Source: an uncultured Gammaproteobacteria bacterium (GTDB taxonomy: Bacteria > Patescibacteriota > Microgenomatia > UBA12405). Taken from it: a DNA stretch of 64,000 bases. The translations under genes and the position numbers were made by a program. Below the pieces are notes generated by a model. That model had not been told where the DNA came from and did no database searches. It was given only the letters and a program-made list of their open reading frames with translations. The stretch spans positions 43,705-107,704 of the forward strand of contig CAZIZX010000003.1 of NCBI GenBank assembly GCA_964544275.1. Reading direction: 5' to 3'. Positions 1 through 64,000 of this stretch are shown here, piece after piece (positions within the stretch are counted from its first letter, which is position 1; every line of letters starts with the position of its first letter).

Positions 1-233
1 AGCAACCAGTCATTCAGTTCTGGAGAGGCTTTGGCGTCTTCTGATTGTTTCCACAGTTTAGTAATTAATTTCCCCACCGATGGAGGCAAAGGTATGTGGA
101 AAAAAGTCCACATCGAACCTTTGATAAAAAGCTTATTGTTCCAAGTAAAAGATTTTTCATCCCAAATTTTGGGATCAAACTTAGGGCAACAGGTCTGATC
201 ATCGCGATTTTTGTTTGGCATATAAATTTATCA
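1..233 (-). CDS. hypothetical protein, 5' portion only (ATG at 233, continues past window start)
   Basis: Minus-strand ATG at 233 opens a frame (MPNKNRDDQTCCPKFDPKIWDEKSFTWNNKLFIKGSMW...) that runs off the window edge. It is absent from the ORF track because it is incomplete. Confidence 0.4.
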
Positions 234-235
234 TA

Positions 236-345
236 ACACTACTACACTGCGGAGCATTGGGGTCTGGAACCCTTCTGTCCCTATAACACTGTCCCCAACC
301 CCTGTCTTATTCTATCAGTCTTTTGTGCCTAAATGAGACAAATGA
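236..345 (-). promoter_or_regulatory. Conserved ~110-nt leader/promoter element (copy A), inverted relative to copy B at 53645-53788; contains direct/inverted gtctcattt repeats
   Basis: The reverse complement of 236-345 aligns at about 85% identity with 53645-53788. Both copies end about 35-40 nt upstream of a start codon (233 on the minus strand; 53797 on the plus strand). Confidence 0.5.
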
Positions 346-393
346 GACAGTATAAAAAAGAATATTAAAAGATGATGTGGTTTAACATACAAA

Positions 394-2061
394 CTATTGA
401 CTTGTTAACCATATGATTATTGGTTTAACAAAATCAGGTACATTATATTCTTGGTCTTGAGCGATTAGTCTTGCCTTGACGGCTTTAGAAGAATTTGGAT
501 ATTTTTCGCATGCTTTGCAATATACAGCATCGGTTAGAAATGATTTTAATTCTTCCTCATAGTTTTTATTTAATTTCCAAACCTTTGTTTTGTCATTTTC
601 ATATCCATCAAGTAGTTCATTAAATTTTAATTCTTCCGCCTTATCTCGAATATCACTAGAATCAATGTCGTATACAATACCAAATGGAATTCCAAAAGAT
701 GAAGCAAGATCCGCAAAAGCTAATAAGTTTCGTTTACCACCAACCTCAATGATCGTTGCACCATTGTTATCAATATCGAGTACTTCTCTTTTTGCGTATT
801 CTGGAAGTGCCAATTTTTCCGTGTCACCCTCAACTAATAGGATTTTTTTAGCGAAAAACATCTCATTTCTTTCTGGATCAAGCTCTTTTCTAAACTTTTC
901 TTCCAATTCCTTTGTTTTTATAAGAGTCGACTTTGCTTTATTTGTTTGTCCATCTACTTTTTTAATCAAGGTAATTTCATCATATTCTGGTATTGTTACG
1001 AAATGGGGAGAATGGGTGGTGTATATTATTTGATTTGTTTCGCCAATTTTTCTTAGTGTGCTGTACAAAGATCGTTGCATCTGTGGATGGAGGAACATTT
1101 CTGGTTCCTCGATTAAAAAGATTGCACCAGACTTTTTTCTTTCCTCAAATGCCTTCAATATCGCTATTACTAAGGCGTTTTGGAACCCGCCACCTAGCTC
1201 TGTGGCGTTTATTTTGAAATTATTTTCTTCAACATATAAATTTAATGACTTATAAAAGTCTAACGAAGTTAGAGGGTCAAAATATATATTACAGTCCTGA
1301 TCGGTGCCTGGATTATGAATTCCTAGCTGAGCTAAAACATTATCTTTTATAGTTTTTTCTAAACCTAGAAAGTCATCTGTCCTTAAGACACTAATGGCAG
1401 ATTTTATTAGTTTATTAAATTGCTCCATCCTAGGAACTACAACCGTGGCTCCACTTCTATCTTTTACTGATATTGTATTTTGAGGATCTTGAAAGTTTTT
1501 ATCAATATTTTCAAGTAAGATTCCAAGAAGTGAGTTTCTGTAGGAAGGTAGCTGGTATTTAAGTTCTCTTTCTGTGCCTATATAAATTACTGGAATATTT
1601 TCTTGAACTTCTTGAGGAATTGTTGTTAGGGGTTGAAATTGCCTTTGTTCACCTATTTGGGGTCGCTTTGCGAGTATTTGTACTGGACCATTTTTACTAT
1701 TTAAACACTTCTTTTCCAATCTCCTCATTCCTTTATTTGGACCAATTATGTATCTCGTATACAAAAAAGAAATCTTAGGAATATCTATTGGATCAATACC
1801 AGCAAATTGTTGATATTTATATGGTTGATCAAATTCAATTAAAATTTCTATATCCTGGTCAGTTTCGCGACCAAAAACATCGTTTTCATCAAAATTGTTG
1901 ACAGTTACCCAGTCCTTACCCAAAACAGAATATATAGCTTTCAAGATGTTTGATTTTCCAACATTGTTAGCACCAATTAGAGCATTTATGTTACCAAACT
2001 CAAAAGCTATCGGTTCTTTTATTGACCTATAGCCAGATATCGTGATGTTTTTTATCTTCAT
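394..2061 (-). CDS. OLD-family ATP-dependent endonuclease (ABC-type ATPase N-domain plus C-terminal Toprim)
   Basis: N-terminal P-loop ALIGANNVGKSNIL with the SGYRSI signature of AAA15/OLD ATPases. The Q-loop and D-loop region reads FLIEEPEMFLHPQ. C-terminal Toprim-like motif is LLVEGDTEKLALPEY. Confidence 0.75.
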   Translation of the reverse strand: MKIKNITISGYRSIKEPIAFEFGNINALIGANNVGKSNILKAIYSVLGKDWVTVNNFDENDVFGRETDQDIEILIEFDQPYKYQQFAGIDPIDIPKISFLYTRYIIGPNKGMRRLEKKCLNSKNGPVQILAKRPQIGEQRQFQPLTTIPQEVQENIPVIYIGTERELKYQLPSYRNSLLGILLENIDKNFQDPQNTISVKDRSGATVVVPRMEQFNKLIKSAISVLRTDDFLGLEKTIKDNVLAQLGIHNPGTDQDCNIYFDPLTSLDFYKSLNLYVEENNFKINATELGGGFQNALVIAILKAFEERKKSGAIFLIEEPEMFLHPQMQRSLYSTLRKIGETNQIIYTTHSPHFVTIPEYDEITLIKKVDGQTNKAKSTLIKTKELEEKFRKELDPERNEMFFAKKILLVEGDTEKLALPEYAKREVLDIDNNGATIIEVGGKRNLLAFADLASSFGIPFGIVYDIDSSDIRDKAEELKFNELLDGYENDKTKVWKLNKNYEEELKSFLTDAVYCKACEKYPNSSKAVKARLIAQDQEYNVPDFVKPIIIWLTSQ

Positions 2062-2096
2062 TATGTTTTTGTTTATCGTTTATTTCATTAATTAAT

Positions 2097-2924
2097 TTAT
2101 TTTTTACCAACAACGACATATCTTACATCTTGTTCATAAAGAGGGATAAATTTACCGTTATCGAGTACAAATCTTGTTTTAATATAGCCTCTTGGACAAC
2201 ATCTGGCAGAATCATCATCTGGACTTCTCCACTTAACATAAAACCCGTTTGATGTATCAGCGGGGACGATAAATGACTCATCTTCCTCTACATAGAAAAT
2301 TACTTTATCATCTTTAACAATAGCGGCATTATAAGACCCACCGTCAGCCCGACCAACAAAATTCAGTCCAAGTATTTTTTCTTTAACCCCATCACCATCA
2401 ACATCAAAACTATCAAACATCTCTATGTCTTGAAAGACATCCAAGAAATGAACAGCCATCTGTCCATAATTTTTGTAATTTTTATCCACTTCCTCCAACC
2501 AAAGGCTATTATTCTCTGTCTCTTGAATTTTCTTTCTAACATCCGTCCATGTTTTAGTGGTCAGAGGAATAATGTCTGCTGAGTATTTTTTTATTGTGGT
2601 AGTTGTTGTTGGATATGATTGGTATACAGCGTTGCTATCTAAAGCCGCTTGAGTGTATTCGTCCATTGTGCCTTCTTTACCAGCGCCACCTACCGACCCC
2701 CATTCGACGTCTTTTACAGAAAAGTACTTCAATGGTAAATCAAGCCATGGAAATTCATTACACTCCCGATAATCAGTGCTAATGCATTTTTCATTTTCTT
2801 GAATTTTTTGTTCGCTTTTTGGCTGATTTATTAATGTTGGGGTTTCAGTTTTTCGGTTTTTCCAAAACCACAAAGTAACACTAACGACCACAAACCCAAA
2901 AATTATTTTTTTTATGTTTTTCAT
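2097..2924 (-). CDS. membrane-anchored/secreted protein with DxDGDG Ca-binding-like motif; start trimmed to MKNIKK to remove overlap with upstream gene
   Basis: Hydrophobic N-terminal segment IIFGFVVVSVTLWFW, a Thr-rich linker, and DVDGDGVKE. The internal Met lies immediately after the stop of the upstream ORF. No recognisable enzymatic motif. Confidence 0.45.
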   Translation of the reverse strand: MKNIKKIIFGFVVVSVTLWFWKNRKTETPTLINQPKSEQKIQENEKCISTDYRECNEFPWLDLPLKYFSVKDVEWGSVGGAGKEGTMDEYTQAALDSNAVYQSYPTTTTTIKKYSADIIPLTTKTWTDVRKKIQETENNSLWLEEVDKNYKNYGQMAVHFLDVFQDIEMFDSFDVDGDGVKEKILGLNFVGRADGGSYNAAIVKDDKVIFYVEEDESFIVPADTSNGFYVKWRSPDDDSARCCPRGYIKTRFVLDNGKFIPLYEQDVRYVVVGKK

Positions 2925-2928
2925 ATTT

Positions 2929-4626
2929 TTAGCTCTCTCTAAACCAAAATATTCCTTTTTGTATTTTTTTAAATTCAGGTCGACTATGAAGAACCGCCAA
3001 AATATTTGCTGGTTTAGTATCTTTATACTTGCCGACATAGTTATATATTTGTTTCCAGTGAAGAGGAAATCCTGCTTTTGTCATACATTCCCTAACAAGT
3101 TCAACGGTTGACAGTTTACTAATACCCCATTCAGTTAATCCCCAGGTTCCTTTAACTCCACTATGAGCAAAAGTTGGAGTGGTTATGAGTATGTTGTGAG
3201 TTCTCCTCACATTAATTTTCTTATCATTACTAAATAGACGATCGTTAACAGTGTCAGTTATCTCCGTGAAATGTAATGGTTCTCCTGCTTCCTCTAAAAC
3301 TTGTGTTATAACAGAAACCCACCTTTTTGTAATCTTTGAGTGCTCAAATCTTTTAAAACGAAGATTTTCAAGTTCGGCTGAAAGCATGTTTTCAGATATT
3401 ACGAGATCAGGATTTGACTCTTCTATTCTCGGATCAATCCGACAGTATTTTAAAATAAAAAAAATCTTATTAAATCTTTCATCGCTAATTGAATTTAGTA
3501 TCGAGATGTCTTTACTCAACTCTATTAAACTAACCCCCATTTCATTTTTCCCTACTGCTTCAAGGATTTGATCCATAATTTTTTCTAATTTTACCCCGTT
3601 AAATAGCGGGGAATAAAATTTTATGTCCCCAACCATATGTGATTGAAACCATCCAAGTTCACACATTAAATCGAAAACTGAGCTACCGTCGTAATCTGTT
3701 GTTTTTAAAATATTGGGAATGATATGATCTGCGTCATCATCAGATATTAAACCGTTATTTTTATAGAGAACATCTTCAACCAAATTACATAATTGTTTTT
3801 TAACTAAAACTGAGCGATATTTCATAAATTTCAACGACTTTACCTGTATTTGACGTATACGTTCCCGGGTGATTTTATAATCTTCCCCAATTTCTTCTAA
3901 TGTCTGTTTTTCTCCTGAAAAAAGTCCGTATCTTCGCACAATAATATCCATAGCTCTACCATCACCACATTTTTGTATTAATGTATCAATTAATTTATCA
4001 GGCGGAAAACAGATATTCTCCTGAGGTTTTAATTTCAAATAGTTTGTTGTAGTTGTTTTTTGGTTTGGTCCGTCATTTTTTTGGCCATTATTAATTGATC
4101 TTTTAAAATCTTCAATAAGTTTTATTGTTTTTATACCGATATTACTTTGTTTTAATAAAAATATTTCTGAGGTCCTCATTATCTGCCCTACAGTCAAAAT
4201 ACCTGCTTTTTTAATTGCGTTTGTAGCTTTGGTAGATAAACCTATTGAATCGATCTCTATATTTTCATAATATTTAGGTTGTTCAATAACGACTTCTAAA
4301 TTATTTGAGCTAGGCTTTTCTATAACACAGTTTTTTGCAATTTTTTCTTTTATCAAAACTACCGCATTTAATGTTTTTATTCCAATCATTGGAATTTTTA
4401 CTAATTTTGACTCTGGAAAATTTATCAATTGATTCACTGATACTATTCCATGTTTTTTTAATGCATTTGCTGTTCGTATGGGAAAATTAAAGATATCTAT
4501 TGGATCATCCTCGACAATTGAATCTGGTATCTCAAAACCAATCACATTTTCTTTATCAGGTTTATTTCTATAGTCCGATGAAGGGAAAAGTTCTAAAAAA
4601 ATATTATTCAATTTCTGTGTTTTCAT
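2929..4626 (-). CDS. DNA-binding protein with three RpoA-CTD-like helix-hairpin-helix repeats and a sigma-70 region-4-like HTH
   Basis: Repeats RTANALKKHGIVSVNQL, IKTLNAVVL and TKATNAIKKAGILTVGQI resemble the RNA polymerase alpha C-terminal domain HhH. Segment DIIVRRYGLFSGEKQTLEEIGEDYKITRERIRQIQVKSLKFMK resembles sigma-70 region 4. Start is likely the internal Met (MKTQKL); the track start overlaps the upstream gene by 47 nt. Confidence 0.55.
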   Translation of the reverse strand: MKTQKLNNIFLELFPSSDYRNKPDKENVIGFEIPDSIVEDDPIDIFNFPIRTANALKKHGIVSVNQLINFPESKLVKIPMIGIKTLNAVVLIKEKIAKNCVIEKPSSNNLEVVIEQPKYYENIEIDSIGLSTKATNAIKKAGILTVGQIMRTSEIFLLKQSNIGIKTIKLIEDFKRSINNGQKNDGPNQKTTTTNYLKLKPQENICFPPDKLIDTLIQKCGDGRAMDIIVRRYGLFSGEKQTLEEIGEDYKITRERIRQIQVKSLKFMKYRSVLVKKQLCNLVEDVLYKNNGLISDDDADHIIPNILKTTDYDGSSVFDLMCELGWFQSHMVGDIKFYSPLFNGVKLEKIMDQILEAVGKNEMGVSLIELSKDISILNSISDERFNKIFFILKYCRIDPRIEESNPDLVISENMLSAELENLRFKRFEHSKITKRWVSVITQVLEEAGEPLHFTEITDTVNDRLFSNDKKINVRRTHNILITTPTFAHSGVKGTWGLTEWGISKLSTVELVRECMTKAGFPLHWKQIYNYVGKYKDTKPANILAVLHSRPEFKKIQKGIFWFRES

Positions 4627-6439
4627 CAGAACTATTATTGTATTTTTCACCTAATAAAAAATCTTCAAGATCAATAGTTGCCTTATCGTAAACTAAAGAT
4701 GCAACGCGCATTATTTCGTAATCGACCTGTTCCGCGGTTAATGTACCACCTTCTTTTTTCGCGAGGCGATAAATTGTCTCTTTAGTAAAGATATCAACAT
4801 ATCTCTGAAAGAGGTAGTTTCTCCATCTTGGGGAATCAACTCCGTATTTATCTATCAACTTTTTTGCCATTGGTTTTTCAAGATTGATCCAATACAACCC
4901 TCTTTCCACATCCTGTTGTCGCTGTTCGACAGCGAAATGACGATCAGAAAAAATAACAGGGGAACCTGGATATTCTGGATCTTCCTGTCCAGATAGTAAT
5001 ACCATTGGTGCTCTCAATCCCTTTTTCTTTTCTTCACCATCACCGCCACCCTTGCCTTGTCCAGAACCCAAACCTCCTTTTTCTTCTGATTCATGATTTG
5101 TCCCACCACCAGAACCTTCTTCTCCCTCACCCCCAGTTGAGGACCCTTTTCCAGGACCACCAAGAACTTCGGCGAATAATTTTGACATAAACTGATTCTT
5201 CCACTTATTGAGAATCTGATTAAACTCATCTGTTGCTCTGATATTTTTTTCTTCTTCCTGTTTTGCGTCTCTTTCGGCAATTTTTTCAGCAACTTCATCA
5301 ATTTTTTCGGAAATCCACTTTAGAAGAGAATCTGTTCTCTCGTTAGTAACCAGTTTTTCTCGGTCATTTTGAACACAATCATAATCAACGTCTTCTAATA
5401 TTGGACACTTACATTCTCCATAAATATATTGAGCCTGAGGATAATACTTTAAAAAACCTATTTGTTGCATATTGTAAGATGCTATTACTCCTATCTCTCC
5501 AACTATATCAACGCAGTTTAACTCAGGTTTTTTACCACCACGACCAAAGGGTTGAGCAGAAGTTTTAAGAACGAGCGACCCTTCTTCATATTTATCGTTA
5601 GACATTTTAATTTTTTTTCCATTTTCACCAGTTGATGAATCAATCAGTTCTGGAATATCGAAGAGATACGGACCCTCAAATCCTTCCATCGGCTCGATAT
5701 CTTCCATCCGAAGACTGTTCGTTAATATTTTTCCGTTATATAAAACTGAGACATTACAATATTTTAAAGGGCTACGAGCTTGCGGGTGGTATTTTAACTT
5801 TTCACAAATTCTAAAAACAGGTAACTTATTACCTACAATTTTTTTAGGTCTTATTCCCTTAACAACTGTAAACCCAGTTTCTCCATGTTCGAGTTTTCTT
5901 AAAATTGAATTAGGTATTAACAATTTATTGATCCCCGCCATTTTTAAAGCTTCGTCGATAGATACTTTTTTATCCTTTATCCCATTTGCAAAACCATATT
6001 TTCGATTTTCATTGAAACCAAAAATATTTATTTTGCCTGTTTTATATGTAATAAAATACGATTGCTGAAACATCTGTCTCATATAAAACTTTCCTCCATT
6101 CCCGTGACCACCATAGACCCTAATTTTTTTCCCTCTTTTTGCTGCGTCAGGATCTCCCCACCACTTAAAAGCTTTTTCGATATCGACAAGATCCATCCCA
6201 ACAAAATCGGTACATTCAATTACTGGTGGATTATCACTAGTACCATCAGTGAAACCAAAAATTATATATTGATCCTTATCGGACTCCCCAGCTCTGCGGT
6301 AAGCATCAACTGAGTTTTTTAACCATTCAGCAAGCCCTTTTTCATGACTAAAATTGAAAGCACCTCCTAAAATATCAAGAGTATTGTCATGGTAAAGATT
6401 CTGTTCTTCTTTAAAATTTAATAAAACTGATTGTGTCAT
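4604..6439 (-). CDS. GHKL-superfamily ATPase (MutL/MORC-like) with Gly/Glu-rich linker
   Basis: N-box-like HEKGLAEWLKNSVDAYRRAG (E..N..DA), G-box-like GGHGNGGKF, and a long GGPGKGSSTGGEGEEGSGGG... low-complexity linker. The C-terminal region is not recognised. Confidence 0.6.
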   Translation of the reverse strand: MTQSVLLNFKEEQNLYHDNTLDILGGAFNFSHEKGLAEWLKNSVDAYRRAGESDKDQYIIFGFTDGTSDNPPVIECTDFVGMDLVDIEKAFKWWGDPDAAKRGKKIRVYGGHGNGGKFYMRQMFQQSYFITYKTGKINIFGFNENRKYGFANGIKDKKVSIDEALKMAGINKLLIPNSILRKLEHGETGFTVVKGIRPKKIVGNKLPVFRICEKLKYHPQARSPLKYCNVSVLYNGKILTNSLRMEDIEPMEGFEGPYLFDIPELIDSSTGENGKKIKMSNDKYEEGSLVLKTSAQPFGRGGKKPELNCVDIVGEIGVIASYNMQQIGFLKYYPQAQYIYGECKCPILEDVDYDCVQNDREKLVTNERTDSLLKWISEKIDEVAEKIAERDAKQEEEKNIRATDEFNQILNKWKNQFMSKLFAEVLGGPGKGSSTGGEGEEGSGGGTNHESEEKGGLGSGQGKGGGDGEEKKKGLRAPMVLLSGQEDPEYPGSPVIFSDRHFAVEQRQQDVERGLYWINLEKPMAKKLIDKYGVDSPRWRNYLFQRYVDIFTKETIYRLAKKEGGTLTAEQVDYEIMRVASLVYDKATIDLEDFLLGEKYNNSSDENTEIE

Positions 6440-7092
6440 CTGTGACCCCCTTTACTTTTTTGGACAAATTCAATATTTTCTTTGAATCTTTCCATTAAAA
6501 ATTTATGACATTCTCTGAGTTTAATATAAAGCTCGTCACTTTTTTCTTTTATTGCTTTTATTGCTTCTTCTACTGTGGTCAATCTTCCTAAAAAATCAAA
6601 TTTATTTGTTCTTACTGTTACTCCTAAATATGAATAAAAATCTATATCTAAAATTTCTTCCTTTTTTCCATTTAAATACAGATCTACTGCTGTTGAATTT
6701 TTAATTCTTTCCAATTCTTTTTGTTGATCGGCGGTTAGTTTTACAAAAGTTTTAATATTTTTCGAATCTTCTATACTGTTTGCAGCTGGTTTAATCAATC
6801 TCTTTGTATATTCAACTCCTTTTGGTGTTAAGGAAAAATATTTATTGCCAGAAAGAACATAACCACCTTTTTTTAATTCACTATATAGTGGTTTGTGTAC
6901 AATATCTCCAGTATCTGGATATTCAGGGTATCCTTTTAATTGAAAATCGGCTTTGAAATTCAAAAACACATTGACGGCAATATCTTCAAACCTAATTTGT
7001 TTATTAGTACCCTCAGACAGTTCATACAAGGTAACTAATATTTTTTGTGAACGTGTTAGCTTAAGCGATGAATAATTTATTCTACTTTTCAT
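6436..7092 (-). CDS. hypothetical protein (operon member upstream of GHKL ATPase, 4-nt overlap)
   Basis: Intact 218-aa ORF, translationally coupled to the downstream gene. No motif recognised. Confidence 0.5.
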   Translation of the reverse strand: MKSRINYSSLKLTRSQKILVTLYELSEGTNKQIRFEDIAVNVFLNFKADFQLKGYPEYPDTGDIVHKPLYSELKKGGYVLSGNKYFSLTPKGVEYTKRLIKPAANSIEDSKNIKTFVKLTADQQKELERIKNSTAVDLYLNGKKEEILDIDFYSYLGVTVRTNKFDFLGRLTTVEEAIKAIKEKSDELYIKLRECHKFLMERFKENIEFVQKSKGGHR

Positions 7093-7128
7093 TAATATAT
7101 TTGTTTTTGTATTTAATAAATTAATAAT

Positions 7129-7356
7129 TTAAAGCTTAAACTTTCTTTTTTTTCTCAAACCAACTAAAAACCTGGATTTTGTAAGTTTAAGTTCCTCTTC
7201 AATAATTTCAAAAATACTCTTAAACTCTTCTTCTGTATAAAAATAATTGTGTCTATTTGATAGATTTCCCAACAATCTTATGTTTCTGATAGCTCCGTTT
7301 GTCCTGTTGGCAGCCAGTCTTTTAAATGCCGATGATTTTGATTCTCCTGTTTTCAT
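7129..7356 (-). CDS. small basic hypothetical protein (first gene of minus-strand operon)
   Basis: 75-aa ORF with a basic C-terminus (RKKRKFKL), placed directly after the AT-rich divergent intergenic region. Confidence 0.4.
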   Translation of the reverse strand: MKTGESKSSAFKRLAANRTNGAIRNIRLLGNLSNRHNYFYTEEEFKSIFEIIEEELKLTKSRFLVGLRKKRKFKL

Positions 7357-7421
7357 AACATATTAATGGATATGATGGGTATCATACTATATTTTTAATT
7401 TGTAGTCAATATATTTAATTT

Positions 7422-8663
7422 GTGATATGTAAATTTAAAATGCAAGGAATTATAATCAAGATTTATCTTTATTCTCAGTCTAAAATGCGGTATATTAATA
7501 ATGTGAACAATAATTTTGGAGTCATAGATTTATTTTCTGGATGTGGCGGATCTGCTGTTGGTTTTGAAAAAGCAGGTTTACCAATTAAAGTGGCTGTAGA
7601 CATTGATAAACATGCATCTGAGTCCTTTAAAATAAATTTTCCTAATGCCGAAGTATTTACTAATGATATTAGTTACATCTCAGGAAAAGAATTACTGAAA
7701 GCTGGAAAATTTAAAAATGGTAATGAAGTAATTCTAATTGCTTGTCCTCCATGTCAGGGGTTTTCAAATGCAAGACGAAATTCGGAAAGATTAACAGATC
7801 CTAGAAATAAACTTATTTATGAGTTTCTAAGAATCGTTGAAGAAATTAAACCATATGCATTTGTACTTGAAAACGTACCTGGGTTGGCAAAAAATGTCGG
7901 GAAACCAATATTTATTCAAATACTTCAAAGGTTACAAGAGCTTGGATACCAAACTGTTTATGACGTTATAGATACCGCAGACTATGGAGTACCACAAAGA
8001 AGAAAAAGGTTAGTTATGCTTGGCACAAAAGATCAAAAACTCAGACTTACTTTCCCTTCTAAAACAAATGCAGATCCAGCGATTAGTTCTGATTTACCTC
8101 CCTGGAAAACTGTTAGACAGGCAATAGATGACTTGCTTCCTATTAAAGCAGGACAAAAATTAGAAACAGATGCAATGCATATGTCTGCAAACTTATCAGA
8201 ATTAAATATAAAAAGAATGAAGCAAACTCCACATGATGGTGGTGATAGGTTGTCATGGTCTGATGATTTGGTTTTAGAGTGTCACAAAAATTTCGAAGGT
8301 CATCGTGATGTCTACGGAAGAATGAGGTGGGACTCACCTTCGCCTACAATTACTGGTGGCTGTGCTATGGTTTCAAAGGGTAGATTTGGGCATCCTGAAC
8401 AAAACAGAGCAATTTCATTAAGAGAGGCAGCCAGACTTCAGACATTTCCTGATAATTTTAAATTTATCGGAAATTTTGGTCAGATAGCAAAACAACTTGG
8501 AAATGCGGTGCCACCATTACTTGGAGAAATAGCTGCAAAAACACTTCTTAAATCAATATCTGATTTAAAGGCTGCAAAAAAATTAGTTCCAAAAAGAAAA
8601 ATATCTAGAAATATTTATAGATCAAATCAACTGAACGGGCAAATAATTAGTGGTACCATTTAA
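7422..8663 (+). CDS. DNA (cytosine-5)-methyltransferase
   Basis: Motif I DLFSGCGG, motif IV PPCQGFS (catalytic Pro-Cys), motif VI ENV, QRR.R, and C-terminal GN.V. The true start may be the internal MRYINN at 7485. Confidence 0.85.
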   Translation: MICKFKMQGIIIKIYLYSQSKMRYINNVNNNFGVIDLFSGCGGSAVGFEKAGLPIKVAVDIDKHASESFKINFPNAEVFTNDISYISGKELLKAGKFKNGNEVILIACPPCQGFSNARRNSERLTDPRNKLIYEFLRIVEEIKPYAFVLENVPGLAKNVGKPIFIQILQRLQELGYQTVYDVIDTADYGVPQRRKRLVMLGTKDQKLRLTFPSKTNADPAISSDLPPWKTVRQAIDDLLPIKAGQKLETDAMHMSANLSELNIKRMKQTPHDGGDRLSWSDDLVLECHKNFEGHRDVYGRMRWDSPSPTITGGCAMVSKGRFGHPEQNRAISLREAARLQTFPDNFKFIGNFGQIAKQLGNAVPPLLGEIAAKTLLKSISDLKAAKKLVPKRKISRNIYRSNQLNGQIISGTI

Positions 8664-8720
8664 CGGTTTGATTAAAAAAAGAAAATTTGATATATTAATT
8701 TAATTCAGCATAAACTGAAT

Positions 8721-8803
8721 TTAGGTGTTTAACCTGTAAACTCCGAAAGTAGATACACTCCAGGCACAGGGCCAGGAATATTACTACTTTAAGGAGTTTT
8801 TTT
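8721..8803 (+). promoter_or_regulatory. Highly conserved 83-nt leader upstream of ParB-MTase (copy 1); about 95% identical to 27535-27617 on the opposite strand
   Basis: ttaggtgtttaacctgtaaactccgaaagtagat...ggcacagggcc..aaggagttttttt is shared by both copies, with a 5-bp cctgt/acagg stem. It is more conserved than the adjacent coding sequence. Confidence 0.55.
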
Positions 8804-10138
8804 ATGGTCAATACACCAAACATAAAAACCGTCCTCGTAAAAGTTACAGATTTAATCCCCTCGAATTACAATCCACGAAAGTGGAGCAAAGAGCAGGTTG
8901 AACAGTTAAAGGAGAGTATTCAGCGCTTCGGAATTGTCGACCCTATCATTGCTAATATTGCCGATAATCGGAAAAATATTGTCATAGGTGGACATTTTCG
9001 TCTCGCGTTAGCCAAACAACTCGGATATAAAGAAATCCCGGTTGTTTATGTAAACATTCCAGAAATTGAGCGTGAAAGAGAGCTAAACTTACGATTAAAT
9101 AAAAATCAGGGCGAATTTGACTATAGTCTGTTGGCAAAATTCGACGAGAATATATTAAGTGGTATCGGTTTTAGTAGTGAAGAGATAGACAGTATTTTCG
9201 ACATAGACGATACCAACACCGAAATTTTTGATCTGGAAAAAGAACTAAAAAAGTTGAAGATTGATGAGATCAAATTCCAAAAAGGTGATATATATGCGTT
9301 AGGAGACTCGCGTCTGATGTGCGGTGACTCAACCATCGAGGCTGACGTAATAAAATTAATGAATGGCGAAAAAGCCTCAATGTGCTTCACTGACCCACCC
9401 TATCTTTTATCCTATCTTTACGGCAAACAACGACATGGTAATCCGACAGTTGGTTTCGGAGCTAAAAAGAATCGTCGCTATTTAGAGACCGATGTGTTGC
9501 CGGACAATTTTACTGAGCTTTGGATGGCCAATATTGCCAAAATTCAAGACGAAAACTTTTCAATAATCGTTTATGAAAATTGGAAAAACATTAGAATTAT
9601 TTGGGGAGAAATGGAGAAGTACTGGCGAGTAAAAAATATGCTCGTTTGGCATCTTCCTAACCGAAACCAAGGCTATTCGGCTAAATACAAATTTTTCTCA
9701 AAACATGACATTGCTATGGTAGGAGCATCGCTTAATAGTGATATTGAATTTAATAATGAGCTAGAAATTGATGGTCTTCAGGAGGAATACGAAACGGCTC
9801 TTTATGCCATTAGTGGTAAGCCCCAATGGGAGGGTTATAAAAAAGGAAAGAAGTACCAGCCGACAGATTTTATTGAATTTAATGCCTCAGATGAAAAAAG
9901 TTCTGGCCAGGGAATAATTTTTGGCACCAAACCAATTGAAATTCTTATCCCCTATATTAAAGCCCTCACCAGAAGAGGTGATCTGATTGTAGAACCCTTC
10001 TCTGGCAGTGGTAGTACCCTGATTGCGGCTACTAAAATGAAAAGACGGTGTTATGGTATGGAAAAGTCGCCCGTCTATGCAGAGGTCATTAAAAAACGTT
10101 GGGAGAACTTAACTGGACTAAAGGGGGTAAAAATATGA
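8804..10138 (+). CDS. ParB-like nuclease domain fused to N6-adenine/N4-cytosine DNA methyltransferase
   Basis: N-terminal ParB/Srx-like region (DPIIAN...GGHFRL). MTase motif IV DPPY (CFTDPPY) and motif I EPFSGSGST. This architecture is common in phage-encoded MTases. Confidence 0.8.
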   Translation: MVNTPNIKTVLVKVTDLIPSNYNPRKWSKEQVEQLKESIQRFGIVDPIIANIADNRKNIVIGGHFRLALAKQLGYKEIPVVYVNIPEIERERELNLRLNKNQGEFDYSLLAKFDENILSGIGFSSEEIDSIFDIDDTNTEIFDLEKELKKLKIDEIKFQKGDIYALGDSRLMCGDSTIEADVIKLMNGEKASMCFTDPPYLLSYLYGKQRHGNPTVGFGAKKNRRYLETDVLPDNFTELWMANIAKIQDENFSIIVYENWKNIRIIWGEMEKYWRVKNMLVWHLPNRNQGYSAKYKFFSKHDIAMVGASLNSDIEFNNELEIDGLQEEYETALYAISGKPQWEGYKKGKKYQPTDFIEFNASDEKSSGQGIIFGTKPIEILIPYIKALTRRGDLIVEPFSGSGSTLIAATKMKRRCYGMEKSPVYAEVIKKRWENLTGLKGVKI

Positions 10139-10557
10139 AAAATAAACAGCAGGTAATCGATCAGCTTAAATTCAACCCAATTATTCAAATCGCCTGTCAA
10201 AAATCCGGAGTCAGTCGGGCCACCTTTTATCGGTGGAGAAGCGAAGATGAAGAGTTTAAAAAACAGACTGAAACGGCAATTCAAGACGGTGTCCTATTGA
10301 TAAATGATTTAGCCGAAAGTCAATTGTTGGCGGCCATTAAGGAACAAAACTTAACCGCCATAATATTTTGGTTAAAAAATCACCATGGAGACTACGCTGA
10401 CAAGATTCAGGTCAACACTGACCGAGGATTGATAGATACCAACCTAACGCCAGAAGAAGAGAAGTTAGTTAAAAAGGCTTTAAAAATGGCCGGAATTATT
10501 AATTCACCCCTTAAACATGATCAATCAAAAGCTGGACATCAAAGAGATAATAAATAA
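10135..10557 (+). CDS. terminase small subunit-like HTH protein
   Basis: HTH IACQKSGVSRATFYRWRSEDEEFK. It lies immediately upstream of and overlaps the terminase large subunit. ATGA-coupled to the MTase stop, with SD AAGGGGGT. Confidence 0.6.
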   Translation: MKNKQQVIDQLKFNPIIQIACQKSGVSRATFYRWRSEDEEFKKQTETAIQDGVLLINDLAESQLLAAIKEQNLTAIIFWLKNHHGDYADKIQVNTDRGLIDTNLTPEEEKLVKKALKMAGIINSPLKHDQSKAGHQRDNK

Positions 10558-12079
10558 CCAAAAACTTAGAAAAGAATTGGCAGTAAATAGCCTTTATTGG
10601 TTTTTTCACATCTATCTTCACGATTATGTTCATTTTAAAACGGCTGATTTTCAAAAGGAAATCATTAGCATTGCCGAAAACCAAAACCTGAAAAATGCTT
10701 TTATTGTCGCTTTCCGTGGCTCGGCTAAATCAACCTTGGCCACTTTAGCCCTCCCTTTATGGTCAATAGTAGGTAAGTATAAAAAGAAATTTATCGTTAT
10801 TATTTCTCAAACCCAATCTCAGGCTAAACTTATTTTATCCAACATTCGCGGAGAAATTGAACACAACGAATTATTTATTAAAGATTTTGGTCATTTGAGT
10901 ACTAGTTCGACTAATAATGAGTGGAATTCGGGTACTATTGTTATTGGAAAATCAGGCAGCAGAATTAGTGTCTACTCAACAGGAGAAAGTATTCGGGGCA
11001 TCCGAAATCTATCGGCCAGACCAGATTTAATCATCGGCGACGACCTTGAAGATCTGGCTTCGGTAAAAAGCAGAGACATAAGAGAACAGACTTTTAACTG
11101 GTTTACTGGGGAAATAATGCCACTGGGAGATCCAAAAACAAAGTTAATTGTCATTGGTAACTTACTCCATGAAGATTCTTTAATGATGAAAATTAAAAAC
11201 GCAATTTGTAGTGATTCATTGAGCGGTAAATTTTACGAGTATCCATTGATTTCACCAGGTGGTGCAATTGCTTGGCCAGGAAAGTATCCAACTCAAAAGG
11301 AGATTACAGAAGAAAGGAGAAAAATTGGTAATAATATTGCTTGGCATCGAGAATATTTATTGCAGATTCTACCGCCAGAAGATCGAATAATTCATTATGA
11401 ATGGATAAAATTTTATGATCAATTGCCCCTTAACATCCAAGCCAATCGGGTTGGTTATGTAATCTCTGTTGACCCAGCAATTTCTCAAAAACATACCGCT
11501 GATAAGACTGCTATTCTAGTGGGGGTGATATATAAATCAAAAGATTTTCACTATTTATACATTACCGATATCTACAACTCACAAATTAATTTCCCCACCA
11601 CTAAAGAATTGATCGAAAAATTATCCAACACGGTGGATTCGAGACGGAAAACAACGATTTTAGTTGAACAAGTTGGTTATCAAGAAGCCCTCATACAAGC
11701 CCTTAAGACTGAAGGATACCCAGTTGAAGGAATTAATCCCCACGGGAGCGACAAGAGGGCTAGATTAAGTGTCGCCAGCAGTTATGTCAAAAACGGAAAT
11801 GTATATTTTCCTAAACATAGATCTTCTGAATTAATTGATCAATTAACCAATTTTGGAGTCGAAAAGTATGACGATTTAGCCGATGCCTTTACGATGATGG
11901 TTAACGAGGTATTTGGAACTAATAATAGTCGACTAAATTCCCAAGGTCCAATAAGTGTTAATGTAATCGGACCTTCTATGTATGGAAGGAAGCCAGGTGA
12001 AGACTGGGCCGATGCTGAAGACAGACAAATGCTAGGAAGAATAAATCGAAGAGCAAAATGGAGAAGAATAATTGGATAA
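10517..12079 (+). CDS. phage terminase large subunit
   Basis: Walker A-like FRGSAKST, and a terminase ATPase plus RNaseH-like nuclease architecture over its length. About 80% identical to 24262-25821. Confidence 0.8.
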   Translation: MINQKLDIKEIINNQKLRKELAVNSLYWFFHIYLHDYVHFKTADFQKEIISIAENQNLKNAFIVAFRGSAKSTLATLALPLWSIVGKYKKKFIVIISQTQSQAKLILSNIRGEIEHNELFIKDFGHLSTSSTNNEWNSGTIVIGKSGSRISVYSTGESIRGIRNLSARPDLIIGDDLEDLASVKSRDIREQTFNWFTGEIMPLGDPKTKLIVIGNLLHEDSLMMKIKNAICSDSLSGKFYEYPLISPGGAIAWPGKYPTQKEITEERRKIGNNIAWHREYLLQILPPEDRIIHYEWIKFYDQLPLNIQANRVGYVISVDPAISQKHTADKTAILVGVIYKSKDFHYLYITDIYNSQINFPTTKELIEKLSNTVDSRRKTTILVEQVGYQEALIQALKTEGYPVEGINPHGSDKRARLSVASSYVKNGNVYFPKHRSSELIDQLTNFGVEKYDDLADAFTMMVNEVFGTNNSRLNSQGPISVNVIGPSMYGRKPGEDWADAEDRQMLGRINRRAKWRRIIG

Positions 12080-12084
12080 CTAAT

Positions 12085-12423
12085 TTATTGTCCAGGCAAT
12101 AACGAGTCGGCCTTAATCTTCAACGCTTTACTGATTTTATATAGTACGTAAGCCGTTGGAGTATATTTCGCGTTTTCAAGATGACCTACATAGGTTCGAT
12201 AAAGACCTGCTTGATGAGACAACTCTTCCTGAGACATCCCCGATTCCTCTCTGGCTGTTTTGATTCTTTCGGCTAATTTTTTGGTAAAAACATCTTTTGA
12301 TAACACAAACTCATCATATTCAAGACTCAGAATACTGCCACGCAGTATACATAGACTAAACCGATAAAATATGTCATCATATACGTGAATTAGTGATTGA
12401 AAATAATTCACGAAAGTAAACAA
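12085..12423 (-). CDS. XRE-family HTH transcriptional regulator
   Basis: C-terminal LAERIKTAREESGMSQEELSHQAGLYRTYVGHLENAKYTPTAYVLYKISKALKI matches the Cro/C1-type HTH. The 5' end is uncertain; a GTG at V40 is possible. Confidence 0.7.
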   Translation of the reverse strand: MFTFVNYFQSLIHVYDDIFYRFSLCILRGSILSLEYDEFVLSKDVFTKKLAERIKTAREESGMSQEELSHQAGLYRTYVGHLENAKYTPTAYVLYKISKALKIKADSLLPGQ

Positions 12424-12428
12424 ATTTT

Positions 12429-13502
12429 ATGGCGATAATAATTTCTAAAAATGGGAAAAACGCAATTAAGTTAGACAAGAGTAATTTCCGTTTAGAAGAC
12501 AATCTCCAACAGTACATATACGATAATCCAGAAAGCATTCCTCTCTACGATATTAAAGAAGATATAAAACTCCTGATTTTGGCTCGGGAATTTTCCACTA
12601 AAAGTGGGCCGATAGATGCCCTGGGGGTGGATAAAGATGGTGAAATATATTTAATTGAAACCAAACTTTATAAAAACCCTGATAAAAGAACAGTTGTGGC
12701 TCAAGTCTTAGATTACGGAGCTTCACTTTGGTCAAACTTTAGAGACTTTAGAAATTTTATTGAACAAATAAACCTTCACACTAATAAGGATTTTGGTAAA
12801 ACCCTAAAACAAAGATTGACAGATTTCTTTGAGATTTCTGATGATGAAATTAATTATCTACTGGAAAACACTAGAAGAAATTTAAACGATGGCAACTTTA
12901 AATTTGTTGTTCTAATGGATCATTTACACGATCAACTTAAAGACTTAATTATTTTCCTCAACAATAACAGTGAATTTACTGTTTATGCCGTTGAATTGGA
13001 ATATTACAAACACCAGGATTTTGAAATATTAATTCCGAAACTGTATGGCTCTGAAGTGAAAAAAGATATTGGTAAATCTACGGTATCAAAAACTATTTTG
13101 ACTGATGAAGAGTTTACAAACTACTACAAAGATAGATCAGAAGAACCTCTAGTCGAAGAACTTTTACATCTCAGTAACCGAATTAATGAGAATCAGAGCG
13201 ACTACCCAAACATTATGTCTATCAAGACTCCAAAATTTTTAAACTTCTATTTGACAACCTCATTTGGGGACAAAGTCTCAATTAATTTACCAGTAAATCC
13301 TGATGCTGAAGGAGGAGGACTACAGATTTGGGGCTCCGACATAAATCGGCAAAAAGTAGAGAGTGTTTTAAATGATTCCAAACTCAAATACGAAAAAATA
13401 ATATTTAAAGGGAATAAAAGCGGTAAAATTGCCAGAATTCAACTTAAAGACATCACCATTAATCAGTTTGATGATTTCTTAAAAAAATTAGCGGTAATCT
13501 AA
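12429..13502 (+). CDS. PD-(D/E)xK-type nuclease-like protein (NucS/DUF91/DUF4263-like N-domain)
   Basis: IDALGVDKDGEIYLIETKL fits the D...E.K restriction-endonuclease-fold signature. The C-terminal half is unassigned. Confidence 0.45.
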   Translation: MAIIISKNGKNAIKLDKSNFRLEDNLQQYIYDNPESIPLYDIKEDIKLLILAREFSTKSGPIDALGVDKDGEIYLIETKLYKNPDKRTVVAQVLDYGASLWSNFRDFRNFIEQINLHTNKDFGKTLKQRLTDFFEISDDEINYLLENTRRNLNDGNFKFVVLMDHLHDQLKDLIIFLNNNSEFTVYAVELEYYKHQDFEILIPKLYGSEVKKDIGKSTVSKTILTDEEFTNYYKDRSEEPLVEELLHLSNRINENQSDYPNIMSIKTPKFLNFYLTTSFGDKVSINLPVNPDAEGGGLQIWGSDINRQKVESVLNDSKLKYEKIIFKGNKSGKIARIQLKDITINQFDDFLKKLAVI

Positions 13503-13549
13503 TCCATTCATCTCCTAGACTTCCCTAAAACCTGCGGTACAGTTGTGTC

Positions 13550-14875
13550 ATGAAGAAGAAAGAAGATGGAAAGATACAAGAAAAAGAACAAATAAAATTT
13601 TGCCTCTACGCTAGAAAATCATCCGAATCCGATGAGCGACAGGCTATGTCGATCGAATCTCAAATCAATGAGATGAAGGAGCTGGCAAAAAGAGAAAATC
13701 TACTAATTAAAGAAGTCCGACAAGAAAGTCACTCGGCCAAATTATCATCTCAAAGACCAGTCTTTAACCAATTATTGATTGATATCAGGGCTGGAGAATT
13801 TACTGGGATACTAACTTGGGCTCCTGATAGATTGAGCCGAAATGCAGGGGATCTTGGAACACTGGTAGATTTAATGGATCAGGGGAAATTACAAACGATA
13901 CGGACATATTCACAATCCTTTTCCGATAATCCAAATGAGAAATTCTTGCTAATGATTCTCTGCTCTCAGGCAAAACTGGAAAATGACAACAGAGGCATCA
14001 ATGTTAGACGTGGGATGAAAGCCAAATGCGAAGCTGGATGGCGACCCAATATGGCCCCGCTTGGATATCGTAATGTAATGAATTACAACCGGATAAGTTA
14101 CGTTGAAATTGACGAAGAAAGAGCGCCGATAATAAGGCAGATGTTTAACCGGGTGGGGAATGATGGCCATAGTGGTAAGACCATAAAAAAGTGGCTGGAT
14201 AGAATCGAATTTACCACCCGAAGCGGAAAACCATTAGCATTAAGTAAGGTTTATACAACCTTAAAAAATCCATTTTATTATGGTGAATTTGAATTTAATG
14301 GCAAGATTTATAAAGGCAAACACGAGCCCTTAATAACTAAGGAATTATTTGAAAAAGTCCAGCTCCAATTGGTGGCTCCGGATAGAGAATGGAATAAAAA
14401 AGTCTTTCCTTTCAGAAGTCTTTGCTACTGTGGAACTTGTGGCGAAAGAGTGACAGCTGAGGAAAAATATAAAAAGAATAAATCTGGTGGAGTCAGAAAA
14501 TATATCTACTATCACTGTGGTAAACATATAAATTATGACTGCGATGAACCCTATATTAGTGAGGAAGACCTGATCCAACAACTGGTCATCCACATTGATG
14601 AAATAAAATTACACGAAAAAGAACTTACCCAATATTTAAAACAGGACATTGATAAATTCCACAGATTAAGAGATGAAGTCCTTAATCAGGAAATTATAAG
14701 CGGAAAATTAATCGAACTCGATTATGATGCCTTTAACCATATTGGCAAAGATAAAATCAAGGAATATTTAATCTATGTTCTAAAATTTGGAACGGCAGAA
14801 GAAAGACTTAAAGTAATGTCAGCCATAAAAACCCGATTTATCCTACACAATAAAGAGTTAACCATTAAACAATAA
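13550..14875 (+). CDS. large serine recombinase (phage integrase type)
   Basis: Resolvase catalytic region YARKSSESDERQAMSIESQ (catalytic Ser), a recombinase domain, and zinc ribbon CYCGTCGE...YYHCG. Confidence 0.85.
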   Translation: MKKKEDGKIQEKEQIKFCLYARKSSESDERQAMSIESQINEMKELAKRENLLIKEVRQESHSAKLSSQRPVFNQLLIDIRAGEFTGILTWAPDRLSRNAGDLGTLVDLMDQGKLQTIRTYSQSFSDNPNEKFLLMILCSQAKLENDNRGINVRRGMKAKCEAGWRPNMAPLGYRNVMNYNRISYVEIDEERAPIIRQMFNRVGNDGHSGKTIKKWLDRIEFTTRSGKPLALSKVYTTLKNPFYYGEFEFNGKIYKGKHEPLITKELFEKVQLQLVAPDREWNKKVFPFRSLCYCGTCGERVTAEEKYKKNKSGGVRKYIYYHCGKHINYDCDEPYISEEDLIQQLVIHIDEIKLHEKELTQYLKQDIDKFHRLRDEVLNQEIISGKLIELDYDAFNHIGKDKIKEYLIYVLKFGTAEERLKVMSAIKTRFILHNKELTIKQ

Positions 14876-14897
14876 AGGTATTAGGTTAAAATCTATT

Positions 14898-15977
14898 ATG
14901 ATAAAAATCCAAAAAATATTTTTAGTTATTGTCCTATTTATTTGTACTCTCATTATTTTTCCTGTTTCCATAAAAGCAATTGGTGATGGTTCTTCAGTTG
15001 AGGCGACCATCACTCAAATAATTGAAGAAAAAGAAATAGAAATAATGGAATCGAATCAACTTTATCAAAAACTCGAACTAGAATTGTCTACTCCTGATCA
15101 TAAAAAAGTGATTATTGAAAATGGCAACCAACCCATGGCCAACATTATTAAATACGCGGTTAATGATCGAGTATTAGTTAATGTTATGGAGGGAGTGGGA
15201 GGAGAAGAATATGTGGTTACTGACTTTGTCCGTAAAGACAGTTTAGTGCTTCTGTCAATAATTTTTGTGATCCTCTTGGTACTCATTGCTAAATGGAAAG
15301 GACTTTCTTCCCTGCTGGGAATGATATTTACTTTCTTTGTTGTCTTTATTTTTATTCTTCCCGGGCTTTTAGCTGGTAACAATCCTATTTTAATTGCTGT
15401 CGGAGCGTCTTTGGTGATAATTCCTGTTTCTTTCTATCTAGCTCACGGATTTAATAAAAAAACTACTATTGCCATCGTTAGTTCTATTATCAGTTTAATA
15501 ATTACTGCCGCCCTAGCTTCAATCTTCACTCAAATTGGTCATTTAACTGGATTATCTTCAGAGGAGGCGGGGATGCTATCAATTGGTCAGAGTAATTTAA
15601 ACATGAAAGGAATACTCCTTGCTGGAATTGTCATCGGCGCTTTGGGTGTACTTGATGACATTACTATTTCTCAAGCGGCCATTGTTGACGAACTAGCCAA
15701 AACCGCTAATTTAACTAAAGCCAAAGATCTCTACACTCGGTCAATGGTCATTGGTAAAGACCATATTACTTCCATGGTAAATACTTTGGTTTTGGCTTAT
15801 ACAGGTGCGTCTTTACCTTTACTTTTAATTTTTACCAACAACCCCCATCCATTTATGGAAATTATTAATTATGAATTAATCGCCGAAGAAATAATCAGAA
15901 CCCTAGTTGGTAGTATTGGTCTAATTTTAGCAGTACCAATTACTACCATGATTGCGGCTAACTCTTATAAAAAATAA
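14898..15977 (+). CDS. YibE/F-family polytopic membrane protein
   Basis: N-terminal extracytoplasmic segment followed by about 6 TM helices. The pattern is typical of YibE/F. Confidence 0.55.
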   Translation: MIKIQKIFLVIVLFICTLIIFPVSIKAIGDGSSVEATITQIIEEKEIEIMESNQLYQKLELELSTPDHKKVIIENGNQPMANIIKYAVNDRVLVNVMEGVGGEEYVVTDFVRKDSLVLLSIIFVILLVLIAKWKGLSSLLGMIFTFFVVFIFILPGLLAGNNPILIAVGASLVIIPVSFYLAHGFNKKTTIAIVSSIISLIITAALASIFTQIGHLTGLSSEEAGMLSIGQSNLNMKGILLAGIVIGALGVLDDITISQAAIVDELAKTANLTKAKDLYTRSMVIGKDHITSMVNTLVLAYTGASLPLLLIFTNNPHPFMEIINYELIAEEIIRTLVGSIGLILAVPITTMIAANSYKK

Positions 15978-15990
15978 AGTTAATTTATTT

Positions 15991-16959
15991 TTATTGACAC
16001 ATCATTTGGTCATCCGTTGGTATCGGTAAGTTGTCATCTTCTATTCCTGGGATTGGTTCATAGTCTTCCATCGGTTTGGCTGGTTTTGGTTGGACGTATT
16101 TTACTTCTTTATTAAGTGGAATTTCGGTGTTTGTCAGAGTAATAATTTTCTGGTTTTTGAGCCAATTGTTAAATCCATTCCAAGTAATTTTGTCAGAGGC
16201 TAAAGCTTTTTCATATTCTTTCCACCACTCAAGTCGAGTACCGCCTAAATAGGCGTGGGAGACCAAAATCATATTGGTTGGTTTTTTGGCCACACTTTGA
16301 TCAAATATTTTTCCAAATTCTTTGGCATCAGCGCCTCTGGCCCACAAACTGTAATCACAAAGTGAACCTCTACCCATTGGCTCACCGACATCAACGTTGG
16401 TGACAGAAATAATTTTGACTTTATACTCCTTTGGTTGATAGACCACTGCCTCAACATCCTGAGTCCCTCTTCCCAAGATATATTCAACTCCTAGGGCATC
16501 GGCGACTTTAAGAGTAGTTTCGTCATAAGCAAAATAACGACTGCCAAAAACTCTCATGGGTTTACCAGTAATACTTTCCAATGAATCTTTGGCCTCTTTC
16601 ATCAGTTGATATTGTTTTTCATAGGACATATCCCAAAAGGGTTCACCATCATAACCCCCAGCAATTTCGTATCCTTTATTAGCTAATCTCTTAAACACTT
16701 CCGGATATTCTTTCGGTATATTTCCTTGGGCCTTAACTAAAGCGGTTAGACCTCTTTTGTCTAATTCTTTTTCCCACTGCTCAATACCCTCAATCCTTTC
16801 AAATTCAATCAGCATTAACATGGTATTAATTTTTGAATTGGCTGTTGGATTTAGTTTTTGAGATTTAGAAATAAAAAACATTACGGAAATAGCTAGGATG
16901 AGAAATGATCCCAAAACTAGCCAGGATATATTATTTGTTTGTTTATTTTTTATTTTCAT
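15991..16959 (-). CDS. polysaccharide deacetylase-like protein (membrane anchored)
   Basis: N-terminal TM segment and a NodB-like fold. The motifs are weak, so the assignment is tentative. Confidence 0.4.
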   Translation of the reverse strand: MKIKNKQTNNISWLVLGSFLILAISVMFFISKSQKLNPTANSKINTMLMLIEFERIEGIEQWEKELDKRGLTALVKAQGNIPKEYPEVFKRLANKGYEIAGGYDGEPFWDMSYEKQYQLMKEAKDSLESITGKPMRVFGSRYFAYDETTLKVADALGVEYILGRGTQDVEAVVYQPKEYKVKIISVTNVDVGEPMGRGSLCDYSLWARGADAKEFGKIFDQSVAKKPTNMILVSHAYLGGTRLEWWKEYEKALASDKITWNGFNNWLKNQKIITLTNTEIPLNKEVKYVQPKPAKPMEDYEPIPGIEDDNLPIPTDDQMMCQ

Positions 16960-17233
16960 TTTTGCTAATTTTTATAGCCTTGCCCTTGATTATGGCAATA
17001 GCAATTTTTTTGTAGGCTTTATCTAGAATCCGCCCAAAAGTGGGTTGTGACACATTCATTTTTTTAGCCGCTTCAATTTGATCTAATTCATCAACATCGT
17101 GCAACTTTAAAGCCTCCAGTTCATCTGGTAATAATTCAATTTCTTCTAAAACTGATAAAGGCACACCCCGGGGTTTGAAGTAAACCACCTCGGGGTTAAA
17201 CCTTAAACATCTAGGATTCTTTGGTCTGACCAT
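16943..17233 (-). CDS. DUF134/UPF0251-family DNA-binding protein
   Basis: MVRPKNPRCLRF.P.V.YFKPRGVP...LEEIELLPDELEALKL.D...L.Q.EAAKKMNVSQPTFGRIL..A..KIA matches the DUF134 signature closely. Confidence 0.7.
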   Translation of the reverse strand: MVRPKNPRCLRFNPEVVYFKPRGVPLSVLEEIELLPDELEALKLHDVDELDQIEAAKKMNVSQPTFGRILDKAYKKIAIAIIKGKAIKISKNENKK

Positions 17234-17236
17234 ATC

Positions 17237-17497
17237 TTATTTTAATTCTTCTTCCAGTCTCTTGGTATCCTCAAGCTCTTCTTCCAGAGCTTTGCGATAG
17301 TCCGTTAAAGCTTGAGCTTGTTCTTCTTTGGTTTGGGGTTGATTCCAACCAAAAAATCGACCAAGTCCACGGCCAAAACCTCGGCCACAACCGAATCCGA
17401 AACCTCTACCTAAACCTTTGCCTCCACCGCAAGGACCAAAACCATGTCCGGTTAAGGGACCTTGACCAGCAGGGCCTGTTTTATCTCTATTTGGCAT
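17237..17497 (-). CDS. DUF5320-like glycine-rich small protein with C-terminal coiled coil
   Basis: MPNRDKTGPAGQGPLTGHGFGPCGGG... plus a C-terminal acidic coiled coil. This partner is commonly encoded next to DUF134. Confidence 0.55.
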   Translation of the reverse strand: MPNRDKTGPAGQGPLTGHGFGPCGGGKGLGRGFGFGCGRGFGRGLGRFFGWNQPQTKEEQAQALTDYRKALEEELEDTKRLEEELK

Positions 17498-17605
17498 ATT
17501 GCCTCCTATTTAGATAAATTAATAATAATGAATATATATTCATTATATTCTTTATTAAAGCCTAGTCAAGTACCTGTCGTAAAAAGCCATTAAAAAACCA
17601 ACAAT

Positions 17606-19099
17606 TTATTTAACTTGTTTTAAACTATTACCGTCCCATTCAATCACTGGCTCATCGCCATAATTTGCATTTATTTCTACCGAGTGGTTTTGCCAAGTAC
17701 CATATTCGATCGTTTTGTTTTTTGGACCTTCAAAAGGGGCTATCGCAAAATAAACAGTTATTCTATAACTATCAGCTAACACCTCCACCCTTTCGTTATT
17801 TTTTATTACATCTGATGGTCTAAAACCATGCTTAAAACTTTCTCCAGGGCCATAAACTTTTCCCATTGTGTAGATACCACCCACATCTCTATCTTCTGCC
17901 TCGTTAGCCGCTAAATCATCCCAACAAGTTGGGTTATGGCAGACATCCATCATATAAGATTCATTACTGACATTAACTATTTTATAAACCTGAGCAGAAT
18001 TATTGTCAGAGTTGGTTTTTGGAGTTTCTTCTTTGGTTTCTTCTTTGGATACTTCTGTTGGCTTTTCTTCTTCTTTGATTTCTTTTTTGGTTTCTTCTTC
18101 AATTTGTTTCATTATTTCCTCAACCCCTTCTCCACTTTTAACGATATTATTTTCTTTCATCCACTCAGGTACTTCCTCCTCGGTCAATCCAGCCACACTC
18201 GCTTTAGTTTCGCCCTCTTCGTTAATTTTGATGTTTATCCCTAGAATTTTTTTATCTTGAACGGCTGATCTAATTTGATCGGCGGCAAAATAGCCAGCAC
18301 TAACTTTTTCCATCGCTTTTGACACATTTCCTGGTAGATTGGCGATGGTTAGAATACTAGCCGCAGGCTCAGTTACTGCCCTCACCTTATTTACCATTTC
18401 TGAAACTTTATTTTTATCTCCGAGGGCTATTCTGGCTTCATCATCTGTTACCTCCAAAACCAAATCCGCTCCGCCTACTATTGTTGTTGTCGTTGCCAAA
18501 GCTCCAGAAGCTCCTCCCGTCAACACCACTCCTCCCACAAACACCGTTACCTTAGCTCCATTTTTAATTCTCATCGAATTTTGTTCACAAGTTTCAAACA
18601 CATCTCCCTCTTCCCCATAAGCCTCTCGAGTAATTTGATCTTGAGTTTGATTCAAAATCAACTGAGCCATTTTGACATCAACTCCGAGGTGTTTAGCCAG
18701 GGTTCTCACCGTTTTTCCCGCCGGAGCGCTCTCTATTACCTTTTGAATTTCAACCGTAGTATAGGCAGAAACATCTTTTACTAAATTAAATGCTGTTTTT
18801 TCACTCGCCATTTTGTCAGCTTCTTTTTCAAGTTCCGTTACTTTGCCTTCCAGTGCTTTCCATCCATCAATAACAGCGCCCATCTCTATGTTCCACTTAT
18901 CATAGTCTCCATATTCTTTTGCCTTTTCCAATACATTTTCCGTTTGGTATCGCAGCAGGATATATTCTTTTGAAACGGATAAAGTTTTTTCGTAAACTAT
19001 TTGACCTTTACTCGTATTCTTATTCTTTGTTGAAAAGAAAAGCACCAGTCCCAAAACTATAATTCCTATCCCAATTAGAATTGTATTTTTCTTTAACAT
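17606..19099 (-). CDS. membrane-anchored extracytoplasmic protein with low-complexity E/K/T-rich linker
   Basis: N-terminal TM segment, a Gly-rich beta-rich segment, an EETKKEIKEEEKP linker, and a Cys-containing C-terminal domain. Confidence 0.5.
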   Translation of the reverse strand: MLKKNTILIGIGIIVLGLVLFFSTKNKNTSKGQIVYEKTLSVSKEYILLRYQTENVLEKAKEYGDYDKWNIEMGAVIDGWKALEGKVTELEKEADKMASEKTAFNLVKDVSAYTTVEIQKVIESAPAGKTVRTLAKHLGVDVKMAQLILNQTQDQITREAYGEEGDVFETCEQNSMRIKNGAKVTVFVGGVVLTGGASGALATTTTIVGGADLVLEVTDDEARIALGDKNKVSEMVNKVRAVTEPAASILTIANLPGNVSKAMEKVSAGYFAADQIRSAVQDKKILGINIKINEEGETKASVAGLTEEEVPEWMKENNIVKSGEGVEEIMKQIEEETKKEIKEEEKPTEVSKEETKEETPKTNSDNNSAQVYKIVNVSNESYMMDVCHNPTCWDDLAANEAEDRDVGGIYTMGKVYGPGESFKHGFRPSDVIKNNERVEVLADSYRITVYFAIAPFEGPKNKTIEYGTWQNHSVEINANYGDEPVIEWDGNSLKQVK

Positions 19100-19207
19100 G
19101 TCTAATTATATCAATTCTATTGACTTTAACTCTTATTTATTCCCGTTTTATCCTTTTAATTTCCGTAAAATGCTATCATTAATATACTTATTGATTAACT
19201 TTTTATC

Positions 19208-19888
19208 ATGAAAAAATATTTAATCTTGTCTTTCCTATTTCTATTAGCTATTACTCCAGTTTTAGCTAAGAGTACAACTGAAACCGGAGGACAACAATCA
19301 AATACCACTAGTGGTAGCGAAAACACAGTAACTGCATCTCCCACCAGAAAACCAGTTATTTCACCTACTGGCAATCAGGTTAAAAATGAAAATGTGGTTC
19401 AAACTCAAAATCAAGGAGAGGACTCACAATTGAGTGTTAAAACTCAAGAAGCTGAACAATTAAATCAAGCTGTTGACGATAGTTTAACCAAGGTTTCTGA
19501 TCAAGTTTTGGAATTAATTGACAGTGTCGGTGCCAAGGGTGGTATCGGTCAACAGGTTAAAGTAATTGCCCAAGATCAAACCAAGCTTCAACAAGAAATT
19601 AAATCAGATGTTACCCAATTAAATTCCCGTGGGACAATGGCTAAATTTTTTATCGGTTCTGATAAAAAATTAATCAAGTCCATGGAACAAAAAATGGAAC
19701 AAAACCGTTTGATGATCCAACAACTTGAAGAACTTAAGATTCAGACACAAAACCAAGGTGACCTTGAACAATTACAATTAACCATTGATTTGATGACTTA
19801 TCAAAACACTTCTTTACAAAGCAAGGTTGAAAAAGAAAGTAAATCAAATGGTATGTTTGGCTGGTTGGTTAATTTGTTTAATAAATAA
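19208..19888 (+). CDS. secreted Q-rich coiled-coil protein
   Basis: Signal-peptide-like N-terminus MKKYLILSFLFLLAITPVLA, then Q/N-rich heptad-like sequence. Confidence 0.5.
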   Translation: MKKYLILSFLFLLAITPVLAKSTTETGGQQSNTTSGSENTVTASPTRKPVISPTGNQVKNENVVQTQNQGEDSQLSVKTQEAEQLNQAVDDSLTKVSDQVLELIDSVGAKGGIGQQVKVIAQDQTKLQQEIKSDVTQLNSRGTMAKFFIGSDKKLIKSMEQKMEQNRLMIQQLEELKIQTQNQGDLEQLQLTIDLMTYQNTSLQSKVEKESKSNGMFGWLVNLFNK

Positions 19889-19893
19889 CTATT

Positions 19894-20490
19894 ATGATGA
19901 AATTGAAAAATAGAAAAAATAACAAATTAATTTATTTATCATTAGTTTTGATAGTGTTGGCCATATTATTGATTACTATAAAACCAATTAATAATAGACA
20001 AACCTCAAATCAAAACCAAAATACTGTCAATCGTCAAAATTGTCTGGCTGATGATTGTTTATTGGTCGATAATTTTGATTATCCAGCTGGTGAATTATCC
20101 CAATCTGTCAAAGATGCTTTAGACGAAGCAATTAACGATGAATATAAAGCTTTGGCCATCTACGAAGCGGTTATTTCTAAACTTGGTAGTGTTAGACCAT
20201 TTTCCATGATCAAAGGAGCCGAAGAACAACACATTGCTTCTTTAAAAGCTGTTTATGATAAGTATGGAATAATTCCTCCAGCCAATACCTTGTCTGGAAC
20301 ATTAACTGCTCCCGAAACCCTTAAAGAAGCTTGTCAAATTGGAGTTGAGGCGGAAATTGCCAATGCCGCCCTCTATCGTGAAGAGCTTATCCCAGCCGTC
20401 AAAGATTATGAGGACATTACCAATGTCTTTACCAATCTAATGAATGCTTCACAGGAAAAACACCTAAGCTCCTTTGAGAGGTGTAATTAA
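19894..20490 (+). CDS. membrane-anchored DUF2202/ferritin-like protein
   Basis: TM anchor, then DEYKALAIYEAVISKLG...EEQHIASLKAVYDKYG, resembling the rubrerythrin-like DUF2202. Confidence 0.5.
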   Translation: MMKLKNRKNNKLIYLSLVLIVLAILLITIKPINNRQTSNQNQNTVNRQNCLADDCLLVDNFDYPAGELSQSVKDALDEAINDEYKALAIYEAVISKLGSVRPFSMIKGAEEQHIASLKAVYDKYGIIPPANTLSGTLTAPETLKEACQIGVEAEIANAALYREELIPAVKDYEDITNVFTNLMNASQEKHLSSFERCN

Positions 20491-20894
20491 ATAGACTGTT
20501 TTTTTTGGTGGGCTTTCATTAGACAGACCCCACTAATTATTTGCAAGCCACTTTCTTGGGCTAATTTTTCAGCCTTTAAGTTTTGAGTTCCATCTTGAAA
20601 CCAAATCACTGGATTTTGATTAGATTTAACTATTTCTTCAACAATCGGTAGGACTTGGTCTGATTTACGAAAAATATCAACAATGTCAATCTTAATATTT
20701 GAAGGAATATCACTAAAATTTTGATAGGAATTAAGACCAAAAACAGAGTCGATGGTTGGGTTTACAGGAATAACAGTGAAGCCTTGAGAAATGAGGTATT
20801 TGGCTACCTGAAAACTAGGACGATCAGGTTTATCAGAAAGTCCGATAATAGCGATGGTTTTTGACTTTTTTAAGATTTTTTCAAGAGAAATCAC
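20487..20894 (-). CDS. CoA-binding domain protein (YccU/YneT family)
   Basis: KTIAIIGLSDKPDRPSFQVAKYL...GFTVIPVNP is the typical CoA-binding Rossmann-like motif. Confidence 0.7.
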   Translation of the reverse strand: MISLEKILKKSKTIAIIGLSDKPDRPSFQVAKYLISQGFTVIPVNPTIDSVFGLNSYQNFSDIPSNIKIDIVDIFRKSDQVLPIVEEIVKSNQNPVIWFQDGTQNLKAEKLAQESGLQIISGVCLMKAHQKKQSI

Positions 20895-21028
20895 GATAAT
20901 TCATTATATATCATAATCCACTATTACAGGCATATTTTAAGCATAATACCGAAACTCAAAAAAATATAAGGGAAGATTAGGGATTCCTAGCTATACCATT
21001 AAAATTACATGGAAAGATAGGTTAAAAG

Positions 21029-21110
21029 CGGAGAGAGAGGGAGTCGAACCCCCAAGCCCTTGCGGGCGGCGACTTTCGAGGTCGCTGCCTTACCATTCGG
21101 CGCATCTCTC
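21029..21110 (-). tRNA. tRNA-Ser (anticodon CGA), long variable arm
   Basis: Reverse complement folds as GGAGAGA/TCTCTCC acceptor, anticodon loop CUCGAAA, long variable arm, and GGTTCGACTCC T-arm. Confidence 0.8.
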
Positions 21111-21113
21111 CAG

Positions 21114-21190
21114 TTGGTACGCTCGAGAGGGGTCGAACCTCCAACCGCTGGTTCCGCAAACCAGTGCTCTATCCAATTGAGCTACGAGCG
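21114..21190 (-). tRNA. tRNA-Arg (anticodon GCG), CCA encoded
   Basis: Reverse complement reads GCGCTCG TA GCTC AATTGGATA GAGC A CTGGT TTGCGGA ACCAG CGGTT GGAGG TTCGACC CCTCT CGAGCGT A CCA. Positions 34-36 are GCG. Confidence 0.75.
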
Positions 21191-21220
21191 CATTAACAGT
21201 GAATTATACCCTAAACTAGC

Positions 21221-21778
21221 TTAATTTTCTCTGTTTTCCAAAGGAAGTCTTTCAATAAACCACTTACTGGCCTTATCCACAAAATTGGGTGAATTTTCTA
21301 CTAGTGGAATTTTCTTAATTATAATCTCTTTTAGTTTCTCTTTGTCTTTTTCTTCTACTACCAAAGACACCTGTGGCGGAAACCTTAAATTAGTTTCAAG
21401 CAGCATTGTCTCAGTTCCCAAACTTTTCTTAAACCAAAACCTTACCAACTGTTCCCACGGATACATTAATTCACCAAAATATATTCCTCTGTTGGTAATT
21501 TTATTTTTGATTTTTTCCGGAGGCACCGTCGACAAGACATAATACAAAAACAATACCGACCCCAACGCCATAATCAAGAAAAACTCCTTCAACAAAAAAA
21601 ATATCACCGACACTATAACCAAAATTGCCACTGAAGTAATCCAAAAATCCTTGTCTCTGACTTTATACACTCTTTCATGGGCTTCCCACTCATACAAAAC
21701 CACTTCTTCATTCAAATCCTTAAAGGACGCATCAACCGCATCAAGATCTTTTTCTACTTTATTTGCCATTAATAACAC
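21221..21778 (-). CDS. small membrane protein (two TM helices) of unknown function
   Basis: Intact 185-aa ORF between tRNA genes, with central hydrophobic helices. Confidence 0.5.
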   Translation of the reverse strand: MLLMANKVEKDLDAVDASFKDLNEEVVLYEWEAHERVYKVRDKDFWITSVAILVIVSVIFFLLKEFFLIMALGSVLFLYYVLSTVPPEKIKNKITNRGIYFGELMYPWEQLVRFWFKKSLGTETMLLETNLRFPPQVSLVVEEKDKEKLKEIIIKKIPLVENSPNFVDKASKWFIERLPLENREN

Positions 21779-21825
21779 TATAAATCATTTTGCCTGAATT
21801 TGGTATACTTAAACGCATCTTGAAA

Positions 21826-21911
21826 GGAAGGTTGCGGCGAATGGTAAGCCACAGGTTTGCTAAACCTGCGTCCGAAAGGGCATGTGGGTTCGACTCCCAC
21901 ACCTTCCGCCA
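21826..21911 (+). tRNA. tRNA-Ser (anticodon GCT), long variable arm, CCA encoded
   Basis: GGAAGGT acceptor, anticodon loop TTGCTAA, long variable arm, GGGTTCGACTCCC T-arm, and 3' ACCTTCC-G-CCA. The track ORF 21790-22047 is spurious. Confidence 0.8.
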
Positions 21912-22032
21912 AAGGGTCAAAGTTCTATGCGACCCTGTTGGTAGTCAAGTTTTGCCCCAACTTGTTGACGTATATTCTTCAAATTCAACATTTTTCGATT
22001 TAATGGCCTGTAATAGGGTAAATCGTGTAAAC

Positions 22033-22863
22033 CTAATTTTTAGGTAAATGAGTTCTCCATCCCCACTCTCCATTCACATTTTTAGCGATAACCATGTCAT
22101 TAATCAAATTGGACAATAAAGTAATTATGAATAACTGTACGAATTCGGAAATATATTTCAATACTTCGTCCATATATTCATGCACATAAGCTGTCTCATT
22201 TTCACTTACTAAAATAATCGGTGGGTACACCTCTTTTTTGCTTACTGAATACCTAAACCCTTGAACATTTTTCAATTTCCCATAGTGAACAGTACTGTCT
22301 CTATGGGCGACGATTTTAGTGATTGCCTCCGCATTATCTTTAATTAAATTTGATATCGCTTCGGCGTGTGGCTTAATATCATTGTTTAAGTTTCTCGAAA
22401 GCACATCTACAATTTTCATGCCACTAATGTCGTTTTTTCTTTCCCATGTATGAAATTCTTGACCGTATATTGGCTTTAAACTTTGAGCTAACAAATCAAG
22501 AGATGTCTTAATTTGACCAAAGAATGCCTCGATTAAAATAAAAGCATCCACCTTATTGAAAAGCATGTCTATACGAGTATCTTGGATAGTAGAGTCTTTT
22601 TTAACATCTTCGATCAAAATGTCTTTAACTTTATGATAATTTCTCCTTAATGCATTGGCTTTTACAAGTGCATTAACTGAAAGCATTACTTTTTTAAGAA
22701 AAAGCTCATCGGTCTTGTCAATCTTTAGCTGGTTGTGACCCCAAAACTTTACCACTTCAAGTATGTTGGTGTTTTGAACTATGAGCAAAATTTCTTCCAG
22801 TAAAATTTTATCGATATCATCAACTATCTCAATCTCCTGGGTTAAAGTCAGTTGGTCTTCCAT
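22033..22863 (-). CDS. Abi-like protein with candidate HEPN Rx4H motif
   Basis: C-terminal AHRDSTVHYGKL fits the Rx4-6H motif. Its start is 25 nt downstream of serine recombinase copy 2 on the same strand. The assignment is tentative. Confidence 0.35.
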   Translation of the reverse strand: MEDQLTLTQEIEIVDDIDKILLEEILLIVQNTNILEVVKFWGHNQLKIDKTDELFLKKVMLSVNALVKANALRRNYHKVKDILIEDVKKDSTIQDTRIDMLFNKVDAFILIEAFFGQIKTSLDLLAQSLKPIYGQEFHTWERKNDISGMKIVDVLSRNLNNDIKPHAEAISNLIKDNAEAITKIVAHRDSTVHYGKLKNVQGFRYSVSKKEVYPPIILVSENETAYVHEYMDEVLKYISEFVQLFIITLLSNLINDMVIAKNVNGEWGWRTHLPKN

Positions 22864-22888
22864 AACTGAAGTATACCCCGCACTTGGT

Positions 22889-24217
22889 TTAATTGATTTT
22901 TATGGTGATCTGTTTGTTATGAAGTATGAACTTTGTCTTAATTGCTGACAATATTTGAATCCTATCTTCTGCCGATCCGGCTTTTAGGACATGGAGTAAG
23001 TATTCCTTTGCAGTGTCACGGTCTAGAGGTACTTTTTGCGGGTAATCAAATTGGTTTAGATTTCCGGCAAGGAATTCTTGGTGTAACACCTCACCTCTCA
23101 GCGAGTGGAATCTCTCTATTTCTTCTTTTAGTTGTTCGGTTAGTAATTTCTCATCCAATTTTATTTCATCAATATGGGCTATTAGTTGTTGGATTAAATC
23201 CTCCTCGCTGATGTAGGGTTCGTCGCAGTCATAATCCACATGTCTACCACAATGGTAGTAAACGTATTTTTTGAATCTTCCATATTTATACCTTTTGTAC
23301 TTTTCCTCCGCTGTTATCCACTCCCCACAACTACCGCACTTACATAATCCCCGGAACGGGAATAGTTTTTTATGCCATTCTTTTTCCGGGACATACAATT
23401 GCTTTTGTACCTTGTCATAAAGTTCTTTTGTTATTAATGGCTCATGATTACCTTTGTAGGTTACCCCTCCGAATTCAAACTCTCCGTAGTAATAAGTATT
23501 CTTTAATGTTGCGTAGACTTTACTCAATGCCAGAGGCTTTCCGCTTCGAGTAGTGAATCCGATTTTGTCCAGCCACATTTTTATGACTCTACCACTTTGG
23601 CCTTTTTCTCCAACCCGGTGAAACATCTGTTTTATTGTTGGTGCCCGATCTTTATCAACTTCGACATAGCTTATTCGGTTGTAACTCATGACATTGAGAT
23701 ACCCCAGTGGAGCAATGTTTGGTCTCCATCCAGCCTCACATTTGGCTTTCATTCCCCGTTTTACATTTATTCCCCGATTATCATTTTCAAGTTTTGCCTG
23801 AGAGCAGAGGATCATCAGCAGGAATTTTTCATTGGGGTTATTTGAGAATGATTGAGAAAATGTCCGGATAGTTTGCAGCTTTCCCTGATCCATCAAATCA
23901 ACCAGCGTTCCCAAGTCTCCTGCATTTCTGCTTAATCTGTCCGGTGCCCAAGTAAGTATTCCGTCAAATTCTTTCGCTCTGATATCGATTAGTAGTTGAT
24001 TAAAGACGGGTCTGAGCCTCGATGATTTAGCCGAGTGACTTTCTTGCCTGATTTCTTTAATAAATAGTTTTTCCCTTTCGGCCAGTGTTTTCATCTCGTT
24101 GATTTGAGACTCAATCGACATGGCTTGGCGTTCGTCTGATTCCGATGATTTTCGGGCATATAGGCAGTACCTTATTTGTTTTATTTCCTCTATCTTTCCA
24201 TCTTCTTTTCTCTTCAT
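22889..24217 (-). CDS. large serine recombinase (copy 2; about 80% identical to 13550-14875)
   Basis: YARKSSESDERQAMSIESQ catalytic motif and a zinc-ribbon region. Collinear with copy 1. Confidence 0.85.
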   Translation of the reverse strand: MKRKEDGKIEEIKQIRYCLYARKSSESDERQAMSIESQINEMKTLAEREKLFIKEIRQESHSAKSSRLRPVFNQLLIDIRAKEFDGILTWAPDRLSRNAGDLGTLVDLMDQGKLQTIRTFSQSFSNNPNEKFLLMILCSQAKLENDNRGINVKRGMKAKCEAGWRPNIAPLGYLNVMSYNRISYVEVDKDRAPTIKQMFHRVGEKGQSGRVIKMWLDKIGFTTRSGKPLALSKVYATLKNTYYYGEFEFGGVTYKGNHEPLITKELYDKVQKQLYVPEKEWHKKLFPFRGLCKCGSCGEWITAEEKYKRYKYGRFKKYVYYHCGRHVDYDCDEPYISEEDLIQQLIAHIDEIKLDEKLLTEQLKEEIERFHSLRGEVLHQEFLAGNLNQFDYPQKVPLDRDTAKEYLLHVLKAGSAEDRIQILSAIKTKFILHNKQITIKIN

Positions 24218-24261
24218 AACACAACTGTACCGCAGGGTTTAAGGAAGTCTAGGAGATGTAA

Positions 24262-25821
24262 TCAGCCCCAAATTCTTCGCCAGTTACCGCTAGGATTGAG
24301 ATTATCAAAAATACTTCTGTCATCAGCATCAGCCCAGTCCTCACCTCTATTGCCACAGTATGCCCTGATATTTGCTTTAATTACTACCGGGCCCTGATTG
24401 AATAGGTGAGTATTGTTTGTCCCAAATACTTCGTTAACCATCATAGTAAATGCATCAACTAGATCGTCGTATCTTTCAACTCCAAAATTGACCAATTGGT
24501 TTACCAGCTCGGCCGATCCATATCGGGGGAAAAATATACTCCCATTTTTGACATAACTACTGGAAATATTAAGTCTGGCTCTTTTATCGCCTCCATGTGG
24601 ATTGATTCCTACAGCCGGGTATCCTTCCTTTTGCAATGCCTGAATCAAGGCTTCCTGATAACCAACTTGTTCAACTAAAATCGTAGTCCTATATTTTGGG
24701 TTAACCGTATTTGACAAATTTTCAACTAAATCCTTGGTGGTTGGAAAATCGGCCTGCAGGTTATAAATATCCGTAATGTAAAGGTAATGGAAATTGGCTG
24801 ATTTATAGATTACTCCTACTAAAATGGCCGTTTTATCAGCGGTGTGCTTTTGAGAGATTGCCGGATCAAGTGAAATTATAAAACCAACACAATTGGCGGC
24901 AATATGGCTCGGTAAGGCATCGTAATACCTTATCCATTCGCTTTTAATAATCCTGTCCTCAGGTGGCAGAATTTGTAGTAGATACTCCCGATACCAAGCA
25001 ATATCATTTCCAATCTTTCTTCTTTCCTGACTGATTTCCTTTTGGGTTAGGTATTTACCAGGCCAAGCAATTTTATTATCCAATGACACTAACGGGTACT
25101 CAAAAAACTTGCCATCTAATGTATTGTTGATGATTCCATTTTTGATTTTCATCATCAAAGAGTCCTCATGAAGTAAATTACCGATCACGATTAATTTTGT
25201 CTCTCTATCGCCCAACGGCATAACATCTCCGGTGAACCAGTCGAAGTTTTGATTTCTTATTTCTTTGTTTTTAACCGAAGCTAAATCTTCCAAATCATCA
25301 CCGATAATTAAATCAGGTCTAGTAGCTAGGTGACGGATACCCCGAATACTTTCCCCGGTTGAATAAACACTTATCCTTATACCTGACTTTCCTAAAACAA
25401 TTGTGCTTGAATTCCATTCGCTGTTAGTCGGATCGGTACTTAAATGACCAAAATCTTTGATAAATAATTGGTTTGTCTCCAACTCCCGTCGGATATTTGA
25501 TAGGATTAGCCTTGCCTGTGACTGGGTTTGGCTAATGATAATAATAAAATTCTTTTTATGTTTGCCAATAATTGACCATAAGGGCAGGGCAAGGGTGGCT
25601 AGGGTTGATTTAGCTGATCCCCGGAAGGCAACGATAAAAGCGTTTTTAAGTGTTTGATCTTCGGCAATGCTAATAATTTCCTTTTGGAAGTCAGCCGTCT
25701 TAAATTTTACATAATCATATAGATAAATATGGAAAAACCAATAAAAACTATTTATCGCCAACTCTTTTCTCAGTTTTTGGTTTTTTATTATCTGTCCGAT
25801 GTCCATTTCTTGATTGATCAT
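24262..25821 (-). CDS. phage terminase large subunit (copy 2)
   Basis: FRGSAKST Walker A. About 80% identity to 10517-12079 along the full length. Confidence 0.8.
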   Translation of the reverse strand: MINQEMDIGQIIKNQKLRKELAINSFYWFFHIYLYDYVKFKTADFQKEIISIAEDQTLKNAFIVAFRGSAKSTLATLALPLWSIIGKHKKNFIIIISQTQSQARLILSNIRRELETNQLFIKDFGHLSTDPTNSEWNSSTIVLGKSGIRISVYSTGESIRGIRHLATRPDLIIGDDLEDLASVKNKEIRNQNFDWFTGDVMPLGDRETKLIVIGNLLHEDSLMMKIKNGIINNTLDGKFFEYPLVSLDNKIAWPGKYLTQKEISQERRKIGNDIAWYREYLLQILPPEDRIIKSEWIRYYDALPSHIAANCVGFIISLDPAISQKHTADKTAILVGVIYKSANFHYLYITDIYNLQADFPTTKDLVENLSNTVNPKYRTTILVEQVGYQEALIQALQKEGYPAVGINPHGGDKRARLNISSSYVKNGSIFFPRYGSAELVNQLVNFGVERYDDLVDAFTMMVNEVFGTNNTHLFNQGPVVIKANIRAYCGNRGEDWADADDRSIFDNLNPSGNWRRIWG

Positions 25822-26203
25822 GTTTTGATGTTAAATTAATAACTCCAGCCATTTGTAAGGCCTTTTTTACCAAACTCTCTTCTTCCGGCGTTAGGTTACT
25901 ATCAATCGGCTTTTGATCGGTACTGACCTGAATCTTGTCGGCATAGTCAGCATGGTGATTTTTGAGCCAAAATATTATGGCGGTTAAATTTTGATCCTTA
26001 ATTGCCGCCAGCAGTTGGCTCTCGGCTAAGTCATTGATTAACAAAACACCATCCCTGATTGCGTCTTCAGTCTGTTTCTTAAAATCTTCATCTTCGCTAC
26101 GCCAGCGATAGAATGTAGCCCGACTAACTCCGGATTTTTGACAGGCGATTTGAATAATCGGATTTATTTTTAATTGTTCCAATACTTGGGACTTATTTTT
26201 CAT
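25748..26203 (-). CDS. terminase small subunit-like HTH protein (copy 2)
   Basis: IACQKSGVSRATFYRWRSEDEDFK, with ATGA coupling to the upstream MTase stop. Confidence 0.6.
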   Translation of the reverse strand: MKNKSQVLEQLKINPIIQIACQKSGVSRATFYRWRSEDEDFKKQTEDAIRDGVLLINDLAESQLLAAIKDQNLTAIIFWLKNHHADYADKIQVSTDQKPIDSNLTPEEESLVKKALQMAGVINLTSKHDQSRNGHRTDNKKPKTEKRVGDK

Positions 26204-27534
26204 AGTTTTACTCCTTTTTGCCCGGTCAGATTTTCCCAGCGTTTTTTAATGACTTCGGCGTAGACTGGCGATTTTTCCATACCATAGCATCGGCGTTTCA
26301 TTTTGGTTGAGGCAATTAATGTGCTACCACTTCCCGAAAATGGTTCAATAATCAGGTCGCCCCGTCGGGTAAGGACTTTAATATAAGGAATTAAAATTTC
26401 TATTGGCTTGGTACCAAAAATAATTCCTTGCCCGGAGCTTTTTTCATCCGAAGCATTGTATTCAATAAAATCAGTCGGCTGGTACTTCTTACCTTTTTTA
26501 TATCCCTCCCACTGCGGGTCACCTGAGATTGCGTAGAGGGCAGTTTCGTATTCTTCCTGCAAGCCATCCGTTTCCGGTTCCATATTAAATTCAACATTAG
26601 TATTTGGAGATGCCCCTACCATGGCAATGTCGTGTTTGGAGAAGAATTTATGTTTAGCGGAATAGCCTTGATTTCGGTTAGGAAGATGCCAAACGAGCAT
26701 ATTTTTTACCCGCCAGTACTTTTCCATTTCACCCCATATGGTTCTAATATTCTTCCAGTTCTCATAAACGATAATTGAAAAATTTTCCTTTTGAATTTTA
26801 GAGATATTGGCCATCCATAACTCCGTAAAATTGTCGGGCAACACATCCGTCTCCAAATATCGGCGATTCTTTTTAGCGCCAAAACCGACCGTTGGATTCC
26901 CATGCCGTTGCTTGCCATTTAGATAATCCAAAATATAAGGCGGGTCAGTAAAACACATATCCGCTTTCTCGCCACTCATCAGCTTTAATACATCAGCTTC
27001 AATAGTCGAATCACCACACATCAGACGGGAATCACCAAGGGCGTAGACATCACCTTTTTGGAAATTAATTTGGTCAATTTTCAGCTTTTTTAATTCTTTC
27101 TCCAGATCAAAAATTTCAGTATTAGTGTCGTCAACGTCAAAAATATTATCGATTTCTTCACTACCAAAACCAATGTCTTTTAATAGATTTTCATCAAACT
27201 TTGCCAGAAGGCTATAATCAAACTCACCTTGGTTTTTGTTCAACCGTAAGTTTAATTCTTTTTCTCTTTCAACTTCAGGAATGTTTACATATACTACGGG
27301 AATTTCCGCGTATCCTAACTGTTTTGCCACCTCGAGTCGAAAGTGTCCACCTATTACAATGTTGCGCCTATTGTCAGCAGAATTAGCTATAATAGGGTCG
27401 ACAATTCCAAACCTAACTATACTTTCTTTTAGCTGCTCAATCTGCTCTTTGCTCCATTTACGAGGGTTGTAATCTGAGGGAATTAAATCAGTAACTTTGA
27501 CCAGGACCGTTTCTATTTTGGTGGTGTTGACCAT
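26200..27534 (-). CDS. ParB-like nuclease domain fused to DNA methyltransferase (copy 2)
   Basis: Same architecture and motifs (CFTDPPY, EPFSGSGST) as 8804-10138. Confidence 0.8.
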   Translation of the reverse strand: MVNTTKIETVLVKVTDLIPSDYNPRKWSKEQIEQLKESIVRFGIVDPIIANSADNRRNIVIGGHFRLEVAKQLGYAEIPVVYVNIPEVEREKELNLRLNKNQGEFDYSLLAKFDENLLKDIGFGSEEIDNIFDVDDTNTEIFDLEKELKKLKIDQINFQKGDVYALGDSRLMCGDSTIEADVLKLMSGEKADMCFTDPPYILDYLNGKQRHGNPTVGFGAKKNRRYLETDVLPDNFTELWMANISKIQKENFSIIVYENWKNIRTIWGEMEKYWRVKNMLVWHLPNRNQGYSAKHKFFSKHDIAMVGASPNTNVEFNMEPETDGLQEEYETALYAISGDPQWEGYKKGKKYQPTDFIEYNASDEKSSGQGIIFGTKPIEILIPYIKVLTRRGDLIIEPFSGSGSTLIASTKMKRRCYGMEKSPVYAEVIKKRWENLTGQKGVKL

Positions 27535-27617
27535 AAAAAAACTCCTTAAAGTAGTAATATTCCCGGCCCTGTGCCTGGAACGGATCTACTTTCGGAGTTT
27601 ACAGGTTAAACACCTAA
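27535..27617 (-). promoter_or_regulatory. Conserved 83-nt leader upstream of ParB-MTase (copy 2)
   Basis: Reverse complement is about 95% identical to 8721-8803. Confidence 0.55.
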
Positions 27618-27665
27618 GCTTAATTGAGCTGATTAATTAAAGCACAAACCATAGCTCCCGTCAAA

Positions 27666-28385
27666 TTACGCTTTAATCTGCCACCCAAGAAGCAATTCCA
27701 ATCTTTCCTTTATCTTCTCCCAATCAGATAACTTGGATTTCAGTAGCGTAAAAAAGGCTTCGGAATGATTTTTATGTTTCATATGGCAAAGTTCGTGGGT
27801 AATCACATAATCAATACAGACAATGGGAGCTTTTATTAGTTCCGGATTTAGGTAGATTTTTTTGGTACCCAAAAAACTTCCCCATCTTTTAGCCATCTTT
27901 CTAATTTCTAATTCAGGGACAAAGTTGTAATTAAAGTTTTTCTGTACTTCTACATATCTTTTTCTAAATACTTCTGAATTCTTTTGCAGGTACCATTCCT
28001 CTAATATTTTTCTGTTATGAAATCCATTTGATACTTTACTTTGAGTTTTTAATAGCATTACGCCTTTAGCTATAGACACTCCTTCGTCCTTGGACCGTAT
28101 GACCTTAAGTTTATATTGTTTGCCTAAATAAAGGAAACTTTCACCAGAGATATATTCTTTTTCATAAATTTTTGTCTGGTATTTTTTAAAATACTTAAGC
28201 TGTTTTTCCAACCACAACCACTTTTTACGAAGGAAAGTTTGCAACCTCTCTTGATTGGCTGATTCAGGTGCTTTTAATATAATGCTTAAATCCGGTCGTA
28301 CGGTTAGACTTAACGATTTTCTGTCTTCCCGGATAAGTGCGTAACTATATTCATATTTACCAAATACGAACTTCTTGATTTTCAT
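27666..28385 (-). CDS. DUF45/YgjP-like zinc metallopeptidase (M48-like), Type I R-M associated
   Basis: HEXXH motif in ITHELCHMKHKNHSEAF. The position after hsdR is typical for this family. Confidence 0.7.
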   Translation of the reverse strand: MKIKKFVFGKYEYSYALIREDRKSLSLTVRPDLSIILKAPESANQERLQTFLRKKWLWLEKQLKYFKKYQTKIYEKEYISGESFLYLGKQYKLKVIRSKDEGVSIAKGVMLLKTQSKVSNGFHNRKILEEWYLQKNSEVFRKRYVEVQKNFNYNFVPELEIRKMAKRWGSFLGTKKIYLNPELIKAPIVCIDYVITHELCHMKHKNHSEAFFTLLKSKLSDWEKIKERLELLLGWQIKA

Positions 28386-31300
28386 TAATTGAATACTTCA
28401 AAATTATTTTTGGCTAACTCAATTATTAAATCTTCGAGTTTATTTCTATCCTCGTTGTTAATTTTAACTTCGTAATCTTTTTCGATTACGTCATAAAGAT
28501 AGTCATCGACCGCATTTTTCATAATTCTGATTTGCTCTCTGTTTAAGTGCCAATCGACAATGCTATGTTCTCGGACAACCTCCAATAGTTCAAGCACTAT
28601 CTTTATAAATTGAGATCCATTGATTCCATATCCGGCAAACTGAGTCTGCAAATTACGATAAAAGATATCCGCCCCTTTATTTGACAGAATTGGTGAGGGC
28701 AGACTATCGTCCTGTTTATTTAATACATGGTCTTTAATAAGTTTTGCTTGTTTTAAGGCTTCGATATCAGCAATTTTCTTAAGCCTCATTTCCTCCAAAA
28801 GCTTATTAATTTTCAGTGAAAACCGATGATAAAACTCTGGATCTTTCTGTAATTTCTCGTTTATTGTTCGGCTCGTTTGGGCGGCGATAGCTTCAGCCTT
28901 AGATTTATCTGATCCTAATTCAGAAATAGCTTGCTCAAACACTTTCTTGTCGTTGATCGAAATTTGGCGTGTCAAAAGCTCTGCCTCTTCCGCCTTGATA
29001 TTGGTATCCATTATTTTAATCAAGGATTGTTTGTATTTATTGAAATCGACATCCTCGGCATATCTTAGACTGGCAGTCTTTCGGATGTTTAAGAATTTTT
29101 TTAGCTCAAGCCTATAAGTATCGATATGATCAAATTCATGGACGAAATCTTGGAGTACCATACACTCACCAAAGATTTTTAGGAAGTGAGCCAACTGTTC
29201 ATAGAACTTTTTTCGTGTTGGTTCGTCATTTAGAAACTGCAAATAAGCCTCATCGTCTTCTTTGACACCATTAAAAATATCGTGAAGACTACCATAGGAG
29301 CTTTCTAATTCTTGGATTTTTTCATCAACATCAATCAATGCCCCTTTGACATCTTCCTCGTCGTAGTTACCAAATAATTGCATGGCGGTTTTGAGGTTAA
29401 GAGCATTCTCAGAATAGTCGATAATATAACCTGCTGTCTTGGGTAAAACCTTATTATCGTACAACCGATTTACCCGGGCAATTGCCTGAAGCAAATTGTG
29501 GTCTTTAAGTTCTTTGGCAAGGTATAAAACGGTATTTCTTGGAGCGTCAAAACCTGTCAATAATTTATCCACTACGATCAGTATTTCAATCCCATCCTCG
29601 CTGTACTTAAAGTTTTCAATTACTTCTTTCTCGTACGAAAGCAAGCTCTGATAATTGGCTTTTATATCTTTTAAATACTCGTCAACTTCTTTTTTATGTT
29701 GATCGTCATCTTCAATTAGTCCATTTTCATCTGAGATGACTAAAGCGGTATTAATCTTGCCACTTTCTGCAAAATATTTTTGAAATAATGTGGCCGAATA
29801 TTTTGACGGGGCTACTATCTGGGCTTTCAGACCAGTACCTTGAAACTGTTCAAGGTAATGGTTCTCAATATCATATGCAATTTCTTTGATCCTTTGTGGA
29901 TTATCTTGGATAATTTGGCTCTTAATTAGGTATTGGAGTTTTTTCTTTTCAGCATCATTTAAATCAGAAGTAAGACGGTCCACTTGCTTATCAATTTCTT
30001 TCCTGTCTTGGCGAAGGTCAACATATCGTCCTTCATAAATTAGGGGTAGGATAATTTCATCTTCAAGAGCATCATCAATAGTGTATTTGTCGATAAATGA
30101 CCCAAATTTAAGCCGTGACTTTTCCTTTTTTAAAAGAGGAGTACCTGTAAAAGCAATGTAACATGCATTAGGGATGACTCGATTCATCTCCAGATTGGCA
30201 TCTCCACCCTGAGACCGGTGGGCTTCGTCAATTAAAACAAAAATATTTTGGTCATGGTCAACAAAATCTGATCTCTTTTTACTAGCAGCTTGGAACTTGT
30301 GTATTAAGGTGGTGATGACTCTCAAATCTTTCTGTTGAATTAATTTGAGTAAATGTCCGCCGCTACTGGCTTGGATGACATCTTTTTTTAGACCAGCATT
30401 TATGAAAGTTCCTTTGATTTGGCGATCTAAATCTTTTCTGTCAGTAACTATCAAGATTCTTGGGTTAACAATATCCGGGTTTTCGATCAAAGCTTTTACA
30501 AACATTACCATCGTTAACGATTTACCTGACCCCTGAGTATGCCAAAGAATACCACCTTTTCTTTTTGGTCCATACTCCATGGTTTCAATTTGATCAGTCC
30601 TTAGGAGAAGTTTTTTGATAGCAAAATATTGCTGGTAGCGCATCACCTTTTTGATCCCAGCATCATAGAGAACATAGTTTTTTGAGACATCAAGTAATCT
30701 TTCCTTGGTTAATAGTCCCAATACTGCCAAATCTTGATTGGTGGGTAATCGGTCAAGATTCTGTTGGTGATCAACTGTATTTCCATTTAGGTCAAAAAGA
30801 ATTTGGTTATACAGGACCGTATCAATTGGTTTACTAATAATCTCTTTTACTCTCTCTTTAAATTGTTTTTTAAATTCATCTCTGTTTTTCCATTCTTCAT
30901 CGACAACATTTCTTTCTTTCCATTTGGCAAAAAACTTATTAGGGGTACCAACTGTCCCGTAACGGAGATCTTCTTTATTGGCACCAATTAACAGTTGGGG
31001 ATAGATAAATAATTTTGGACAAAATGATGGGGATTGATTTCGATTCAACTGGGACAAAGCTTCTTCAATTTCAACTGATGATTTCTTGTTTTCGATGATG
31101 ACAAAAGGGATTCCGTTTACAAATATAACAATGTCTACCCGAATATCACATTTACCCGTAGCTTGAAACTCGACCGTAACCGCAAAATCATTATTCTCGA
31201 TATTTTGGAAATCTATGTACTTAAAACTTTTTGATATTACCGTTCCTTCGTTAAAAACCTTGATTGTCTTGCCTCCAGTCGTGGGCATGATCATACCGTA

Positions 31301-31591
31301 AACTTTTCTTGAAGTATCAATAAGTCCTTCAACTGGAGTATTTTCCAATTCGTCAATAACTTGAGCGATATCCGCTTCAGAGAACTTGTACGTTTGTCCT
31401 TTGTGTTCGTAGCTGTTAATTTCGGAAAATTTCCTTAATGCTGTTTCCCGTAAAATGAATTTTGAAGTGTCGCCTCCACGTTCTCGCATCACTTCAGAAG
31501 CTGGTATGTAGCGATATCCAAGATTAATCAACATTTCCACTAATGGGAGTTGAGACTGTTTTGCTTCGTCTAAATTGATTTTATCCATCAT
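28385..31591 (-). CDS. hsdR: Type I restriction enzyme R subunit
   Basis: HsdR N-terminal region LPLVEMLINLGYRYIP, a nuclease domain, and SF2 helicase motifs (TQGSGKS Walker A, DEAHRSQ). Confidence 0.9.
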   Translation of the reverse strand: MMDKINLDEAKQSQLPLVEMLINLGYRYIPASEVMRERGGDTSKFILRETALRKFSEINSYEHKGQTYKFSEADIAQVIDELENTPVEGLIDTSRKVYGMIMPTTGGKTIKVFNEGTVISKSFKYIDFQNIENNDFAVTVEFQATGKCDIRVDIVIFVNGIPFVIIENKKSSVEIEEALSQLNRNQSPSFCPKLFIYPQLLIGANKEDLRYGTVGTPNKFFAKWKERNVVDEEWKNRDEFKKQFKERVKEIISKPIDTVLYNQILFDLNGNTVDHQQNLDRLPTNQDLAVLGLLTKERLLDVSKNYVLYDAGIKKVMRYQQYFAIKKLLLRTDQIETMEYGPKRKGGILWHTQGSGKSLTMVMFVKALIENPDIVNPRILIVTDRKDLDRQIKGTFINAGLKKDVIQASSGGHLLKLIQQKDLRVITTLIHKFQAASKKRSDFVDHDQNIFVLIDEAHRSQGGDANLEMNRVIPNACYIAFTGTPLLKKEKSRLKFGSFIDKYTIDDALEDEIILPLIYEGRYVDLRQDRKEIDKQVDRLTSDLNDAEKKKLQYLIKSQIIQDNPQRIKEIAYDIENHYLEQFQGTGLKAQIVAPSKYSATLFQKYFAESGKINTALVISDENGLIEDDDQHKKEVDEYLKDIKANYQSLLSYEKEVIENFKYSEDGIEILIVVDKLLTGFDAPRNTVLYLAKELKDHNLLQAIARVNRLYDNKVLPKTAGYIIDYSENALNLKTAMQLFGNYDEEDVKGALIDVDEKIQELESSYGSLHDIFNGVKEDDEAYLQFLNDEPTRKKFYEQLAHFLKIFGECMVLQDFVHEFDHIDTYRLELKKFLNIRKTASLRYAEDVDFNKYKQSLIKIMDTNIKAEEAELLTRQISINDKKVFEQAISELGSDKSKAEAIAAQTSRTINEKLQKDPEFYHRFSLKINKLLEEMRLKKIADIEALKQAKLIKDHVLNKQDDSLPSPILSNKGADIFYRNLQTQFAGYGINGSQFIKIVLELLEVVREHSIVDWHLNREQIRIMKNAVDDYLYDVIEKDYEVKINNEDRNKLEDLIIELAKNNFEVFN

Positions 31592-31592
31592 A

Positions 31593-32828
31593 TTATTTTT
31601 TATTAGTAAATTCCGGTACCCTAATCTGCCCGGTGATTAAATTGTTAAGAAGATAATTTTTTTGTTTAACAACTAGATTTTTTTGTTTTTTAAGAAAAGA
31701 TATTTCTTCATCTGATGTTAACAATAGCTTTGCGATATGTTTCTGTTCTTCAAGATCAGGAAAATTGATAGTTATCTCTGCTACTATCTCCTTCTTTAGG
31801 TTACGTACGCCGGACCCAGCAGCCAGCGATTTAAAAGTATTTTGCATCTTATCTGAAGTTAAAAGATAAAACAGAAAAAATTTATCCACGTTAGTTTTTA
31901 TGTTTCTAAGGGCTAACCATCCGTCATGGATACAGGCGGATATTTTCATGATATACGGTCTACCAAAGCTCATGGAATTGGAAAGTATAAAATCTCCCGG
32001 GTTAACAAGCGTAGTTTTTTTAAGTCCTTCCGGGATTATTTTTTCGGATGTTGATTGGATATACATGGCATCGTTTTCTATATCACCTATTCTTAGCCAA
32101 TTGTAGCCGTCAGAGTCCTTTGTAATAAATTGTTCTATTGGTCTAGGTGAACCGCCACGGCTTATATCGCAAATATCTTTAATCTTGACCTTAGTAACTT
32201 TTTTAAACAAATCACCCGAAGTAAGTTTTTGTAATAGGGAATATCTAGTATATTTCTTTATTTTTATCTTTTGATTTAATAGGCTAATATATTTGTCCCA
32301 TGTTTCGAGAATTTGGACTATTTGACGTTGTTGTGCAAGTTTTGGAACTAAAAATTTAACCATTGAAAGTGATTTTTGATTAACACCTTTTGCAGTAGAC
32401 CCAGTAGATAATAAATCTAATAGCCCTTGAAAAACATCTGATAAGAGATAATGGAATAAAAATATATTATCGACACCTTCTGAAGGTCTTAATGCAACTA
32501 CTCTCTGGCTAAGAATATATTTATTATTGTCGGGGACTATTGCAACGTTACCGAGTGGCGCCTCCATTGTAAATATGATATCTCCTTGTTTAAGATCACC
32601 TTTGTTCATCCATTTTTTATATAACTCTTCGGACGCGAGATGGCACTCGGAACCAAAGTCGATATAACCTTTTTTTACATTATTGGCTGACAATGCAGGA
32701 ATTGACCCGCCACCCCAATCCATACCAAGTTTTTTTGGTGTTTTGCCCCTGAAGTCAATGACTTCGGAAACTACCTGATTAAAACTTAATTCTTTCCATC
32801 CTTCTGGTATTTTTTGTTGATTGTTCAT
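31593..32828 (-). CDS. hsdS: Type I restriction-modification specificity subunit (two TRDs)
   Basis: Two target-recognition domains separated by conserved central and C-terminal coiled-coil repeats. Position is between hsdR and hsdM. Confidence 0.8.
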   Translation of the reverse strand: MNNQQKIPEGWKELSFNQVVSEVIDFRGKTPKKLGMDWGGGSIPALSANNVKKGYIDFGSECHLASEELYKKWMNKGDLKQGDIIFTMEAPLGNVAIVPDNNKYILSQRVVALRPSEGVDNIFLFHYLLSDVFQGLLDLLSTGSTAKGVNQKSLSMVKFLVPKLAQQRQIVQILETWDKYISLLNQKIKIKKYTRYSLLQKLTSGDLFKKVTKVKIKDICDISRGGSPRPIEQFITKDSDGYNWLRIGDIENDAMYIQSTSEKIIPEGLKKTTLVNPGDFILSNSMSFGRPYIMKISACIHDGWLALRNIKTNVDKFFLFYLLTSDKMQNTFKSLAAGSGVRNLKKEIVAEITINFPDLEEQKHIAKLLLTSDEEISFLKKQKNLVVKQKNYLLNNLITGQIRVPEFTNKK

Positions 32829-33547
32829 TTTGATGCAACCTTTGTATCTCTCTTTTTAACGGCCTCTTTGGCACTGTCAGGTAAAGCTTCGTAGAAACCA
32901 CCAACTTCTTTTGGTTCAGTGATCATTTTGTCCGCAACAAAATTTAGTAACTCAAACAGTTTAATTACTCTTTCTGGTTCTTCTTTCAAATTGATTTCCC
33001 CAGGATGAACACCGCTATTCCCAGTTATTCTTAAAGCATCTAAGGATTTTTGGACTAATGGGTTAAGTCCTTTTTTTACCAGGTTACCGATATCATCGTT
33101 GATGTTTTCTCCCTTTTCACCCAATTCTTTACACAGCTTTTGGAGTGCTAATCTTAATATTGCTGCAGCGGCTCTTGGAGATTCACTAAGAATATTTGCC
33201 GCTTCCAAATAATCTGATTTTATATCTTCACTTAAGTCATCGTTCGGCTGTTGAACAATGATTTTTTTTGGATAAATCATCTGAGTATCTATCCAAATAG
33301 AAAAATTATTACAGTGGCCACAAAAAGAAACAGTCCAGAGCTCACCTAACTTTGCCGAATGTTGTGCTAATCCGCAAATATTTGATTTTTTTACATATGA
33401 GTTATATTGTCCTCGAACTGAATAGTTATCTCCGACGGCTTCAATGTGTGACCAACTTTGATGAGCAAATACACCACAATGAGGACAATGAAATTGACCT
33501 GTGGCGTGCTGTGGAGGATAGTATTTTTCTGCCATATTTTTGATCAT
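32825..33547 (-). CDS. Zn-ribbon plus DUF4145-domain protein embedded in Type I R-M operon
   Basis: N-terminal CPHCG...CGHC zinc ribbon. The C-terminal AAAILRLALQKLCKELG...LDALRITGNSGVHPGE resembles DUF4145. Confidence 0.5.
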   Translation of the reverse strand: MIKNMAEKYYPPQHATGQFHCPHCGVFAHQSWSHIEAVGDNYSVRGQYNSYVKKSNICGLAQHSAKLGELWTVSFCGHCNNFSIWIDTQMIYPKKIIVQQPNDDLSEDIKSDYLEAANILSESPRAAAAILRLALQKLCKELGEKGENINDDIGNLVKKGLNPLVQKSLDALRITGNSGVHPGEINLKEEPERVIKLFELLNFVADKMITEPKEVGGFYEALPDSAKEAVKKRDTKVASK

Positions 33548-33683
33548 ATTGAGCCGAAGCTCATAATGTTATTTAACGTTAAATTACGGTGTTTTGTAAG
33601 TTGACTACTTGACATATGTTTTACTTAGTCATATAATCATAACTGATACTAACTGTATCATAAATCGATGGCTTAGGGGCTCC

Positions 33684-34457
33684 TCAGTGAGTCCCTTTTG
33701 CGTTTTTAAGGGCATTTTTTGCCTTGTCAGAGATCTCTCTCTGCCAACAAATAAAGTCTTTAATTTTCCAAATTTCGAACACAAAAACACCAGTAGCATT
33801 AAGTTCTGGAGCAATCCTTCCGGAAGTGGCAAAGATTACCACTTGTTTTCCGTCTTGGATAAGTTGCTCAATTGGGTCAGCAAAGTCACTATCACCACTC
33901 CAAAGAATGAAATTTTGGACTCCATTTCTTTCAAAATCCAAATACATATCACGACCCATTTCAACGTCAAAATTACATTTCCATTGTTCAACATATTTTG
34001 TCCCTGCTTTGTTTAACTCAAGCAGTTTATTGTTGAGAAACTTGATCGTTTCAACGTCTAATTTATTTAGTAGAGGTTTCTTAATAAAGTTTTGAAGCAC
34101 TGCAGGGGAGCCGTCAGGAGTACCGGATACGTCAATTGAAAGACGCATTCTTTTAATTGGTTTGGTTTTTACAACATAACCGTGCTTTTGGGCTTGATTA
34201 ATTATTGCTTCTGAAAATTGATCTCCGGGAACAGTACCATTGTAAAACCGTACGTTTTTAATTGTGTCAAAAGAGTCGAGGAATTGTTTCAGTCGTTCTA
34301 GATCAATATGCCAGCCTAATTTTTCCGACCAGTGGAACACATTGGCAAAATCAATATAAACGTTTGATGGTTTATCAAAAATACTTTCTAACTGAGTAAT
34401 TGCTTCTGGGTAAAGTTTAGAAAATGCATTTATTTTGTCAGTTTTTGGTTTAAACAT
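33684..34457 (-). CDS. NYN/LabA-like (DUF88) PIN-fold ribonuclease domain protein
   Basis: VYIDFANV and FILWSGDSDFADPIEQLIQDGKQVVIF match the conserved NYN acidic motifs. Confidence 0.6.
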   Translation of the reverse strand: MFKPKTDKINAFSKLYPEAITQLESIFDKPSNVYIDFANVFHWSEKLGWHIDLERLKQFLDSFDTIKNVRFYNGTVPGDQFSEAIINQAQKHGYVVKTKPIKRMRLSIDVSGTPDGSPAVLQNFIKKPLLNKLDVETIKFLNNKLLELNKAGTKYVEQWKCNFDVEMGRDMYLDFERNGVQNFILWSGDSDFADPIEQLIQDGKQVVIFATSGRIAPELNATGVFVFEIWKIKDFICWQREISDKAKNALKNAKGTH

Positions 34458-34460
34458 AAT

Positions 34461-35972
34461 TTATTTAATTCCTAAATCTTTTAAATACCCGTCCATTTCT
34501 TTCTCCAGTTTTTCTAGCTCTGGCTTGAGGGCCTCTAACTCCCGGAGGTTGGCAGCGATATCAATCGGGGCTTCTTCCTCGAAGGTGTCCACGTATCGGG
34601 TGATGTTTAAATTGAAGTCATTTTCTTCAATCTCGGCAAAATCTACCTTACGGGAGAATTTATCTACTTCTTGGCGATTAGCATAGGTGTTATAAATTTT
34701 TTCAATATTTTCATCTGATAGAGTGTTTTGAGCCTTACCTGGTTTAAATTCTTTTGAAGCCTCTACAAAGAGAATATCCTTTTTAGATTGATTGGCACCG
34801 CCACTTTCCCGAGATCTATCGATTATTAAAATGGCGACCGGAATGCCTGTGGTTTGGAAAAGGTTAGCAGGTAGACCAATGACAGCATCGATAATATTTT
34901 CTTTTAAAAGAGATTCACGAATTTTCCCTTCAGCTCCACCCCTAAATAAAACTCCATGGGGAACAATGACAGCCCCTCGGCCAGTTTTTGGTTTTAAAAC
35001 CTCAACCATGTGGGTGATAAAGGCATAATCACCCTTATCCTTTGGAGGTACTCCCCGGAAAAAACGATTGTAAGCGTCTGACTCAGCGTTTTCTGCCCCC
35101 CATTTTTTAAGGGAAAACGGAGGGTTTTGGACGCAGGTGTCGAACTTCATCAGCCGATCGTTTTCGACTAAAAGCGGATTGTTTAAGGTGTCACCCCATT
35201 CAATTCTGGCCGAATCCTTGCCGTGTAAAAACATATTCATCCTAGCAAGTTGGTAAGTGCTTCCTTTAGATTCTTGACCATAAAGTACGTAATTATTTGA
35301 CCCTTGAGCTTCAACTTCAGCACCGGCAAGTAAAAGTAGACCACCTGATCCGCAAGCGTTATCTACTATTCTGTCTCCCGGTTTTGGTTGAGCGAGTTTG
35401 GCTACCAATTTTGATACTTTACTTGGCGTGAAGAACTCTCCCGCTTTCTTTCCAGCATCGGCCCCAAACTTCTCGATCATGTACATATAGGCATTGCCCA
35501 TAACGTCATCATCCACCTCACTCAAATCAATCTTGTGAAAGTCACTGATTAAATTCCGAATCATTTTGTTGCGATTTTCCAGCTTGCCTAAGACTGATTC
35601 AGAATTAAAATCGATATTAAAAATTCCTTCAAGTTTAGATCGGTTAGCTTCTTCAATTTTGTCCAGAACTTTATTTAATTCCTCACCAATATTGTCATGT
35701 TCGATTATCGAATAGATATATTCAAAGGAAGTGTTTTCGGGCAAATAAAAACGGTATAATTTCAGTTTTTCTTCAATCCGTTGAGTATCACTTCCAAATC
35801 TTTCTTTATATTCCTGTCTTTTTTTATTAGAAAGATCGCTTAAATATTTATAAAAAAGCATTGCCAAGGCATAGTCTTTGTAAACCCCAGCATCAACTGA
35901 TGTCCGAGAGGAGTCAGCGGCCGACCAAAGCACTTTGTTCAATTCCTGTTGGTTGTATTTTTTTGGAGCCAT
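34461..35972 (-). CDS. hsdM: Type I restriction-modification N6-adenine methyltransferase M subunit
   Basis: HsdM N-domain, SAM motif DNACGSGG, and catalytic NPPF (VQNPPFSLKKW). Confidence 0.9.
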   Translation of the reverse strand: MAPKKYNQQELNKVLWSAADSSRTSVDAGVYKDYALAMLFYKYLSDLSNKKRQEYKERFGSDTQRIEEKLKLYRFYLPENTSFEYIYSIIEHDNIGEELNKVLDKIEEANRSKLEGIFNIDFNSESVLGKLENRNKMIRNLISDFHKIDLSEVDDDVMGNAYMYMIEKFGADAGKKAGEFFTPSKVSKLVAKLAQPKPGDRIVDNACGSGGLLLLAGAEVEAQGSNNYVLYGQESKGSTYQLARMNMFLHGKDSARIEWGDTLNNPLLVENDRLMKFDTCVQNPPFSLKKWGAENAESDAYNRFFRGVPPKDKGDYAFITHMVEVLKPKTGRGAVIVPHGVLFRGGAEGKIRESLLKENIIDAVIGLPANLFQTTGIPVAILIIDRSRESGGANQSKKDILFVEASKEFKPGKAQNTLSDENIEKIYNTYANRQEVDKFSRKVDFAEIEENDFNLNITRYVDTFEEEAPIDIAANLRELEALKPELEKLEKEMDGYLKDLGIK

Positions 35973-35973
35973 T

Positions 35974-36549
35974 TTAGTTATTAGAATTTAAAACATGTAA
36001 TAATGAACTTTCGGAAATAGTGGATAAAATTGAAATTTTTTTACTTAACAACTCTTGTTGTTTTACTATGCTCTTATAGAGTCGAGATACTTTCAACTGT
36101 TCGTCTTTGGATGGGGTTTCAACCACTAAACCCTCTAGGTTATATTTGGGAATTGATTTGATGTAATTGCCACTGCTTAGTCTTTCTAATTGAGATTGGC
36201 CTGATGGTGAATTTAAAAAGATTGATAAATATTCGGGACTAATCAAGTTTTTATTTACCCGGAGGACAAAAACAGAAGAGGATGCGATAGTTGGCACTTC
36301 TACTTTAACCACAGCCGCCCGATATCTTCCTCTAGAGGAGAGGACGACATCTCCACTTCTTACTATTGTGTTTTCCGGAAGCTTATCTGCCATTATTTTG
36401 GTTAAGTTTTCATCTTCAAAAACGAACCCGGCTCCAATATCTTTAGCCTGAATTACCTGGTAGTTACCATTAACATCTGGTACAAGGGCCGATCGAAAGG
36501 TGTACCCGGTGACGATATTTGCAATTTCACTTAATTTGTATGAGGTCAT
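35974..36549 (-). CDS. single-TRD (half) Type I specificity subunit
   Basis: One TRD plus a C-terminal coiled-coil conserved region, at 191 aa. Lies directly upstream of hsdM. Confidence 0.6.
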   Translation of the reverse strand: MTSYKLSEIANIVTGYTFRSALVPDVNGNYQVIQAKDIGAGFVFEDENLTKIMADKLPENTIVRSGDVVLSSRGRYRAAVVKVEVPTIASSSVFVLRVNKNLISPEYLSIFLNSPSGQSQLERLSSGNYIKSIPKYNLEGLVVETPSKDEQLKVSRLYKSIVKQQELLSKKISILSTISESSLLHVLNSNN

Positions 36550-36688
36550 GCTCTTATCCTAGTCCTCAATTACCAAAATGTCAATACTTTAATTACACAC
36601 GAGGCCCTACTGCGATTATTTATATTCAAAATGCTTTAAAATATGTTATTCTGTTTATGAAACCTATAATTATTATAGAGTATTAATA

Positions 36689-37276
36689 ATGACTGACTGG
36701 CAGATCAAGATAATTCATCACCTTTATTTTGCCTATTGCCGAGCAAGACGGTTCTTTTGGGAAAGCAACTTTACTAAAAAACATTTGACCTTTGGGATAG
36801 TAGACGGCAAGTTGCAAATCACCAGCACTGAACATGAAGATTTTATCCAAGCTATACAGGAAAGAATTAATAAATTAACCCAAAAAGAACAAGGCAAATT
36901 TGTCAAGTTAGCCTTGCGAGAATCACTAGAAGGGTGCAACTTCATTATCTTTTCCCCCATCGGAGATGATAATAAGTTTATCCAATTTTGGACAGCAGAA
37001 AATAAGCTTAAATTTAATTTTTACGCCAACAAAACAAACGGATTAAAAAAATATTACTTACCAATAGTTGGATTATTAAGTGAGTCTGGTTTTGTAAATG
37101 ATGAAATTGAAAACTATCGAGGATCAATGGTTTATAAGATAGACAAGGGAAAAGACTATATATCCGTAGACGCTAATTTTCGGAAAGACATAGAAAGTGC
37201 AAGCAGATTTATCGAATCGGTTTTTAAAGATATTTATAAAATCGGTTCTCATAAGTTAATAGCAAAAGTAGAATGA
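36689..37276 (+). CDS. hypothetical protein
   Basis: Intact 195-aa ORF, ATGA-coupled to the next gene. Confidence 0.45.
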   Translation: MTDWQIKIIHHLYFAYCRARRFFWESNFTKKHLTFGIVDGKLQITSTEHEDFIQAIQERINKLTQKEQGKFVKLALRESLEGCNFIIFSPIGDDNKFIQFWTAENKLKFNFYANKTNGLKKYYLPIVGLLSESGFVNDEIENYRGSMVYKIDKGKDYISVDANFRKDIESASRFIESVFKDIYKIGSHKLIAKVE

Positions 37277-37869
37277 CTAGTACTAAAAAATTTTGCTATT
37301 TAGAACCTGATTTTCCAAAGAATATTTTCATTGCCTTGGTATTTTTGAAACTTGACGACAACACTGTTTTGTATCCACTATTTGAGACTTTTTCGGATCT
37401 AAAGAAGTTAAGTGCTACTTTGAAAAAGTTAAAAAGACATATCGAAAAGAGAAATCCGGGTACGGATGCTTATGGAGGTTTAGTTGTGACTCTGGGATAT
37501 GATCATATCTTTCCTCTAAAAAAAGAATATTGGGATCCGCCAGAAAATCTCAATTCCAACAAAGATATTAGGATGATGGCGTTTTTGGAAATGCTAAAAG
37601 GTCCACTCTCATTCTTCTGGACAATAATTACTCCTCAATCCTACGATACTGAAACAAAAACATGGAAGTTGACGAATTGGTTGCCAATTCGGATAACTAC
37701 AACTGATAAACAAATTGAGGCATTGATAAAGTCTTCCGACCAATCAGTTGATGAAAAAGCTAAGAATGTCGGAGTGTATTCCATAATCAAGGTTCAAGGT
37801 TTTGATATTGAAGAAGGAAAGCTTGTTAAACCAAAGAGTGATTTTGAAACCCTGGTGGCAGACTGCTAA
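37273..37869 (+). CDS. hypothetical protein
   Basis: Intact 198-aa ORF overlapping the upstream stop. Confidence 0.45.
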   Translation: MTSTKKFCYLEPDFPKNIFIALVFLKLDDNTVLYPLFETFSDLKKLSATLKKLKRHIEKRNPGTDAYGGLVVTLGYDHIFPLKKEYWDPPENLNSNKDIRMMAFLEMLKGPLSFFWTIITPQSYDTETKTWKLTNWLPIRITTTDKQIEALIKSSDQSVDEKAKNVGVYSIIKVQGFDIEEGKLVKPKSDFETLVADC

Positions 37870-37906
37870 AAAAATTCTTTGATATACTTCTCTCGCCCCC
37901 ACAAAT

Positions 37907-38392
37907 ATGACTTGGTATATACACACACTTACAAAATATAGGAAAGAAATAATATCTTCAGCGATAGTATCCGTATTATTCTCCGTCACCATATTGCTTT
38001 GGCATTTTGGGCTTGGAAAAAGCTTTGTCTGGAAAAATATTGAACCAATTTCTGCTCCCGGTTTATTGGAACGTGGGTTTTACAGTGCAATCACTTACCT
38101 AACAATTGGCGCATTTTTATATTGGGTAAGGTTTTACCAATTCCTTCACGGAATAGTTGTTGGAATATTTGACGACTGGAGACTTTACAAAGATATAAAA
38201 GGGTTTATCTGGGGAGGATTAATTTTGGTGTCCTATTTTTGGGTTATTCCAAGAATAGTTGATTTTCTTAATGCAATAATTTCATTTTTCTATAATGTCC
38301 TTGGTCTCATCCTATATTCTCTTCCTTCTTTAGGTATAGCTTTGGTTTTGAGTATCCCGATCCTGGTCTTTATCTGGAAAAGTACTAGGTAG
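37907..38392 (+). CDS. polytopic small membrane protein
   Basis: Four predicted hydrophobic helices in 161 aa. Confidence 0.45.
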   Translation: MTWYIHTLTKYRKEIISSAIVSVLFSVTILLWHFGLGKSFVWKNIEPISAPGLLERGFYSAITYLTIGAFLYWVRFYQFLHGIVVGIFDDWRLYKDIKGFIWGGLILVSYFWVIPRIVDFLNAIISFFYNVLGLILYSLPSLGIALVLSIPILVFIWKSTR

Positions 38393-38481
38393 AGAGTAGA
38401 TGTAGGTAACTATGTAGATAAGTAGAGAACTGACTAGACCTTAAAACTGTGGATATATTCCAATAAAATGAGGATTCTTGG

Positions 38482-40044
38482 GTGATTTTTGTGGTATTAT
38501 TCATCATAATGAAAGTTTCGAAAAAAGAATATTCTATAGTTAGAAAATTAAAAGAGAAACGGGAAAGACTGGGATTTCCTTCTCTAAAAACAACAGAATT
38601 GTTTTCTTCGAAAATAAAAAATGACCAAGATACACCTTCAATCAACATATTAGAACAGGTATCGGCCTACTCAGAAAATGAACTAAAAATTATATTGTCG
38701 AAACTTACGGGATTACAGCTTACAGATGGCTGTAATGGACGATGTCCGTTTTGTTTTTTGGGGACAAAAAAAGGAGTTACGTCAAAATACTCCTTTGAAT
38801 CTATAAAGATGTTCTTGAATAAGTATTCAAAATACATGCCCGGAACGACTGCGTTATATTGGGATTCTGATCCTTTCGATTATGTTGATGGGAGTTTTAC
38901 TTTTACAGATGTTTATACAGTCTGGGACACATTAAAACCGAACGATCGCAAATATGTGTCTACTGCTATTCCAAGAGGCGACGAAAATAGTTTTGTTAAT
39001 TTTATTGAGTATCAATTTGTTGCTTACCTAAACAAGAAAGAACCGCTGCCATTGAGGATAAGATTGTCTTTATCTAAGTTTAATATTCAAAGAGTTGAAC
39101 TAGTTTTTAAAGAGATTATTCGATTACTTGAGAAAAAGTATCCCAAACTTTTAATAAGTAAGTTTTTAAGAAAGCATATTGTCTTAGCCAATACTTTTGA
39201 TGATGAGGTAGTCACAATCGGTGGATTAATTGATCAACACGATGACATCAAGGACATCTTTACACCTGCTTGTAAAGATGGCACGGTTATATCACCAAAG
39301 TCGATAAAAGCAGTAATGGTGACCATACCAACGAAATATGAACCGTCTGGTCAGAAACAAATAGAACTTATTCCTAAAAAAGTAGAAAATTTGGTACCAC
39401 ACTATCACCATATAATTGACCATTCTGGTTTTTTTACCAAGGACTCACTCGAGAAGAAATTGATAACTGGTCAAGTTATGTTGGATATTATTCGTAAGCA
39501 CGATGGAAACTTTTTCAACTTGGAGGACAAGATTGACAATATCATATTAAAAATGGCTAGAGAAATTGCTTCAGTCGGAAGATTGATAATTGACCTTTCT
39601 TTCTTATATTCACATCCGAAAACAATTATGAAATCTGAAGAACTTAAAAATCGATATCTTAAAGTTGTTACTCACGTTTATTTAAAAAGAAGAAAAGATG
39701 TCGTAAAGTTAATTGAAACATCTAAAAAAATACTTGATACAAAAAAAGAACCAAAAAAAGAGGAACTCCAATATTATAAGTACCTAGCAACTATTTATCT
39801 AAAAAAAATAGACTATTTAATTGAATTGATCAAGTCAAAAACACCCATTGATAGACTCAGTGCAACAGCTGATTTACTTTCTCAAATAGAAGGAAAACAT
39901 ATGGATAAGATCGATGTGATCATTAAAGGACTTCGGGAAAGCAACTTTGGTGCTATCAGTAAGATTTTTTCCAAAAATTCTAAGTATAAAGGACAACCTG
40001 CGTGGTATGAAACTGCTGAATACTTATGTTCCCAAGCTAATTAG
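38482..40044 (+). CDS. radical SAM domain protein (520 aa, long uncharacterised C-terminal extension)
   Basis: CxxxCxxC in GCNGRCPFCF. Convergent with the minus-strand rSAM operon. Confidence 0.6.
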   Translation: MIFVVLFIIMKVSKKEYSIVRKLKEKRERLGFPSLKTTELFSSKIKNDQDTPSINILEQVSAYSENELKIILSKLTGLQLTDGCNGRCPFCFLGTKKGVTSKYSFESIKMFLNKYSKYMPGTTALYWDSDPFDYVDGSFTFTDVYTVWDTLKPNDRKYVSTAIPRGDENSFVNFIEYQFVAYLNKKEPLPLRIRLSLSKFNIQRVELVFKEIIRLLEKKYPKLLISKFLRKHIVLANTFDDEVVTIGGLIDQHDDIKDIFTPACKDGTVISPKSIKAVMVTIPTKYEPSGQKQIELIPKKVENLVPHYHHIIDHSGFFTKDSLEKKLITGQVMLDIIRKHDGNFFNLEDKIDNIILKMAREIASVGRLIIDLSFLYSHPKTIMKSEELKNRYLKVVTHVYLKRRKDVVKLIETSKKILDTKKEPKKEELQYYKYLATIYLKKIDYLIELIKSKTPIDRLSATADLLSQIEGKHMDKIDVIIKGLRESNFGAISKIFSKNSKYKGQPAWYETAEYLCSQAN

Positions 40045-41224
40045 TTTTGTTATTTATTATCACTAATGGAGTCTCTGTTTCTTCTGGTGTTAATCCTCCA
40101 TGATTACCAACACAATTCCTTTTACTTTCTCCAAGCTCTTTCCACCAGAATTGATATCCAGGCTCAGGTAATATTAATATTTCTCCTATACTATCAATGT
40201 ATTGAGATGAAACATGTTTTTTGTCTATTGGATCTGTTTTTATAAAGTCACTAACTAAAACAACCTTTGCTTTATCAGCTAATGATTCTAATAGTATGTT
40301 TCTTACCTGTTCAACATAGGGTTGTTCTATATAGAGGGAGACGTCTCTTCCTGATCCGCCAGGAACTAATGGGTTATTATCAGACCCTTTTCTAAAGTAT
40401 TTTCGTATTTGATAAATATAATCATCGAGATCTAAAGTGTTAGGACAATTTATCTGTCCGTGGTCTGAACATATAATTAGTTCAATCGGTTTTTGACTGG
40501 CATCAATTGGCTTAAGAACATAACTTTCGACTAATGAAAATAAATTATCTAAAGCAAGTCCAAACTCTGTCGAGTCGTAACCGAACTTATGAGAAATTTT
40601 ATCTAATTTGTCATAATACATAAAATAATATCCTGGAGTAGTTTTATTAAGAACATCGGAAATTATGTCAGCCATTGCTGTTTCAGGTTTTGAATATCCG
40701 TTGATCTGCGAACCAACACACATGGATTTTGAGAATTCTGAATTAATCAAGTTTTCAGATAGATAAACTCTGCTTGGGACATTTATATTTTTTAATTCTA
40801 GATAAATTGTTTTTGTCGAAAAAATGTCTGAACTTTTAATACCTTTACGACTAAGCTGATTGTAAGTTGTGTCTCCGGCAAAGGAGAACATGAGCGGGGA
40901 AATGGTTCTTCCAACTAACCGGTTAAAATACAGCCACTCGGTTACCCCCGTTTGGTACACCGTCTTGCCTTGAATAGTCGATAAATGCGCTGGAGTTGAT
41001 GAAGGAAGAAGCGAATGGTTTTTGTAGATTTGACTTCGGTTTACCAAGCTCTGAAGTGAAGGTATTTGGCTAACATGTTTATCTAAGCTGTTCCAGCCGA
41101 ACCCATCAATAAATAAAAGTATGACCTTACTCTCTGTTGTAGAACTGAATATACCTTTAATATAATGGGGAAGATCACTAAAATTAAATTCAGAAATAGT
41201 GTCTGAAAGTTTACTATTTGCCAT
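40037..41224 (-). CDS. alkaline-phosphatase-superfamily type I phosphodiesterase/nucleotide pyrophosphatase-like enzyme
   Basis: LLFIDGFGW, the nucleophile region LLPSSTPAHLSTIQG (cf. T-F-P-N-H-y-S-I-v-T-G), and the metal ligand CSDHGQ. Confidence 0.6.
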   Translation of the reverse strand: MANSKLSDTISEFNFSDLPHYIKGIFSSTTESKVILLFIDGFGWNSLDKHVSQIPSLQSLVNRSQIYKNHSLLPSSTPAHLSTIQGKTVYQTGVTEWLYFNRLVGRTISPLMFSFAGDTTYNQLSRKGIKSSDIFSTKTIYLELKNINVPSRVYLSENLINSEFSKSMCVGSQINGYSKPETAMADIISDVLNKTTPGYYFMYYDKLDKISHKFGYDSTEFGLALDNLFSLVESYVLKPIDASQKPIELIICSDHGQINCPNTLDLDDYIYQIRKYFRKGSDNNPLVPGGSGRDVSLYIEQPYVEQVRNILLESLADKAKVVLVSDFIKTDPIDKKHVSSQYIDSIGEILILPEPGYQFWWKELGESKRNCVGNHGGLTPEETETPLVIINNKTN

Positions 41225-42200
41225 TTTTGATAGTCCTTAGTATTCCTTTTGCAGTTTCTATACACTTGATATAACCATCGTTATTGTAGGTCTCATTTGA
41301 CTTTAATCTTTTTATAAAATCTTCAATTTCTCTTTTATAAAGTTCATTTGAATCATCACTATAACTTTTTAGAGTTTTATTTGAGTTAATGACTTCTAAT
41401 AATACGGTCCCGTCAATCTTTGTAGACACACGGTATATATGTTTCTTTCCAACAAAACATATCTCCAACAAATCATTACCTTGGGAATAAGAAGCCGATG
41501 AAATTACGCCAATACAATTATCTAATTTAAATACCAAGGTTTCAGAGTCACGTAAACTGCAGTTTGGCTCAATTACTTTATTTATCAGAGAGTTACTAGA
41601 AACAAAAGAAAGAGGTTTGACAGATTTCTTCAAGATATATTCACAGTAGTCTATAAAGTGCATTGCTTTTTCATATGAATTTCCACCAGATAACTCATGA
41701 TCCAATTTCCACTCCTGAAAAGGGGGTGAGGAATATCTAATTGCGTGAATGTATCCAATTTCATCATCGCTAATTAATTTAACCAAGCGGTCATTAAAGT
41801 TTAAAAAACGCCATTGATACCCTATTTTTACATGTATGTTTTTATTGTCTTTAAGACATTGAATCAATTTATCTTGGTTTGCGGTTAAAGGCGGTTTTTC
41901 AACGAAGTAGCTGATATCTTTTTTAATTAGTGCTTTTTCATATTCATATCTAGCGAAAGGTGGGGTGCAAATAAATACAATGTCCGGACTTTCAGAGTTC
42001 AGCCAATCTTGAAAATCAAAGTATAGTTTTCCAAAAATATTTTGACAATAACTTAATTGCTTATTAGAATAATCTTTAAATTTTGGATTAAAACAACTCG
42101 TAATTTCTAAGCTATCTAATATTTTTTTTAAAATTGCAGCATGGGCTCTGGCTATTAATCCACTTCCAATAAATGCAATTTTAAAGCGTTGTTTAGACAT
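41214..42200 (-). CDS. Gfo/Idh/MocA-family NAD(P)-dependent oxidoreductase
   Basis: N-terminal Rossmann motif KIAFIGSGLIARAH, with the typical length and topology. Confidence 0.7.
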   Translation of the reverse strand: MSKQRFKIAFIGSGLIARAHAAILKKILDSLEITSCFNPKFKDYSNKQLSYCQNIFGKLYFDFQDWLNSESPDIVFICTPPFARYEYEKALIKKDISYFVEKPPLTANQDKLIQCLKDNKNIHVKIGYQWRFLNFNDRLVKLISDDEIGYIHAIRYSSPPFQEWKLDHELSGGNSYEKAMHFIDYCEYILKKSVKPLSFVSSNSLINKVIEPNCSLRDSETLVFKLDNCIGVISSASYSQGNDLLEICFVGKKHIYRVSTKIDGTVLLEVINSNKTLKSYSDDSNELYKREIEDFIKRLKSNETYNNDGYIKCIETAKGILRTIKNGK

Positions 42201-43507
42201 TATTGACTTAAAAATTCCTCATAAGCCCATTTTGCTAATTTTTCAAGTCTTTCTCTGGTAAGGCTGGTATTACCAGAAACATTCCGTTCGTTGTAGGATT
42301 TATTGCTGTACCACTGCCGATCGTCGATGACGATACCATATTTTTCCGGTTCATCCCCCAATGCAGTTCCCGGAAAAGGTGTTAGAAGATTAAATGAAAC
42401 CATTTGGGGATTGATTTCCTTGGCGATTTTGACAGTGTTTCTAACTGTCTCTTCTGTGTCGCCTGGTAAGCCAAAAAGAAATGAAGCATGAAGAGCTATG
42501 TTATATTCTTTTAAAATTTTAGCAGAATCTTTGAGCATATTTGGGTTTACCATCTTGTGGATATTATTTAATATTTCAGGTGAAAAAGATTCAAAACCAA
42601 CAAAAACTCGATAGCAACCAGAATCTCTCATAAGTCTTAACATCTCCCGAGTCTCTTTACTATCAATCAACCTGTCTGCTCTGATATTACATGACCATTT
42701 CAGTTTTATTCCCTGATCAATAACTTTTTTTGAAAATTCAGTAATTCTTTCTTTTTTAACCCCGAAGTCTAAATCAGAAAAAAATATTGAATCAAATCCA
42801 AGCGATAGAACTTCTTTTATTTCTTCAATAACTTTATCGATATTTCTAAATCTTAGGCACCTGTCCATTGAGCTACTTTGACAAAATAGGCATCGATTAG
42901 TGCATCCTCTTGCCGCCTGTACGATTGTTTCTTTATCCTTTTTAAGGTATTCCTTTATTGGGAATAAATGTCTTGCTGGAAAAGGCAAATTGTCTAAGTT
43001 AGTAATTGGTTTTTCATCAGGATTTTTAATAATTTTATTGTTTTCGCGATAAGTAATTCCTTTGACTTTTCGTAAATCACCATTACTGTTTAAAGTTTTT
43101 ATGAGGTTAAGTAATACGATTTCTGGTTCATATCTAATAATAAGATCAATTTCCGGATTATTTTCCATCGTCTCAAGGTCCCGAAATGTAACATGAGCTC
43201 CAGTCATTACTATCATGAGATTTGGAAATTTTATTTTTAAATCTTTGGCAAGTTGGAGGGCAAAATAAAAGTCGCGTGTTTGAAGGACGGTATTTTCTGA
43301 ATTTATTACAATAAAGTTATACTGGTTTTTCTCAATCAGTTTGAACAGCTTGGTATTAGATATATCTTTAACTGCTAAGTCAACAATGCCATGATTTATA
43401 GAGTTACTCTCTAATATTGCTGCGGCGTATGCCAAACCTAAAGGCAAGTGAGTTATTCCGAACTTTACTGGAAATCTGGAATTGATTAAAATTGGCTTTA
43501 CTGTCAT
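42200..43507 (-). CDS. B12-binding (class B) radical SAM enzyme
   Basis: N-terminal cobalamin-binding-domain pattern (LPLGLAYAAAIL...IVDL), and rSAM CxxxCxxC in GCTNRCLFCQS. Confidence 0.8.
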   Translation of the reverse strand: MTVKPILINSRFPVKFGITHLPLGLAYAAAILESNSINHGIVDLAVKDISNTKLFKLIEKNQYNFIVINSENTVLQTRDFYFALQLAKDLKIKFPNLMIVMTGAHVTFRDLETMENNPEIDLIIRYEPEIVLLNLIKTLNSNGDLRKVKGITYRENNKIIKNPDEKPITNLDNLPFPARHLFPIKEYLKKDKETIVQAARGCTNRCLFCQSSSMDRCLRFRNIDKVIEEIKEVLSLGFDSIFFSDLDFGVKKERITEFSKKVIDQGIKLKWSCNIRADRLIDSKETREMLRLMRDSGCYRVFVGFESFSPEILNNIHKMVNPNMLKDSAKILKEYNIALHASFLFGLPGDTEETVRNTVKIAKEINPQMVSFNLLTPFPGTALGDEPEKYGIVIDDRQWYSNKSYNERNVSGNTSLTRERLEKLAKWAYEEFLSQ

Positions 43508-43761
43508 TTTTCCAGCACTCCCAGTTTGTCTAATTTACTTATAAAATTTTGAAGTTCTTTCTCGACAGTTGAAGAATCAACGTCATACTTACTTACCAAT
43601 ACCGTCACTATTTCTTCACTTGTCTTTCCTTCTTTTAACAAAAGAAACATTTCACTGGCAGTTCCATTAAATTCATGAAAAAAATCCCTATCAGGATCAA
43701 AAATTAAAATTGTGTCATTTTGATTTGTTCTAACCTTAACTGAATTTGATATTTTTACCAT
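43504..43761 (-). CDS. PqqD-family peptide-binding protein (RiPP recognition element)
   Basis: TILIFDPDRDFFHEFNGTASEMFLLLKEGKTSEEIVTVLVSKYDVDSSTVEKELQNFISKLDKLGVL matches the PqqD pattern (LN.TA..IW.LLDG..T..EI...L...Y.V......DV..FL..L...GL). Confidence 0.7.
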   Translation of the reverse strand: MVKISNSVKVRTNQNDTILIFDPDRDFFHEFNGTASEMFLLLKEGKTSEEIVTVLVSKYDVDSSTVEKELQNFISKLDKLGVLEK

Positions 43762-43762
43762 A

Positions 43763-44767
43763 TTATTTTTGATTTAATAAATAATTACATCGAAAGTCTA
43801 ATCTGTTTTTATCAGCAAATGAAAACCCTTTACACCCGCCTTGACACAGCTCAACATATTTACATGATCGGCATCGAGTAGAAACAGGGAATTCTTTTTT
43901 CATAAAGTTTTTAACTTTTTTTAAAATTGAATCAAAATCTTCTTGATAAGCATTCCCGAGACTTTTCGGTAAAAAATTACATGGCTGAACGTCCCCGTTC
44001 GGTAAAATTGAAACCCAAAGTTTTCCGGCCTGGCAGATATTCTCATCAATCATTTGGTGTCGCTCAATTTTATTTAAAAAACGATGATCCATTTGTGAGA
44101 TTACTAATGGATCATGAAACCCAATAATTATCTTGTTTTGATATTTCTGTTTATAATCCCAGATCTTGTCAACAATGTCGTGATACTCAGTTGAAGTAAA
44201 GCTATATTCATCATGGATCCCGTCGGATGATGGTCTAATCATTAAAAAATCAATTTCTTCAAGTTTGTTTTCAACTGAAAATTTAATAAAATCTTCGAGA
44301 TGGTTATAGTTATGTCGATTGATAGTTGTATTTACGCCAGTTTTAAGACCGTTTTTTTGACTGTTTTTTATTCCCTCTATAGCCTTTTCCCAAGCAAAAG
44401 GTCTTCTTCTTAGATTATTATGGTATTCACTATCCAGCGAATCTAAACTGATTTGCACCTTATTTAGACCTTTTGAAAAAAGTGATTTTGCCTTATCATC
44501 TGTTAAAAAGAATCCATTCGATAAAAGAGTTAAGTAAAAACCTTTTTCATGGGCATACTGAATTATCTCTTCAAAATCTTCTCTGATTAAACTTTCTCCA
44601 TGAGTAAAAATTAGCTTAATAACTCCATGCAAAGCCAAATCGTTAATTAACTTTTTTATCTGGGATAAAGGTACGTCCGCGACAATCTTTTTGTGGACGT
44701 AACAGTGCTTACAATTAAGGTTGCATTTGTAGGTTACTCCAAAAAATATCTGGTACGGATATTTCAT
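43763..44767 (-). CDS. radical SAM/SPASM-domain peptide-modifying enzyme
   Basis: N-terminal CxxxCxxC (YKCNLNCKHCY). C-terminal SPASM cysteine cluster (CQAG...PCNF...CRSCKYVELCQGGCKG). Confidence 0.8.
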   Translation of the reverse strand: MKYPYQIFFGVTYKCNLNCKHCYVHKKIVADVPLSQIKKLINDLALHGVIKLIFTHGESLIREDFEEIIQYAHEKGFYLTLLSNGFFLTDDKAKSLFSKGLNKVQISLDSLDSEYHNNLRRRPFAWEKAIEGIKNSQKNGLKTGVNTTINRHNYNHLEDFIKFSVENKLEEIDFLMIRPSSDGIHDEYSFTSTEYHDIVDKIWDYKQKYQNKIIIGFHDPLVISQMDHRFLNKIERHQMIDENICQAGKLWVSILPNGDVQPCNFLPKSLGNAYQEDFDSILKKVKNFMKKEFPVSTRCRSCKYVELCQGGCKGFSFADKNRLDFRCNYLLNQK

Positions 44768-44790
44768 TTGTGGTGGTATTATACCAAAAA

Positions 44791-44814
44791 ATATCCGCCA
44801 TTTACGGCGGATAT
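44791..44814 (-). terminator. Perfect 9-bp stem hairpin (atatccgcc/ggcggatat) followed on the minus strand by a T5 run; candidate attenuator between precursor ORF and rSAM-SPASM gene
   Basis: The palindrome is seen directly. It lies 19 nt after the stop of the 20-codon ORF and about 25 nt before the rSAM-SPASM start. Confidence 0.45.
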
Positions 44815-44833
44815 TTCGCTCTGTTACGCTATT

Positions 44834-44896
44834 TTAGCAATGCAAACGGAGACTTCTTGTTCGGATTACGGGTTTTACCCACTTGGATTTTTGCAT
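44834..44896 (-). CDS. unannotated 20-aa ORF MQKSKWVKPVIRTRSLRLHC, candidate precursor peptide
   Basis: ATG preceded by AAAAGGAGTCAT (a consensus SD with 5-nt spacer). TAA stop. Sits immediately upstream of the rSAM-SPASM/PqqD operon on the same strand. Confidence 0.5.
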   Translation of the reverse strand: MQKSKWVKPVIRTRSLRLHC

Positions 44897-44973
44897 ATGA
44901 CTCCTTTTAGATGCTAATAACAATTACATTATACACCTTATTTTTGCTAAAATACCATATTTAAAGGCGATAT

Positions 44974-46239
44974 ATGACACTAATCAATACCTTACCACCA
45001 AAAGGCATGCGGGACTTTTATCCTGAGGACTACAGAGTAAGAGAATGGCTGTTCAAAATCTGGAGAGATACGGGCATTAAATATGGGTTTGAAATGTATG
45101 ATACTCCGGTAGTAGAGAGTCTATCACTATTAGTCAGGAAGGCTGGAGAAGAAATAACCGACCAGATTTACTATTTTAAAGATAAAAGTGACCGTGAATT
45201 GGCCTTGAGGCCTGAACAAACACCTAGTCTAGCGAGAATTGTTTTGTCCCGAGAAAATGAATGGGTATATCCACTTAAATTGTCCGCCACAGTTCAATGT
45301 TTCAGATATGAAAAAATGTCAACTGGTAGAAAAAGGGAGCATTTTCAATGGAACGTAGATATTATTGGTGATGCAACTCAATTAGCCGAGGCTGAAGTGC
45401 TATCGACTGCTGTGGAGTCTATTAAAGAAATGGGCTTAGATAGTACTGATGTGGGAATATCAGTTGGCTCCAGACAGCTAATAGCAGATTTATTAAGATC
45501 GAAGAATATCAATGAGTCTGATTATGTGAACATATTTTTAGTATTAGATAAGAAAGGTAAAGTATCAGATGAAGTACTTAAGGAAATGTTAATAGAAAAA
45601 GGTATATCAGAAGAAGATATTGGTAAAGTTTTTGAAATATTCGCTATTAAAAATTTTGAAGAGGCAAAAAAAATTGTTGGTAATAAATCACTTGGTGCCA
45701 ACCAACTGGATAATTTATTTCAGTATGCAAAACTATATGGCATTAGTGAATTTCTGGAGTTTAATATTGGGATTGTAAGGGGACTAAACTATTACACGGG
45801 AATTGTTTTTGAAGCTTTTGACAGACAGAGGAAATTTAGAGCAATATTTGGAGGAGGTCGGTACGACAACCTACTCGAATCCTTCGGAGGTAAAAAAATT
45901 CCTGCTGTTGGGTTCGGATTCGGTGATGTAGTAATTCTGGAAGTGTTAAAAGAATTAAAGAAAAATCTACCGGAAAAAAGGAAGCTGGACTACGTTGTTA
46001 CTTACTCTGATGGAAATCTCGAGAATAAGGCTATTAAATTATGTATAAGTTTGCGTAACAAGGGTAAGACTGTTTATATGATACCTGGCGAGACAAAGAT
46101 GAAAAAATCATTAGCCATGGCAGATAAGATGAATGCGGATTATGTAGACATTTTAGACCCCATAGAAATGGATCAGGGGAAATTTATCGAAAAAAACCTA
46201 AAAGAAAGAACTCAGGAAGTGTTGGACTTCATGGTGTAA
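44974..46239 (+). CDS. hisS: histidine--tRNA ligase
   Basis: Class II aaRS motifs: N-terminal LPKGMRDFYPED, motif 2 region, and motif 3 GGGRYDNL. Confidence 0.85.
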   Translation: MTLINTLPPKGMRDFYPEDYRVREWLFKIWRDTGIKYGFEMYDTPVVESLSLLVRKAGEEITDQIYYFKDKSDRELALRPEQTPSLARIVLSRENEWVYPLKLSATVQCFRYEKMSTGRKREHFQWNVDIIGDATQLAEAEVLSTAVESIKEMGLDSTDVGISVGSRQLIADLLRSKNINESDYVNIFLVLDKKGKVSDEVLKEMLIEKGISEEDIGKVFEIFAIKNFEEAKKIVGNKSLGANQLDNLFQYAKLYGISEFLEFNIGIVRGLNYYTGIVFEAFDRQRKFRAIFGGGRYDNLLESFGGKKIPAVGFGFGDVVILEVLKELKKNLPEKRKLDYVVTYSDGNLENKAIKLCISLRNKGKTVYMIPGETKMKKSLAMADKMNADYVDILDPIEMDQGKFIEKNLKERTQEVLDFMV

Positions 46240-46927
46240 TTATTTGAATGTTTTTCAATGGTATTGGCTGAATAACCCTTATATACGCCCTTTTGGAACC
46301 TTCCAAGTATGGAATATATTTATTTAAATCCTTTGAAATACTTGTAAAGTGCTCAAAGCTACCGAACGGGGATGGCCAATATATCTCCTTTAGGTTCCTA
46401 CCTAAATGTTGAAACTTAGCTTTCTCAAGAAAAGGCGAGTCTCCATTTACGGAGATAATTTTATTTTCAAAACATAGTTTTTTATTTACCCAGCCTGATA
46501 AATATTTCAATAGATTCTTTTCTTCTTCTGGCAACTCACTTTCGACTGTTAAAAGGTGTGAACAAATCTCTCCAATATTATTAACTAAATATCCGCCTTT
46601 CCACCTGTTAACCATCTGAATAACTTCTTCATATGAAGTTGAAAAGTCAAGACTCTTTTCGTAAAAGTCATTTAATGTTATTCGAAGCACACGACTTAAT
46701 TTTGGGGTACTCGACGTCCATTTTAATTTAAAAATTCTTCCAGTTTTTTCAAGTTTCAAGACTAAGGTAAAAAGATCAAGAAGCCGGCCATGAATTGATT
46801 TGTATGGGTTGTTTTTAGGATTGATTATTCCAGTTGTATTTAGTAGATATTCACTAGACATGGCACGATACAACCTTTTATTCTTAACCTTAGTTTCCCA
46901 ATATTTATACAACTCGTCAGTATTCAT
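46229..46927 (-). CDS. hypothetical protein
   Basis: Intact 232-aa ORF with no recognised motif. Confidence 0.45.
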   Translation of the reverse strand: MNTDELYKYWETKVKNKRLYRAMSSEYLLNTTGIINPKNNPYKSIHGRLLDLFTLVLKLEKTGRIFKLKWTSSTPKLSRVLRITLNDFYEKSLDFSTSYEEVIQMVNRWKGGYLVNNIGEICSHLLTVESELPEEEKNLLKYLSGWVNKKLCFENKIISVNGDSPFLEKAKFQHLGRNLKEIYWPSPFGSFEHFTSISKDLNKYIPYLEGSKRAYIRVIQPIPLKNIQIITP

Positions 46928-46940
46928 ACCTCACCTCAAG

Positions 46941-48743
46941 TTAAATGCTAACTTTTTTAACCAAGTCTTCAATCATTTTATATCCGTCAAGCCAGAATTC
47001 CTCTGAATTTATATTCATACCTAAATCAATTAATAGTTCTTGAGGATTTTTTGAATTACCAGATGATAATACTTTTTCAATTTGTGAAACGATATTTCCC
47101 CGTCTGTTTTTAAATTGAGAATAAATTGAATAAGAAAGTAGTTCGCCAAAGTTATATGCGTAACAATAGAAAGGAACTTCAAACAAATGTCTGATGCAAG
47201 CCCATTCGTATCGGAAAAGTGGGTCAATCTGAACTACTTTACTGTACTGTTCTTTTTGCAAGTCAAAATATATTTGACTTAGAATTTCTGGATCTGTACC
47301 ATCCCTAAGATATTCAAATGCTCTTATTTCGAATTGAACTAAGAATATCTTCTTAATCGTCATAGAGTAGGTATCTGTTAGTTTCTGCGATATTATTGAT
47401 GCTTTAATTACAGGATCTGCCTCCATACTTAAAAGGTGATCAAAGACTATCATCTCGGCTAAGTTGGAGGCTGTTTCAGAAAGTGGCAAACTAGATTCTT
47501 GAATAGACGGATACAAATTTCCAGAATACATTGAATGAATTGCGTGACCTACTTCGTGCGCCAGGGCAAACACATCAGAGACTTTATTGTAATAGTTTAT
47601 AAATACATATGGAGTTACCTTAGGGCTGACAGTTTCGCAAAAGGCACCATATTGTTTATTTGCATGAGGAAGGTAATCTATGTGCTGAGATTCGAATACT
47701 AACTTTCCAAACTCATAAAACTTAGGGCTAAAGCACTGGAATGAGTCTAGAATTAACTCTTTGGCTTGTTTAAAACTAATGGTTGTTTCTTCTTTGTTTA
47801 CCGAGGCATGGGTATCAAAACGACTTAATTTATTTAATCCCAACTGTTCTGCTTTATATTCAAAAAGAGGATTAAAAATCTCCTTCTTTTGATAAGCTAG
47901 TTTTAATAACAAATTCACAGTATCTCCAGAAATATCATTATCGAAATTGCGAACCGAAATAGGACTGTTATAACCCCTTAGTTCTGATTCTCTAGTCCAA
48001 TCTTTTACTAGTGATTGATAAACGAGAAAATGTTTATTAATATCGTTTCTATATTTTGTCAACATATGTTTATAAGCCTGATCCCTTAATTGACGGTTGG
48101 AGTCATACGTATAAGACATCAAGTCTGACTGTGATAGGGTTTTTATAGTATTTTTATCAATCTTAAGTTTAAATCTATAATCATTAATCAACTGATTCCT
48201 TAGCTCAAGCAACGAGTTTAGTCCTATTTCATCTTTATGTTCGATAATACTTTCTTCTTTATTGCTAAGTCTATGTTCATAAGCTTCTTTCTTATGATTT
48301 ATAAAATACTTACAAGTTGGGATTGATTTTAAAAGTCTATTGTAATTTTCTAGGTCTAGGGTAGGTTTGTTTTTTATGCTTATTCCAGTTAGCCATTTAT
48401 CAATATCACCTATCTGTTCGTTTACATAAATGATCAACTCGTTTGCTTTATACCTTAGTTTTTTTAACGTTAGATCGTTCTGATCAACACAAATACCCAA
48501 ATCTATTCTGCTAATTAATTTCTTTGAATCACTTGTTACTTCTTCTTTAGATTCAAAAAATTTAACAAAGTCTTCTGTCGACACTTCCGGAGTAATCTTT
48601 ACCCATGTGGAAAGCAGGTTTTCAAGTTTGGTTTTTAATTCATGACACAAAGTGTCAAACTTATCCAATGGATAGATATCATCTAAGTTCCACTTACCAA
48701 TTTTTATTCCCTGTTTCTTAGATATCTTGGGCATTTTGCTCAA
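46941..48743 (-). CDS. pepF: M3-family oligoendopeptidase F
   Basis: HEXXH in LAHEVGHAIHS. Length and motif spacing are typical of M3B PepF. Confidence 0.8.
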   Translation of the reverse strand: MSKMPKISKKQGIKIGKWNLDDIYPLDKFDTLCHELKTKLENLLSTWVKITPEVSTEDFVKFFESKEEVTSDSKKLISRIDLGICVDQNDLTLKKLRYKANELIIYVNEQIGDIDKWLTGISIKNKPTLDLENYNRLLKSIPTCKYFINHKKEAYEHRLSNKEESIIEHKDEIGLNSLLELRNQLINDYRFKLKIDKNTIKTLSQSDLMSYTYDSNRQLRDQAYKHMLTKYRNDINKHFLVYQSLVKDWTRESELRGYNSPISVRNFDNDISGDTVNLLLKLAYQKKEIFNPLFEYKAEQLGLNKLSRFDTHASVNKEETTISFKQAKELILDSFQCFSPKFYEFGKLVFESQHIDYLPHANKQYGAFCETVSPKVTPYVFINYYNKVSDVFALAHEVGHAIHSMYSGNLYPSIQESSLPLSETASNLAEMIVFDHLLSMEADPVIKASIISQKLTDTYSMTIKKIFLVQFEIRAFEYLRDGTDPEILSQIYFDLQKEQYSKVVQIDPLFRYEWACIRHLFEVPFYCYAYNFGELLSYSIYSQFKNRRGNIVSQIEKVLSSGNSKNPQELLIDLGMNINSEEFWLDGYKMIEDLVKKVSI

Positions 48744-49383
48744 TAAATATTAATTCGGTAGTTTTAGTTAAATTCTTAAATCTTTTTTCAGCTATCGCTT
48801 TCACTTCTGGAAAATAGAATTTAGAGAAATTGGCTTCATATTTTGATTTTCCTTCTTCCCCTTCCCAGAATTCTTTTAGTCCTTCGACATTCTTCTTATG
48901 ATAATTGGCGTGGGTAATAGAACACCACAGATGCAGAACTCCATAATGATCTAATCTATCAGCATCTTTAATTATTTTTGACTCGATTAGGGTAGGAGTA
49001 ATCTTACTTTCCTGCTCAGATATTATTAAACAAATTAGGTCAATTAGTTCTTTATCTTTAATATATTTTTCTAAATATTTTGGTGCGATTTTGGCACCAA
49101 GTGCGTCGTGGCTAATGCCGCCATAATTGTCATAAACTAATTGTCCATTTTCATCAACTGCTTCTATTTTGCCAATATCATGAAACAAAGCGGCGATTAA
49201 TAAGGCATCAATGTTCACATTTTCTTCTTTAAATCTTGGATACTTAGCAATCTTCTGACAGTAATTCATTACTCGTAATCCGTGATTTAATCGAAATCCA
49301 TATCCACCGCCAAATTCCCAAACATTTTCAAAAATTTGTTTGTATTCAGCAATTAACAAGTTTAATAATTCCTTATTTTCCAT
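48718..49383 (-). CDS. HD-domain phosphohydrolase
   Basis: HD motif in AALFHDIGK and a downstream Asp (IKDADRLD). Confidence 0.7.
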   Translation of the reverse strand: MENKELLNLLIAEYKQIFENVWEFGGGYGFRLNHGLRVMNYCQKIAKYPRFKEENVNIDALLIAALFHDIGKIEAVDENGQLVYDNYGGISHDALGAKIAPKYLEKYIKDKELIDLICLIISEQESKITPTLIESKIIKDADRLDHYGVLHLWCSITHANYHKKNVEGLKEFWEGEEGKSKYEANFSKFYFPEVKAIAEKRFKNLTKTTELIFIEQNAQDI

Positions 49384-49399
49384 ATGTTAAGATCATATC

Positions 49400-50014
49400 A
49401 TGAAAATCTATTTTGTCCGACACGGTTCTACCGATTCTTTGGAGAAAAAGATTAGCCAGCCAAACGATGAACCGCTTAATGAAAGAGGAATTGGCCAAGC
49501 TAAAGAATTAGGGACAAGGTTTACAAAAACACAGTTGGATTTAATTATTTCGAGTCCCCATCTTCGGGCCGTTCAAACAGCTAAAGTCATAAATGAGAAA
49601 ATTCTAGTTAGTGAGTTATTCGCTGAAGTCAGAAAGCCTAAAGAGGCAATTGGCCAATCAAAAGAAACCGAAGAAATTAAAGCAATATTTAGAAAAATTG
49701 GTGAAATGTATACAATTGATCCAACTTGGCATTATTCGGATGAAGAGAACTTTGAAGATTTGAAAAGGCGTGGATTGCAGGCGTTAGAGTTTTTGAAGTC
49801 ACAGGACAAGGAAAATATTCTAGTTGTTTCACATGCTAATTTTATTGCCTTATTAGCTGGGCTGATGTTGTTTGGAGAGAATTTTCCTGTTGAAGTATCG
49901 CTCAAATTAAAGAATTTTTTGAGATTAAGTAATACAGGTGTCTGTATTTTTACTTATGAGGATGAGAGATGGAAGCTACAGTGCTGGAACGACACTTCGC
50001 ATTGTCTGGAATAA
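49400..50014 (+). CDS. histidine phosphatase (phosphoglycerate mutase-like) family protein
   Basis: RHG catalytic motif in YFVRHGST and SH in VVSHANF. Confidence 0.7.
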   Translation: MKIYFVRHGSTDSLEKKISQPNDEPLNERGIGQAKELGTRFTKTQLDLIISSPHLRAVQTAKVINEKILVSELFAEVRKPKEAIGQSKETEEIKAIFRKIGEMYTIDPTWHYSDEENFEDLKRRGLQALEFLKSQDKENILVVSHANFIALLAGLMLFGENFPVEVSLKLKNFLRLSNTGVCIFTYEDERWKLQCWNDTSHCLE

Positions 50015-50503
50015 TCAAGTTTTAGCGATCAAACTGTCAACATTGTTCAGTAATTGATCATCGGAAGTTAAAACAAAAACATTTTCATCTACAGATGGTT
50101 CCTCAATCTGACTTTTAAATTTGTCATAAGTTTCTGGAGAGCAGGAGTTTTGTCTTTTTGAAATCCTATCCAGTGCCGTTTTGTCGTCTGTTTTAAGGTA
50201 AATTAGAACCAATTTGTCACATTTTACTTCATCATAAATTTGTTGACGAAACATCTGTTTTAAATTAGTACCATCAATTACTACCGATTTCCCTTGTGAT
50301 AATAACTCGGAGGCTTTTTGACGGATTATTTTATAAACCTGGACATACTCTTTACCAGAAACTTTTTCGGTCCCAAACAACTGGGTGGTTATTTCTTCGC
50401 CAGACAGAATCACGAAGCCATATTTTTGCCTAAGATACTCGGATACATATGATTTACCAGTCCCAGGCAAACCCATAAGAACAATCAAAGTCGGAGTACT
50501 CAT
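50015..50503 (-). CDS. P-loop kinase (AAA_33/zeta-toxin-like nucleotide kinase fold)
   Basis: Walker A MGLPGTGKSY, a small single-domain protein. Confidence 0.6.
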   Translation of the reverse strand: MSTPTLIVLMGLPGTGKSYVSEYLRQKYGFVILSGEEITTQLFGTEKVSGKEYVQVYKIIRQKASELLSQGKSVVIDGTNLKQMFRQQIYDEVKCDKLVLIYLKTDDKTALDRISKRQNSCSPETYDKFKSQIEEPSVDENVFVLTSDDQLLNNVDSLIAKT

Positions 50504-51040
50504 TTAAAGAAGATTTAAATAATCTAATCCCAAAAAACCAACTTCAACATCCGTCATTTGGCCACTTCGTAATATCTTTTTGAATTCTTCAAGAGGAATC
50601 AAAACCAATTCAGTAAATTCATTCTTACCGTTCTCAATCTCTTTTACCTTTTTACAGTTTGTAGCCACAAAACAGTATCTTTCCATTGTGGAATAAGCAT
50701 CGTCAAGGCAAGTAGTTATTAATTTGATGTCACCTTCATAACCAGTTTCTTCTAACAATTCTCTTTTCATTGTGACGTCGGGAGCTTCGTTTGGATCAAC
50801 GAAACCTCCGGGTAATTCCATTAAGACTTTCTTGGGACCCGGTCGATATTGTTTGGCAATAACTACTTGATTGTCTGGTGTTAGAGCGAGAACGCTGGCT
50901 GCCGGACCTTCTTTTTTGATATAAAAATCAGTTTCTTCACCATTGGGTAACTTAAAAATAACTTTTTCAATTTTTCGAGAATATTTTCTAAAAGCCTCTT
51001 CTCGGGATAACTCTTGCCAGTCTTGGGGACTATTTGTCAT
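50504..51040 (-). CDS. NUDIX hydrolase
   Basis: Nudix box GGFVDPNEAPDVTMKRELLEETG. Confidence 0.75.
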   Translation of the reverse strand: MTNSPQDWQELSREEAFRKYSRKIEKVIFKLPNGEETDFYIKKEGPAASVLALTPDNQVVIAKQYRPGPKKVLMELPGGFVDPNEAPDVTMKRELLEETGYEGDIKLITTCLDDAYSTMERYCFVATNCKKVKEIENGKNEFTELVLIPLEEFKKILRSGQMTDVEVGFLGLDYLNLL

Positions 51041-51557
51041 ATAAATTTTTTACAATATTAACCAATTGCTCAAAATCCTCATAATCATGGGTACTATTAC
51101 CAGCGTTTTTAAATAGATGATAATCACTTGGACTATTGATGGCTAATACTTCTGATAATTCCTCAAAACCATAAACAGGATCGAACTCATTTTGAATAAA
51201 TGTTGTTGGCACTTTAAGTGTTTTTAAACATTCGTCAATTTCCTTAAATTCTTCTTTTCCGGCTCGATAAGGTAAGCCACAAATCACCATTTTCTTTGGA
51301 TTCAGAGTACCTTCGTAGATATTTTTCAACGCTAAAACTGAGCCAATTGATTTGGCGAACACAAAATAATCTTTTTTATCTTTTACCAATTCTGTCAATT
51401 TTTCTGATTCTTTTTCTAAATTTATCCATTTCTCTCCTGTTTGCCAGTGGTCGTAATACAGAATATCGCCAGTGGAAAATGAATCGAAATTGGATTTAAC
51501 TTTTTCAATCCAAGTTTTATTGTTGAGACTATTGCCAGCTAAATAAATGATGTGCAT
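51030..51557 (-). CDS. hypothetical protein (possible small alpha/beta-fold hydrolase)
   Basis: Intact 175-aa ORF. The fold assignment is weak. Confidence 0.35.
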   Translation of the reverse strand: MHIIYLAGNSLNNKTWIEKVKSNFDSFSTGDILYYDHWQTGEKWINLEKESEKLTELVKDKKDYFVFAKSIGSVLALKNIYEGTLNPKKMVICGLPYRAGKEEFKEIDECLKTLKVPTTFIQNEFDPVYGFEELSEVLAINSPSDYHLFKNAGNSTHDYEDFEQLVNIVKNLYDK

Positions 51558-51558
51558 A

Positions 51559-52137
51559 TTAAAATTTACTTTTTGTTAAGTTCTCGGCCAATTCTCTTGT
51601 ATATAGTTGATGAATATTCTGATTTTCCCAATCAATCGCTTGTCGATATTGTTCTTGAGTATATGGAGTTAATTCAAAATCTTTGGCTATAGCGTCAACA
51701 TCAGAATTCTCCTTACCTTCTATTTCAAAAGTAAAATAGTCATCGGTATATTTTGATAATTTAATCTCAACACCTCGATAATTGAATTCCCAGCTTTCCC
51801 AACTGTAAATCATGCCACTTTGATACCCGAGTGCCTCCAAGAAATCGAGAGCGCTAAGGAATTGTCCCGTTTGGAGTTTGACTTCAACCTCTTTTCTTTC
51901 TTTTTCGTGAAAACTACCCATTTTTACCGACAACTTTTCTTTTTCATCACTTTTCTTTAGCCTGATGTCAGTGCCACTAATGTTTTTCCAAGTTTTAGTA
52001 GTTGGATCGAAGCCTGGAGACAAGTCGATTGACAGACGATGATAATGGTCAGCCAGTTCTCCACTGTCTTGGAGTATCTTAAACAATTCTTCAAATTTGC
52101 CTTTCGATAATTTACCTCGAATTTCAATTTCGGTCAT
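51559..52137 (-). CDS. CYTH-domain (triphosphate tunnel metalloenzyme) protein
   Basis: N-terminal EIEIRGKL (ExExK) signature and downstream acidic and basic tunnel residues. Confidence 0.6.
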   Translation of the reverse strand: MTEIEIRGKLSKGKFEELFKILQDSGELADHYHRLSIDLSPGFDPTTKTWKNISGTDIRLKKSDEKEKLSVKMGSFHEKERKEVEVKLQTGQFLSALDFLEALGYQSGMIYSWESWEFNYRGVEIKLSKYTDDYFTFEIEGKENSDVDAIAKDFELTPYTQEQYRQAIDWENQNIHQLYTRELAENLTKSKF

Positions 52138-52175
52138 ATTTATAGGTCAATTATATACCAATGATTGGGTTATAA

Positions 52176-52658
52176 TTGATTATGAAAGTTGAACTTGAAT
52201 TAATAAATATAAAGGATAAAAACATTTTGAAAGAAATGTTGTGGGAATATGAAAGAGAAATGGTCGGCAACAAAGCTAAGGAATATAAATATTTAGATGC
52301 TTATTTTGAAAAATCAAACCGGTTCCCTTATTTTATAAAAGCAGATGATGAAATTGCCGGATTTGCCCTGGTAAACGAACATACTTTAGTTGAACCAGGA
52401 GCTAAAAATTTGTCAGAATTTTATATCAAACCTGAATTTCGTAGTTTTGGTATTGGTAAAAAAGCGGCTTTTTTGGTTTGGGATTTATTCCCCGGAAAAT
52501 GGGAAGGTCGACAAATTAAAGAAAACCCCAAAGCTCATTCTTTTTGGCTAAAGGTTAAAGGGGAATATACTAAAAATAATTTTAAAGAAGTCGAAATGAA
52601 TAACGAAAAATGGAATGGCTGGATACAGACTTTTGATAATAGTTTGGGCTTAAAATGA
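52176..52658 (+). CDS. GNAT-family N-acetyltransferase
   Basis: GNAT motif A-like region (LSEFYIKPEFRSFGIGKKA). Confidence 0.6.
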   Translation: MIMKVELELINIKDKNILKEMLWEYEREMVGNKAKEYKYLDAYFEKSNRFPYFIKADDEIAGFALVNEHTLVEPGAKNLSEFYIKPEFRSFGIGKKAAFLVWDLFPGKWEGRQIKENPKAHSFWLKVKGEYTKNNFKEVEMNNEKWNGWIQTFDNSLGLK

Positions 52659-53125
52659 GTCGTGATAATTTGACTTACAGGCAAAGCACTAGCGCTGTAA
52701 TTCTGGACAAGTCAGGGAGGATTTTGGTTGTTCAAAAAAGCAGCTATAAAGATAATGAATGGGATGTTCCGGGCGGAGGAATTGAAGAGGGAGAAAAGCC
52801 GGAAGTAGCTATAGTTAGAGAATTAAGTGAAGAATTAGGTAGCGATAAATTTGAAGTGATTAAAACCAGCAAGCAAACAGATCGTTATGAATGGCCGGAT
52901 GATGTGATAAATAAAAGAATATTAGAAAAGAAGCAGTTTTTCAGGGGTCAAGAAAGAACTCAATTCCTAGTTAAATTTACAGGTGAAGAAAATGAGATAA
53001 AGACGCAAAAAGAAGAGATTAGAGAAGTTAAGTGGGTATTTCCCGATGAACTTCCAGCGTATTTTGTCTTTCCGCACCAAATGGAAAAAATGAAAGTATT
53101 ATTAAAAGAATTTGGAATAGAATGA
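52655..53125 (+). CDS. NUDIX hydrolase
   Basis: Nudix box GGGIEEGEKPEVAIVRELSEELG. Confidence 0.75.
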   Translation: MSRDNLTYRQSTSAVILDKSGRILVVQKSSYKDNEWDVPGGGIEEGEKPEVAIVRELSEELGSDKFEVIKTSKQTDRYEWPDDVINKRILEKKQFFRGQERTQFLVKFTGEENEIKTQKEEIREVKWVFPDELPAYFVFPHQMEKMKVLLKEFGIE

Positions 53126-53601
53126 AACCAAAAGACGGGGCGAAAATCATTATCCTAAGTCCAGATAAGATTTTGTTGTTTCATCGGGACAACATTTCGA
53201 CTATCCGTTCACCTGATTGCTGGCAATTAGTTGGAGGTGGAATTGAGGAGGGTGAGACTCCGGAACAGGGTTTGATTCGTGAAGTCAAAGAAGAAGTCGG
53301 TTACGATCTTAAGGAATTTAAATTAATAACTAAAACCAAAGGATCGCAGGGAGAAGACGTTTGGGTGTATGTTGCTTTTGTTGACAAAAATGAAGAATGT
53401 AAATTTATTCTTGGTCCAGATGAAGGTCAAGGAATTGGCTGGTTTACTATCGATGAAGCGTTAGCCATCAAACTTACTCCCGGAACCCGGATTTTATTGT
53501 CCAAATATCGAGATTTAATTGAAGAAATGATGAAGACAAAATCAGTCCCAAGTATTGAAAAACTTGATTTAATACCGAAGAAATTTGATGTAGTTAACTA
53601 G
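53122..53601 (+). CDS. NUDIX hydrolase (tandem paralog)
   Basis: Nudix box GGGIEEGETPEQGLIREVKEEVG. Confidence 0.75.
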   Translation: MKPKDGAKIIILSPDKILLFHRDNISTIRSPDCWQLVGGGIEEGETPEQGLIREVKEEVGYDLKEFKLITKTKGSQGEDVWVYVAFVDKNEECKFILGPDEGQGIGWFTIDEALAIKLTPGTRILLSKYRDLIEEMMKTKSVPSIEKLDLIPKKFDVVN

Positions 53602-53644
53602 TCAAATCTGTTGAGTATCAGAATAGTACATACGGTATCACTAT

Positions 53645-53788
53645 TTTTGAGACTCTCCTTTTTTATAGTGTCTTATTTGTCTCATTTAGCTTCGAAACTT
53701 TGGTAAAATGAGACAGTGGGGAAGAGGGTGTTATAGGGACAGAAAGGTTCCAGACCCTAATGCTCCGCCACCTCGCTCCCACTTTAGC
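53645..53788 (+). promoter_or_regulatory. Conserved ~110-nt leader/promoter element (copy B) with perfect 10-bp dyad tgtctcattt(N22)aaatgagaca
   Basis: Aligns at about 85% identity to the reverse complement of 236-345. The dyad is seen directly. Ends about 40 nt upstream of the 53797 ATG. Confidence 0.5.
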
Positions 53789-53796
53789 TCTTTCCC

Positions 53797-54378
53797 TTGC
53801 TAAAATCTCTTATGGCAACCATCTACCTTTTTCGTCATGGTCAATCTGAATTTAACCTAAGCAAAACTTTTACCGGCTGGCTGGACGCCAAACTTACTCC
53901 TTTAGGCATTGATCAAGCTAAAGCCTTGGGTAAAATGCTTCGGGACAAACAAATCAATCTAGCCGTTCAAACTCGTCTTTCCCGTTCCTCCGATACCCTG
54001 AAATATGTCCTGGAATACCATCCCGAATGTCAACAAATCATTACCGACGATCGCATAATCGAACGGTCCTATGGTGATTTAGCCGGCCATGCCCATCAGG
54101 AGATTTTAGATAAATACGGCCCACAACAATTCGAAAAGTGGCACCGGGGCTGGGATGACCGGCCTCCCGGTGGCGAAAGTTTTGCCGATGTCGAAATTAG
54201 GGTAGGGGAATTTATAAACGATTTAAAATCAAAATATAATCAAAAAAATCTCGGCATCGCTATTTCTGCCCACGGCAACTCTATCAGATTATTCCGAAAA
54301 ATCATGGAAAACGCCAGTGTTAAAGACACCTGTTCCTGGACCATTCCTTATGACCAATATTTCCAGTACACTATCTAA
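53797..54378 (+). CDS. 2,3-bisphosphoglycerate-dependent phosphoglycerate mutase-like histidine phosphatase
   Basis: LFRHGQSEFNLSKTFTGWLDAKLTPLGIDQA is typical of the dPGM family N-terminus. Confidence 0.7.
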   Translation: MLKSLMATIYLFRHGQSEFNLSKTFTGWLDAKLTPLGIDQAKALGKMLRDKQINLAVQTRLSRSSDTLKYVLEYHPECQQIITDDRIIERSYGDLAGHAHQEILDKYGPQQFEKWHRGWDDRPPGGESFADVEIRVGEFINDLKSKYNQKNLGIAISAHGNSIRLFRKIMENASVKDTCSWTIPYDQYFQYTI

Positions 54379-55825
54379 AATCTCCAATCTGATCAAAAAA
54401 AACATACTCTTGATCTTGATTATTTTAGCTTTCATACCGATTCACTCCTACCGCCTCCTGGAAATACCCATGGGTCTGACTGTCGACGAAGCCGCTTTTG
54501 GCTACAACGCCACCCTCCTTTCTCGTACTCTCCACGACGAAAACAATCGCTTTTTACCCTTTTTCGTTCTCTCTATTAACGGTCGCGATTGGCGTCAACC
54601 GGTCACTCAATATTATCTCACCGCTTTTTTTAAACTTTTTGGCGCTTCGGTTTACAACCTTAGGATCAGTAGTATTTTAGTGACCCTTGTTACAGCCGTC
54701 TTGCTTTACTTTCTGACTTATCATCTACTCAAATCCAAGGCCTTATCTATCTTTGCTGTTGTCTTGTTTTTAGTTACACCCATAGTTTTTATCCAGTCCC
54801 GCTTGGGTCTGGATAATCACATGACCGTTCCTTTCACCATAATCTGGTTGCTGTCTTTGTATAAGCATGCTCAGGCAAAAAATATCAAATGGTTGCTTCT
54901 TTCAGCCGTTTCTCTGGGTATTTCTTTTTATACCTACAAAGGTATGCGGGCTGTTGTTCCCGTTTGGTCACTTGCCAGTGTTTATTATCTCCTCAAAAAA
55001 ACTAACCTCAAAAGTGTCGTCATATTTTCTTTAACCATTTTTCCCTTTTTTGCCATAATTCCTCTTCTGGAATTAAAATACGCCGGGGCTGTTTTCAACA
55101 ACCATGGGGCCAAACCCATGGCTTATTATGATTTTTTGTACCCCTACCTCTCCTCGTTTGACCCTGGTTTTCTCTTCATAAAAGGCGATGCCACTCCCTA
55201 CCATTCCACCGGCAAACACGGTATGGTTTTACTTCTGTCACTACCTCTCTTTTTAGCCGGTATTTACGCTGCTCTTAGAAAAAATTTCAACCTCAAATTT
55301 TTAATAATCGTCTTTTTCTCTGCTCCGCTACTTATGGGGATGGTCGACTCAGTCCATCGGGCCAGCCGGTTAATGTGCATCCTACCCGCCTTTGCTATCT
55401 TCGCCGCCTTGGGCTTACACCACTTAACAACCACATCTTCAGGTAAATACAAAAAATTGGTTTTACTCCTGCTCATTCTACTGATGGCCAACTTTTCCGA
55501 TTTCTATCGCTACTACTTTAAAGATTACGGTCCAACAACTCAAAGTTTCGTCGGCCGGCTAGATTATTATTCCTCTTATCAGTCACTTAAAGATGAATCC
55601 GAACAAAGAAATTTAAAACCATTTCTGCCTCATACCCTGACTAATCAGCACGGCGAAACCGGAAAATTCTATGAGTCAATTTACTTTACCCACCAAATAG
55701 GCAGGATCGATAATGAAGAAAATTTAAGTCCTGGCTCTATTGTCCTTTCTCTTCGCCAAGATGTACCGGGTCTGACTAAGATCCTTTGTGACAATAATAA
55801 TTATTGTCTCCATGCCAAATATTAG
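54350..55825 (+). CDS. polytopic membrane glycosyltransferase (GT39/ArnT/PMT-like)
   Basis: More than 10 predicted TM helices and an extracytoplasmic loop motif (LTVDEAAFGYNA). Start moved to MTNISS to reduce overlap with the upstream gene. Confidence 0.5.
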   Translation: MTNISSTLSKISNLIKKNILLILIILAFIPIHSYRLLEIPMGLTVDEAAFGYNATLLSRTLHDENNRFLPFFVLSINGRDWRQPVTQYYLTAFFKLFGASVYNLRISSILVTLVTAVLLYFLTYHLLKSKALSIFAVVLFLVTPIVFIQSRLGLDNHMTVPFTIIWLLSLYKHAQAKNIKWLLLSAVSLGISFYTYKGMRAVVPVWSLASVYYLLKKTNLKSVVIFSLTIFPFFAIIPLLELKYAGAVFNNHGAKPMAYYDFLYPYLSSFDPGFLFIKGDATPYHSTGKHGMVLLLSLPLFLAGIYAALRKNFNLKFLIIVFFSAPLLMGMVDSVHRASRLMCILPAFAIFAALGLHHLTTTSSGKYKKLVLLLLILLMANFSDFYRYYFKDYGPTTQSFVGRLDYYSSYQSLKDESEQRNLKPFLPHTLTNQHGETGKFYESIYFTHQIGRIDNEENLSPGSIVLSLRQDVPGLTKILCDNNNYCLHAKY

Positions 55826-55841
55826 CCCGACATTCTTCTAT

Positions 55842-56219
55842 TTATACAGACACAAAATCAATATTCGGATATCGCTCACCTAAAATTTCCAGTGTTTCAT
55901 TCCTCACCCTTGGCAACAAATCTTCTTCAGGCATTTTAAAGGTGGTCGACTCTCCTCCAATCATACATTGACCATCGATCCTCATCACAAAACCCATGTC
56001 TGTTTCCTCAACTTGATTTTTCAATCTTTCTTTTATCTGTTCTTCCGTAAAATCATCTCCCAAAATATCCTCTATTAATTCTCTATGGCGTATATCTACA
56101 TCCTCAGCCACCCTAACTTCATTCCCGATCCTTACAAAACGAAGACCCTGCATTTCTTTTTCACAAAAATTCGACATGACCCATATTTTACTATGGTTAC
56201 TCTCCCATTTCCTCCTCAA
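55842..56219 (-). CDS. hypothetical protein
   Basis: Intact 125-aa ORF downstream of eno. Confidence 0.4.
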   Translation of the reverse strand: MRRKWESNHSKIWVMSNFCEKEMQGLRFVRIGNEVRVAEDVDIRHRELIEDILGDDFTEEQIKERLKNQVEETDMGFVMRIDGQCMIGGESTTFKMPEEDLLPRVRNETLEILGERYPNIDFVSV

Positions 56220-57465
56220 TTCTCATCAGCCTGTTATATTTGCATACTCTTTCACCCCTGGTTGGTCCGACTTTTATATACTCGCTTCCCACTGCTACCG
56301 CCAAATCTACCATAAATGTATCATTAGTTTCTCCTCCGCCTCGGTGTGATGGTACTGTCATCAAACCGTACTTCCGTGCTAGCAAACACGTATCCATCGT
56401 TTCGCTCAAACTTCCGGCTTGGTTTAACTTAATTAAAATTGCGTTAGCTGCTTTTAGATCTATAGCTTTTTGCCATAAATTTACATTTGTTACTGTCAAA
56501 TCATCAGCAATAATGGCCGCCTTGTTTCCAAAATTAGATACTAATTTCGGCCAGTTATCCCAATCAAATTCTGACAACATATCTTCTAGTGTTATTATTG
56601 AGTATTGTTCCACCCATGGACGGTAATACTCAATCAACTCATCCGTGGACATATTTTTTCCTTCCAGCTTTAACTCGTATTTTTTTGTTTCTGGGTTATA
56701 AAATTCTGAGGCTGCTGCATCTATTGCAATCCCGGCATCTTTTCCTGGTAAATACCCGGCACTTTTAATTGCTTCCACCAAATAGTCCAAAGGTTTCCGG
56801 TTGGAAGTAATTCCATTTGGTGCAAACGCGCCCTCATTTCCTACGTTTGTTGACAAATTTTCTCTTTTTAATATCTTTTTTAACGCCTCATAAACCTCCA
56901 TTTCCATTCTTACGTTCTCCGCAGCGCTTTTGTTCTTCTCCATAGCCCCCACCATAAACTCCTGCAAATCTGTCGTCTGATCGGCATGCTTCCCTCCCTC
57001 AATCATTACTATCATTGGCCGCGGCAATTTCCAGTCCCCGCCCTCAATTTCATAAATCCGTCTTAAGTATTTATAAAGTGGTAATTTCGCTTCTTCCGCC
57101 GCCGCTCTAGCTACCGCCAGAGACACCCCCAAAATTGCATTTCCGCCCAAACTGGCTTTGTTTTCGGTACCATCCAACTCATTCATTTTTCTGTCAATTT
57201 CTCTTTGTCGACTAACTTCCATCCCCACCAACCCATCATTTATTTTTGTTTTTATGTTTTCCACCGCCCGAAGCATCCCTTTGCCGTTATATCGGCTCGC
57301 GTCTCCGTCCACCAAAACAGTCGCTTCCTTACTTCCTGCCGACGCTCCATAAGAGACCGACGCTTCCCCCACCGCTCCTGACTCCAGAATTACCATTGCT
57401 TCTAATGACGGCGCTCCGCCAGACGCCAAAATTTCTCTTGCAGTGATTTTCTTTATTCTTGTCAT
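56197..57465 (-). CDS. eno: enolase (phosphopyruvate hydratase)
   Basis: N-terminal ITAREILASGGAPSLEAMV, and the C-terminal PSHRGGGETNDTFMVDLAVA signature. Confidence 0.9.
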   Translation of the reverse strand: MTRIKKITAREILASGGAPSLEAMVILESGAVGEASVSYGASAGSKEATVLVDGDASRYNGKGMLRAVENIKTKINDGLVGMEVSRQREIDRKMNELDGTENKASLGGNAILGVSLAVARAAAEEAKLPLYKYLRRIYEIEGGDWKLPRPMIVMIEGGKHADQTTDLQEFMVGAMEKNKSAAENVRMEMEVYEALKKILKRENLSTNVGNEGAFAPNGITSNRKPLDYLVEAIKSAGYLPGKDAGIAIDAAASEFYNPETKKYELKLEGKNMSTDELIEYYRPWVEQYSIITLEDMLSEFDWDNWPKLVSNFGNKAAIIADDLTVTNVNLWQKAIDLKAANAILIKLNQAGSLSETMDTCLLARKYGLMTVPSHRGGGETNDTFMVDLAVAVGSEYIKVGPTRGERVCKYNRLMRIEEEMGE

Positions 57466-57492
57466 AAGTCTATTATAACCAAGCTCTTATTT

Positions 57493-58332
57493 TCAGGTTA
57501 GGGGATAGAATCCCAACCCTCGCTTAATAAACTTTTTAGGCCAAAAATCGCTTACTTGTCGCCACCTGTCGAGCCATTTTATATCCTTTTTTACCCACAA
57601 ATTACAGTGCTCATTTTCGCCCAACATTCTGTCGATCTTCTCCAAATTTCTTTTGTAATAAACCTGGATATACTCATCAATATAAAAAATATTCTCTCCA
57701 TAAATTTGCTTTAACATTTTTTCCATTTTTTTATAATCCAAATCCGCTTTTTTATAGCCTCCCGGCCAGTATTCAAAAAACATAATCGGCCCATCTCTCT
57801 TTAAAGTTTTTAAGCCACCTCCCAAAACCGCTGGCTCATACCCTTGTGTGTCTGATTTTATTAAATTTACTTTCTTAATATCAAACTCCTTAATCATTGA
57901 ATCCAGTGTTTTGACTTCTACCCATTCCGCCAGCCCATCGCTTCCATCCTCGTATAATTTGTGATCTCCATAATTTTCTTTTGATTTATAAATATTAAAA
58001 AAACCGGACCTACCTCCTATTGCTGCTTTTATCGCCATCACATTTTTCAGGTTATTGGCCCCAATATTCTTTTTTAAAATCTCAAAATTCTCATTCTCCG
58101 GTTCAATCGAATAAACCCTTCCTGACTTTCCAACTTTTTTGGCCATATTTATGGTGTCAAAACCAATATTGGCGCCGATATCTACTACTGTGTCTCCCGC
58201 TCTTATATTCTTCAGCAAAAGCCTGGTAAAGTAAGGTTCATAACTTCCCCTGGCTATACTTTGCCCAATATACACGTCATCACTCTTGTAATAAAAGGTC
58301 AAATTATTCCACTCCGTTTTCACCAGCTTCAT
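57493..58332 (-). CDS. FkbM-family SAM-dependent methyltransferase
   Basis: SAM motif VVDIGANIGFDTINMAKK and overall FkbM-like length. Confidence 0.65.
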   Translation of the reverse strand: MKLVKTEWNNLTFYYKSDDVYIGQSIARGSYEPYFTRLLLKNIRAGDTVVDIGANIGFDTINMAKKVGKSGRVYSIEPENENFEILKKNIGANNLKNVMAIKAAIGGRSGFFNIYKSKENYGDHKLYEDGSDGLAEWVEVKTLDSMIKEFDIKKVNLIKSDTQGYEPAVLGGGLKTLKRDGPIMFFEYWPGGYKKADLDYKKMEKMLKQIYGENIFYIDEYIQVYYKRNLEKIDRMLGENEHCNLWVKKDIKWLDRWRQVSDFWPKKFIKRGLGFYPLT

Positions 58333-58451
58333 TTATGTATCCATTATAACCTTTTACCCCCTTGACCATTTACCACCGCTTACTTACAATATTAGCAGTC
58401 TGCCCCGACGAGTGATAAAATAGTTAATAATTATTATTGTAATTTAATCTT

Positions 58452-58751
58452 ATGGCCCAAAAACAAACTCATATCCAACCCGTCCCCGGTTACATTTTAG
58501 TCAAACCTCAAAAAAGGGACAAGACTACACAATCTGGCATCCTTCTTCCCGATACTGCCGAAGACAAACCTCAACAAGGTCAGGTTTTAGCTGTTGGCGA
58601 AGCTATTTTTGACGATGGTCAAAAAATCACCGCCCCCTGTACTAAAGGCGATACCGTCATCTACCGTGAATGGGGTGGCAAAGAATACAAAGACGGCCAA
58701 GATGAGCTTCTCATTTTGAAGTTCGAAGATATCATGGCCATTATTAAGTAA
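58452..58751 (+). CDS. groES: co-chaperonin GroES
   Basis: IQPVPGYILVKP...GILLPDTA...GQVLAVG...GDTVIY. A 99-aa protein directly upstream of groEL. Confidence 0.9.
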   Translation: MAQKQTHIQPVPGYILVKPQKRDKTTQSGILLPDTAEDKPQQGQVLAVGEAIFDDGQKITAPCTKGDTVIYREWGGKEYKDGQDELLILKFEDIMAIIK

Positions 58752-58766
58752 ATTATTAATTATTAA

Positions 58767-60425
<1,659 letters not shown>

Positions 60426-60447
60426 AGGCTGTTAACACAAAAATTAA

Positions 60448-60475
60448 AGCCCCGATAAATATCGGGGCTTTTTGT
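60448..60475 (+). terminator. Rho-independent terminator after groEL
   Basis: agccccgat-aaat-atcggggct hairpin followed by ttttt. Confidence 0.7.
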
Positions 60476-60518
60476 TCCTATTAATCCCTTAATTTGTTAA
60501 AATAGACTGTCTTACCAA

Positions 60519-60589
60519 GACCCGGTAGTCAAGCGGTTAGACAGCGGTCTGCAAAACCGTATAGATGGGTTCGACTCCCATCCGGGTCT
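60519..60589 (+). tRNA. tRNA-Cys (anticodon GCA)
   Basis: GACCCGG/CCGGGTC acceptor, anticodon loop CTGCAAA, T-arm ATGGGTTCGACTCCCAT, at 71 nt. Confidence 0.8.
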
Positions 60590-60801
60590 CACCGAATTTT
60601 ATCGCCTCCTTCTTTTTCTCTTCTCTTTCCTGCCTCAATCGTATCGGCTAACTGCTCAAAAGGTATGAATGTTAACGCATTTATCCCGCAATCCGGACAA
60701 ACAATTCTTGGCGGGAAGTGCAATATTTTACAGGCCGGACAATTACTACCCTCCATCCGAAGTCTTTGTCCCACCGTCCGCCGATACTCAGGTGGCCTCA
60801 T
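60589..60801 (-). CDS. small zinc-ribbon protein (CxxC...CxxC), function unknown
   Basis: CPACKILHFPPRIVCPDCG. Likely the last gene of the ECF sigma operon. Confidence 0.35.
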   Translation of the reverse strand: MRPPEYRRTVGQRLRMEGSNCPACKILHFPPRIVCPDCGINALTFIPFEQLADTIEAGKRREKEGGDKIR

Positions 60802-61136
60802 TTATTTTTCATCACCTTCCAAAACCAATAACCCAAATAGCCAAAAACCGAACATTGCGCTATCAACATCACCAAAAATACCACTCCTACCGATGTCAAA
60901 ACTCCTCCGTAACGATACGTATCCCAGACCACCCTGGCTAATATATAAATTGTTCCTGGCGATATTGCCAATAATAACAACAAAAACAGCTGTAATTTGT
61001 CCTTCTCCTCAATCAAATTTCTAATCGTCAAAAATGGTTGATATGAAAGCAGATATAAATTACACAAAAATTTCCATCCTTGCCTTGCTGCGATCAATCC
61101 ACTCAAAGTTATTATCTTACTTATTTTTCTTATCAT
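60798..61136 (-). CDS. small membrane protein downstream of ECF sigma factor (possible anti-sigma component)
   Basis: Three hydrophobic helices, with an overlapping stop/start to sigma. Calling it an anti-sigma factor is inference from position only. Confidence 0.35.
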   Translation of the reverse strand: MIRKISKIITLSGLIAARQGWKFLCNLYLLSYQPFLTIRNLIEEKDKLQLFLLLLLAISPGTIYILARVVWDTYRYGGVLTSVGVVFLVMLIAQCSVFGYLGYWFWKVMKNK

Positions 61137-61620
61137 TATAGTTCCAGACTAGCCTGAAACTCTTTTTCGCCCTAATCAATTTCGACTCTACTGCTTTTGC
61201 GCTTAATTTCAGTAATTTTGAGATGTCTTTGATTTTCAAGCCGTCTATATACTTAAGTCGCAAGATTTTTCTATATCCTTCGCTCAAATCTCCCAAAGCT
61301 TCGTCGATTTCTTTTTTCAGTTCATTTTTTAAATAATCCCTCTCTGGCGACAAAGCTCCATCGGCAATTTCTTCAAATAGGGGATTGCTGGAAAACAATA
61401 TCGTTTTTAACCTTTTTTTTCGGTAATAATCAACAATTTTATGCTTAGCGATCCCGCATAGCCAGCTAAACTCCGACCCTTTTCCGCTAAATGTTGGTAA
61501 TGATTTGAAACCCGCCAGCAAAATATCATTGGTTAATTCTTCTGCCAAACCCTCATCATCAATTCTTTTCAAAACAAAACCGCGGATACTTTTATAATAC
61601 TTTTTATAAAAATTATTCAT
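61117..61620 (-). CDS. ECF-type RNA polymerase sigma-70 factor
   Basis: Region 2 (LAEELTNDILLAGFKSL...YRKKR) and region 4 HTH (LSEGYRKILRLKYIDGLKIKDISKLLKLSAKAVESKLIRAKK). Confidence 0.8.
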   Translation of the reverse strand: MNNFYKKYYKSIRGFVLKRIDDEGLAEELTNDILLAGFKSLPTFSGKGSEFSWLCGIAKHKIVDYYRKKRLKTILFSSNPLFEEIADGALSPERDYLKNELKKEIDEALGDLSEGYRKILRLKYIDGLKIKDISKLLKLSAKAVESKLIRAKKSFRLVWNYNDKKNK

Positions 61621-61679
61621 TCGCCCCTTAATTTACCACAGTTTACTATTAAAGGCTTCCTCTTTATACTTAATTAACC

Positions 61680-62474
61680 ATGCTGTTTTCTGCCCCAAAG
61701 CACCCATTGCAAAAAGTATCTGATCAATTGCGCCTTCAACTTTTAGATCTGATCCACCAGGCCGGAGGCGGACATATTGGCGGACCGCTATCCTCTATCG
61801 ATATTATGGTCTCTCTTTACAATTCCGATCTATTTAACTTCAAAAATGATCATTTTATTCTTTCCGCCGGCCACCTGGCTCCAGCTCTTTATACCGTTTT
61901 AGCACATCAAAAATTTTTTCCCAAAGACAGCCTGTCCACCTATAGTCAATTTGGTTCTAAGTTACAGGGCCATGTCTCTACTCTGGTTCCAGGCGTTGAG
62001 TATTCATCCGGTTCTCTGGGTCAAGGCTTGTCTTTTGCTGCCGGACTTAGTCTCGGCGACCAGAAACATACTACTGTTTGCCTAACCACCGATGGCGAAC
62101 ATCAGCAAGGTCAAATTTGGGAAGCTGTTATGTTTGCCAAAAAATACAACCTGTCTAACCTCATCAACATTATTGACCAAAACGGTTTTCAGATTGATGG
62201 CTCTACTGATCAAATTATGCCTTTAGGCAATTTAGCCGCCAAATATATCAGCTTCGGCTGGACTGTCTATTCAGTCAATGGTCATGATTTTTCCGCCCTG
62301 ACAAAAGTTTTCCAGAAATGCCTTCAGTCAGAATATCCTAACTGTATTATTGCCAAGACCACTTTCGGTAAGGGGATTTCTTTTATGGAAAAAAACTTTC
62401 GCTATCATGATGTCAAAAATCTGTCCCAAAAATTATATCTTCAGGCCAAAAAGGAGCTGGAATCCCATGTCTGA
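61680..62474 (+). CDS. transketolase, N-terminal (TPP pyrophosphate-binding) subunit
   Basis: GGHIGGPLSSIDIMVSLY and the GDG-containing TPP-binding motif (CLTTDGEHQQGQIWE). Split-gene arrangement. Confidence 0.85.
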   Translation: MLFSAPKHPLQKVSDQLRLQLLDLIHQAGGGHIGGPLSSIDIMVSLYNSDLFNFKNDHFILSAGHLAPALYTVLAHQKFFPKDSLSTYSQFGSKLQGHVSTLVPGVEYSSGSLGQGLSFAAGLSLGDQKHTTVCLTTDGEHQQGQIWEAVMFAKKYNLSNLINIIDQNGFQIDGSTDQIMPLGNLAAKYISFGWTVYSVNGHDFSALTKVFQKCLQSEYPNCIIAKTTFGKGISFMEKNFRYHDVKNLSQKLYLQAKKELESHV

Positions 62475-63396
62475 CATCTCCATTCGTCAAGCCTTTGGCC
62501 AAACTCTTCATAAACTTGCCCGGACCAACAAAAATATTTACGTTGTCAACGCCGATCTCAAATCTTCACTTCACCTCGACACTTTTGCCAAAAATTACCC
62601 TTCCCGGTTTATCGAATGTGGTGTTGCCGAAAATAATGCCGCTGCGGTGGCCGCTGGCTTGGCCAAAACCGGCAAGACCGTCTTTTTGACCTCATTTTCC
62701 TGTTTTTCTCCGGCCATTAATTGGGCGGTTATCAAACAGTCCATCTGTTATAACCAAGCCAACGTCAAAATTGTTGGTTCTCATTCTGGTCTCCTGTCCG
62801 GTAGTCTAGGCGCTACCCACCAGATGCTTGAAGATATCGCCCTTATGCGCTCACTTCCCAACATGGAAGTCTTTGCTCCCCTCGATGCTCTTGAAACCGA
62901 AAAAATTACCAAAGCCATCACCTACAGTCAGGCTCCTTCCTATCTCCGCCTGGTTCGGCCTGCCACTCCAGCCATGTTCCCGCTCAAAGCCTCCTTCGTT
63001 ATTGGTAAATCTCAAGTTCTAAAATCAGGCCGAGACGTCACTATTCTGGGTTACGGCCCCATCCTGTCCCAGGCTATTGAAGTCCAGTCTCAAATTAACG
63101 TTTCTTTGGAAATTATCAACTGCTCATCGATTAAACCGCTTGACACCAGTTTAATCTTAAGAAGTATCAAAAAAACCGGCCGGCTGATTATCCTTGAAGA
63201 TCACCAGAAAAATGGTGGCCTAGGAGAAGTCGTTGCCAACTTGGTTTTATCCTCAGGCCTGAACCCCTCTTTTGTCCACCTGGCTGTTAATGATCAATTT
63301 GGCCAATCGGCCAAAGAACCCAGTGCCTTGTATGACCATTACGGCATTGGCATGTCCAATCTCCAAGAAAGTATTAATAAATTAATTAAAAAATGA
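62467..63396 (+). CDS. transketolase, C-terminal (pyrimidine-binding) subunit
   Basis: Start MSDISIRQAFGQTL overlaps the upstream stop by 8 nt. Typical Tkt C-terminal half. Confidence 0.85.
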   Translation: MSDISIRQAFGQTLHKLARTNKNIYVVNADLKSSLHLDTFAKNYPSRFIECGVAENNAAAVAAGLAKTGKTVFLTSFSCFSPAINWAVIKQSICYNQANVKIVGSHSGLLSGSLGATHQMLEDIALMRSLPNMEVFAPLDALETEKITKAITYSQAPSYLRLVRPATPAMFPLKASFVIGKSQVLKSGRDVTILGYGPILSQAIEVQSQINVSLEIINCSSIKPLDTSLILRSIKKTGRLIILEDHQKNGGLGEVVANLVLSSGLNPSFVHLAVNDQFGQSAKEPSALYDHYGIGMSNLQESINKLIKK

Positions 63397-64000
63397 AAAC
63401 ACTCAGACAAGTTTTTCGTGAATACCGTCAACTGGGCCAGGCCCTTCCCGCTTTTAATATCGATTCCTTCGAAATTTATCAGGCTGTTGAACAAGCGGTC
63501 ACTGAAACAAACCTGCCCTGCATCGTTCAACTATCACCCAATGAAGACAAATTTATTCACGCCGAAAGACTGCTCATGCTGGTCAAAAAAGCTCAAATTG
63601 ATGGCCTCCCCATCTTTTTGAACATTGATCACGGCAAAGATATTAATCGACTTGAAAAATTACTTAAATTAGGCTTCGACATGGTCCATTTTGATGGTTC
63701 ATCTCTTCCCTTCGAAGAAAACCTTTCCCTTTCAAAAAATTTAGTTGGTACCATCCACCAACTCTATCCTGAAAAATTGATTGAGGTCGAGTTCAACCAG
63801 ATTCATCTGGTCAGTAGTAGTCCGTCACCCGACAGTTTTACCAATCCATCTCAGGCCCAAACTTTTATCAGTCAAACGGAGGCTGATCTTCTAGCGGTAT
63901 CCATCGGTAATCTTCACGGCGTCAATACTGATATTCCCGAAAACTTAGATTTAAATCTTTTCCAGGAAATTACCCAAAAGCTGCCCTCGACCCAACTTTA
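63393..64000 (+). CDS. class II fructose/tagatose-bisphosphate aldolase (3' end outside window)
   Basis: MKTLRQVFREYRQLGQALPAFNIDSFEI...LNIDHGKD...MVHFDGS, with ATGA overlap to the upstream stop. The track ORF 63418-63621 is mis-framed. Confidence 0.75.
   Translation, partial: MKTLRQVFREYRQLGQALPAFNIDSFEIYQAVEQAVTETNLPCIVQLSPNEDKFIHAERLLMLVKKAQIDGLPIFLNIDHGKDINRLEKLLKLGFDMVHFDGSSLPFEENLSLSKNLVGTIHQLYPEKLIEVEFNQIHLVSSSPSPDSFTNPSQAQTFISQTEADLLAVSIGNLHGVNTDIPENLDLNLFQEITQKLPSTQL

Follow-up and report, generated by a model that had tools for sequence, protein, structure and literature searches.

A 64-kb stretch of DNA (64,000 nucleotides; the window) encodes a ParB-domain DNA methylase (MTase), a small and a large terminase subunit (TerS and TerL), and a large serine recombinase twice, at 8721–14875(+) and at 27617–22889(−), in inverted and diverged copies. 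What kind of element combines a phage packaging module with a recombinase, and why do the two copies face each other?

Two Diverged Copies of a Packaging Module

Comparison of the copies by blastn gave 77.2% identity over 3212 nt (8721–11930(+) versus 27617–24408(−)) and 74.0% over 1363 nt (13509–14869(+) versus 24258–22898(−)), confirming the two diverged, inverted copies described in an earlier sequence-only reading. DNA identity is thus 74–77% and protein identity 75–90% (MTase 89.6%, TerS 82.9%, TerL 74.8%, recombinase 75.2%), for which that reading's "about 80%" is a fair figure. Its domain calls are borne out by Pfam and PHROGs (Table 1), and the ATGA overlap of MTase and TerS and the TerS/TerL overlaps of 41 and 74 nt match the ORF coordinates. 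Its claim of collinearity stands for the order of the four genes but not strictly, as a 1.4-kb insertion separates TerL from the recombinase in copy 1.

Synonymous sites are saturated between the copies (pS 0.58–0.79) versus a pN of 0.06–0.15, and all four module genes are under strong purifying selection. Saturated pS together with low pN implies that the copies are old, separately maintained genes, and rules out an assembly duplication, as had been argued. Residues of the TerL Walker A motif (G68, S69, K71, S72, and T73), D175 and D176, and the nuclease aspartates are invariant in 32 homologues. The 64-kb window yielded no third module copy and no match to the cognate phage portal; consistent with the earlier reading, Pfam revealed no capsid, portal, tail, or lysis family among the scanned window ORFs.

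Each module is preceded by a structured leader, 95% identical between the copies (8721–8803 versus 27617–27535) against 77% for the neighboring coding DNA. It is 89%–96% identical in the related loci L010, L001, and L003, even at an MTase identity of just 32%. The predicted fold has a z-score of −3.25, compensatory changes occur in 6 of 23 pairs, and a comparison with Rfam returned no match.

Table 1. Window coordinates of the two elements, their cargo, and the intervening tRNA genes
Feature	Position	Strand	Evidence or content
Left-terminal block, element 1	249–393	+	Sharp start GCGGAG (249–254)
Left cargo arm, element 1	394–8663	mixed	Pfam, PADLOC; includes unknown genes of 313, 611, and 218 aa
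GajA/OLD-family nuclease	394–2061	−	PADLOC GajA, 2e-48
573-aa protein with RNAP-alpha-CTD, sigma70-r4, and HARE-HTH domains	2929–4650	−	Pfam
C5 cytosine methylase	7422–8663	+	PADLOC MTase_II, 4e-101
Conserved structured leader, copy 1	8721–8803	+	Two hairpins; AAGGAG ribosome-binding site buried; then U7, ATG
ParB_N + N6/N4 DNA methyltransferase, copy 1	8804–10138	+	Pfam ParB_N, N6_N4_Mtase; 89.6% identical to copy 2
Terminase small subunit, copy 1	10135–10557	+	PHROG phrog_309, 3.3e-11
Terminase large subunit, copy 1	10517–12079	+	PHROG phrog_38, 1.3e-87; Pfam Terminase_6C/6N
Cargo slot TerL–recombinase, copy 1 only	12085–13502	mixed	1.4-kb insertion
HTH_3 regulator	12085–12423	−	Pfam; probably shorter than called
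357-aa PDC-S11-like protein	12429–13502	+	PADLOC candidate defense family PDC-S11, 6.5e-16
Large serine recombinase, copy 1	13550–14875	+	Pfam Resolvase + Recombinase + Zn_ribbon_recom; phrog_95 integrase, 3.7e-68
Probable right cargo arm, element 1	14898–20894	mixed	Between recombinase and right terminus; YibE/F, polysaccharide deacetylase, DUF134, DUF5320, CoA-binding protein; unknown 497 aa and 226 aa; 198 aa, weak DUF2202 match
Right terminus, element 1	20921–21027	+	CTATTACAGGC (20921–20931) + 96 bp; abuts tRNA-Ser(CGA) 3′ end
Host tRNA cluster	21028–21911	mixed	ARAGORN, Rfam; tRNA-Arg(GCG)(−) and DUF5673 gene(−) between the tRNA-Ser genes
tRNA-Ser(CGA)	21028–21111	−	
tRNA-Ser(GCT)	21826–21911	+	
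Right terminus, element 2	21912–22016	−	94 bp + CTATTACAGGC (22016–22006 on minus strand)
Variable cargo gene recombinase–terminus, element 2, 276 aa	22033–22863	−	No family match
Large serine recombinase, copy 2	22889–24217	−	Pfam
Terminase large subunit, copy 2	24262–25821	−	Pfam Terminase_6N; 74.8% identical to copy 1
Terminase small subunit, copy 2	25748–26203	−	PHROG phrog_309, 9.6e-11
ParB_N + N6/N4 DNA methyltransferase, copy 2	26200–27534	−	Pfam
Structured leader, copy 2	27535–27617	−	Homologous to copy 1 leader
Defense arm adjoining copy 2, co-directional	27666–36549	−	Pfam, PADLOC; YgjP peptidase, HsdR, HsdS, NYN nuclease, HsdM, partial HsdS
PD-T7-4	32825–33547	−	PADLOC, 1e-83
Second left-terminal block copy	53646–53768	−	Orientation as expected for element 2

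Insertion Sites, Termini, and Cargo

The element ends lie outside 8721–27617, and the elements are larger than the four-gene modules, with slots for cargo. The 3′ ends of both tRNA-Ser genes are the insertion points. At its right end each copy has the same architecture, i.e. the invariant 11-mer CTATTACAGGC, 95–97 bp, and the tRNA-Ser 3′ end; for element 2, homology between the window, L003, L007, and 22 metagenome loci begins precisely at (A)TTACAGGC. The first tRNA gene downstream of the recombinase is convergent in all 27 of 27 loci and is tRNA-Ser in 15 of them. The host tRNA cluster is syntenic in L007, L070, and L183, and L007 and L183 have no insertion at tRNA-Ser(CGA), as neither the right-terminus motif nor an element follows this gene.

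The copy 1 element probably spans 249–21027. The GCGGAG at 249–254 repeats that at the tRNA-Ser(CGA) 3′ end (21028–21033), so that the search for att direct repeats proposed earlier yields a short GCGGA/GCGGAG repeat for element 1 (249–254 and 21028–21033). The left-terminal block (249–393) contains a degenerate tRNA-3′-end-like stretch, a tandem repeat (ATGAGACA ×2), and TATAAAAAAG. It starts at GCGGAG in seven instances with unrelated left flanks, precedes a co-oriented MTase in L020, L044, and L078, and in L183 is joined directly to a right terminus, forming a junction. An 81%-identical copy at 53768–53646(−) possibly marks the outermost limit for the left end of element 2. G+C content beyond it rises to 0.40–0.46 from 0.32–0.37; against this assignment, L185 homologues of the window genes at 48.7–51.5 kb lie outside the block of L185.

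Window positions 2069–12061 are 94% identical to L010, a Shapirobacteria MAG contig. Most of what the sequence-only reading called an "8-kb core" (14898–20894) probably belongs to copy 1 as cargo, although in L183 a homologue with 68% identity to the 226-aa gene is located 5 kb from the empty tRNA-Ser(CGA) site. The cargo includes defense genes (GajA/OLD nuclease, C5 methylase, PDC-S11, type I RM, and PD-T7-4). In other loci the TerL–recombinase slot measures 0.1–8 kb and holds RM systems, KAP NTPase, PifA, and Ltp; the recombinase–terminus position holds different genes in L003 and L007; and RM systems occupy the position matching the copy 2 defense arm in L001, L003, L006, and L007.

A Widespread Family in Patescibacteria

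The copies belong to a family that is apparently an undescribed, widespread mobile island of the ultra-small Patescibacteria/CPR bacteria. A pattern search of species-representative genomes gave at least 466 confirmed relatives among the 600 matches listed; of the satellite or mini-prophage family suspected earlier, a capsid-less serine-recombinase/packaging family stands, far larger than had been guessed. MTase-TerS-TerL synteny is present in all genome loci retrieved and in every IMG/VR locus with a TerL identity of at least about 41%. The recombinase is present in nearly all genome loci with enough flank and always follows TerL immediately or after a single cargo slot. When 1380 flanking ORFs taken from 67 loci were clustered, the recurrent families were the MTase (66 loci), TerL (66), recombinase (57), TerS (43), an S24 repressor (23), HTH_3 (14), and a 136-aa gene (13), with no structural family and no replication initiator or primase among them; nor was any structural gene found within 10 kb either side of about 88 loci. 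An S24 LexA-like repressor lies within a 6-kb unit common to L027, L034, and L048.

MAGs labeled Saccharibacteria and Paceibacterota share 98% identity in TerL and 97% in MTase, with unrelated flanks (taxon labels are the depositors' own, and some, e.g. "Gammaproteobacteria" and "Methanoregula", are clearly wrong). Near-identical modules in unrelated flanks, together with sites empty in relatives, indicate that the element is mobile. Modules are also mosaic, the L070 recombinase being 92% identical to that of copy 1 and its TerL merely 43%. Two loci occur per MAG elsewhere (L018 with L032, and L036 with L059), and complete genomes with the module include OZ246402.1 and BOLA01000001.1. Terminal overlaps suggestive of a circular form were present in 0 of 19 whole contigs, and the predicted attP junction (right terminus, GCGGAG, left block) was absent from IMG/VR.

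The 102 element TerLs are monophyletic. The phage comparison of TerL suggested by the sequence-only reading identified nearest phage TerLs with 34%–41% identity, in contigs ordered ParB-MTase, an unidentified ORF at the TerS position, TerL, and portal. The portal follows TerL in 29 phage loci and in 0 element loci, and is absent from the window.

Comparison with Known Systems

The islands resemble PICIs/SaPIs and related phage satellites, which are integrated islands of ∼6–20 kb at a fixed att site with their own integrase, a repressor, and their own small terminase, by which packaging is redirected; they lack genes for virion structure and have anti-phage cargo hotspots. In contrast to these, the Patescibacteria islands use a large serine recombinase rather than a tyrosine integrase and carry TerL and a ParB-methylase too, and no primase/replicase, AlpA/Stl-type regulator, or capsid-size remodeling gene was found in them; their host phylum is Patescibacteria, and their helper dependence is presumed. 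The cfPICIs are the only described satellite family with terL and terS in the core (PMC10085698), but they also encode capsid, portal, protease, and head-tail adaptor/connector and steal tails only, whereas the islands have none of these genes. The PLE of Vibrio cholerae is a satellite that integrates by means of a large serine recombinase, encodes a TerS of its own, and disturbs packaging of the helper (bioRxiv 10.1101/2024.04.22.590561). It differs in having its own replication initiator and many ICP1-specific effectors. To our knowledge, PLE is restricted to one species, and we know of no TerL or ParB-methylase described for it.

Packaging modules of temperate siphophages are similar in gene order, overlapping reading frames, protein families, and the upstream ParB-methylase; there TerL is followed by portal and head genes, whereas in the islands it is followed by the serine recombinase and forms a separate clade. 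With tRNA-targeting genomic and defense islands they have in common the tRNA 3′ end, fixed polarity, defense cargo, and arrays of intact and degenerate elements at one site. The tRNA-targeting islands normally integrate through tyrosine integrases and restore the end of the tRNA gene by a long direct repeat; here, in contrast, the repeat measures 5–6 bp, the length to be expected with a serine recombinase, and the left end has a degenerate tRNA-like stretch only.

Proposed Mode of Spread and Alternatives

We propose that each copy is the backbone of an integrative island that probably spreads as a satellite in the capsids of another phage, a reading to which we assign a probability of about one half. 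The nature of the backbone, the insertion site and termini, the cargo slots, and the two-island origin of the inversion are demonstrated or strongly supported; satellite-like spread using helper capsids is plausible. The backbone is a phage late/packaging module (ParB-domain DNA methylase, small and large terminase) with the recombinase in place of the portal and every structural gene. The recombinase inserts the island at a tRNA gene 3′ end, most often of tRNA-Ser, leaving the GCGGA/GCGGAG repeat, a right terminus of CTATTACAGGC plus about 96 bp by the tRNA, and the left-terminal block. Slots left of the methylase, between TerL and recombinase, and between recombinase and right terminus gather RM and other anti-phage systems. 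The packaging operon may normally be off, via an S24/LexA-type or HTH repressor in many relatives, and in this subfamily a leader RNA burying the ribosome-binding site may add to the shut-off. Upon helper infection or after DNA damage, a terminase holoenzyme would be produced from the island's own genes, with TerS recognizing island DNA and TerL pumping it into helper procapsids; it would then travel as a phage satellite, its DNA possibly protected by the methylase in the next host.

Several points weigh against satellite spread. No helper phage was identified for the island, and every well-studied satellite family known to us has a replication initiator or primase. The island's own TerL must dock on a foreign portal, and the element TerL clade is old and distinct (≤41% identity to phage TerLs), unlike the outcome of frequent helper exchange. 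Elements of 6–20 kb would underfill a normal capsid, and no capsid-remodeling gene was seen.

A different, rather unlikely reading is that of a domesticated anti-phage device, in which terminase and ParB-methylase sabotage the packaging of incoming phages by cutting, mis-packaging, or procapsid titration, the recombinase just places and keeps the defense island, and transfer is occasional, via transformation or generalized transduction. The consistent setting of the module among defense systems, the strong purifying selection on all genes, and the recurrent families, which include no replication or capsid-size genes, would all fit, and known satellites do interfere with helper packaging (PMC9618062; bioRxiv 10.1101/2024.04.22.590561). 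However, conserved, complete TerS and TerL, integrase, termini, and tRNA targeting are the anatomy of a mover, and near-identical copies occur in unrelated flanks. Interference and transfer can coexist.

Slightly less probable again is a split virus or gene-transfer-agent-like system, with capsid, portal, and tail genes elsewhere in the genome and the DNA packaged into particles made by the cell. S24 repressors suggest autonomous SOS induction, and a full terminase is found in known satellites only alongside their own capsid genes, as in cfPICI (PMC10085698). Against this, neither the 10-kb flanks of about 88 loci nor the 64-kb window yielded a structural gene, and the elements move between genomes as 6–20 kb units lacking such genes. 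CPR genomes are also streamlined, at about 1 Mb.

That two ordinary prophages lost their structural genes by chance, leaving the copies as decaying remnants, is close to refuted: the ParB-MTase, TerS, TerL order is that of real phages, and automated pipelines call such regions viral (IMG/VR classed L089–L104 so), but random decay would not converge on the same minimal gene set with intact ORFs in some 100 separate loci, the TerLs form a single clade with no portal linkage, purifying selection is strong, and the recombinase position is constant (next to TerL or one slot off).

Origin of the Inverted Layout

The sequence-only reading had attributed the layout to recombination around the "8-kb core", an account that is not supported here. 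That the copies recombined or inverted about a host core common to both is highly improbable: the copies are inverted repeats, and variation in gene order around the site between relatives shows that rearrangements occur in the region, but 74–77% identity with saturated synonymous sites is too diverged for homologous recombination, each copy is bounded by a complete right terminus and a tRNA-Ser of its own, and in relatives only one of the two sites is occupied. Because the two tRNA-Ser genes are divergent, the inverted layout is explained without recombination between the copies: two diverged islands have each entered one of the two genes.

Two Diverged Copies of a Terminase and Integrase Module

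The sequence-only reading had claimed two diverged, inverted copies of a ParB-methylase (MTase)/TerS/TerL/large serine recombinase module, and the ORF map, blastn alignments, protein identities, and Pfam and PHROGs domain calls confirm both copies, here termed copy 1 (forward strand) and copy 2 (reverse strand). Nucleotide identity is 77.2% between 8721–11930 and 27617–24408 and 74.0% between 13509–14869 and 24258–22898 (blastn), and the encoded proteins are 89.6% (methylase), 82.9% (TerS), 74.8% (TerL), and 75.2% (recombinase) identical. Since pS between the copies is saturated (0.58–0.79) and pN is low (0.06–0.15) for all four genes (Nei-Gojobori count), the copies are old and both kept by selection. 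No third copy of the module was found in the window. Copy 1 alone has an additional 1.4 kb (12085–13502) separating TerL from the recombinase, with an HTH_3 gene and a gene for a 357-aa protein.

Pfam assigns the module ParB_N and N6_N4_Mtase, Terminase_6C/6N, and Resolvase, Recombinase, and Zn_ribbon_recom domains, and PHROGs identifies its 140-aa, 520-aa, and 441-aa proteins as small terminase, large terminase, and integrase, respectively. Large serine recombinases combine resolvase catalytic, recombinase, and zinc-ribbon domains in ~440 aa or more, and have a short crossover core. The 441-aa protein has these domains in both copies (PF00239, 2.6e-20; PF07508, 9e-16; PF13408, 2.7e-9), matches the integrase family phrog_95 (3.7e-68), and resembles the TP901-1 integrase catalytic domain (3bvp) at its N terminus; its domains and short core are those of a large serine recombinase (serine integrase). 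Terminase large subunits pair an N-terminal packaging ATPase (Walker A/B) with a C-terminal RNaseH-like nuclease. The 520-aa protein matches Terminase_6N and Terminase_6C in Pfam and phrog_38 (1.3e-87), and its residues G68-S69-x-K71-S72-T73, D175-D176, D319, and D452-D453 are invariant among 32 homologs, as predicted for a TerL. A TerS is small, binds DNA, has an HTH at its N terminus, and is encoded directly ahead of TerL in an overlapping frame; the 140-aa protein (phrog_309, 3e-11; also phrog_4044, phrog_2538, and phrog_1482; Pfam support weak), the reading frame of which overlaps that of TerL by 41 and 74 nt in the two copies, fits this description of the small subunit.

Module, terminus, and cargo features of the window
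Feature	Position	Strand	Remarks
Copy 1 ORFs	8804–10138, 10135–10557, 10517–12079, 13550–14875	+	ORF map
Copy 2 ORFs	27534–26200, 26203–25748, 25821–24262, 24217–22889	−	ORF map
11-mer CTATTACAGGC	20921–20931	+	96 bp before 3′ end of tRNA-Ser(CGA), 21028–21111(−)
11-mer CTATTACAGGC	22016–22006	−	94 bp from 3′ end of tRNA-Ser(GCT), 21826–21911(+)
Host cluster: tRNA-Ser(CGA), tRNA-Arg, DUF5673, tRNA-Ser(GCT)		−, −, −, +	
Left block (~125 bp)	249–393; 53768–53646	+; −	81% identical to each other
Element 2 right end	21912–22016		
GajA/OLD nuclease	394–2061	−	2e-48
C5 methylase	7422–8663		
PDC-S11 (PADLOC candidate defense family) match	12429–13502		357 aa
Type I RM system	27666–36549		PD-T7-4 (1e-83) and NYN nuclease inside

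Relatives of the Module in Patescibacteria

The TerL homologs carry the names Shapirobacteria, Berkelbacteria, and Moraniibacteria (Patescibacteria), and window 2069–12061 has 94% identity to L010, a contig from a Shapirobacteria MAG. The rest of the window contains ordinary cellular genes, e.g. HisRS and a tRNA cluster, and several defense systems. An archaeal origin hinted at by the tRNA-Arg(GCG) was dropped, the homologs placing the window in Patescibacteria. This tRNA (21115–21191, −) has the anticodon GCG, the usual bacterial one being ACG, and recurs in the same cluster of four related loci (L005, L007, L070, and L183).

The ParB-MTase, TerS, TerL, and large serine recombinase genes were present together in 6/6 neighborhoods of TerL homologs, down to 46% identity, and the methylase side of these usually holds a restriction-modification system. 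An exact-protein look-up of the copy 1 recombinase returned a sole match, a 7.7-kb contig with the same arrangement. A pattern scan with one genome per species yielded at least 466 relatives, this being the number confirmed out of the first 600 matches; labels among the matches listed include Woese-, Shapiro-, Sacchari-, Paceibacterota, Parcu-, Moranii-, Berkel-, Gracili-, Peri-, Komeilibacteria, and others. Some carrier MAGs are labeled Gammaproteobacteria, Methanoregula, Flavobacteriaceae, Bdellovibrionales, or Nitrospirota (L020, L051, L054, L061, L065, L070, and others), probably through mis-binning or mislabeling of CPR contigs, since their flanking genes and tRNA clusters match those of CPR loci.

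Every locus with enough flank has the methylase-TerS-TerL trio, and nearly all have the recombinase. All-against-all clustering of 1380 flanking ORFs from 67 loci gave as recurrent families the methylase (66 loci), TerL (66), recombinase (57), TerS (43), a divergent LexA/CI-like S24 repressor (23), a small HTH_3 gene just after TerL (14), as in copy 1, and a 136-aa protein (13); replication and structural families are not among the recurrent ones. Copy 2 is without a regulator. Four loci (L030, L044, L084, and L065) have two tandem TerL genes per module, 40–46% identical to the query.

Descent from a Phage Packaging Module

Among cultured phages, the best TerL match to the module reaches just 29% identity. 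IMG/VR contigs with a TerL at least ~41% identical have the same module with recombinase, whereas those at or below 41% do not. Two of the latter, the phage contigs L110 and L123, have the order ParB-methylase, an ORF without identity at the TerS position, TerL, portal, and then HNH or tail genes. Their portal belongs to phrog_2662 (1e-99 to 1e-106), a type that directly follows TerL in 29 phage loci; a cognate portal after TerL is found in 0 of ~100 element loci and nowhere in the window. A neighbor-joining tree unites all TerLs with an element-type TerS or recombinase in their vicinity, 102 in number, in one clade, which contains no portal-linked sequence. The missing portal and the single TerL clade show that the element descends from a phage packaging module and has formed a long separate capsid-less lineage, and they rule out independent prophage decay. 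The claim that structural genes are absent is upheld, as none of the window ORFs scanned with Pfam matched a virion-gene family.

Insertion Sites and Termini

The first tRNA gene downstream of the recombinase converges with it in 27/27 loci having such a tRNA (15 tRNA-Ser, 5 tRNA-Gln, the rest Asp, Glu, Lys, Met, and Pro). The invariant 11-mer CTATTACAGGC, which with ~96 bp beside the tRNA 3′ end forms the right terminus, occurs exactly twice in the window. Homology between the window and the related loci L003 and L007 starts exactly at this 11-mer, as it does in 22 metagenome contigs sharing the tRNA-Ser(GCT) flank, most of which encode a recombinase 74–76% identical 0.6–1.2 kb to the left; in L020 the motif lies 69 bp after the recombinase. 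In two loci (L007 and L183) the tRNA-Ser(CGA) is followed by neither the motif nor an element, and these sites are empty.

At the opposite end, L020, L044, and L078 also carry the left block, ahead of the methylase and in matching orientation; seven instances of the block have a sharp start at GCGGAG next to unrelated left flanks. L183 has a right terminus (TTACAGGC plus ~96 bp) joined directly to GCGGAG and the left block, the junction that would be expected of attP or of two tandem elements. A second right terminus, with tRNA-Ser(GCT), follows this junction (oriented ~1195–1350; raw locus 10614–10664) at a distance of 720 bp. Recombinase remnants are found in L180 and L185, and the tRNA-Ser sites look like hotspots with arrays of intact and degenerate elements.

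GCGGAG also makes up the six bases with which the tRNA-Ser(CGA) end begins (21028–21033), and GCGGA is found at the tRNA-Ser(GCT) end. No long direct repeat of either tRNA-Ser was found at the far ends, where only GCGGAG/GCGGA is in common; a repeat of 5–6 bp fits a serine recombinase. Searched for at the left ends, neither the 11-mer of the right end nor a 9-mer variant of it rose above chance. The left block is tRNA-like, yet no copy of a neighboring tRNA: pairwise alignments to the neighboring tRNAs were not significant and gave no support to its being the tRNA end beside it in displaced form.

The left block, the right terminus, and the GCGGAG repeat would place element 1, the island around copy 1, at 249–21027 (20.8 kb). 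Genes 14898–20894, previously taken as part of the core between the copies, would on this placement be the right cargo arm of element 1, with the caveat that a homolog of the 226-aa gene of this arm is found 5 kb from the empty L183 site. Element 2, around copy 2, reaches 27617 or further on its left side, and the type I RM arm out to ~36.6 kb probably belongs to it. The sole left block oriented correctly for element 2 is at 53768, where the G+C content steps up; against this position as its left end, the L185 homologs of window genes at 48.7–51.5 kb lie outside L185's own block. The G+C step (0.32–0.37 to 0.40–0.46, just beyond the 53646–53768 block, ~53.7 kb) marks either the end of a very large island or the beginning of highly expressed core genes.

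The mirror layout of the copies arises because the tRNA-Ser genes are divergent and each recombinase converges on its own tRNA, as in all other loci. The inversion by recombination between the copies that had been suggested is thus unneeded, and it is unlikely at 74–77% identity.

Mobility and Defense Cargo

Modules are nearly identical between MAGs labeled as different classes, with the caveat that the labels are the depositors' and some are plainly binning errors: the loci labeled Saccharibacteria (L028) and Paceibacterota (L040) are 98% (TerL), 97% (MTase), and 92% (recombinase) identical, and their flanks do not align. The L070 module is mosaic, its recombinase being 92% identical to that of copy 1 and its TerL only 43%. 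Three loci (L027, L034, and L048) have in common a 6.04-kb unit (S24 repressor, 210-aa gene, MTase, TerS, TerL, and recombinase) that stops exactly at the recombinase stop codon, and a ~300-bp left-terminal block ~4 kb upstream; the cargo between differs, that of L034 being a CBASS-like pair (SMODS and Cap15). A mobile integrative element that has a serine integrase, a tRNA 3′-end target, and defined termini is strongly supported. Equally well supported is a backbone that is phage-derived but capsid-less, is under selection, and carries defense cargo.

Across loci, the commonest matches of ORFs in the TerL–recombinase slot are ResIII, N6_Mtase, Eco57I, and MmeI type IIG enzymes, joined by KAP NTPase, PifA, and Ltp, a superinfection-exclusion lipoprotein; upstream of the methylase, RM components and SMODS/AGS_C are commonest. 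Many cargo proteins have no family match. Within the type I RM system of the window, the PD-T7-4 homolog and the NYN-domain protein (32825–34457, −) are inserted between hsdS and hsdM, and a partial second hsdS lies at 35974–36549. Next to the C5 methylase is a five-gene string (394–7092, −) encoding the GajA/OLD-like nuclease and 313-, 573-, 611-, and 218-aa proteins, the 573-aa protein having two RNA-polymerase-alpha-CTD repeats, sigma70 region 4, and HARE-HTH. This string, mostly without family matches, may be an undescribed defense system.

A Possible Phage Satellite

The closest concept is the phage satellite; none of the four described satellite families fits. Satellites generally lack virion structural genes: Pfam scans matched none in the window, the ~100 element loci have no cognate portal, and no structural family recurs in the 67 clustered loci. 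Satellites are by definition also induced by a helper phage and packaged in its particles; no helper was identified here. PICIs, as defined in SatelliteFinder, have pri-rep as a core gene; it is absent from the window modules and from the recurrent genes of the 67 loci, so the element is not a PICI. PICIs also have integrase and transcriptional regulator at one end; here a serine-type integrase is at the tRNA-proximal end and S24/LexA-like or HTH_3 regulators are found in some loci. cfPICIs combine terL with capsid, portal, head-tail adaptor, and connector genes; here terL is the only one of these, and because the structural genes are missing the element is not a cfPICI. In the SatelliteFinder survey (PMC10085698), only cfPICIs have terL among their core genes, together with capsid, portal, and connector genes, and marine VEIMEs and PLEs are reported with small terminases only (PMC9618062; bioRxiv 10.1101/2024.04.22.590561).

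On the most far-reaching interpretation, with a probability of about 0.35, this ancient, monophyletic, CPR-wide, capsid-less lineage with full terminase and serine integrase would represent the first phage satellites of Patescibacteria, with a new TerS plus TerL architecture without capsid or replicase, packaging itself, possibly along with neighboring chromosome, into the capsids of unrelated helpers. The island would spread when its own terminase holoenzyme loads island DNA into a helper's procapsids. Against this step speak the lack of a known helper phage, of a replication gene, and of capsid-size control, and a TerL lineage that is old and far from any known phage. The excised form was also not found: none of 19 whole contigs has the terminal overlaps of a circular form, and the predicted attP junction had 0 matches in an IMG/VR scan.

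One rival is a role in defense or interference without regular transfer. Another is a split virus or GTA whose structural genes would lie in other parts of the genome. A GTA is a vertically inherited chromosomal structural cluster that packages host DNA; in the window and flanks searched no structural genes were found, and the elements show horizontal transfer. A complete or cryptic prophage is rejected, head, tail, and lysis modules being absent beside the terminase and the recombinase lying 117–340 bp after TerL in ~24 loci (1–8 kb in ~31).

The full-text literature searched held no account of an element like this one in Patescibacteria, and one could exist beyond that set. Patescibacteria comprise a large share of bacterial diversity, with tiny genomes and few recognized mobile elements, and their gene exchange and phage resistance are poorly understood. 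If the satellite proposal is true, the islands would be a principal route moving defense systems and other genes between deeply divergent lineages, which to our knowledge lack conjugation, and the satellite concept would extend to a design keeping the whole packaging enzyme and nothing else. One island type in hundreds of species, with defined ends and defense-filled slots, would offer a handle on gene exchange and phage resistance, and serine integrases with predictable tRNA-end targets and a conserved leader RNA are testable molecular parts. IMG/VR lists short contigs of the capsid-less element (L089–L104) as viral genomes. Because detection pipelines label the islands viral, provirus frequencies in CPR, such as the reported 20% of MAGs (PMC12960796), may partly count these elements.

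A Conserved Leader RNA

The 83-nt leader before the methylase start (8721–8803 and 27617–27535) is far better conserved than the coding DNA: it is 95% identical between the copies and 89–96% identical to the leaders of L010, L001, and L003, also where the encoded methylase shows no more than 32% identity. Its fold (z = −3.25) has two hairpins; in the second, AAACUCC is paired with GGAGUUU, the ribosome-binding sequence, and U7 and AUG come next. The pairing is kept in the diverged leaders of L007 and L070, with compensatory changes in 6/23 pairs. Neither the leader nor the left-terminal block has an Rfam match, and a covariance model found no leader outside the Microgenomates-type subfamily. 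We read the leader as a cis-regulatory one that would keep the packaging operon silent, and as a candidate new cis-regulatory RNA of one element subfamily only.

The right-terminal 11-mer contains TTACAGG, the complement of which, CCTGTAA, is in leader hairpin 1 (8741–8747). CCTGTAA was considered as the left att site and dropped, the true left terminus being 8.5 kb further out. The shared motif could be a protein-binding site (TerS pac or a recombination directionality factor site) or chance. CCTGTAA is also present in the L034-type left block (AAGCCCTGTAAGG; L034 ~4105).

Follow-up and report, generated by a model that had tools for sequence, protein, structure and literature searches.

A regulator and NucS-like nuclease cassette in the terminase-recombinase slot of a CPR module: a probable defence-type cargo

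Two related modules, each with a TerL gene and a large serine recombinase gene, are present in the window (the whole 64,000-nt stretch of DNA that was analysed). In copy 1 the two genes are separated by a 1.43-kb segment, and this segment is absent from copy 2. The insert is probably (probability about 0.6) a defence-type accessory cargo cassette, formed by a regulator and a NucS-like nuclease, in a recombination-exchangeable slot between TerL and the recombinase of a module found in CPR bacteria. Homology and gene context suggest that the cassette has anti-phage activity.

The insert and its boundaries

The features of the region are listed below, with positions in the window.

7422-8663: C5 methyltransferase
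8804-10138: ParB-N6/N4 methyltransferase (phrog_498)
10517-12079, plus strand: TerL copy 1 (phrog_38, E = 1.3e-87; Terminase_6C); its stop codon marks the slot's left edge
12080-13507, no strand: 1.43-kb cargo cassette
12085-12306, minus strand: XRE-family HTH regulator, probably 73 aa from GTG at 12306 (HTH_3, E = 1.2e-12)
12307-12428, no strand: putative divergent control region, read from the sequence, which holds an inverted repeat
12429-13052, plus strand: N-terminal NucS-like PD-(D/E)xK domain, residues ~1-208; predicted catalytic D63, E77 and K79; Q92xxxY96
13092-13499, plus strand: C-terminal alpha/beta domain, residues 222-357, a fold family without a known match
13506-13549, plus strand: recombinase-upstream motif of copy 1 (TAGACT-16 nt-TACAGT-6 nt-ATG), the right edge of the slot
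13550-14875, plus strand: large serine recombinase copy 1 (Resolvase, Recombinase and Zn_ribbon_recom domains; phrog_95 integrase, E = 3.7e-68)
22889-24217, minus strand: large serine recombinase copy 2 (75% identity to copy 1)
24218-24261, minus strand: recombinase-upstream motif of copy 2, which abuts the stop codon of TerL copy 2 (empty slot)
24262-25821, minus strand: TerL copy 2 (75% identity to copy 1)

The original prediction, made from the sequence alone, placed the TerL stop of copy 2 directly beside a recombinase-proximal element. This is the case: there are zero bases between the stop codon (24262-24264) and the element, which is 44 nt long. The same landmarks were said to lie about 1.4 kb apart in copy 1, and the measured distance is 1.43 kb, the insert being present in copy 1 only. 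The reverse complement of the copy 2 motif is identical to positions 13506-13549 at 39 of 44 nt, a higher identity than that of the flanking coding arms (~75%–78%). A profile of the motif, searched with nhmmer against the window, matches exactly once in each module, at 13508-13550 (plus strand) and 24258-24218 (minus strand).

Homology between the two arms of the inverted repeat formed by copies 1 and 2 ends at the TerL stop (~12079) and restarts at ~13506-13509; the insert is thus assigned to positions 12080-13505/13507, about 1.43 kb. Homology of related elements to copy 1 also breaks exactly at the TerL stop codon. The presence/absence of the 1.43 kb represents either an insertion in copy 1 or a deletion in copy 2. 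The GC content of the cassette is 0.331, and that of the flanking TerL and recombinase genes is 0.365–0.367. No convincing target-site duplication or repeats were found around the insert in the window; the left junction has a weak resemblance to the recombinase motif.

In more than 50 loci the hexamers of the motif are conserved and the spacer is variable, and the motif is almost always found as a single copy just upstream of the recombinase. Because it combines conserved hexamers with a variable 16-nt spacer, the motif is probably the recombinase promoter. A generic promoter/terminator scan of the region gave no more promoter-like matches than did shuffled sequences. Elements of the type of locus L001 have a poor –10-like hexamer and a duplicated motif, so that direct repeats of it flank the cargo in loci L001 and L002. 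The motif was also considered as an attP site, but this is unlikely, as it is situated within contiguous integrated modules and does not display dyad symmetry.

The slot in related elements

The compact, presumably integrative module is widespread among CPR bacteria, with the gene order ParB-methyltransferase, TerS, TerL, slot and serine recombinase, and the methyltransferases are a constant part of it. The recombinase is placed near tRNA-Ser in relatives. No capsid, portal or replication genes were detected next to the module in the loci examined. A survey of 53 TerL-recombinase pairs from CPR genomes and IMG/VR contigs shows slots from less than 100 nt to about 9 kb: 17 are shorter than 300 nt, 7 are of 300–1000 nt, 16 are of 1–3 kb and 13 exceed 3 kb. 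The nuclease is present in the slot in 9 of the 53. The slot was predicted to hold variable cargo, and the comparison bears this out: many slots are short, the nuclease is found in a minority of them, and the cassette is not fixed at the site, as close relatives carry more or different cargo. For example, in loci L003 and L004 (recombinase 96%–97% identical) the slot contains the XRE and nuclease genes together with an S26 peptidase gene and a 185-aa open reading frame, and in L010 (recombinase also 96%–97% identical) the slot open reading frames are wholly different. The nuclease is absent from copy 2 (TerL and recombinase 75%) and from L019 (TerL 72%).

Cargo of the slot is dominated by defence and exclusion genes. 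When 58 slot proteins were compared with PADLOC, 167 models were matched at E ≤ 1e-5, including type IIG restriction-modification (RM), PLD-helicase, DrmD-like, PDC-S53 and PDC-S68 models; Pfam adds GmrSD, Ltp and DUF2726. Among individual loci, the slots of L051 and L076 carry a type IIG RM gene and a PLD-Snf2 helicase gene, L074 carries GmrSD, an EcoRI methylase, an SF1 helicase and a homolog of the 357-aa nuclease, L082 an Ltp superinfection-exclusion lipoprotein, and L021 a DUF2726 protein.

In loci L001 and L002 the nuclease is 75%–79% identical to that of the window, TerL is 39%–40% identical and the recombinase 49%–53%. Judged from such identities, the cargo has a history of its own apart from the backbone. 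A nuclease better conserved than the backbone could also result from stronger purifying selection, with no transfer involved.

A likeness to the defence hotspots of prophages and satellites was proposed and it holds, since close relatives differ in slot content and defence genes are over-represented in it. As in the P2/P4 hotspots and the accessory regions of PICIs, the flanks are conserved and the defence-enriched content differs among relatives. The cassette itself fits the established picture of defence hotspots on mobile elements. Unlike the prophage and satellite hotspots, the carrier is a module of 4–5 genes (methyltransferase, TerS, TerL and serine recombinase) that is presumed to be mobile, and in this analysis it turned up in CPR genomes and IMG/VR contigs only.

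The nuclease and its divergent regulator

The 357-aa open reading frame (12429-13502, plus strand) contains the predicted D...E.K nuclease motif; the peptide IDALGVDKDGEIYLIETKL is present, and 50 homologs show no variation at D63, E77 and K79 or at Q92 and Y96. The nuclease core encompasses residues ~46–206 and includes an extra helical insertion at positions 87–154. The PADLOC profile PDC-S11 (PDLC04916) matches residues 9–210 with E = 6.5e-16 (profile positions 11–187 of 358), and it matches 50 of the 50 homologs. The Pfam NucS_C model gives 17.5 bits, against a cut-off of 24, and is matched by 29 of the 50 family members. The NCBIfam NucS model NF003270 gives E = 6e-6 and 25.4 bits, against a cut-off of 216. 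The best Foldseek match is the NucS structure 2vld (probability 0.97), and NucS is also the best match in a sequence search of the PDB. A nuclease fold is therefore indicated by Pfam, NCBIfam, PADLOC and Foldseek signals as well as by the invariant residues. Of the families that had been suggested for comparison, NucS gives matches that lie below the family cut-offs in Pfam and NCBIfam; Shedu (DUF4263/SduA) and Cap4 give no match at E ≤ 0.01 in Pfam or E ≤ 0.1 in PADLOC. The NucS_N domain was not matched in the Pfam scan of the protein, and no matching phage family was found for the nuclease in PHROGs. The nuclease family is large (>2200 homologs), centred on CPR and well conserved there.

The 357-aa product would thus be a stand-alone endonuclease related to PDC-S11. 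PDC-S11, the only characterised relative of the family, is "Madara", a single-protein, modification-dependent anti-phage nuclease that is reported to restrict glucosyl-hmC T4 and whose D63A mutant is inactive (bioRxiv 10.64898/2026.09.05.749240). Both are single proteins of ~360 aa with an N-terminal NucS-like PD-(D/E)xK nuclease, a conserved catalytic Asp at position 63, and a linker followed by a C-terminal domain. However, only the nuclease domain aligns, and BLASTP against a bona fide E. coli PDC-S11/DUF4268 protein covers residues 19–105 only. In its C-terminal domain the 357-aa protein shows no sequence relationship to Madara and no structural match of the EVE-like (DUF4268-type) kind; in addition, the host is a CPR bacterium and a divergent XRE gene or a LOOT RNA is found upstream of the gene. 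With NucS/EndoMS (PF01939, PDB 2vld and 5gke) the protein shares the RecB-like PD-(D/E)xK core with the D, ExK and QxxxY motifs. It differs from NucS in that its nuclease is N-terminal, whereas that of NucS is C-terminal and follows a DNA-binding/dimerisation domain. It also differs in the helical insertion, the novel C-terminal domain, the scores below thresholds, and a gene context that is accessory and mobile.

Modelled alone with AF2, the C-terminal domain gives a pLDDT of 94.2 and a pTM of 0.89. By analogy with Madara an EVE/PUA-like reader was considered and rejected, because Foldseek searches with this confident model returned nothing significant (all E values ≥ 0.1 for PDB and ≥ 0.02 for BFVD). 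A profile search of PDB sequences with the domain also yielded nothing significant. As there is no match to EVE, PUA or another modified-base reader, the term "modification-dependent" is a guess for the 357-aa protein. In most representatives at 50% identity the alignment is confined to profile positions 1 to ~250, yet these proteins reach ~360 aa; thus the C-terminal domain is swapped across the family. This is as expected of a specificity module, and the domain is presumed to have a target-sensing or specificity function.

The second gene of the cassette is the minus-strand XRE regulator, which had been recognized from the sequence and is confirmed by the HTH_3 match. It is convergent with TerL and its stop is 5 nt beyond the TerL stop. 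In PADLOC it matches capH (E = 7e-13) and RM control-protein models (E up to 2e-11); no CapP-like protease is found among the open reading frames adjoining it. The two start codons were described as only 5 nt apart. This is correct for the longest open reading frame (12085-12423, start TTG at 12423), but it is not the likely spacing: slot XRE homologs at the same position are 70–80 aa in length and the GTG at 12306 gives 73 aa, and a spacing of ~122 nt is therefore likelier. The intergenic region contains a perfect 9-nt inverted repeat, CGTGAATTA-N11-TAATTCACG (12384-12392 and 12404-12412), 17–45 nt upstream of the nuclease ATG. An arm of 9 nt is reached in 19 of 2000 shuffles. The repeat is partly conserved in the sister locus L003, where the right arm shows 6 of 9 positions. 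It is a candidate XRE operator.

The arrangement resembles that of restriction genes regulated by controller proteins, in that the nuclease gene and the gene of a small HTH regulator diverge from each other. As to the proposed regulator-nuclease pair, both genes are present in the insert, but the pairing is facultative and not a fixed two-gene system. In 8 loci the XRE gene abuts TerL beside non-nuclease cargo, and a LOOT RNA precedes 7 nuclease genes; the idea that the nuclease requires XRE as its partner was therefore rejected. So was the idea that XRE is a backbone gene, since it is absent from short (<300 nt) slots.

Proposed function and alternatives

The following mechanism is consistent with these data. 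A NucS-type N-terminal domain, connected by a disordered linker to a C-terminal domain that varies between lineages, would cut incoming DNA once the latter domain has recognised some feature of it, for instance a base modification or an unusual structure. Host and element would in this way be protected from phage by a Type IV-like restriction. The inverted repeat of the 122-nt intergenic region may serve as a binding site for the divergent XRE protein, which would restrain expression of the nuclease in C-protein style. Related elements would gain and lose cargo as their conserved flanks undergo homologous recombination with one another.

Homing is an unlikely alternative explanation for the slot. 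Here the 357-aa protein would be a free-standing homing-type endonuclease that cuts empty TerL/recombinase junctions and is copied in by recombinational repair, and its recurrence in the slot would reflect selfish spread and not host benefit. PD-(D/E)xK homing endonucleases exist. The presence/absence is exact, between two conserved genes with intact flanking sequence; the same slot is occupied in elements whose backbones are 36%–53% identical and whose nucleases are 52%–85% identical; and the direct motif repeats around the cargo of L001 and L002 would also be compatible with homing. However, the copy 2 slot is empty in the same genome despite a nearly identical junction motif, and the closest characterised relative is a defence protein. 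Unlike a free-standing homing endonuclease gene, which would be expected almost exclusively at its homing site, the nuclease gene is also found in other places or in another orientation: in L005, L008 and L009 there is no TerL or recombinase and the gene is beside RM and TIR genes (BsaWI/methyltransferase, MmeI-type RM and ThsB-TIR are the neighbours of such off-element homologs), in L112 and L117 it is upstream of the methyltransferase, and in L118 and L077 it is inverted in the slot. Many unrelated cargos occupy the slot, and its variability can thus be explained without homing specific to the nuclease.

Two other functions were weighed for the nuclease. It is rather improbable that it is the restriction half of an RM or addiction pair, with the ParB-N6/N4 or the C5 methyltransferase of the element as partner and XRE as the C-protein. 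The constancy of the methyltransferases in the module, the XRE matches to RM controller-protein models and the frequent location of nuclease homologs near methyltransferase genes would be in accordance with such a pair. Against it, copy 2 and most elements have one or more methyltransferases but no nuclease, L009 and L007 have a nuclease and no adjacent methyltransferase, and the characterised relative is modification-dependent, not modification-blocked. ParB-methyltransferases are common beside terminase genes in phages, where they have no cognate nuclease. A role in DNA metabolism and not in defence, either as a NucS/EndoMS-like repair or structure-specific nuclease or as an accessory or directionality factor of the recombinase, appears very improbable. 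It would account for the similarity of the catalytic domain to NucS, the size and conservation of the family in CPR, and the position of the gene directly before that of the recombinase in the window, L001, L002, L007 and L025, five cases in which no terminator was predicted to separate the two. But the scores are far below the NucS cut-offs, there is no NucS N-terminal domain and the domain order differs. Moreover, most recombinases of the family have no nuclease beside them, other genes intervene before the recombinase in L003, L028, L039 and L042, and the contexts are variable and defence-rich rather than syntenic. Swapped C-terminal domains also suit a conflict gene better than a housekeeping gene.

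CPR/Patescibacteria have tiny genomes with few recognised defence systems, and we know of almost no characterised mobile elements in them. A literature search yielded no account of a CPR terminase/serine-recombinase element. The segment from the terL stop to the recombinase motif is a sequence-defined hotspot that collects restriction enzymes, exclusion proteins and NucS-like nucleases across dozens of lineages, and position alone could be used to look for new defence genes in it. With its interchangeable C-terminal domains, the nuclease family provides a natural domain-swap set for finding what this domain senses.

A wider reading is offered tentatively and is itself doubtful. The cassette may be one loaded state of an undescribed, CPR-wide family of minimal terminase-bearing integrative elements that acts as the main defence-gene shuttle, with cargo gated by XRE or LOOT. 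The ParB-methyltransferase, TerS, TerL and recombinase elements would then be satellite-like and devoid of capsid genes, and the TerL-recombinase slot, together with the flank upstream of the methyltransferase, would be the shuttle of these reduced-genome bacteria. The divergent XRE repressor and the orphan LOOT RNA would be interchangeable front ends that gate the cargo. An Rfam scan of the window detected tRNAs only; neither LOOT nor any other RNA was found within the cassette or close to it, and no usable description of the LOOT motif was found in the literature. If the reading is correct, LOOT would for the first time be given a functional context, either as a leader acting in cis or as a small RNA, in the control of toxic cargo such as the NucS-like nuclease. 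The alternation of XRE and LOOT upstream of the nuclease gene makes the function of this orphan RNA testable; where neither precedes it, the nuclease gene stands alone.

The slot between TerL and Rec

One four-gene module occurs twice in the window, as inverted copies that have diverged.

Genes of the two modules (copy 1; copy 2; protein identity)
ParB_N + N6/N4 methyltransferase: 8804–10138 (+); 26200–27534 (−); 90%
TerS-like protein: 10099–10557 (+); 25748–26203 (−); n/a
TerL: 10517–12079 (+); 24262–25821 (−); 75%
Large serine recombinase (Rec): 13550–14875 (+); 22889–24217 (−); 75%

DNA homology links positions 8721–~12079 and 13509–14875 with 22889–24258 and 24262–27617, at ~71%–78% identity. 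Copy 2 goes straight from the TerL stop codon into a 44-nt motif (24218–24261) and on to the Rec ATG. In copy 1, 1.43 kb separates the TerL stop from the motif (13506–13549), which is identical to that of copy 2 at 39 of 44 positions. The insert consists of a minus-strand XRE regulator (HTH_3, E-value = 1.2e-12) and a plus-strand open reading frame of 357 aa (12429–13502) with IDALGVDKDGEIYLIETKL. Open reading frames and the copy alignment thus bear out the original prediction of these two genes at this site in copy 1 only. The 5-nt spacing that it gave for their start codons is doubtful, as it needs the longest XRE open reading frame (TTG 12423). From GTG 12306 the XRE has 73 aa (homologous XREs at the same position in other elements have 70–80 aa), leaving a divergent region of ~122 nt.

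All comparisons place the left edge of the slot at the TerL stop codon; the right edge is the motif, with the consensus ATTCATCTCCTAGACTTC-N-CTGCGGTACAGTTGTGTC-ATG. Its two hexamers (TAGACT/TTGACT and TACAGT/TATAGT/TACCTT) are conserved across more than 50 loci, 16 nt apart with a variable spacer sequence. In the window, 6 nt separate the second hexamer from the Rec ATG, and there is no Shine-Dalgarno sequence. We infer that the motif is the recombinase's own promoter, possibly yielding a leaderless mRNA; cargo would then enter upstream of this promoter and leave recombinase expression undisturbed. Some loci have a duplicated motif or one placed ~200 nt from the start codon. Two related loci, L001 and L002, have a second copy (CTTGACTT-N12-TTGCGTCAT) after the TerL stop, so that their cargo is bracketed by direct repeats of the motif (L001: 7719–7760 and 9090–9133; L002: 7719–7760 and 9095–9136). 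This bracketing points to a possible part of the motif in cargo insertion, and the motif may therefore also serve as a recombination site. The window has no second copy.

The modules of the window span 8721–14875 and 22889–27617, and the ~8-kb host segment between them carries YibE/F, a deacetylase, three tRNAs and a CoA-binding protein. The same arrangement of two inverted modules is found in a related genome (L013), and one IMG/VR contig (L104/L105) also carries two modules. In principle, the intervening segment might be inverted by way of the Rec motifs (13508–13550 and 24218–24258), which lie in inverted orientation. An ~85-nt leader directly upstream of both ParB-methyltransferase genes (8721–8803 and 27535–27617) is far better conserved than the coding arms and is kept in L014 and L019 (82%–87%). 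Rfam gave no match for this stretch, which may be a promoter or leader or a site related to packaging.

Slot contents in related elements

Slots were surveyed with two anchors, the Rec family (548+ relatives in GTDB genomes, 80 loci taken) and TerL searched against IMG/VR (47 loci). The tblastn survey gave 53 TerL-to-Rec pairs on one strand, with the nuclease in nine of these slots.

TerL-Rec gaps (of 53 pairs) and examples of cargo
Gap <300 nt: 17 pairs
Gap 300–1000 nt: 7 pairs
Gap 1–3 kb: 16 pairs
Gap >3 kb, up to ~9.4 kb: 13 pairs
L051, L076: type IIG RM + PLD-Snf2 helicase
L074: GmrSD + EcoRI methylase + SF1 helicase + the nuclease
L082: Ltp lipoprotein
L071, L058, L033: tRNA_anti-like and DUF4352 surface proteins
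L021: DUF2726
L003: S26 peptidase

The reading of the slot as a site of variable, defence-type cargo, a hotspot in a mobile-element-like module, is essentially right. Even the closest relatives hold other slot contents than the window. L010, whose Rec is 97% identical to that of the window, has wholly different slot open reading frames, and L003/L004 (Rec 96%, nuclease 95% identical) have two additional genes between nuclease and Rec.

More than 2200 homologs of the nuclease were found, nearly all of CPR/Microgenomates type. The gene is at the same place, between TerL and Rec, in L001 and L002, and directly upstream of Rec without TerL in L007. L005, L008 and L009 have it on its own, with BsaWI + methyltransferase, MmeI-type enzyme or ThsB-TIR genes as neighbours. 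The nuclease of L001/L002 is 75%–79% identical to that of the window, in comparison with 39%–40% for TerL and 49%–53% for Rec, and the backbone-similar copy 2 and L019 lack it. These identities and absences suggest that cargo may move independently of the backbone; slower evolution of the nuclease could also account for the identity gap.

In L043 (6284–7183) and L046 (1981–2880) an unrelated 299-aa open reading frame lies between TerS and the slot, where TerL would be expected. It gives no match by tblastn with TerL, and is followed by a LOOT RNA (see below) and a DUF4352-like gene.

The 357-aa nuclease and its C-terminal domain

A Pfam search gave only a sub-threshold NucS_C match, which recurs in 29 of 50 family members. 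The NCBIfam NucS model matches at E-value = 6e-6, far below its cut-off, and the top match in a PDB sequence search is NucS 2vld (E-value = 0.16). One homolog is named “DUF91 domain-containing” in UniRef, DUF91 being the former name of the NucS family. PADLOC gave a much clearer result: PDC-S11 matches residues 9–210 (E-value = 6.5e-16) and all 50 homologs; PDC-S18 and PDC-S02 match more weakly.

From the N-terminus onward, the AF2 model (pLDDT 78.8) has a short beta segment, a PD-(D/E)xK core that includes a helical insertion and reaches to ~residue 206, a disordered linker (209–221) and a C-terminal alpha/beta domain. Foldseek against PDB places NucS/EndoMS first (probability 0.97, E-value ~9e-3), followed by the PD-(D/E)xK nucleases Exo5, AdnAB, Card1 and BspD6I. 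D63, E77, K79, Q92 and Y96 are invariant in an alignment of 50 sequences (47%–97% identity), and by sequence these constitute the D/ExK/QxxxY signature of RecB-type nucleases. The nuclease fold is well supported, and the protein is probably catalytically competent.

A 2026 preprint (10.64898/2026.09.05.749240) gives E. coli PDC-S11 the name Madara. The protein is reported to combine an N-terminal NucS-like nuclease, a linker and a C-terminal EVE-like domain in a single chain; its D63A mutant is inactive, and it acts against glucosyl-hmC T4 while T4(C) escapes restriction. The window protein has size and architecture in common with Madara, although homology is limited to the nuclease domain. 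The PDC-S11 HMM alignment ends at profile position 187 of 358, and BLASTP against a genuine PDC-S11 of an enterobacterium (DUF4268 protein, E-value = 6e-169 to PDLC04913) aligns residues 19–105 only.

Foldseek searches of PDB and BFVD with the C-terminal domain modelled alone (pLDDT 94.2, pTM 0.89) gave no significant match. Among 1.84 billion representatives, a profile search found 3962 relatives of the nuclease, 311 at E-value ≤ 1e-30. Because most align at positions 1 to ~250 only, despite a length of ~360 aa, the C-terminal domain is exchanged within the family, as would be expected if it were a specificity or sensor module.

Proposed control and function of the cargo

An opposite-strand XRE abuts the TerL stop in 13 of the 53 slots, five with the nuclease and eight with other cargo. 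It is a common front end of cargo cassettes. A backbone gene is ruled out by its absence from slots shorter than 300 nt, and a dedicated nuclease partner by the other cargo in the eight. The XRE matches capH and restriction “control protein” models (PADLOC); no CapP-type protease adjoins it. Just upstream of the nuclease start, the intergenic region has a perfect 9-nt inverted repeat (12384–12392/12404–12412), an arm length reached in only 19 of 2000 shuffles. L003 has an imperfect version of this repeat, and at the equivalent position another subtype of XRE cassettes carries a palindrome of its own, GTTAGCA...TGCTAAC. The simplest reading is that the XRE would repress the nuclease promoter.

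In XRE-less cassettes a structured RNA, LOOT (Rfam RF03000, an orphan family), precedes the nuclease gene. It lies inside or beside the TerL-Rec slot, in the place held by the XRE in the window. L001, L002 and L007 score 73–83 bits (gathering threshold 46.4), and a covariance model from these copies finds LOOT in 12 more loci.

Positions of LOOT
L001: 7813–7942
L002: 7817–7941
L007: 7817–7943
L074: 2960–3082
L046: 2948–3080
L043: 7253–7387
L085: 9606–9725 (−)
L086: 11377–11503
Also in viral contigs L095, L112, L093, L117, L094, L118 and L110

In all 11 loci whose neighbours were checked, LOOT is ~58–127 nt upstream of a co-oriented gene; seven of these encode the nuclease and the remainder DUF4352-like secreted proteins or a zinc-ribbon membrane protein. 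Rfam and covariance-model searches found no LOOT in the window.

More defence genes flank the modules outward.

Flanking defence genes
394–2061 (−): OLD-family ATPase-TOPRIM nuclease (AAA_15 + TOPRIM)
7422–8663 (+): C5 methyltransferase
27666–36549 (−): type I RM operon interleaved with YgjP, DUF4145 and NYN genes

It is probable, at roughly 0.6, that the cassette serves defence. The nuclease would be a stand-alone enzyme of the Madara/PDC-S11 type that has a novel domain for sensing and is restrained by the C-protein-like XRE; confidence in any specific trigger is lower. This defence role is better supported than any of three alternatives: a homing endonuclease, one half (restriction) of an RM pair, or an accessory of repair or recombination. 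More novel than the cassette itself are its surroundings: a terminase-recombinase module that occurs across CPR bacteria and carries cargo, and the link with LOOT. No paper on such an element in CPR bacteria was found. Among the neighbouring genes scanned in these loci, none adjoining the module was recognised as a capsid, portal or replication gene.

The regions upstream of the two methyltransferase genes are defence-rich and non-homologous to each other; the equivalent interval in L013 is ~3.5 kb, compared with ~10 kb. Positions 394–7092 (−) also hold open reading frames of 313, 611 and 218 aa without a family match. Adjoining the OLD-family nuclease gene, 2929–4650 (−) encodes an unusual 573-aa fusion of two RNA-polymerase alpha C-terminal domains, sigma-70 region 4 and a HARE-HTH.

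Follow-up and report, generated by a model that had tools for sequence, protein, structure and literature searches.

Pathways for RiPPs (ribosomally made, modified peptides) that depend on an RRE and a radical SAM (rSAM)-SPASM enzyme are the closest described systems to the locus reported here. Those compared were PqqE/PqqD, MftC/MftB, the sactipeptide and ranthipeptide maturases, and Haft's GeoRSP, SCM and HPr-rel-A. As in these systems, a short precursor gene lies directly 5' of genes for a seven-Cys rSAM-SPASM enzyme and a PqqD-family RRE, in a translationally coupled operon with a hairpin 3' of the precursor gene. Unlike them, the locus is reached by no curated model at cutoff, its precursor stands outside the known precursor families and carries a lone Cys as the last residue, a B12-binding rSAM is an obligatory part of the core, and the tailoring is of the sugar type. 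Mycofactocin (MftA-F) shares with the locus a small, well-conserved peptide, a PqqD-type RRE, an rSAM-SPASM enzyme working at the extreme C-terminus (here as a proposal), small-molecule-type tailoring downstream and the lack of an exporter. It differs in that the MftC model scores far below its cutoff, the tail is X-Cys here and Val-Tyr there, homologs of MftD, MftE and MftF are missing from the locus while a B12-rSAM is present, and the locus is very narrowly distributed, with no occurrence in the Actinobacteria.

Microcin C, albomycin and agrocin 84 are familiar examples of Trojan-horse action or self-resistance, and the albomycin, agrocin 84 and mupirocin clusters contain resistant copies of aminoacyl-tRNA synthetases (aaRSs). 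Self-resistance through an aaRS gene in the biosynthetic cluster is a well-established concept, as is Trojan-horse action by peptidyl aaRS inhibitors (tiarin preprint, 10.64898/2025.12.02.691738). The likeness of the present cluster to the inhibitors compared (microcin C, albomycin, agrocin 84 and trifolitoxin/tiarins) lies in the proposed logic only, together with genetic linkage to the matching aaRS. The logic in common would be a ribosomal, basic carrier peptide whose C-terminal chemistry presents an amino acid as an aminoacyl-adenylate mimic. The MccB/ThiF-like adenylyltransferase, C-terminal Asn, MccC-type exporter and MccE/MccF-type immunity gene of microcin C are missing here; in their stead there are rSAM enzymes, and the specificity residue is not fixed but varies (His, Gly, Pro).

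A further point of comparison is SinC of sinefungin biosynthesis, like the B12-binding enzyme of this locus a class B rSAM of about 430 aa. SinC joins an amino-acid carbon to C5' of adenosine and is thus a precedent for a class B rSAM that adenosylates an sp3 carbon and does not methylate it; its pathway makes amino-acid-nucleoside conjugates, with cryptic phosphorylation and dephosphorylation steps including a phosphatase step (bioRxiv 10.64898/2026.05.21.726688). The two enzymes are just 21% identical over 385 aa, SinC acts on free L-Arg and on no peptide, and none of the corrinoid adenosyltransferase, kinase, PEARLs and MFS exporter of the sin cluster is found here.

Results

Organization of the operon and its core enzymes

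The window, that is, the whole stretch of 64,000 nucleotides analyzed, comes from a Patescibacteria bacterium, a host that makes an earlier guess of a reduced genome reasonable. The features considered are the following.

44834..44896, minus strand: precursor peptide gene, 20 codons and a stop, reading MQKSKWVKPVIRTRSLRLHC
44786..44816, minus strand: stem-loop between the precursor and maturase genes, 11-bp stem and 6-nt loop, then a U-run
43763..44767, minus strand: radical SAM/SPASM maturase, 334 aa, with CxxxCxxC and a seven-Cys SPASM motif
43504..43761, minus strand: stand-alone PqqD-family RRE, 85 aa (PqqD 46.6 bits, gathering score 23.4)
42200..43507, minus strand: B12-binding (class B) rSAM, 435 aa (B12-binding 39.0 bits, Radical_SAM 77.3 bits)
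41214..42200, minus strand: Gfo/Idh/MocA NAD(P)-dependent oxidoreductase, 328 aa (Pfam 52.0 bits)
40037..41224, minus strand: AlkP-superfamily type I phosphodiesterase, nucleotide pyrophosphatase-like, 395 aa (Phosphodiest 76.9 bits)
38482..40044, plus strand: 520-aa ORF converging on the operon, with an 8-nt overlap
44974..46239, plus strand: histidyl-tRNA synthetase (HisRS), 421 aa (TIGR00442 hisS, 319 bits, cutoff 287)

The six minus-strand genes run from 44896 to 40037 in the order peptide, rSAM-SPASM, RRE, B12-rSAM, oxidoreductase and phosphodiesterase, and their junctions overlap or abut by 1–11 nt, which is consistent with a single operon. The sequence-only reading had proposed this operon, and every ORF was recovered where it had been placed, with all five enzymes above their Pfam thresholds. 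The PqqD and SPASM assignments, on which that reading had been made to depend beforehand, were borne out by the HMM scores (46.6 and 32.5 bits). None of the five enzymes reached any NCBIfam cutoff. Judged from these sequence comparisons, no curated system for a RiPP or cofactor corresponds to the cluster, in agreement with the earlier view that no textbook RiPP class fits.

The maturase scored 98.3 bits against Radical_SAM, and its seven SPASM cysteines (C245, C263, C299, C302, C308, C312 and C327) are invariant. Its best NCBIfam model was NirJ2 (171 against a cutoff of 500); other scores were 153/400 for GeoRSP, 107/265 for MftC, 96/381 for PqqE, 96/650 for WgkB and 90/625 for StsB. The best-scoring models include the decarboxylase-type NirJ2, AhbD, MftC and BlsE, and the nearest solved relatives include the thioether or crosslink formers SkfB, SuiB and CteB. 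The RRE reached no specific PqqD subfamily cutoff in NCBIfam, and its gene follows that of the maturase directly in every locus with DNA. The B12-rSAM, kept wherever the locus extends far enough to reveal it, passed no NCBIfam model (HpnJ 194/578, BchE 180/481, PhpK 146/600), and its nearest PDB entries, AprD4, TokK, OxsB and CysS, are all distant. Since its two best models, HpnJ and BchE, are non-methylases and both far below cutoff, the C-methylation expected earlier cannot be assumed for this enzyme.

The precursor peptide gene

An AAGGAG ribosome-binding site lies 5 nt 5' of the 20-codon ORF. Homologous short ORFs were found at loci L001, L002, L004, L007, L016, L018, L019, L020 and L021, and one is present in every homologous operon with visible upstream DNA, as the proposal of a linked peptide gene had implied. 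The family motif is W-x-K-P-x-x-R-x-R-S-L-x-x-X-C-stop: its segment W-x-K-P-x-x-R-x-R-S-L is strongly conserved, the next three residues vary, and the Cys at the end is invariant. The penultimate residue of the window peptide is His, and the last residue is its one Cys. The short ORF recurs 5' of maturases of just 41–44% identity, and its differences fall mostly at codon position 3 (121/84/251 at positions 1/2/3; 173 synonymous against 120 non-synonymous). Hence, the 20-codon ORF evolves like a coding sequence and is more than a chance ORF. Across a conserved 12-residue segment, the window and L004 peptides are 92% identical, against 44% for their maturases. A 44-bit back-translated motif, for which 0 hits were expected from shuffles of the window, gave just 3 hits in 241 M metagenome records, all three directly 5' of a homologous SPASM and PqqD pair. 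No match to known precursor families was obtained, and the conserved segment resembles a recognition motif.

The stem-loop 3' of the precursor gene folds at -27.4 kcal/mol (z = -4.05; 0/200 shuffles equally stable) and likely works as a terminator or attenuator, fixing the ratio of precursor to enzyme. Comparable hairpins of different sequence follow the precursor in L002, L004 and L021; none was found in L007, L016, L019 and L020, four of the eight loci when the window is included.

Distribution and variable neighbors

Peptide, SPASM enzyme, PqqD and B12-rSAM occur together in seven or eight lineages of two phyla, Patescibacteria and Cloacimonetes. At 50% identity the tiny maturase family falls into six clusters among 1.84 billion representatives, with one hit in 185,579 species genomes. 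The co-conserved core is therefore the peptide gene, the rSAM-SPASM enzyme, the stand-alone PqqD-type RRE and the B12-rSAM. The expected co-conservation of the genes held for this core across both phyla, and did not extend to the phosphodiesterase, the oxidoreductase and the 520-aa ORF. No exporter, dedicated leader peptidase, or immunity gene of the acetyltransferase or peptidase type was found in any of the clusters.

The oxidoreductase (best NCBIfam model IolG-like, 66 bits against 355) is present in four lineages, with homologs 37–51% identical in the L002, L007 and L020 clusters. The phosphodiesterase matches its Pfam profile over the full length (positions 1–341 of 342), and in the PDB its one match, to ENPP7, was weak; its homologs are confined to L001 and L002, the window's own lineage. 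In their place other lineages have a NodU/TobZ-type carbamoyltransferase, another SPASM enzyme, a 135–146-aa protein or Amidohydro_2, the last in L002 and L004. The oxidoreductase, the phosphodiesterase, the carbamoyltransferase and Amidohydro_2 belong to sugar- or small-molecule-type families and are shuffled between lineages. With one enzyme in one lineage, another in four and the rest substituted, the tailoring set is variable and does not form a fixed pathway.

The 520-aa ORF had been counted as a third rSAM of the cluster. Its Radical_SAM match (residues 79–127) scored 20.8 bits where gathering requires 29.5; the CxxxCxxC cysteines, invariant in its own family, make it a probable divergent rSAM. 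No homolog was found in any related locus; in distant loci, homologs are placed elsewhere, with their own 41–42-aa upstream ORF. Its membership of the cluster is thus unsupported, and it belongs to a separate small family.

A flanking aaRS matches the peptide tail

Almost all loci have a class II aaRS gene beside the cluster, a feature that the sequence-only reading missed, as it did the match described below. In the window it is the HisRS gene, transcribed divergently with its ATG 77 bp from that of the precursor; the protein is of the eukaryote/archaeal type, with intact motifs and no obvious active-site anomaly. All flanking aaRSs scored over their equivalog cutoffs (HisRS 319 and 310, GlyRS 607 and 594, ProRS 576 bits). 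They look canonical, and each of these reduced genomes may possess no other copy. A HisRS was also noted at the P0011 locus.

The precursor tails read RLHC, QMGC and KSPC. A His-Cys tail goes with HisRS in the window lineage and L020, Gly-Cys with GlyRS in L004 and L021, and Pro-Cys with ProRS in L007. The penultimate residue thus equals the specificity of the flanking aaRS for three of three amino-acid types, in five informative loci with no counterexample. The orientation is divergent upstream in the window, co-directional downstream at the operon end in L020 and L021, and convergent in L007. L019 (tail RLHC) shows no aaRS in the roughly 1.2 kb flanking it on each side. Lineages of the same tail differ in their tailoring sets. 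A rough estimate of the chance of the tail match is (1/20)^3 x 3 for the choice of position, about 4e-4, on top of which adjacency to an aaRS would arise in roughly 5% of loci at ~800 genes; the correlation rests on three amino-acid types, and certain loci are related by descent, as with the GlyRS proteins of L004 and L021 (76% identical).

Discussion

The earlier interpretation stood as to an RRE- and rSAM-dependent peptide cluster, and not as to the third rSAM, the tailoring genes and the assumption of methylation. Tentatively, we favor a new, rare and uncurated family of RRE-dependent rSAM RiPP type, in which a C-terminal X-Cys would become an aaRS-directed warhead or ligand and the adjacent aaRS would be its matched partner. 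PqqD would bind the conserved segment and present the C-terminal X-Cys to the rSAM-SPASM enzyme, which together with the B12-rSAM would rebuild the terminal Cys, and the variable enzymes would then tailor the outcome. The product would hold amino acid X, via its carbonyl, on a modified Cys-derived group, a geometry that would mimic an aminoacyl-adenylate; against the cognate aaRS the product would work as microcin C, albomycin, agrocin 84 or tiarins do. The match between penultimate residue and aaRS suggests that the product is aimed at that synthetase. As matched immunity or target gene, the aaRS would have to travel with the cluster, and the window HisRS would be this partner for the ...His-Cys precursor. 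In one concrete, speculative version a nucleoside is attached to the Cys, so that X-CO-NH-CH(COO-)-CH2-C5' would be isosteric with X-CO-O-PO2(-)-O-C5'. This would explain the nucleoside- and sugar-type tailoring enzymes; it lacks homology support, given the low identity to SinC and the missing corrinoid adenosyltransferase and kinase. To our knowledge, no Trojan-horse system lacks a route for export, which counts against an aaRS-directed product here.

The core is equally the textbook arrangement of rSAM-SPASM, PqqD and precursor, so a RiPP unrelated to aaRSs has to be considered, for example with a single thioether (sacti- or ranthipeptide-like) or as a C-terminally decarboxylated, methylated basic peptide; the synthetases and the tail match would then reflect coincidence on top of gene order inherited in small genomes. 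Translation genes are densely packed in CPR genomes, L019 shows no aaRS, hairpins after the precursor are typical of RiPP operons and variable tailoring of natural-product diversification, and SkfB, SuiB and CteB are among the nearest solved relatives of the maturase. Nevertheless, we consider this unlikely, as three aaRS types in different orientations each match the tail residue, a single Cys at the very end is unlike known sacti- or ranthipeptides, and the sugar-type tailoring enzymes are left unexplained.

Less likely still is a cofactor assembled on the last residue or residues of a scaffold peptide, then released and tailored by mycofactocin/PQQ logic, as put forward in the sequence-only reading. 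It would agree with the invariant terminal residue, a peptide more conserved than its enzymes, the absence of exporter and immunity genes, the housekeeping neighbors, the decarboxylase-type models and the small-molecule-type tailoring, in which Amidohydro_2 could release the fragment. Yet one would expect a cofactor that serves client enzymes to occur more widely than this extremely rare and patchy family; moreover, the tailoring set varies, MftC and PqqE models score far below cutoff, MftA and PqqA motifs are absent, and it is left unexplained why the residue before Cys tracks the neighboring aaRS. Even less probable is a short ORF that serves mainly as a regulatory leader or arrest peptide, where scarce charged tRNA stalls the ribosome at the penultimate His, Gly or Pro codon, the downstream terminator does not form, and the operon is switched on, plus the aaRS where it lies downstream. 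The terminator-like hairpin directly 3' of a short ORF in four lineages, the correlation of penultimate codon and aaRS type, the co-directional aaRSs of L020 and L021 and some 15 conserved residues, as in the exit-tunnel arrest peptide TnaC, speak for it. The divergent HisRS of the window and the convergent ProRS of L007 could not be controlled by read-through, however, there is one regulatory codon only, the hairpin is missing from half of the loci, and in every locus the genes after the ORF encode proteins known for binding and modifying peptides of this kind, a PqqD RRE and an rSAM-SPASM enzyme.

The locus thus represents a very rare, previously undescribed peptide-modifying cluster in a tiny-genome CPR/Patescibacteria bacterium, in which the match between precursor tail and neighboring aaRS is a new finding.

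Architecture of the Operon

All of the ORFs described in a sequence-only reading of this DNA were recovered at the same coordinates. The minus-strand operon and the gene converging on it were as follows.

Genes of the operon and its convergent neighbor
44896..44834, minus strand: 20-codon ORF (precursor), reading MQKSKWVKPVIRTRSLRLHC; AAGGAG box 5 nt upstream
44767..43763, minus strand: 334-aa rSAM-SPASM maturase; Pfam Radical_SAM 98.3 bits, SPASM 32.5 bits
43761..43504, minus strand: 85-aa PqqD-family RRE; PF05402, 46.6 bits vs. gathering score 23.4
43507..42200, minus strand: 435-aa B12-rSAM; PF02310 B12-binding 39.0 bits vs. gathering score 32.1, PF04055 Radical_SAM 77.3 bits
42200..41214, minus strand: 328-aa oxidoreductase; Pfam GFO_IDH_MocA 52.0 bits
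41224..40037, minus strand: 395-aa phosphodiesterase; Pfam Phosphodiest 76.9 bits, full length
38482..40044, plus strand: 520-aa ORF, convergent on the operon, with an 8-nt overlap with its end

The operon genes lay in sequence, with junctions that abutted or overlapped by 1–11 nt. The domain assignments of five of the six proteins were above the Pfam gathering thresholds, the exception being the 520-aa protein (Radical_SAM, 20.8 bits vs. 29.5, residues 79–127). The earlier PqqD and SPASM calls were thus borne out, as were those of a B12-rSAM, a Gfo/Idh/MocA oxidoreductase and an AlkP-superfamily phosphodiesterase. The maturase contained a CxxxCxxC radical SAM core and a C-terminal SPASM domain with auxiliary-cluster cysteines, seven of which were invariant in an alignment of 14 family members (C245, C263, C299-x2-C302-x5-C308-x3-C312, and C327). 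The B12-rSAM had a class B architecture, with an N-terminal B12-binding domain and a radical SAM domain.

A stem-loop of 11 bp with a U-run was located at 44816..44786, between the short ORF and the maturase gene (fold −27.4 kcal/mol, z = −4.05); it was clear on folding and was not listed by the consensus terminator scan. A TGGTATAAT box (extended −10-like; window 44768–44790, minus strand) was found right after this hairpin and ~10 nt before the maturase start codon, in the same position in the related locus L002, and a second TATAAT was present ~30 nt upstream of the precursor ATG. This layout suggests that the peptide and the enzymes have separate promoters and that the maturase mRNA is nearly leaderless.

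A Conserved Precursor Peptide Precedes the Maturase

A common motif was shared by eight distinct precursor sequences from the window and the related loci (L numbers), and in all of them a Cys was followed by the stop codon.

Precursor sequences
Window, L001 and L018: MQKSKWVKPVIRTRSLRLHC
L002: ...WVKPVVRTRSLRLHC
L004 (Patescibacteria MAG): MKNQKASALKKASKKAAWVKPVVRTRSLQMGC
L021: MNKIKKATKWVKPVIRIRSLQMGC
L019: ...QWEKPVVRSRSLRLHC
L020: MEKVKKTKWVKPLIRCRSLRLHC
L007/L008 (Cloacimonetes MAG): MKKPKLVKPVVRTRSLKSPC
L016: MKKPKLVKPVIRTRSLKSPC

Nucleotide differences between the precursor ORFs fell mostly on the third codon position (121/84/251 for positions 1/2/3), and synonymous codon changes (173) outnumbered non-synonymous ones (120), the latter being concentrated at five variable positions. 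Such a pattern is the expected signature of a translated, selected peptide. The segment W-x-K-P-x-x-R-x-R-S-L was 92% identical between lineages whose maturases were 44% identical.

As an independent test, the precursor motif was back-translated into a 44-bit DNA pattern, with a chance expectation of zero in the window. Three matches were obtained in 241 million metagenome records, and all three were directly upstream of a homologous pair of rSAM-SPASM and PqqD genes. The proposed linkage of the short ORF to the maturase was therefore upheld, since the ORF directly preceded the maturase gene in every homologous locus with upstream DNA and the motif search matched enzyme-bearing loci only. The viral contigs scanned with the peptide motif gave no match, and the precursors matched none of the NCBIfam and Pfam models, curated precursor models included.

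Core and Variable Genes in Related Loci

Every locus of sufficient length carried the precursor, rSAM-SPASM, PqqD and B12-rSAM genes together, in agreement with the co-conservation anticipated from the window, and PqqD adjoined the maturase in all of the loci with DNA. Beyond this core, the tailoring genes varied between lineages, including the locus of the family-member maturase P0011.

Tailoring genes and the lineages that carry them
Gfo/Idh/MocA (37–51% identity): window, L002, L007, L020
AlkP phosphodiesterase: window, L001 and L002 only
NodU/CmcH/TobZ-type carbamoyltransferase: L004, L021, L019, L020
Second rSAM-SPASM: L019, L020, P0011 locus
Unannotated 135–146-aa protein: L004, L021, L007
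Amidohydro_2: L002 (convergent), L004

The 520-aa protein had been taken as a third rSAM enzyme converging on the operon. The convergence was confirmed, with its 8-nt overlap; membership in the cluster was rejected, as no homolog was found in more than 20 related loci (in L002 the convergent neighbor was an amidohydrolase instead) and distant relatives lay in unrelated contexts. This protein is an operon neighbor and not a component. Hence the core of the sequence-only interpretation stood, the third rSAM was removed from it, and the oxidoreductase and phosphodiesterase became optional tailoring genes.

About 29 proteins, in which the CxxxCxxC cysteines are invariant, make up the separate, uncharacterized family of the 520-aa protein. 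In the loci of two distant members, the gene was far from any such cluster and was preceded by its own conserved ORF of 41–42 aa, e.g., MNNNKNVDKETEEKLKKISRLLSELYGKEEEYFRKIKEKKSE. This pair was tandemly duplicated in L023 (7868–9641 and 10180–12037), and the L024 member spanned 7871–9683; in the window, no small ORF was visible upstream of the 520-aa gene (38482–40044, plus strand). The family and its small ORF may constitute another peptide and rSAM pair. A PADLOC search on the 520-aa protein and its neighbors gave no defense-system match.

Comparison With Known Systems

None of the proteins of the cluster reached an NCBIfam cutoff. The best models for the maturase were NirJ2 (171 vs. 500), GeoRSP (153 vs. 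400), and AhbD (149 vs. 500); for PqqD, a lasso-type chaperone (36 vs. 70); and for the B12-rSAM, HpnJ (194 vs. 578), BchE (180 vs. 481), and PhpK (146 vs. 600). C-methylation by the B12-rSAM, suggested earlier, should not be assumed, because HpnJ and BchE are non-methylases and both models scored below cutoff. Among solved structures in the PDB, only distant relatives were found, for the B12-rSAM as well.

The cluster was also distinct from each characterized pathway compared. For mycofactocin, the MftC model (TIGR03962) gave 107.4 bits on the window maturase against a cutoff of 265, MftA ends in ...GVY whereas the precursors here end in X-Cys (X being the penultimate residue), and no MftD, MftE or MftF domain was present in any cluster locus. 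For PQQ, the PqqE model (TIGR02109) gave 96.3 bits against 381; PqqA has an E-x3-Y motif, while the precursor here has no Glu or Tyr motif, and no PqqB or PqqC was found. Sactipeptides and ranthipeptides have a Cys-rich core with several donor Cys, in contrast to the single C-terminal Cys here (in L020, a second one occupies a variable position), and their maturase models scored low on the window maturase (StsB 90 vs. 625, SkfB 77 vs. 300). The same held for GeoRSP (rSAM 152.6 vs. 400, PqqD 19.9 vs. 100), SynChlorMet (ScmF 91.9 vs. 400, ScmD 21.2 vs. 100), HPr-rel-A (PqqD model 20.2 vs. 35), ACGX (105.8 vs. 400), and WGK/tryglysin (WgkB 96.2 vs. 650, WgkC 27.8 vs. 110). The earlier statement that no textbook RiPP class matches was thus supported by MftC, PqqE, StsB, SkfB and the curated Haft-system models, all below cutoff.

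Microcin C has a MccB/ThiF-like adenylyltransferase, a C-terminal Asn, the MccC exporter and MccE/F immunity; the C-terminus here is Cys, and no ThiF, MFS, GNAT or S66 peptidase domain was detected in any cluster. The tiarin system, as published, has neither rSAM nor PqqD (10.64898/2025.12.02.691738). SinC is a B12-rSAM that performs C–C adenosylation in a pathway with cryptic phosphorylation/dephosphorylation (bioRxiv 10.64898/2026.05.21.726688). The window B12-rSAM was only 21% identical to the SinC* sequence in the supplement of that paper, so it was rejected as a SinC homolog beyond the superfamily level and the parallel is one of analogy, not homology. No description of this system or motif was found in the literature searched.

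Judged by sequence, the cluster bears every hallmark of an RRE-dependent rSAM RiPP pathway, yet it belongs to no named family; it is a new predicted RRE/rSAM-SPASM/B12-rSAM RiPP family.

The Penultimate Residue Matches the Neighboring Synthetase

A canonical class II aminoacyl-tRNA synthetase (aaRS) gene was found beside the cluster in almost every locus, and it was the immediate neighbor in the window lineage, L020, L021, L007 and the P0011 locus. The identities of the flanking aaRSs were above equivalog cutoffs, except that the HisRS of the P0011 locus was taken from precomputed Pfam hits only.

Precursor tails and flanking synthetases
Window/L001: tail RLHC; HisRS, divergent, start codons 77 bp apart
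L020: tail RLHC; HisRS, 88 bp downstream, same strand
P0011 locus: tail not visible (no DNA); HisRS, upstream, same strand
L021: tail QMGC; GlyRS, 118 bp downstream
L004: tail QMGC; GlyRS, three genes away, past an IS element and an amidohydrolase
L007/L008: tail KSPC; ProRS, convergent, 93 bp

The residue before the terminal Cys matched the synthetase in all three amino-acid types (His-Cys with HisRS, Gly-Cys with GlyRS, and Pro-Cys with ProRS) and across five informative loci. The P0011 locus was uninformative, as were L002, L016 and L018, whose contigs break off too early. L019 (tail RLHC) had no aaRS, not even a truncated one, within about 1.2 kb on either side. A rough estimate of the probability of this match by chance is (1/20)^3 × 3 for the choice of position, i.e., about 4e-4, and the low prior of an adjacent aaRS comes in addition. 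The two GlyRSs were 76% identical and the two HisRSs 50%. Shared ancestry would account for the consistency within each group, but not for the residue being the amino acid of the synthetase in all three groups.

Peptidases of differing families were observed just past the flanking aaRS: an M3 oligoendopeptidase F in the window (46941–48743, minus strand), an M16 peptidase in L004 (8849–10141), and an S26-like one in L020 (8912–9904). They could serve in peptide processing, or their presence could be coincidental. In the Cloacimonetes loci (L007 1–180/L008 1000–1060), rpmG (L33) and a tRNA-Trp gene directly preceded the cluster, and TyrRS lay two genes past ProRS; this neighborhood was translation-related throughout.

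Proposed Mechanism and Alternative Explanations

Both the genetic architecture and the tail–synthetase correlation are observed; the mechanism beyond them we infer throughout. The W-x-K-P-x-x-R-x-R-S-L segment is the likely RRE-binding element, and the invariant Cys in the last position the likely site of the radical chemistry. Aminoacyl-adenylate mimicry is the principle of microcin C, albomycin, agrocin 84, the sulfamoyl-adenosines and the tiarins. Since the carbonyl of X is joined to the Cys nitrogen, the C-terminus here would be such a mimic if the Cys-derived group resembled phospho-adenosine. Were a nucleoside carbon attached to the Cys β-carbon, X-CO-NH-CH(COO−)-CH2-C5′ would be isosteric with X-CO-O-PO2(−)-O-C5′, and the Gfo/Idh/MocA, TobZ-type carbamoyltransferase and nucleotide-pyrophosphatase-like AlkP enzymes would make sense as nucleoside/sugar-type tailoring. 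An aaRS gene linked to a biosynthetic cluster is a classical sign of self-resistance, and one that served for self-resistance here would have to travel with the cluster. We tentatively propose, as a possible though doubtful reading, a "programmable" CPR family of ribosomal aaRS-directed agents. The penultimate codon (His, Gly, Pro, perhaps others) on a conserved carrier would pick the aaRS, the SPASM and B12 enzymes would remodel the terminal Cys as an adenylate-like group that cannot be hydrolysed, perhaps through C–C attachment of a nucleoside, and the matched aaRS would be the immunity determinant.

Against such a Trojan-horse role, no exporter, leader peptidase or small-molecule immunity gene was found in any lineage, and the flanking aaRSs look normal, in a small sample; a search of the window HisRS for resistance-type substitutions showed intact motifs, a result that carries no weight without a panel of CPR HisRS sequences. 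An ordinary rSAM RiPP without relation to aaRSs, for which the tail correlation would be a coincidence, is rather unlikely. A peptide-derived cofactor, as proposed by the sequence-only reading, is improbable given the extreme rarity of the family, tailoring genes that differ between lineages, and the negative membership results for MftC and PqqE. The short ORF next to a synthetase gene might instead be a regulatory leader peptide that senses tRNA charging; this is the least probable of the explanations, given the divergent HisRS of the window, the convergent ProRS of L007, and the RRE and maturase genes that always follow the ORF.

Rarity, Host and Genomic Setting

A homology search recovered 13 relatives of the maturase at ≥40% identity, the next being at 33%, and the genomic surroundings of most of these relatives were retrieved. 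When the maturase profile was run exhaustively against 1.84 billion 50%-identity representatives, only six clusters were found at 442–502 bits; the next score was 352, and below it the scores fell off smoothly into those of generic SPASM enzymes. A scan of 185,579 species-representative genomes gave one true relative, from a Patescibacteria MAG; six other matches (L010–L015) were discarded as unrelated SPASM proteins (21–34% identity). The exact sequence of the window maturase had no database record.

The window GroEL shared 93% identity with the GroEL of a "Patescibacteria group bacterium" and about 81% with those of Candidatus Shapirobacteria and Woesebacteria, so the host is a CPR bacterium of Microgenomates type, which fits the earlier guess of a reduced genome. 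The window is part of a chromosome, and its right side carries enolase, GroEL and transketolase. Along 54000–64000, which also encodes a PMT-family glycosyltransferase and a tRNA-Cys, G+C rose from about 0.33–0.35 to 0.40–0.44 and the GC skew was strongly negative.

The cluster is at the edge of a mobile/defense island with type I R-M, methylases, an OLD-family nuclease and two diverged, inverted methylase/terminase/recombinase modules. To the left of the cluster (window 394–8663 and 28385–36549), the island held an OLD-family AAA/TOPRIM nuclease, a C5 cytosine methylase, a protein with RNA-polymerase-alpha-CTD and sigma-70 region 4, and the type I R-M genes. The module copies had a DNA identity of 74–77%, and tRNA-Ser, tRNA-Arg and tRNA-Ser genes lay between them at 21.0–21.9 kb.

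Components of the mobile/defense island
28385–31591: HsdR
31593–32828: HsdS
33684–34457: NYN/LabA-like protein
34461–35972: HsdM
35974–36549: half-size HsdS
8700–14900 (plus strand) and 22900–27600 (minus strand): module copies, each with a ParB-N6/N4 DNA methylase (444 aa, 90% aa identity), a 152-aa protein, a terminase-large-subunit-like protein (520/519 aa, 75%) and a large serine recombinase (441/442 aa, 75%)

Biological Significance

Patescibacteria are thought to be nearly devoid of secondary metabolism. The conservative reading alone gives them a new precursor and maturase family, outside the family-specific models of Pfam and NCBIfam and the literature searched, with an unusual obligatory pairing of rSAM-SPASM and B12-rSAM and a terminal Cys as the proposed substrate. 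The aaRS link of the cluster is specific and potentially important; the tail–synthetase match provides an otherwise anonymous cluster with a sharp functional hypothesis, interaction with a specific aaRS. If the programmable reading were true, aminoacyl-adenylate mimics would here be made by radical-SAM chemistry for the first time, in a family that is also the first of its kind whose target is genetically encoded and switchable. Should the aaRS hypothesis hold, the cluster would offer a natural scaffold for redirecting an antibiotic warhead to another synthetase, perhaps by a single codon change. It would also hint at how episymbiotic CPR bacteria manipulate or compete with neighboring cells.
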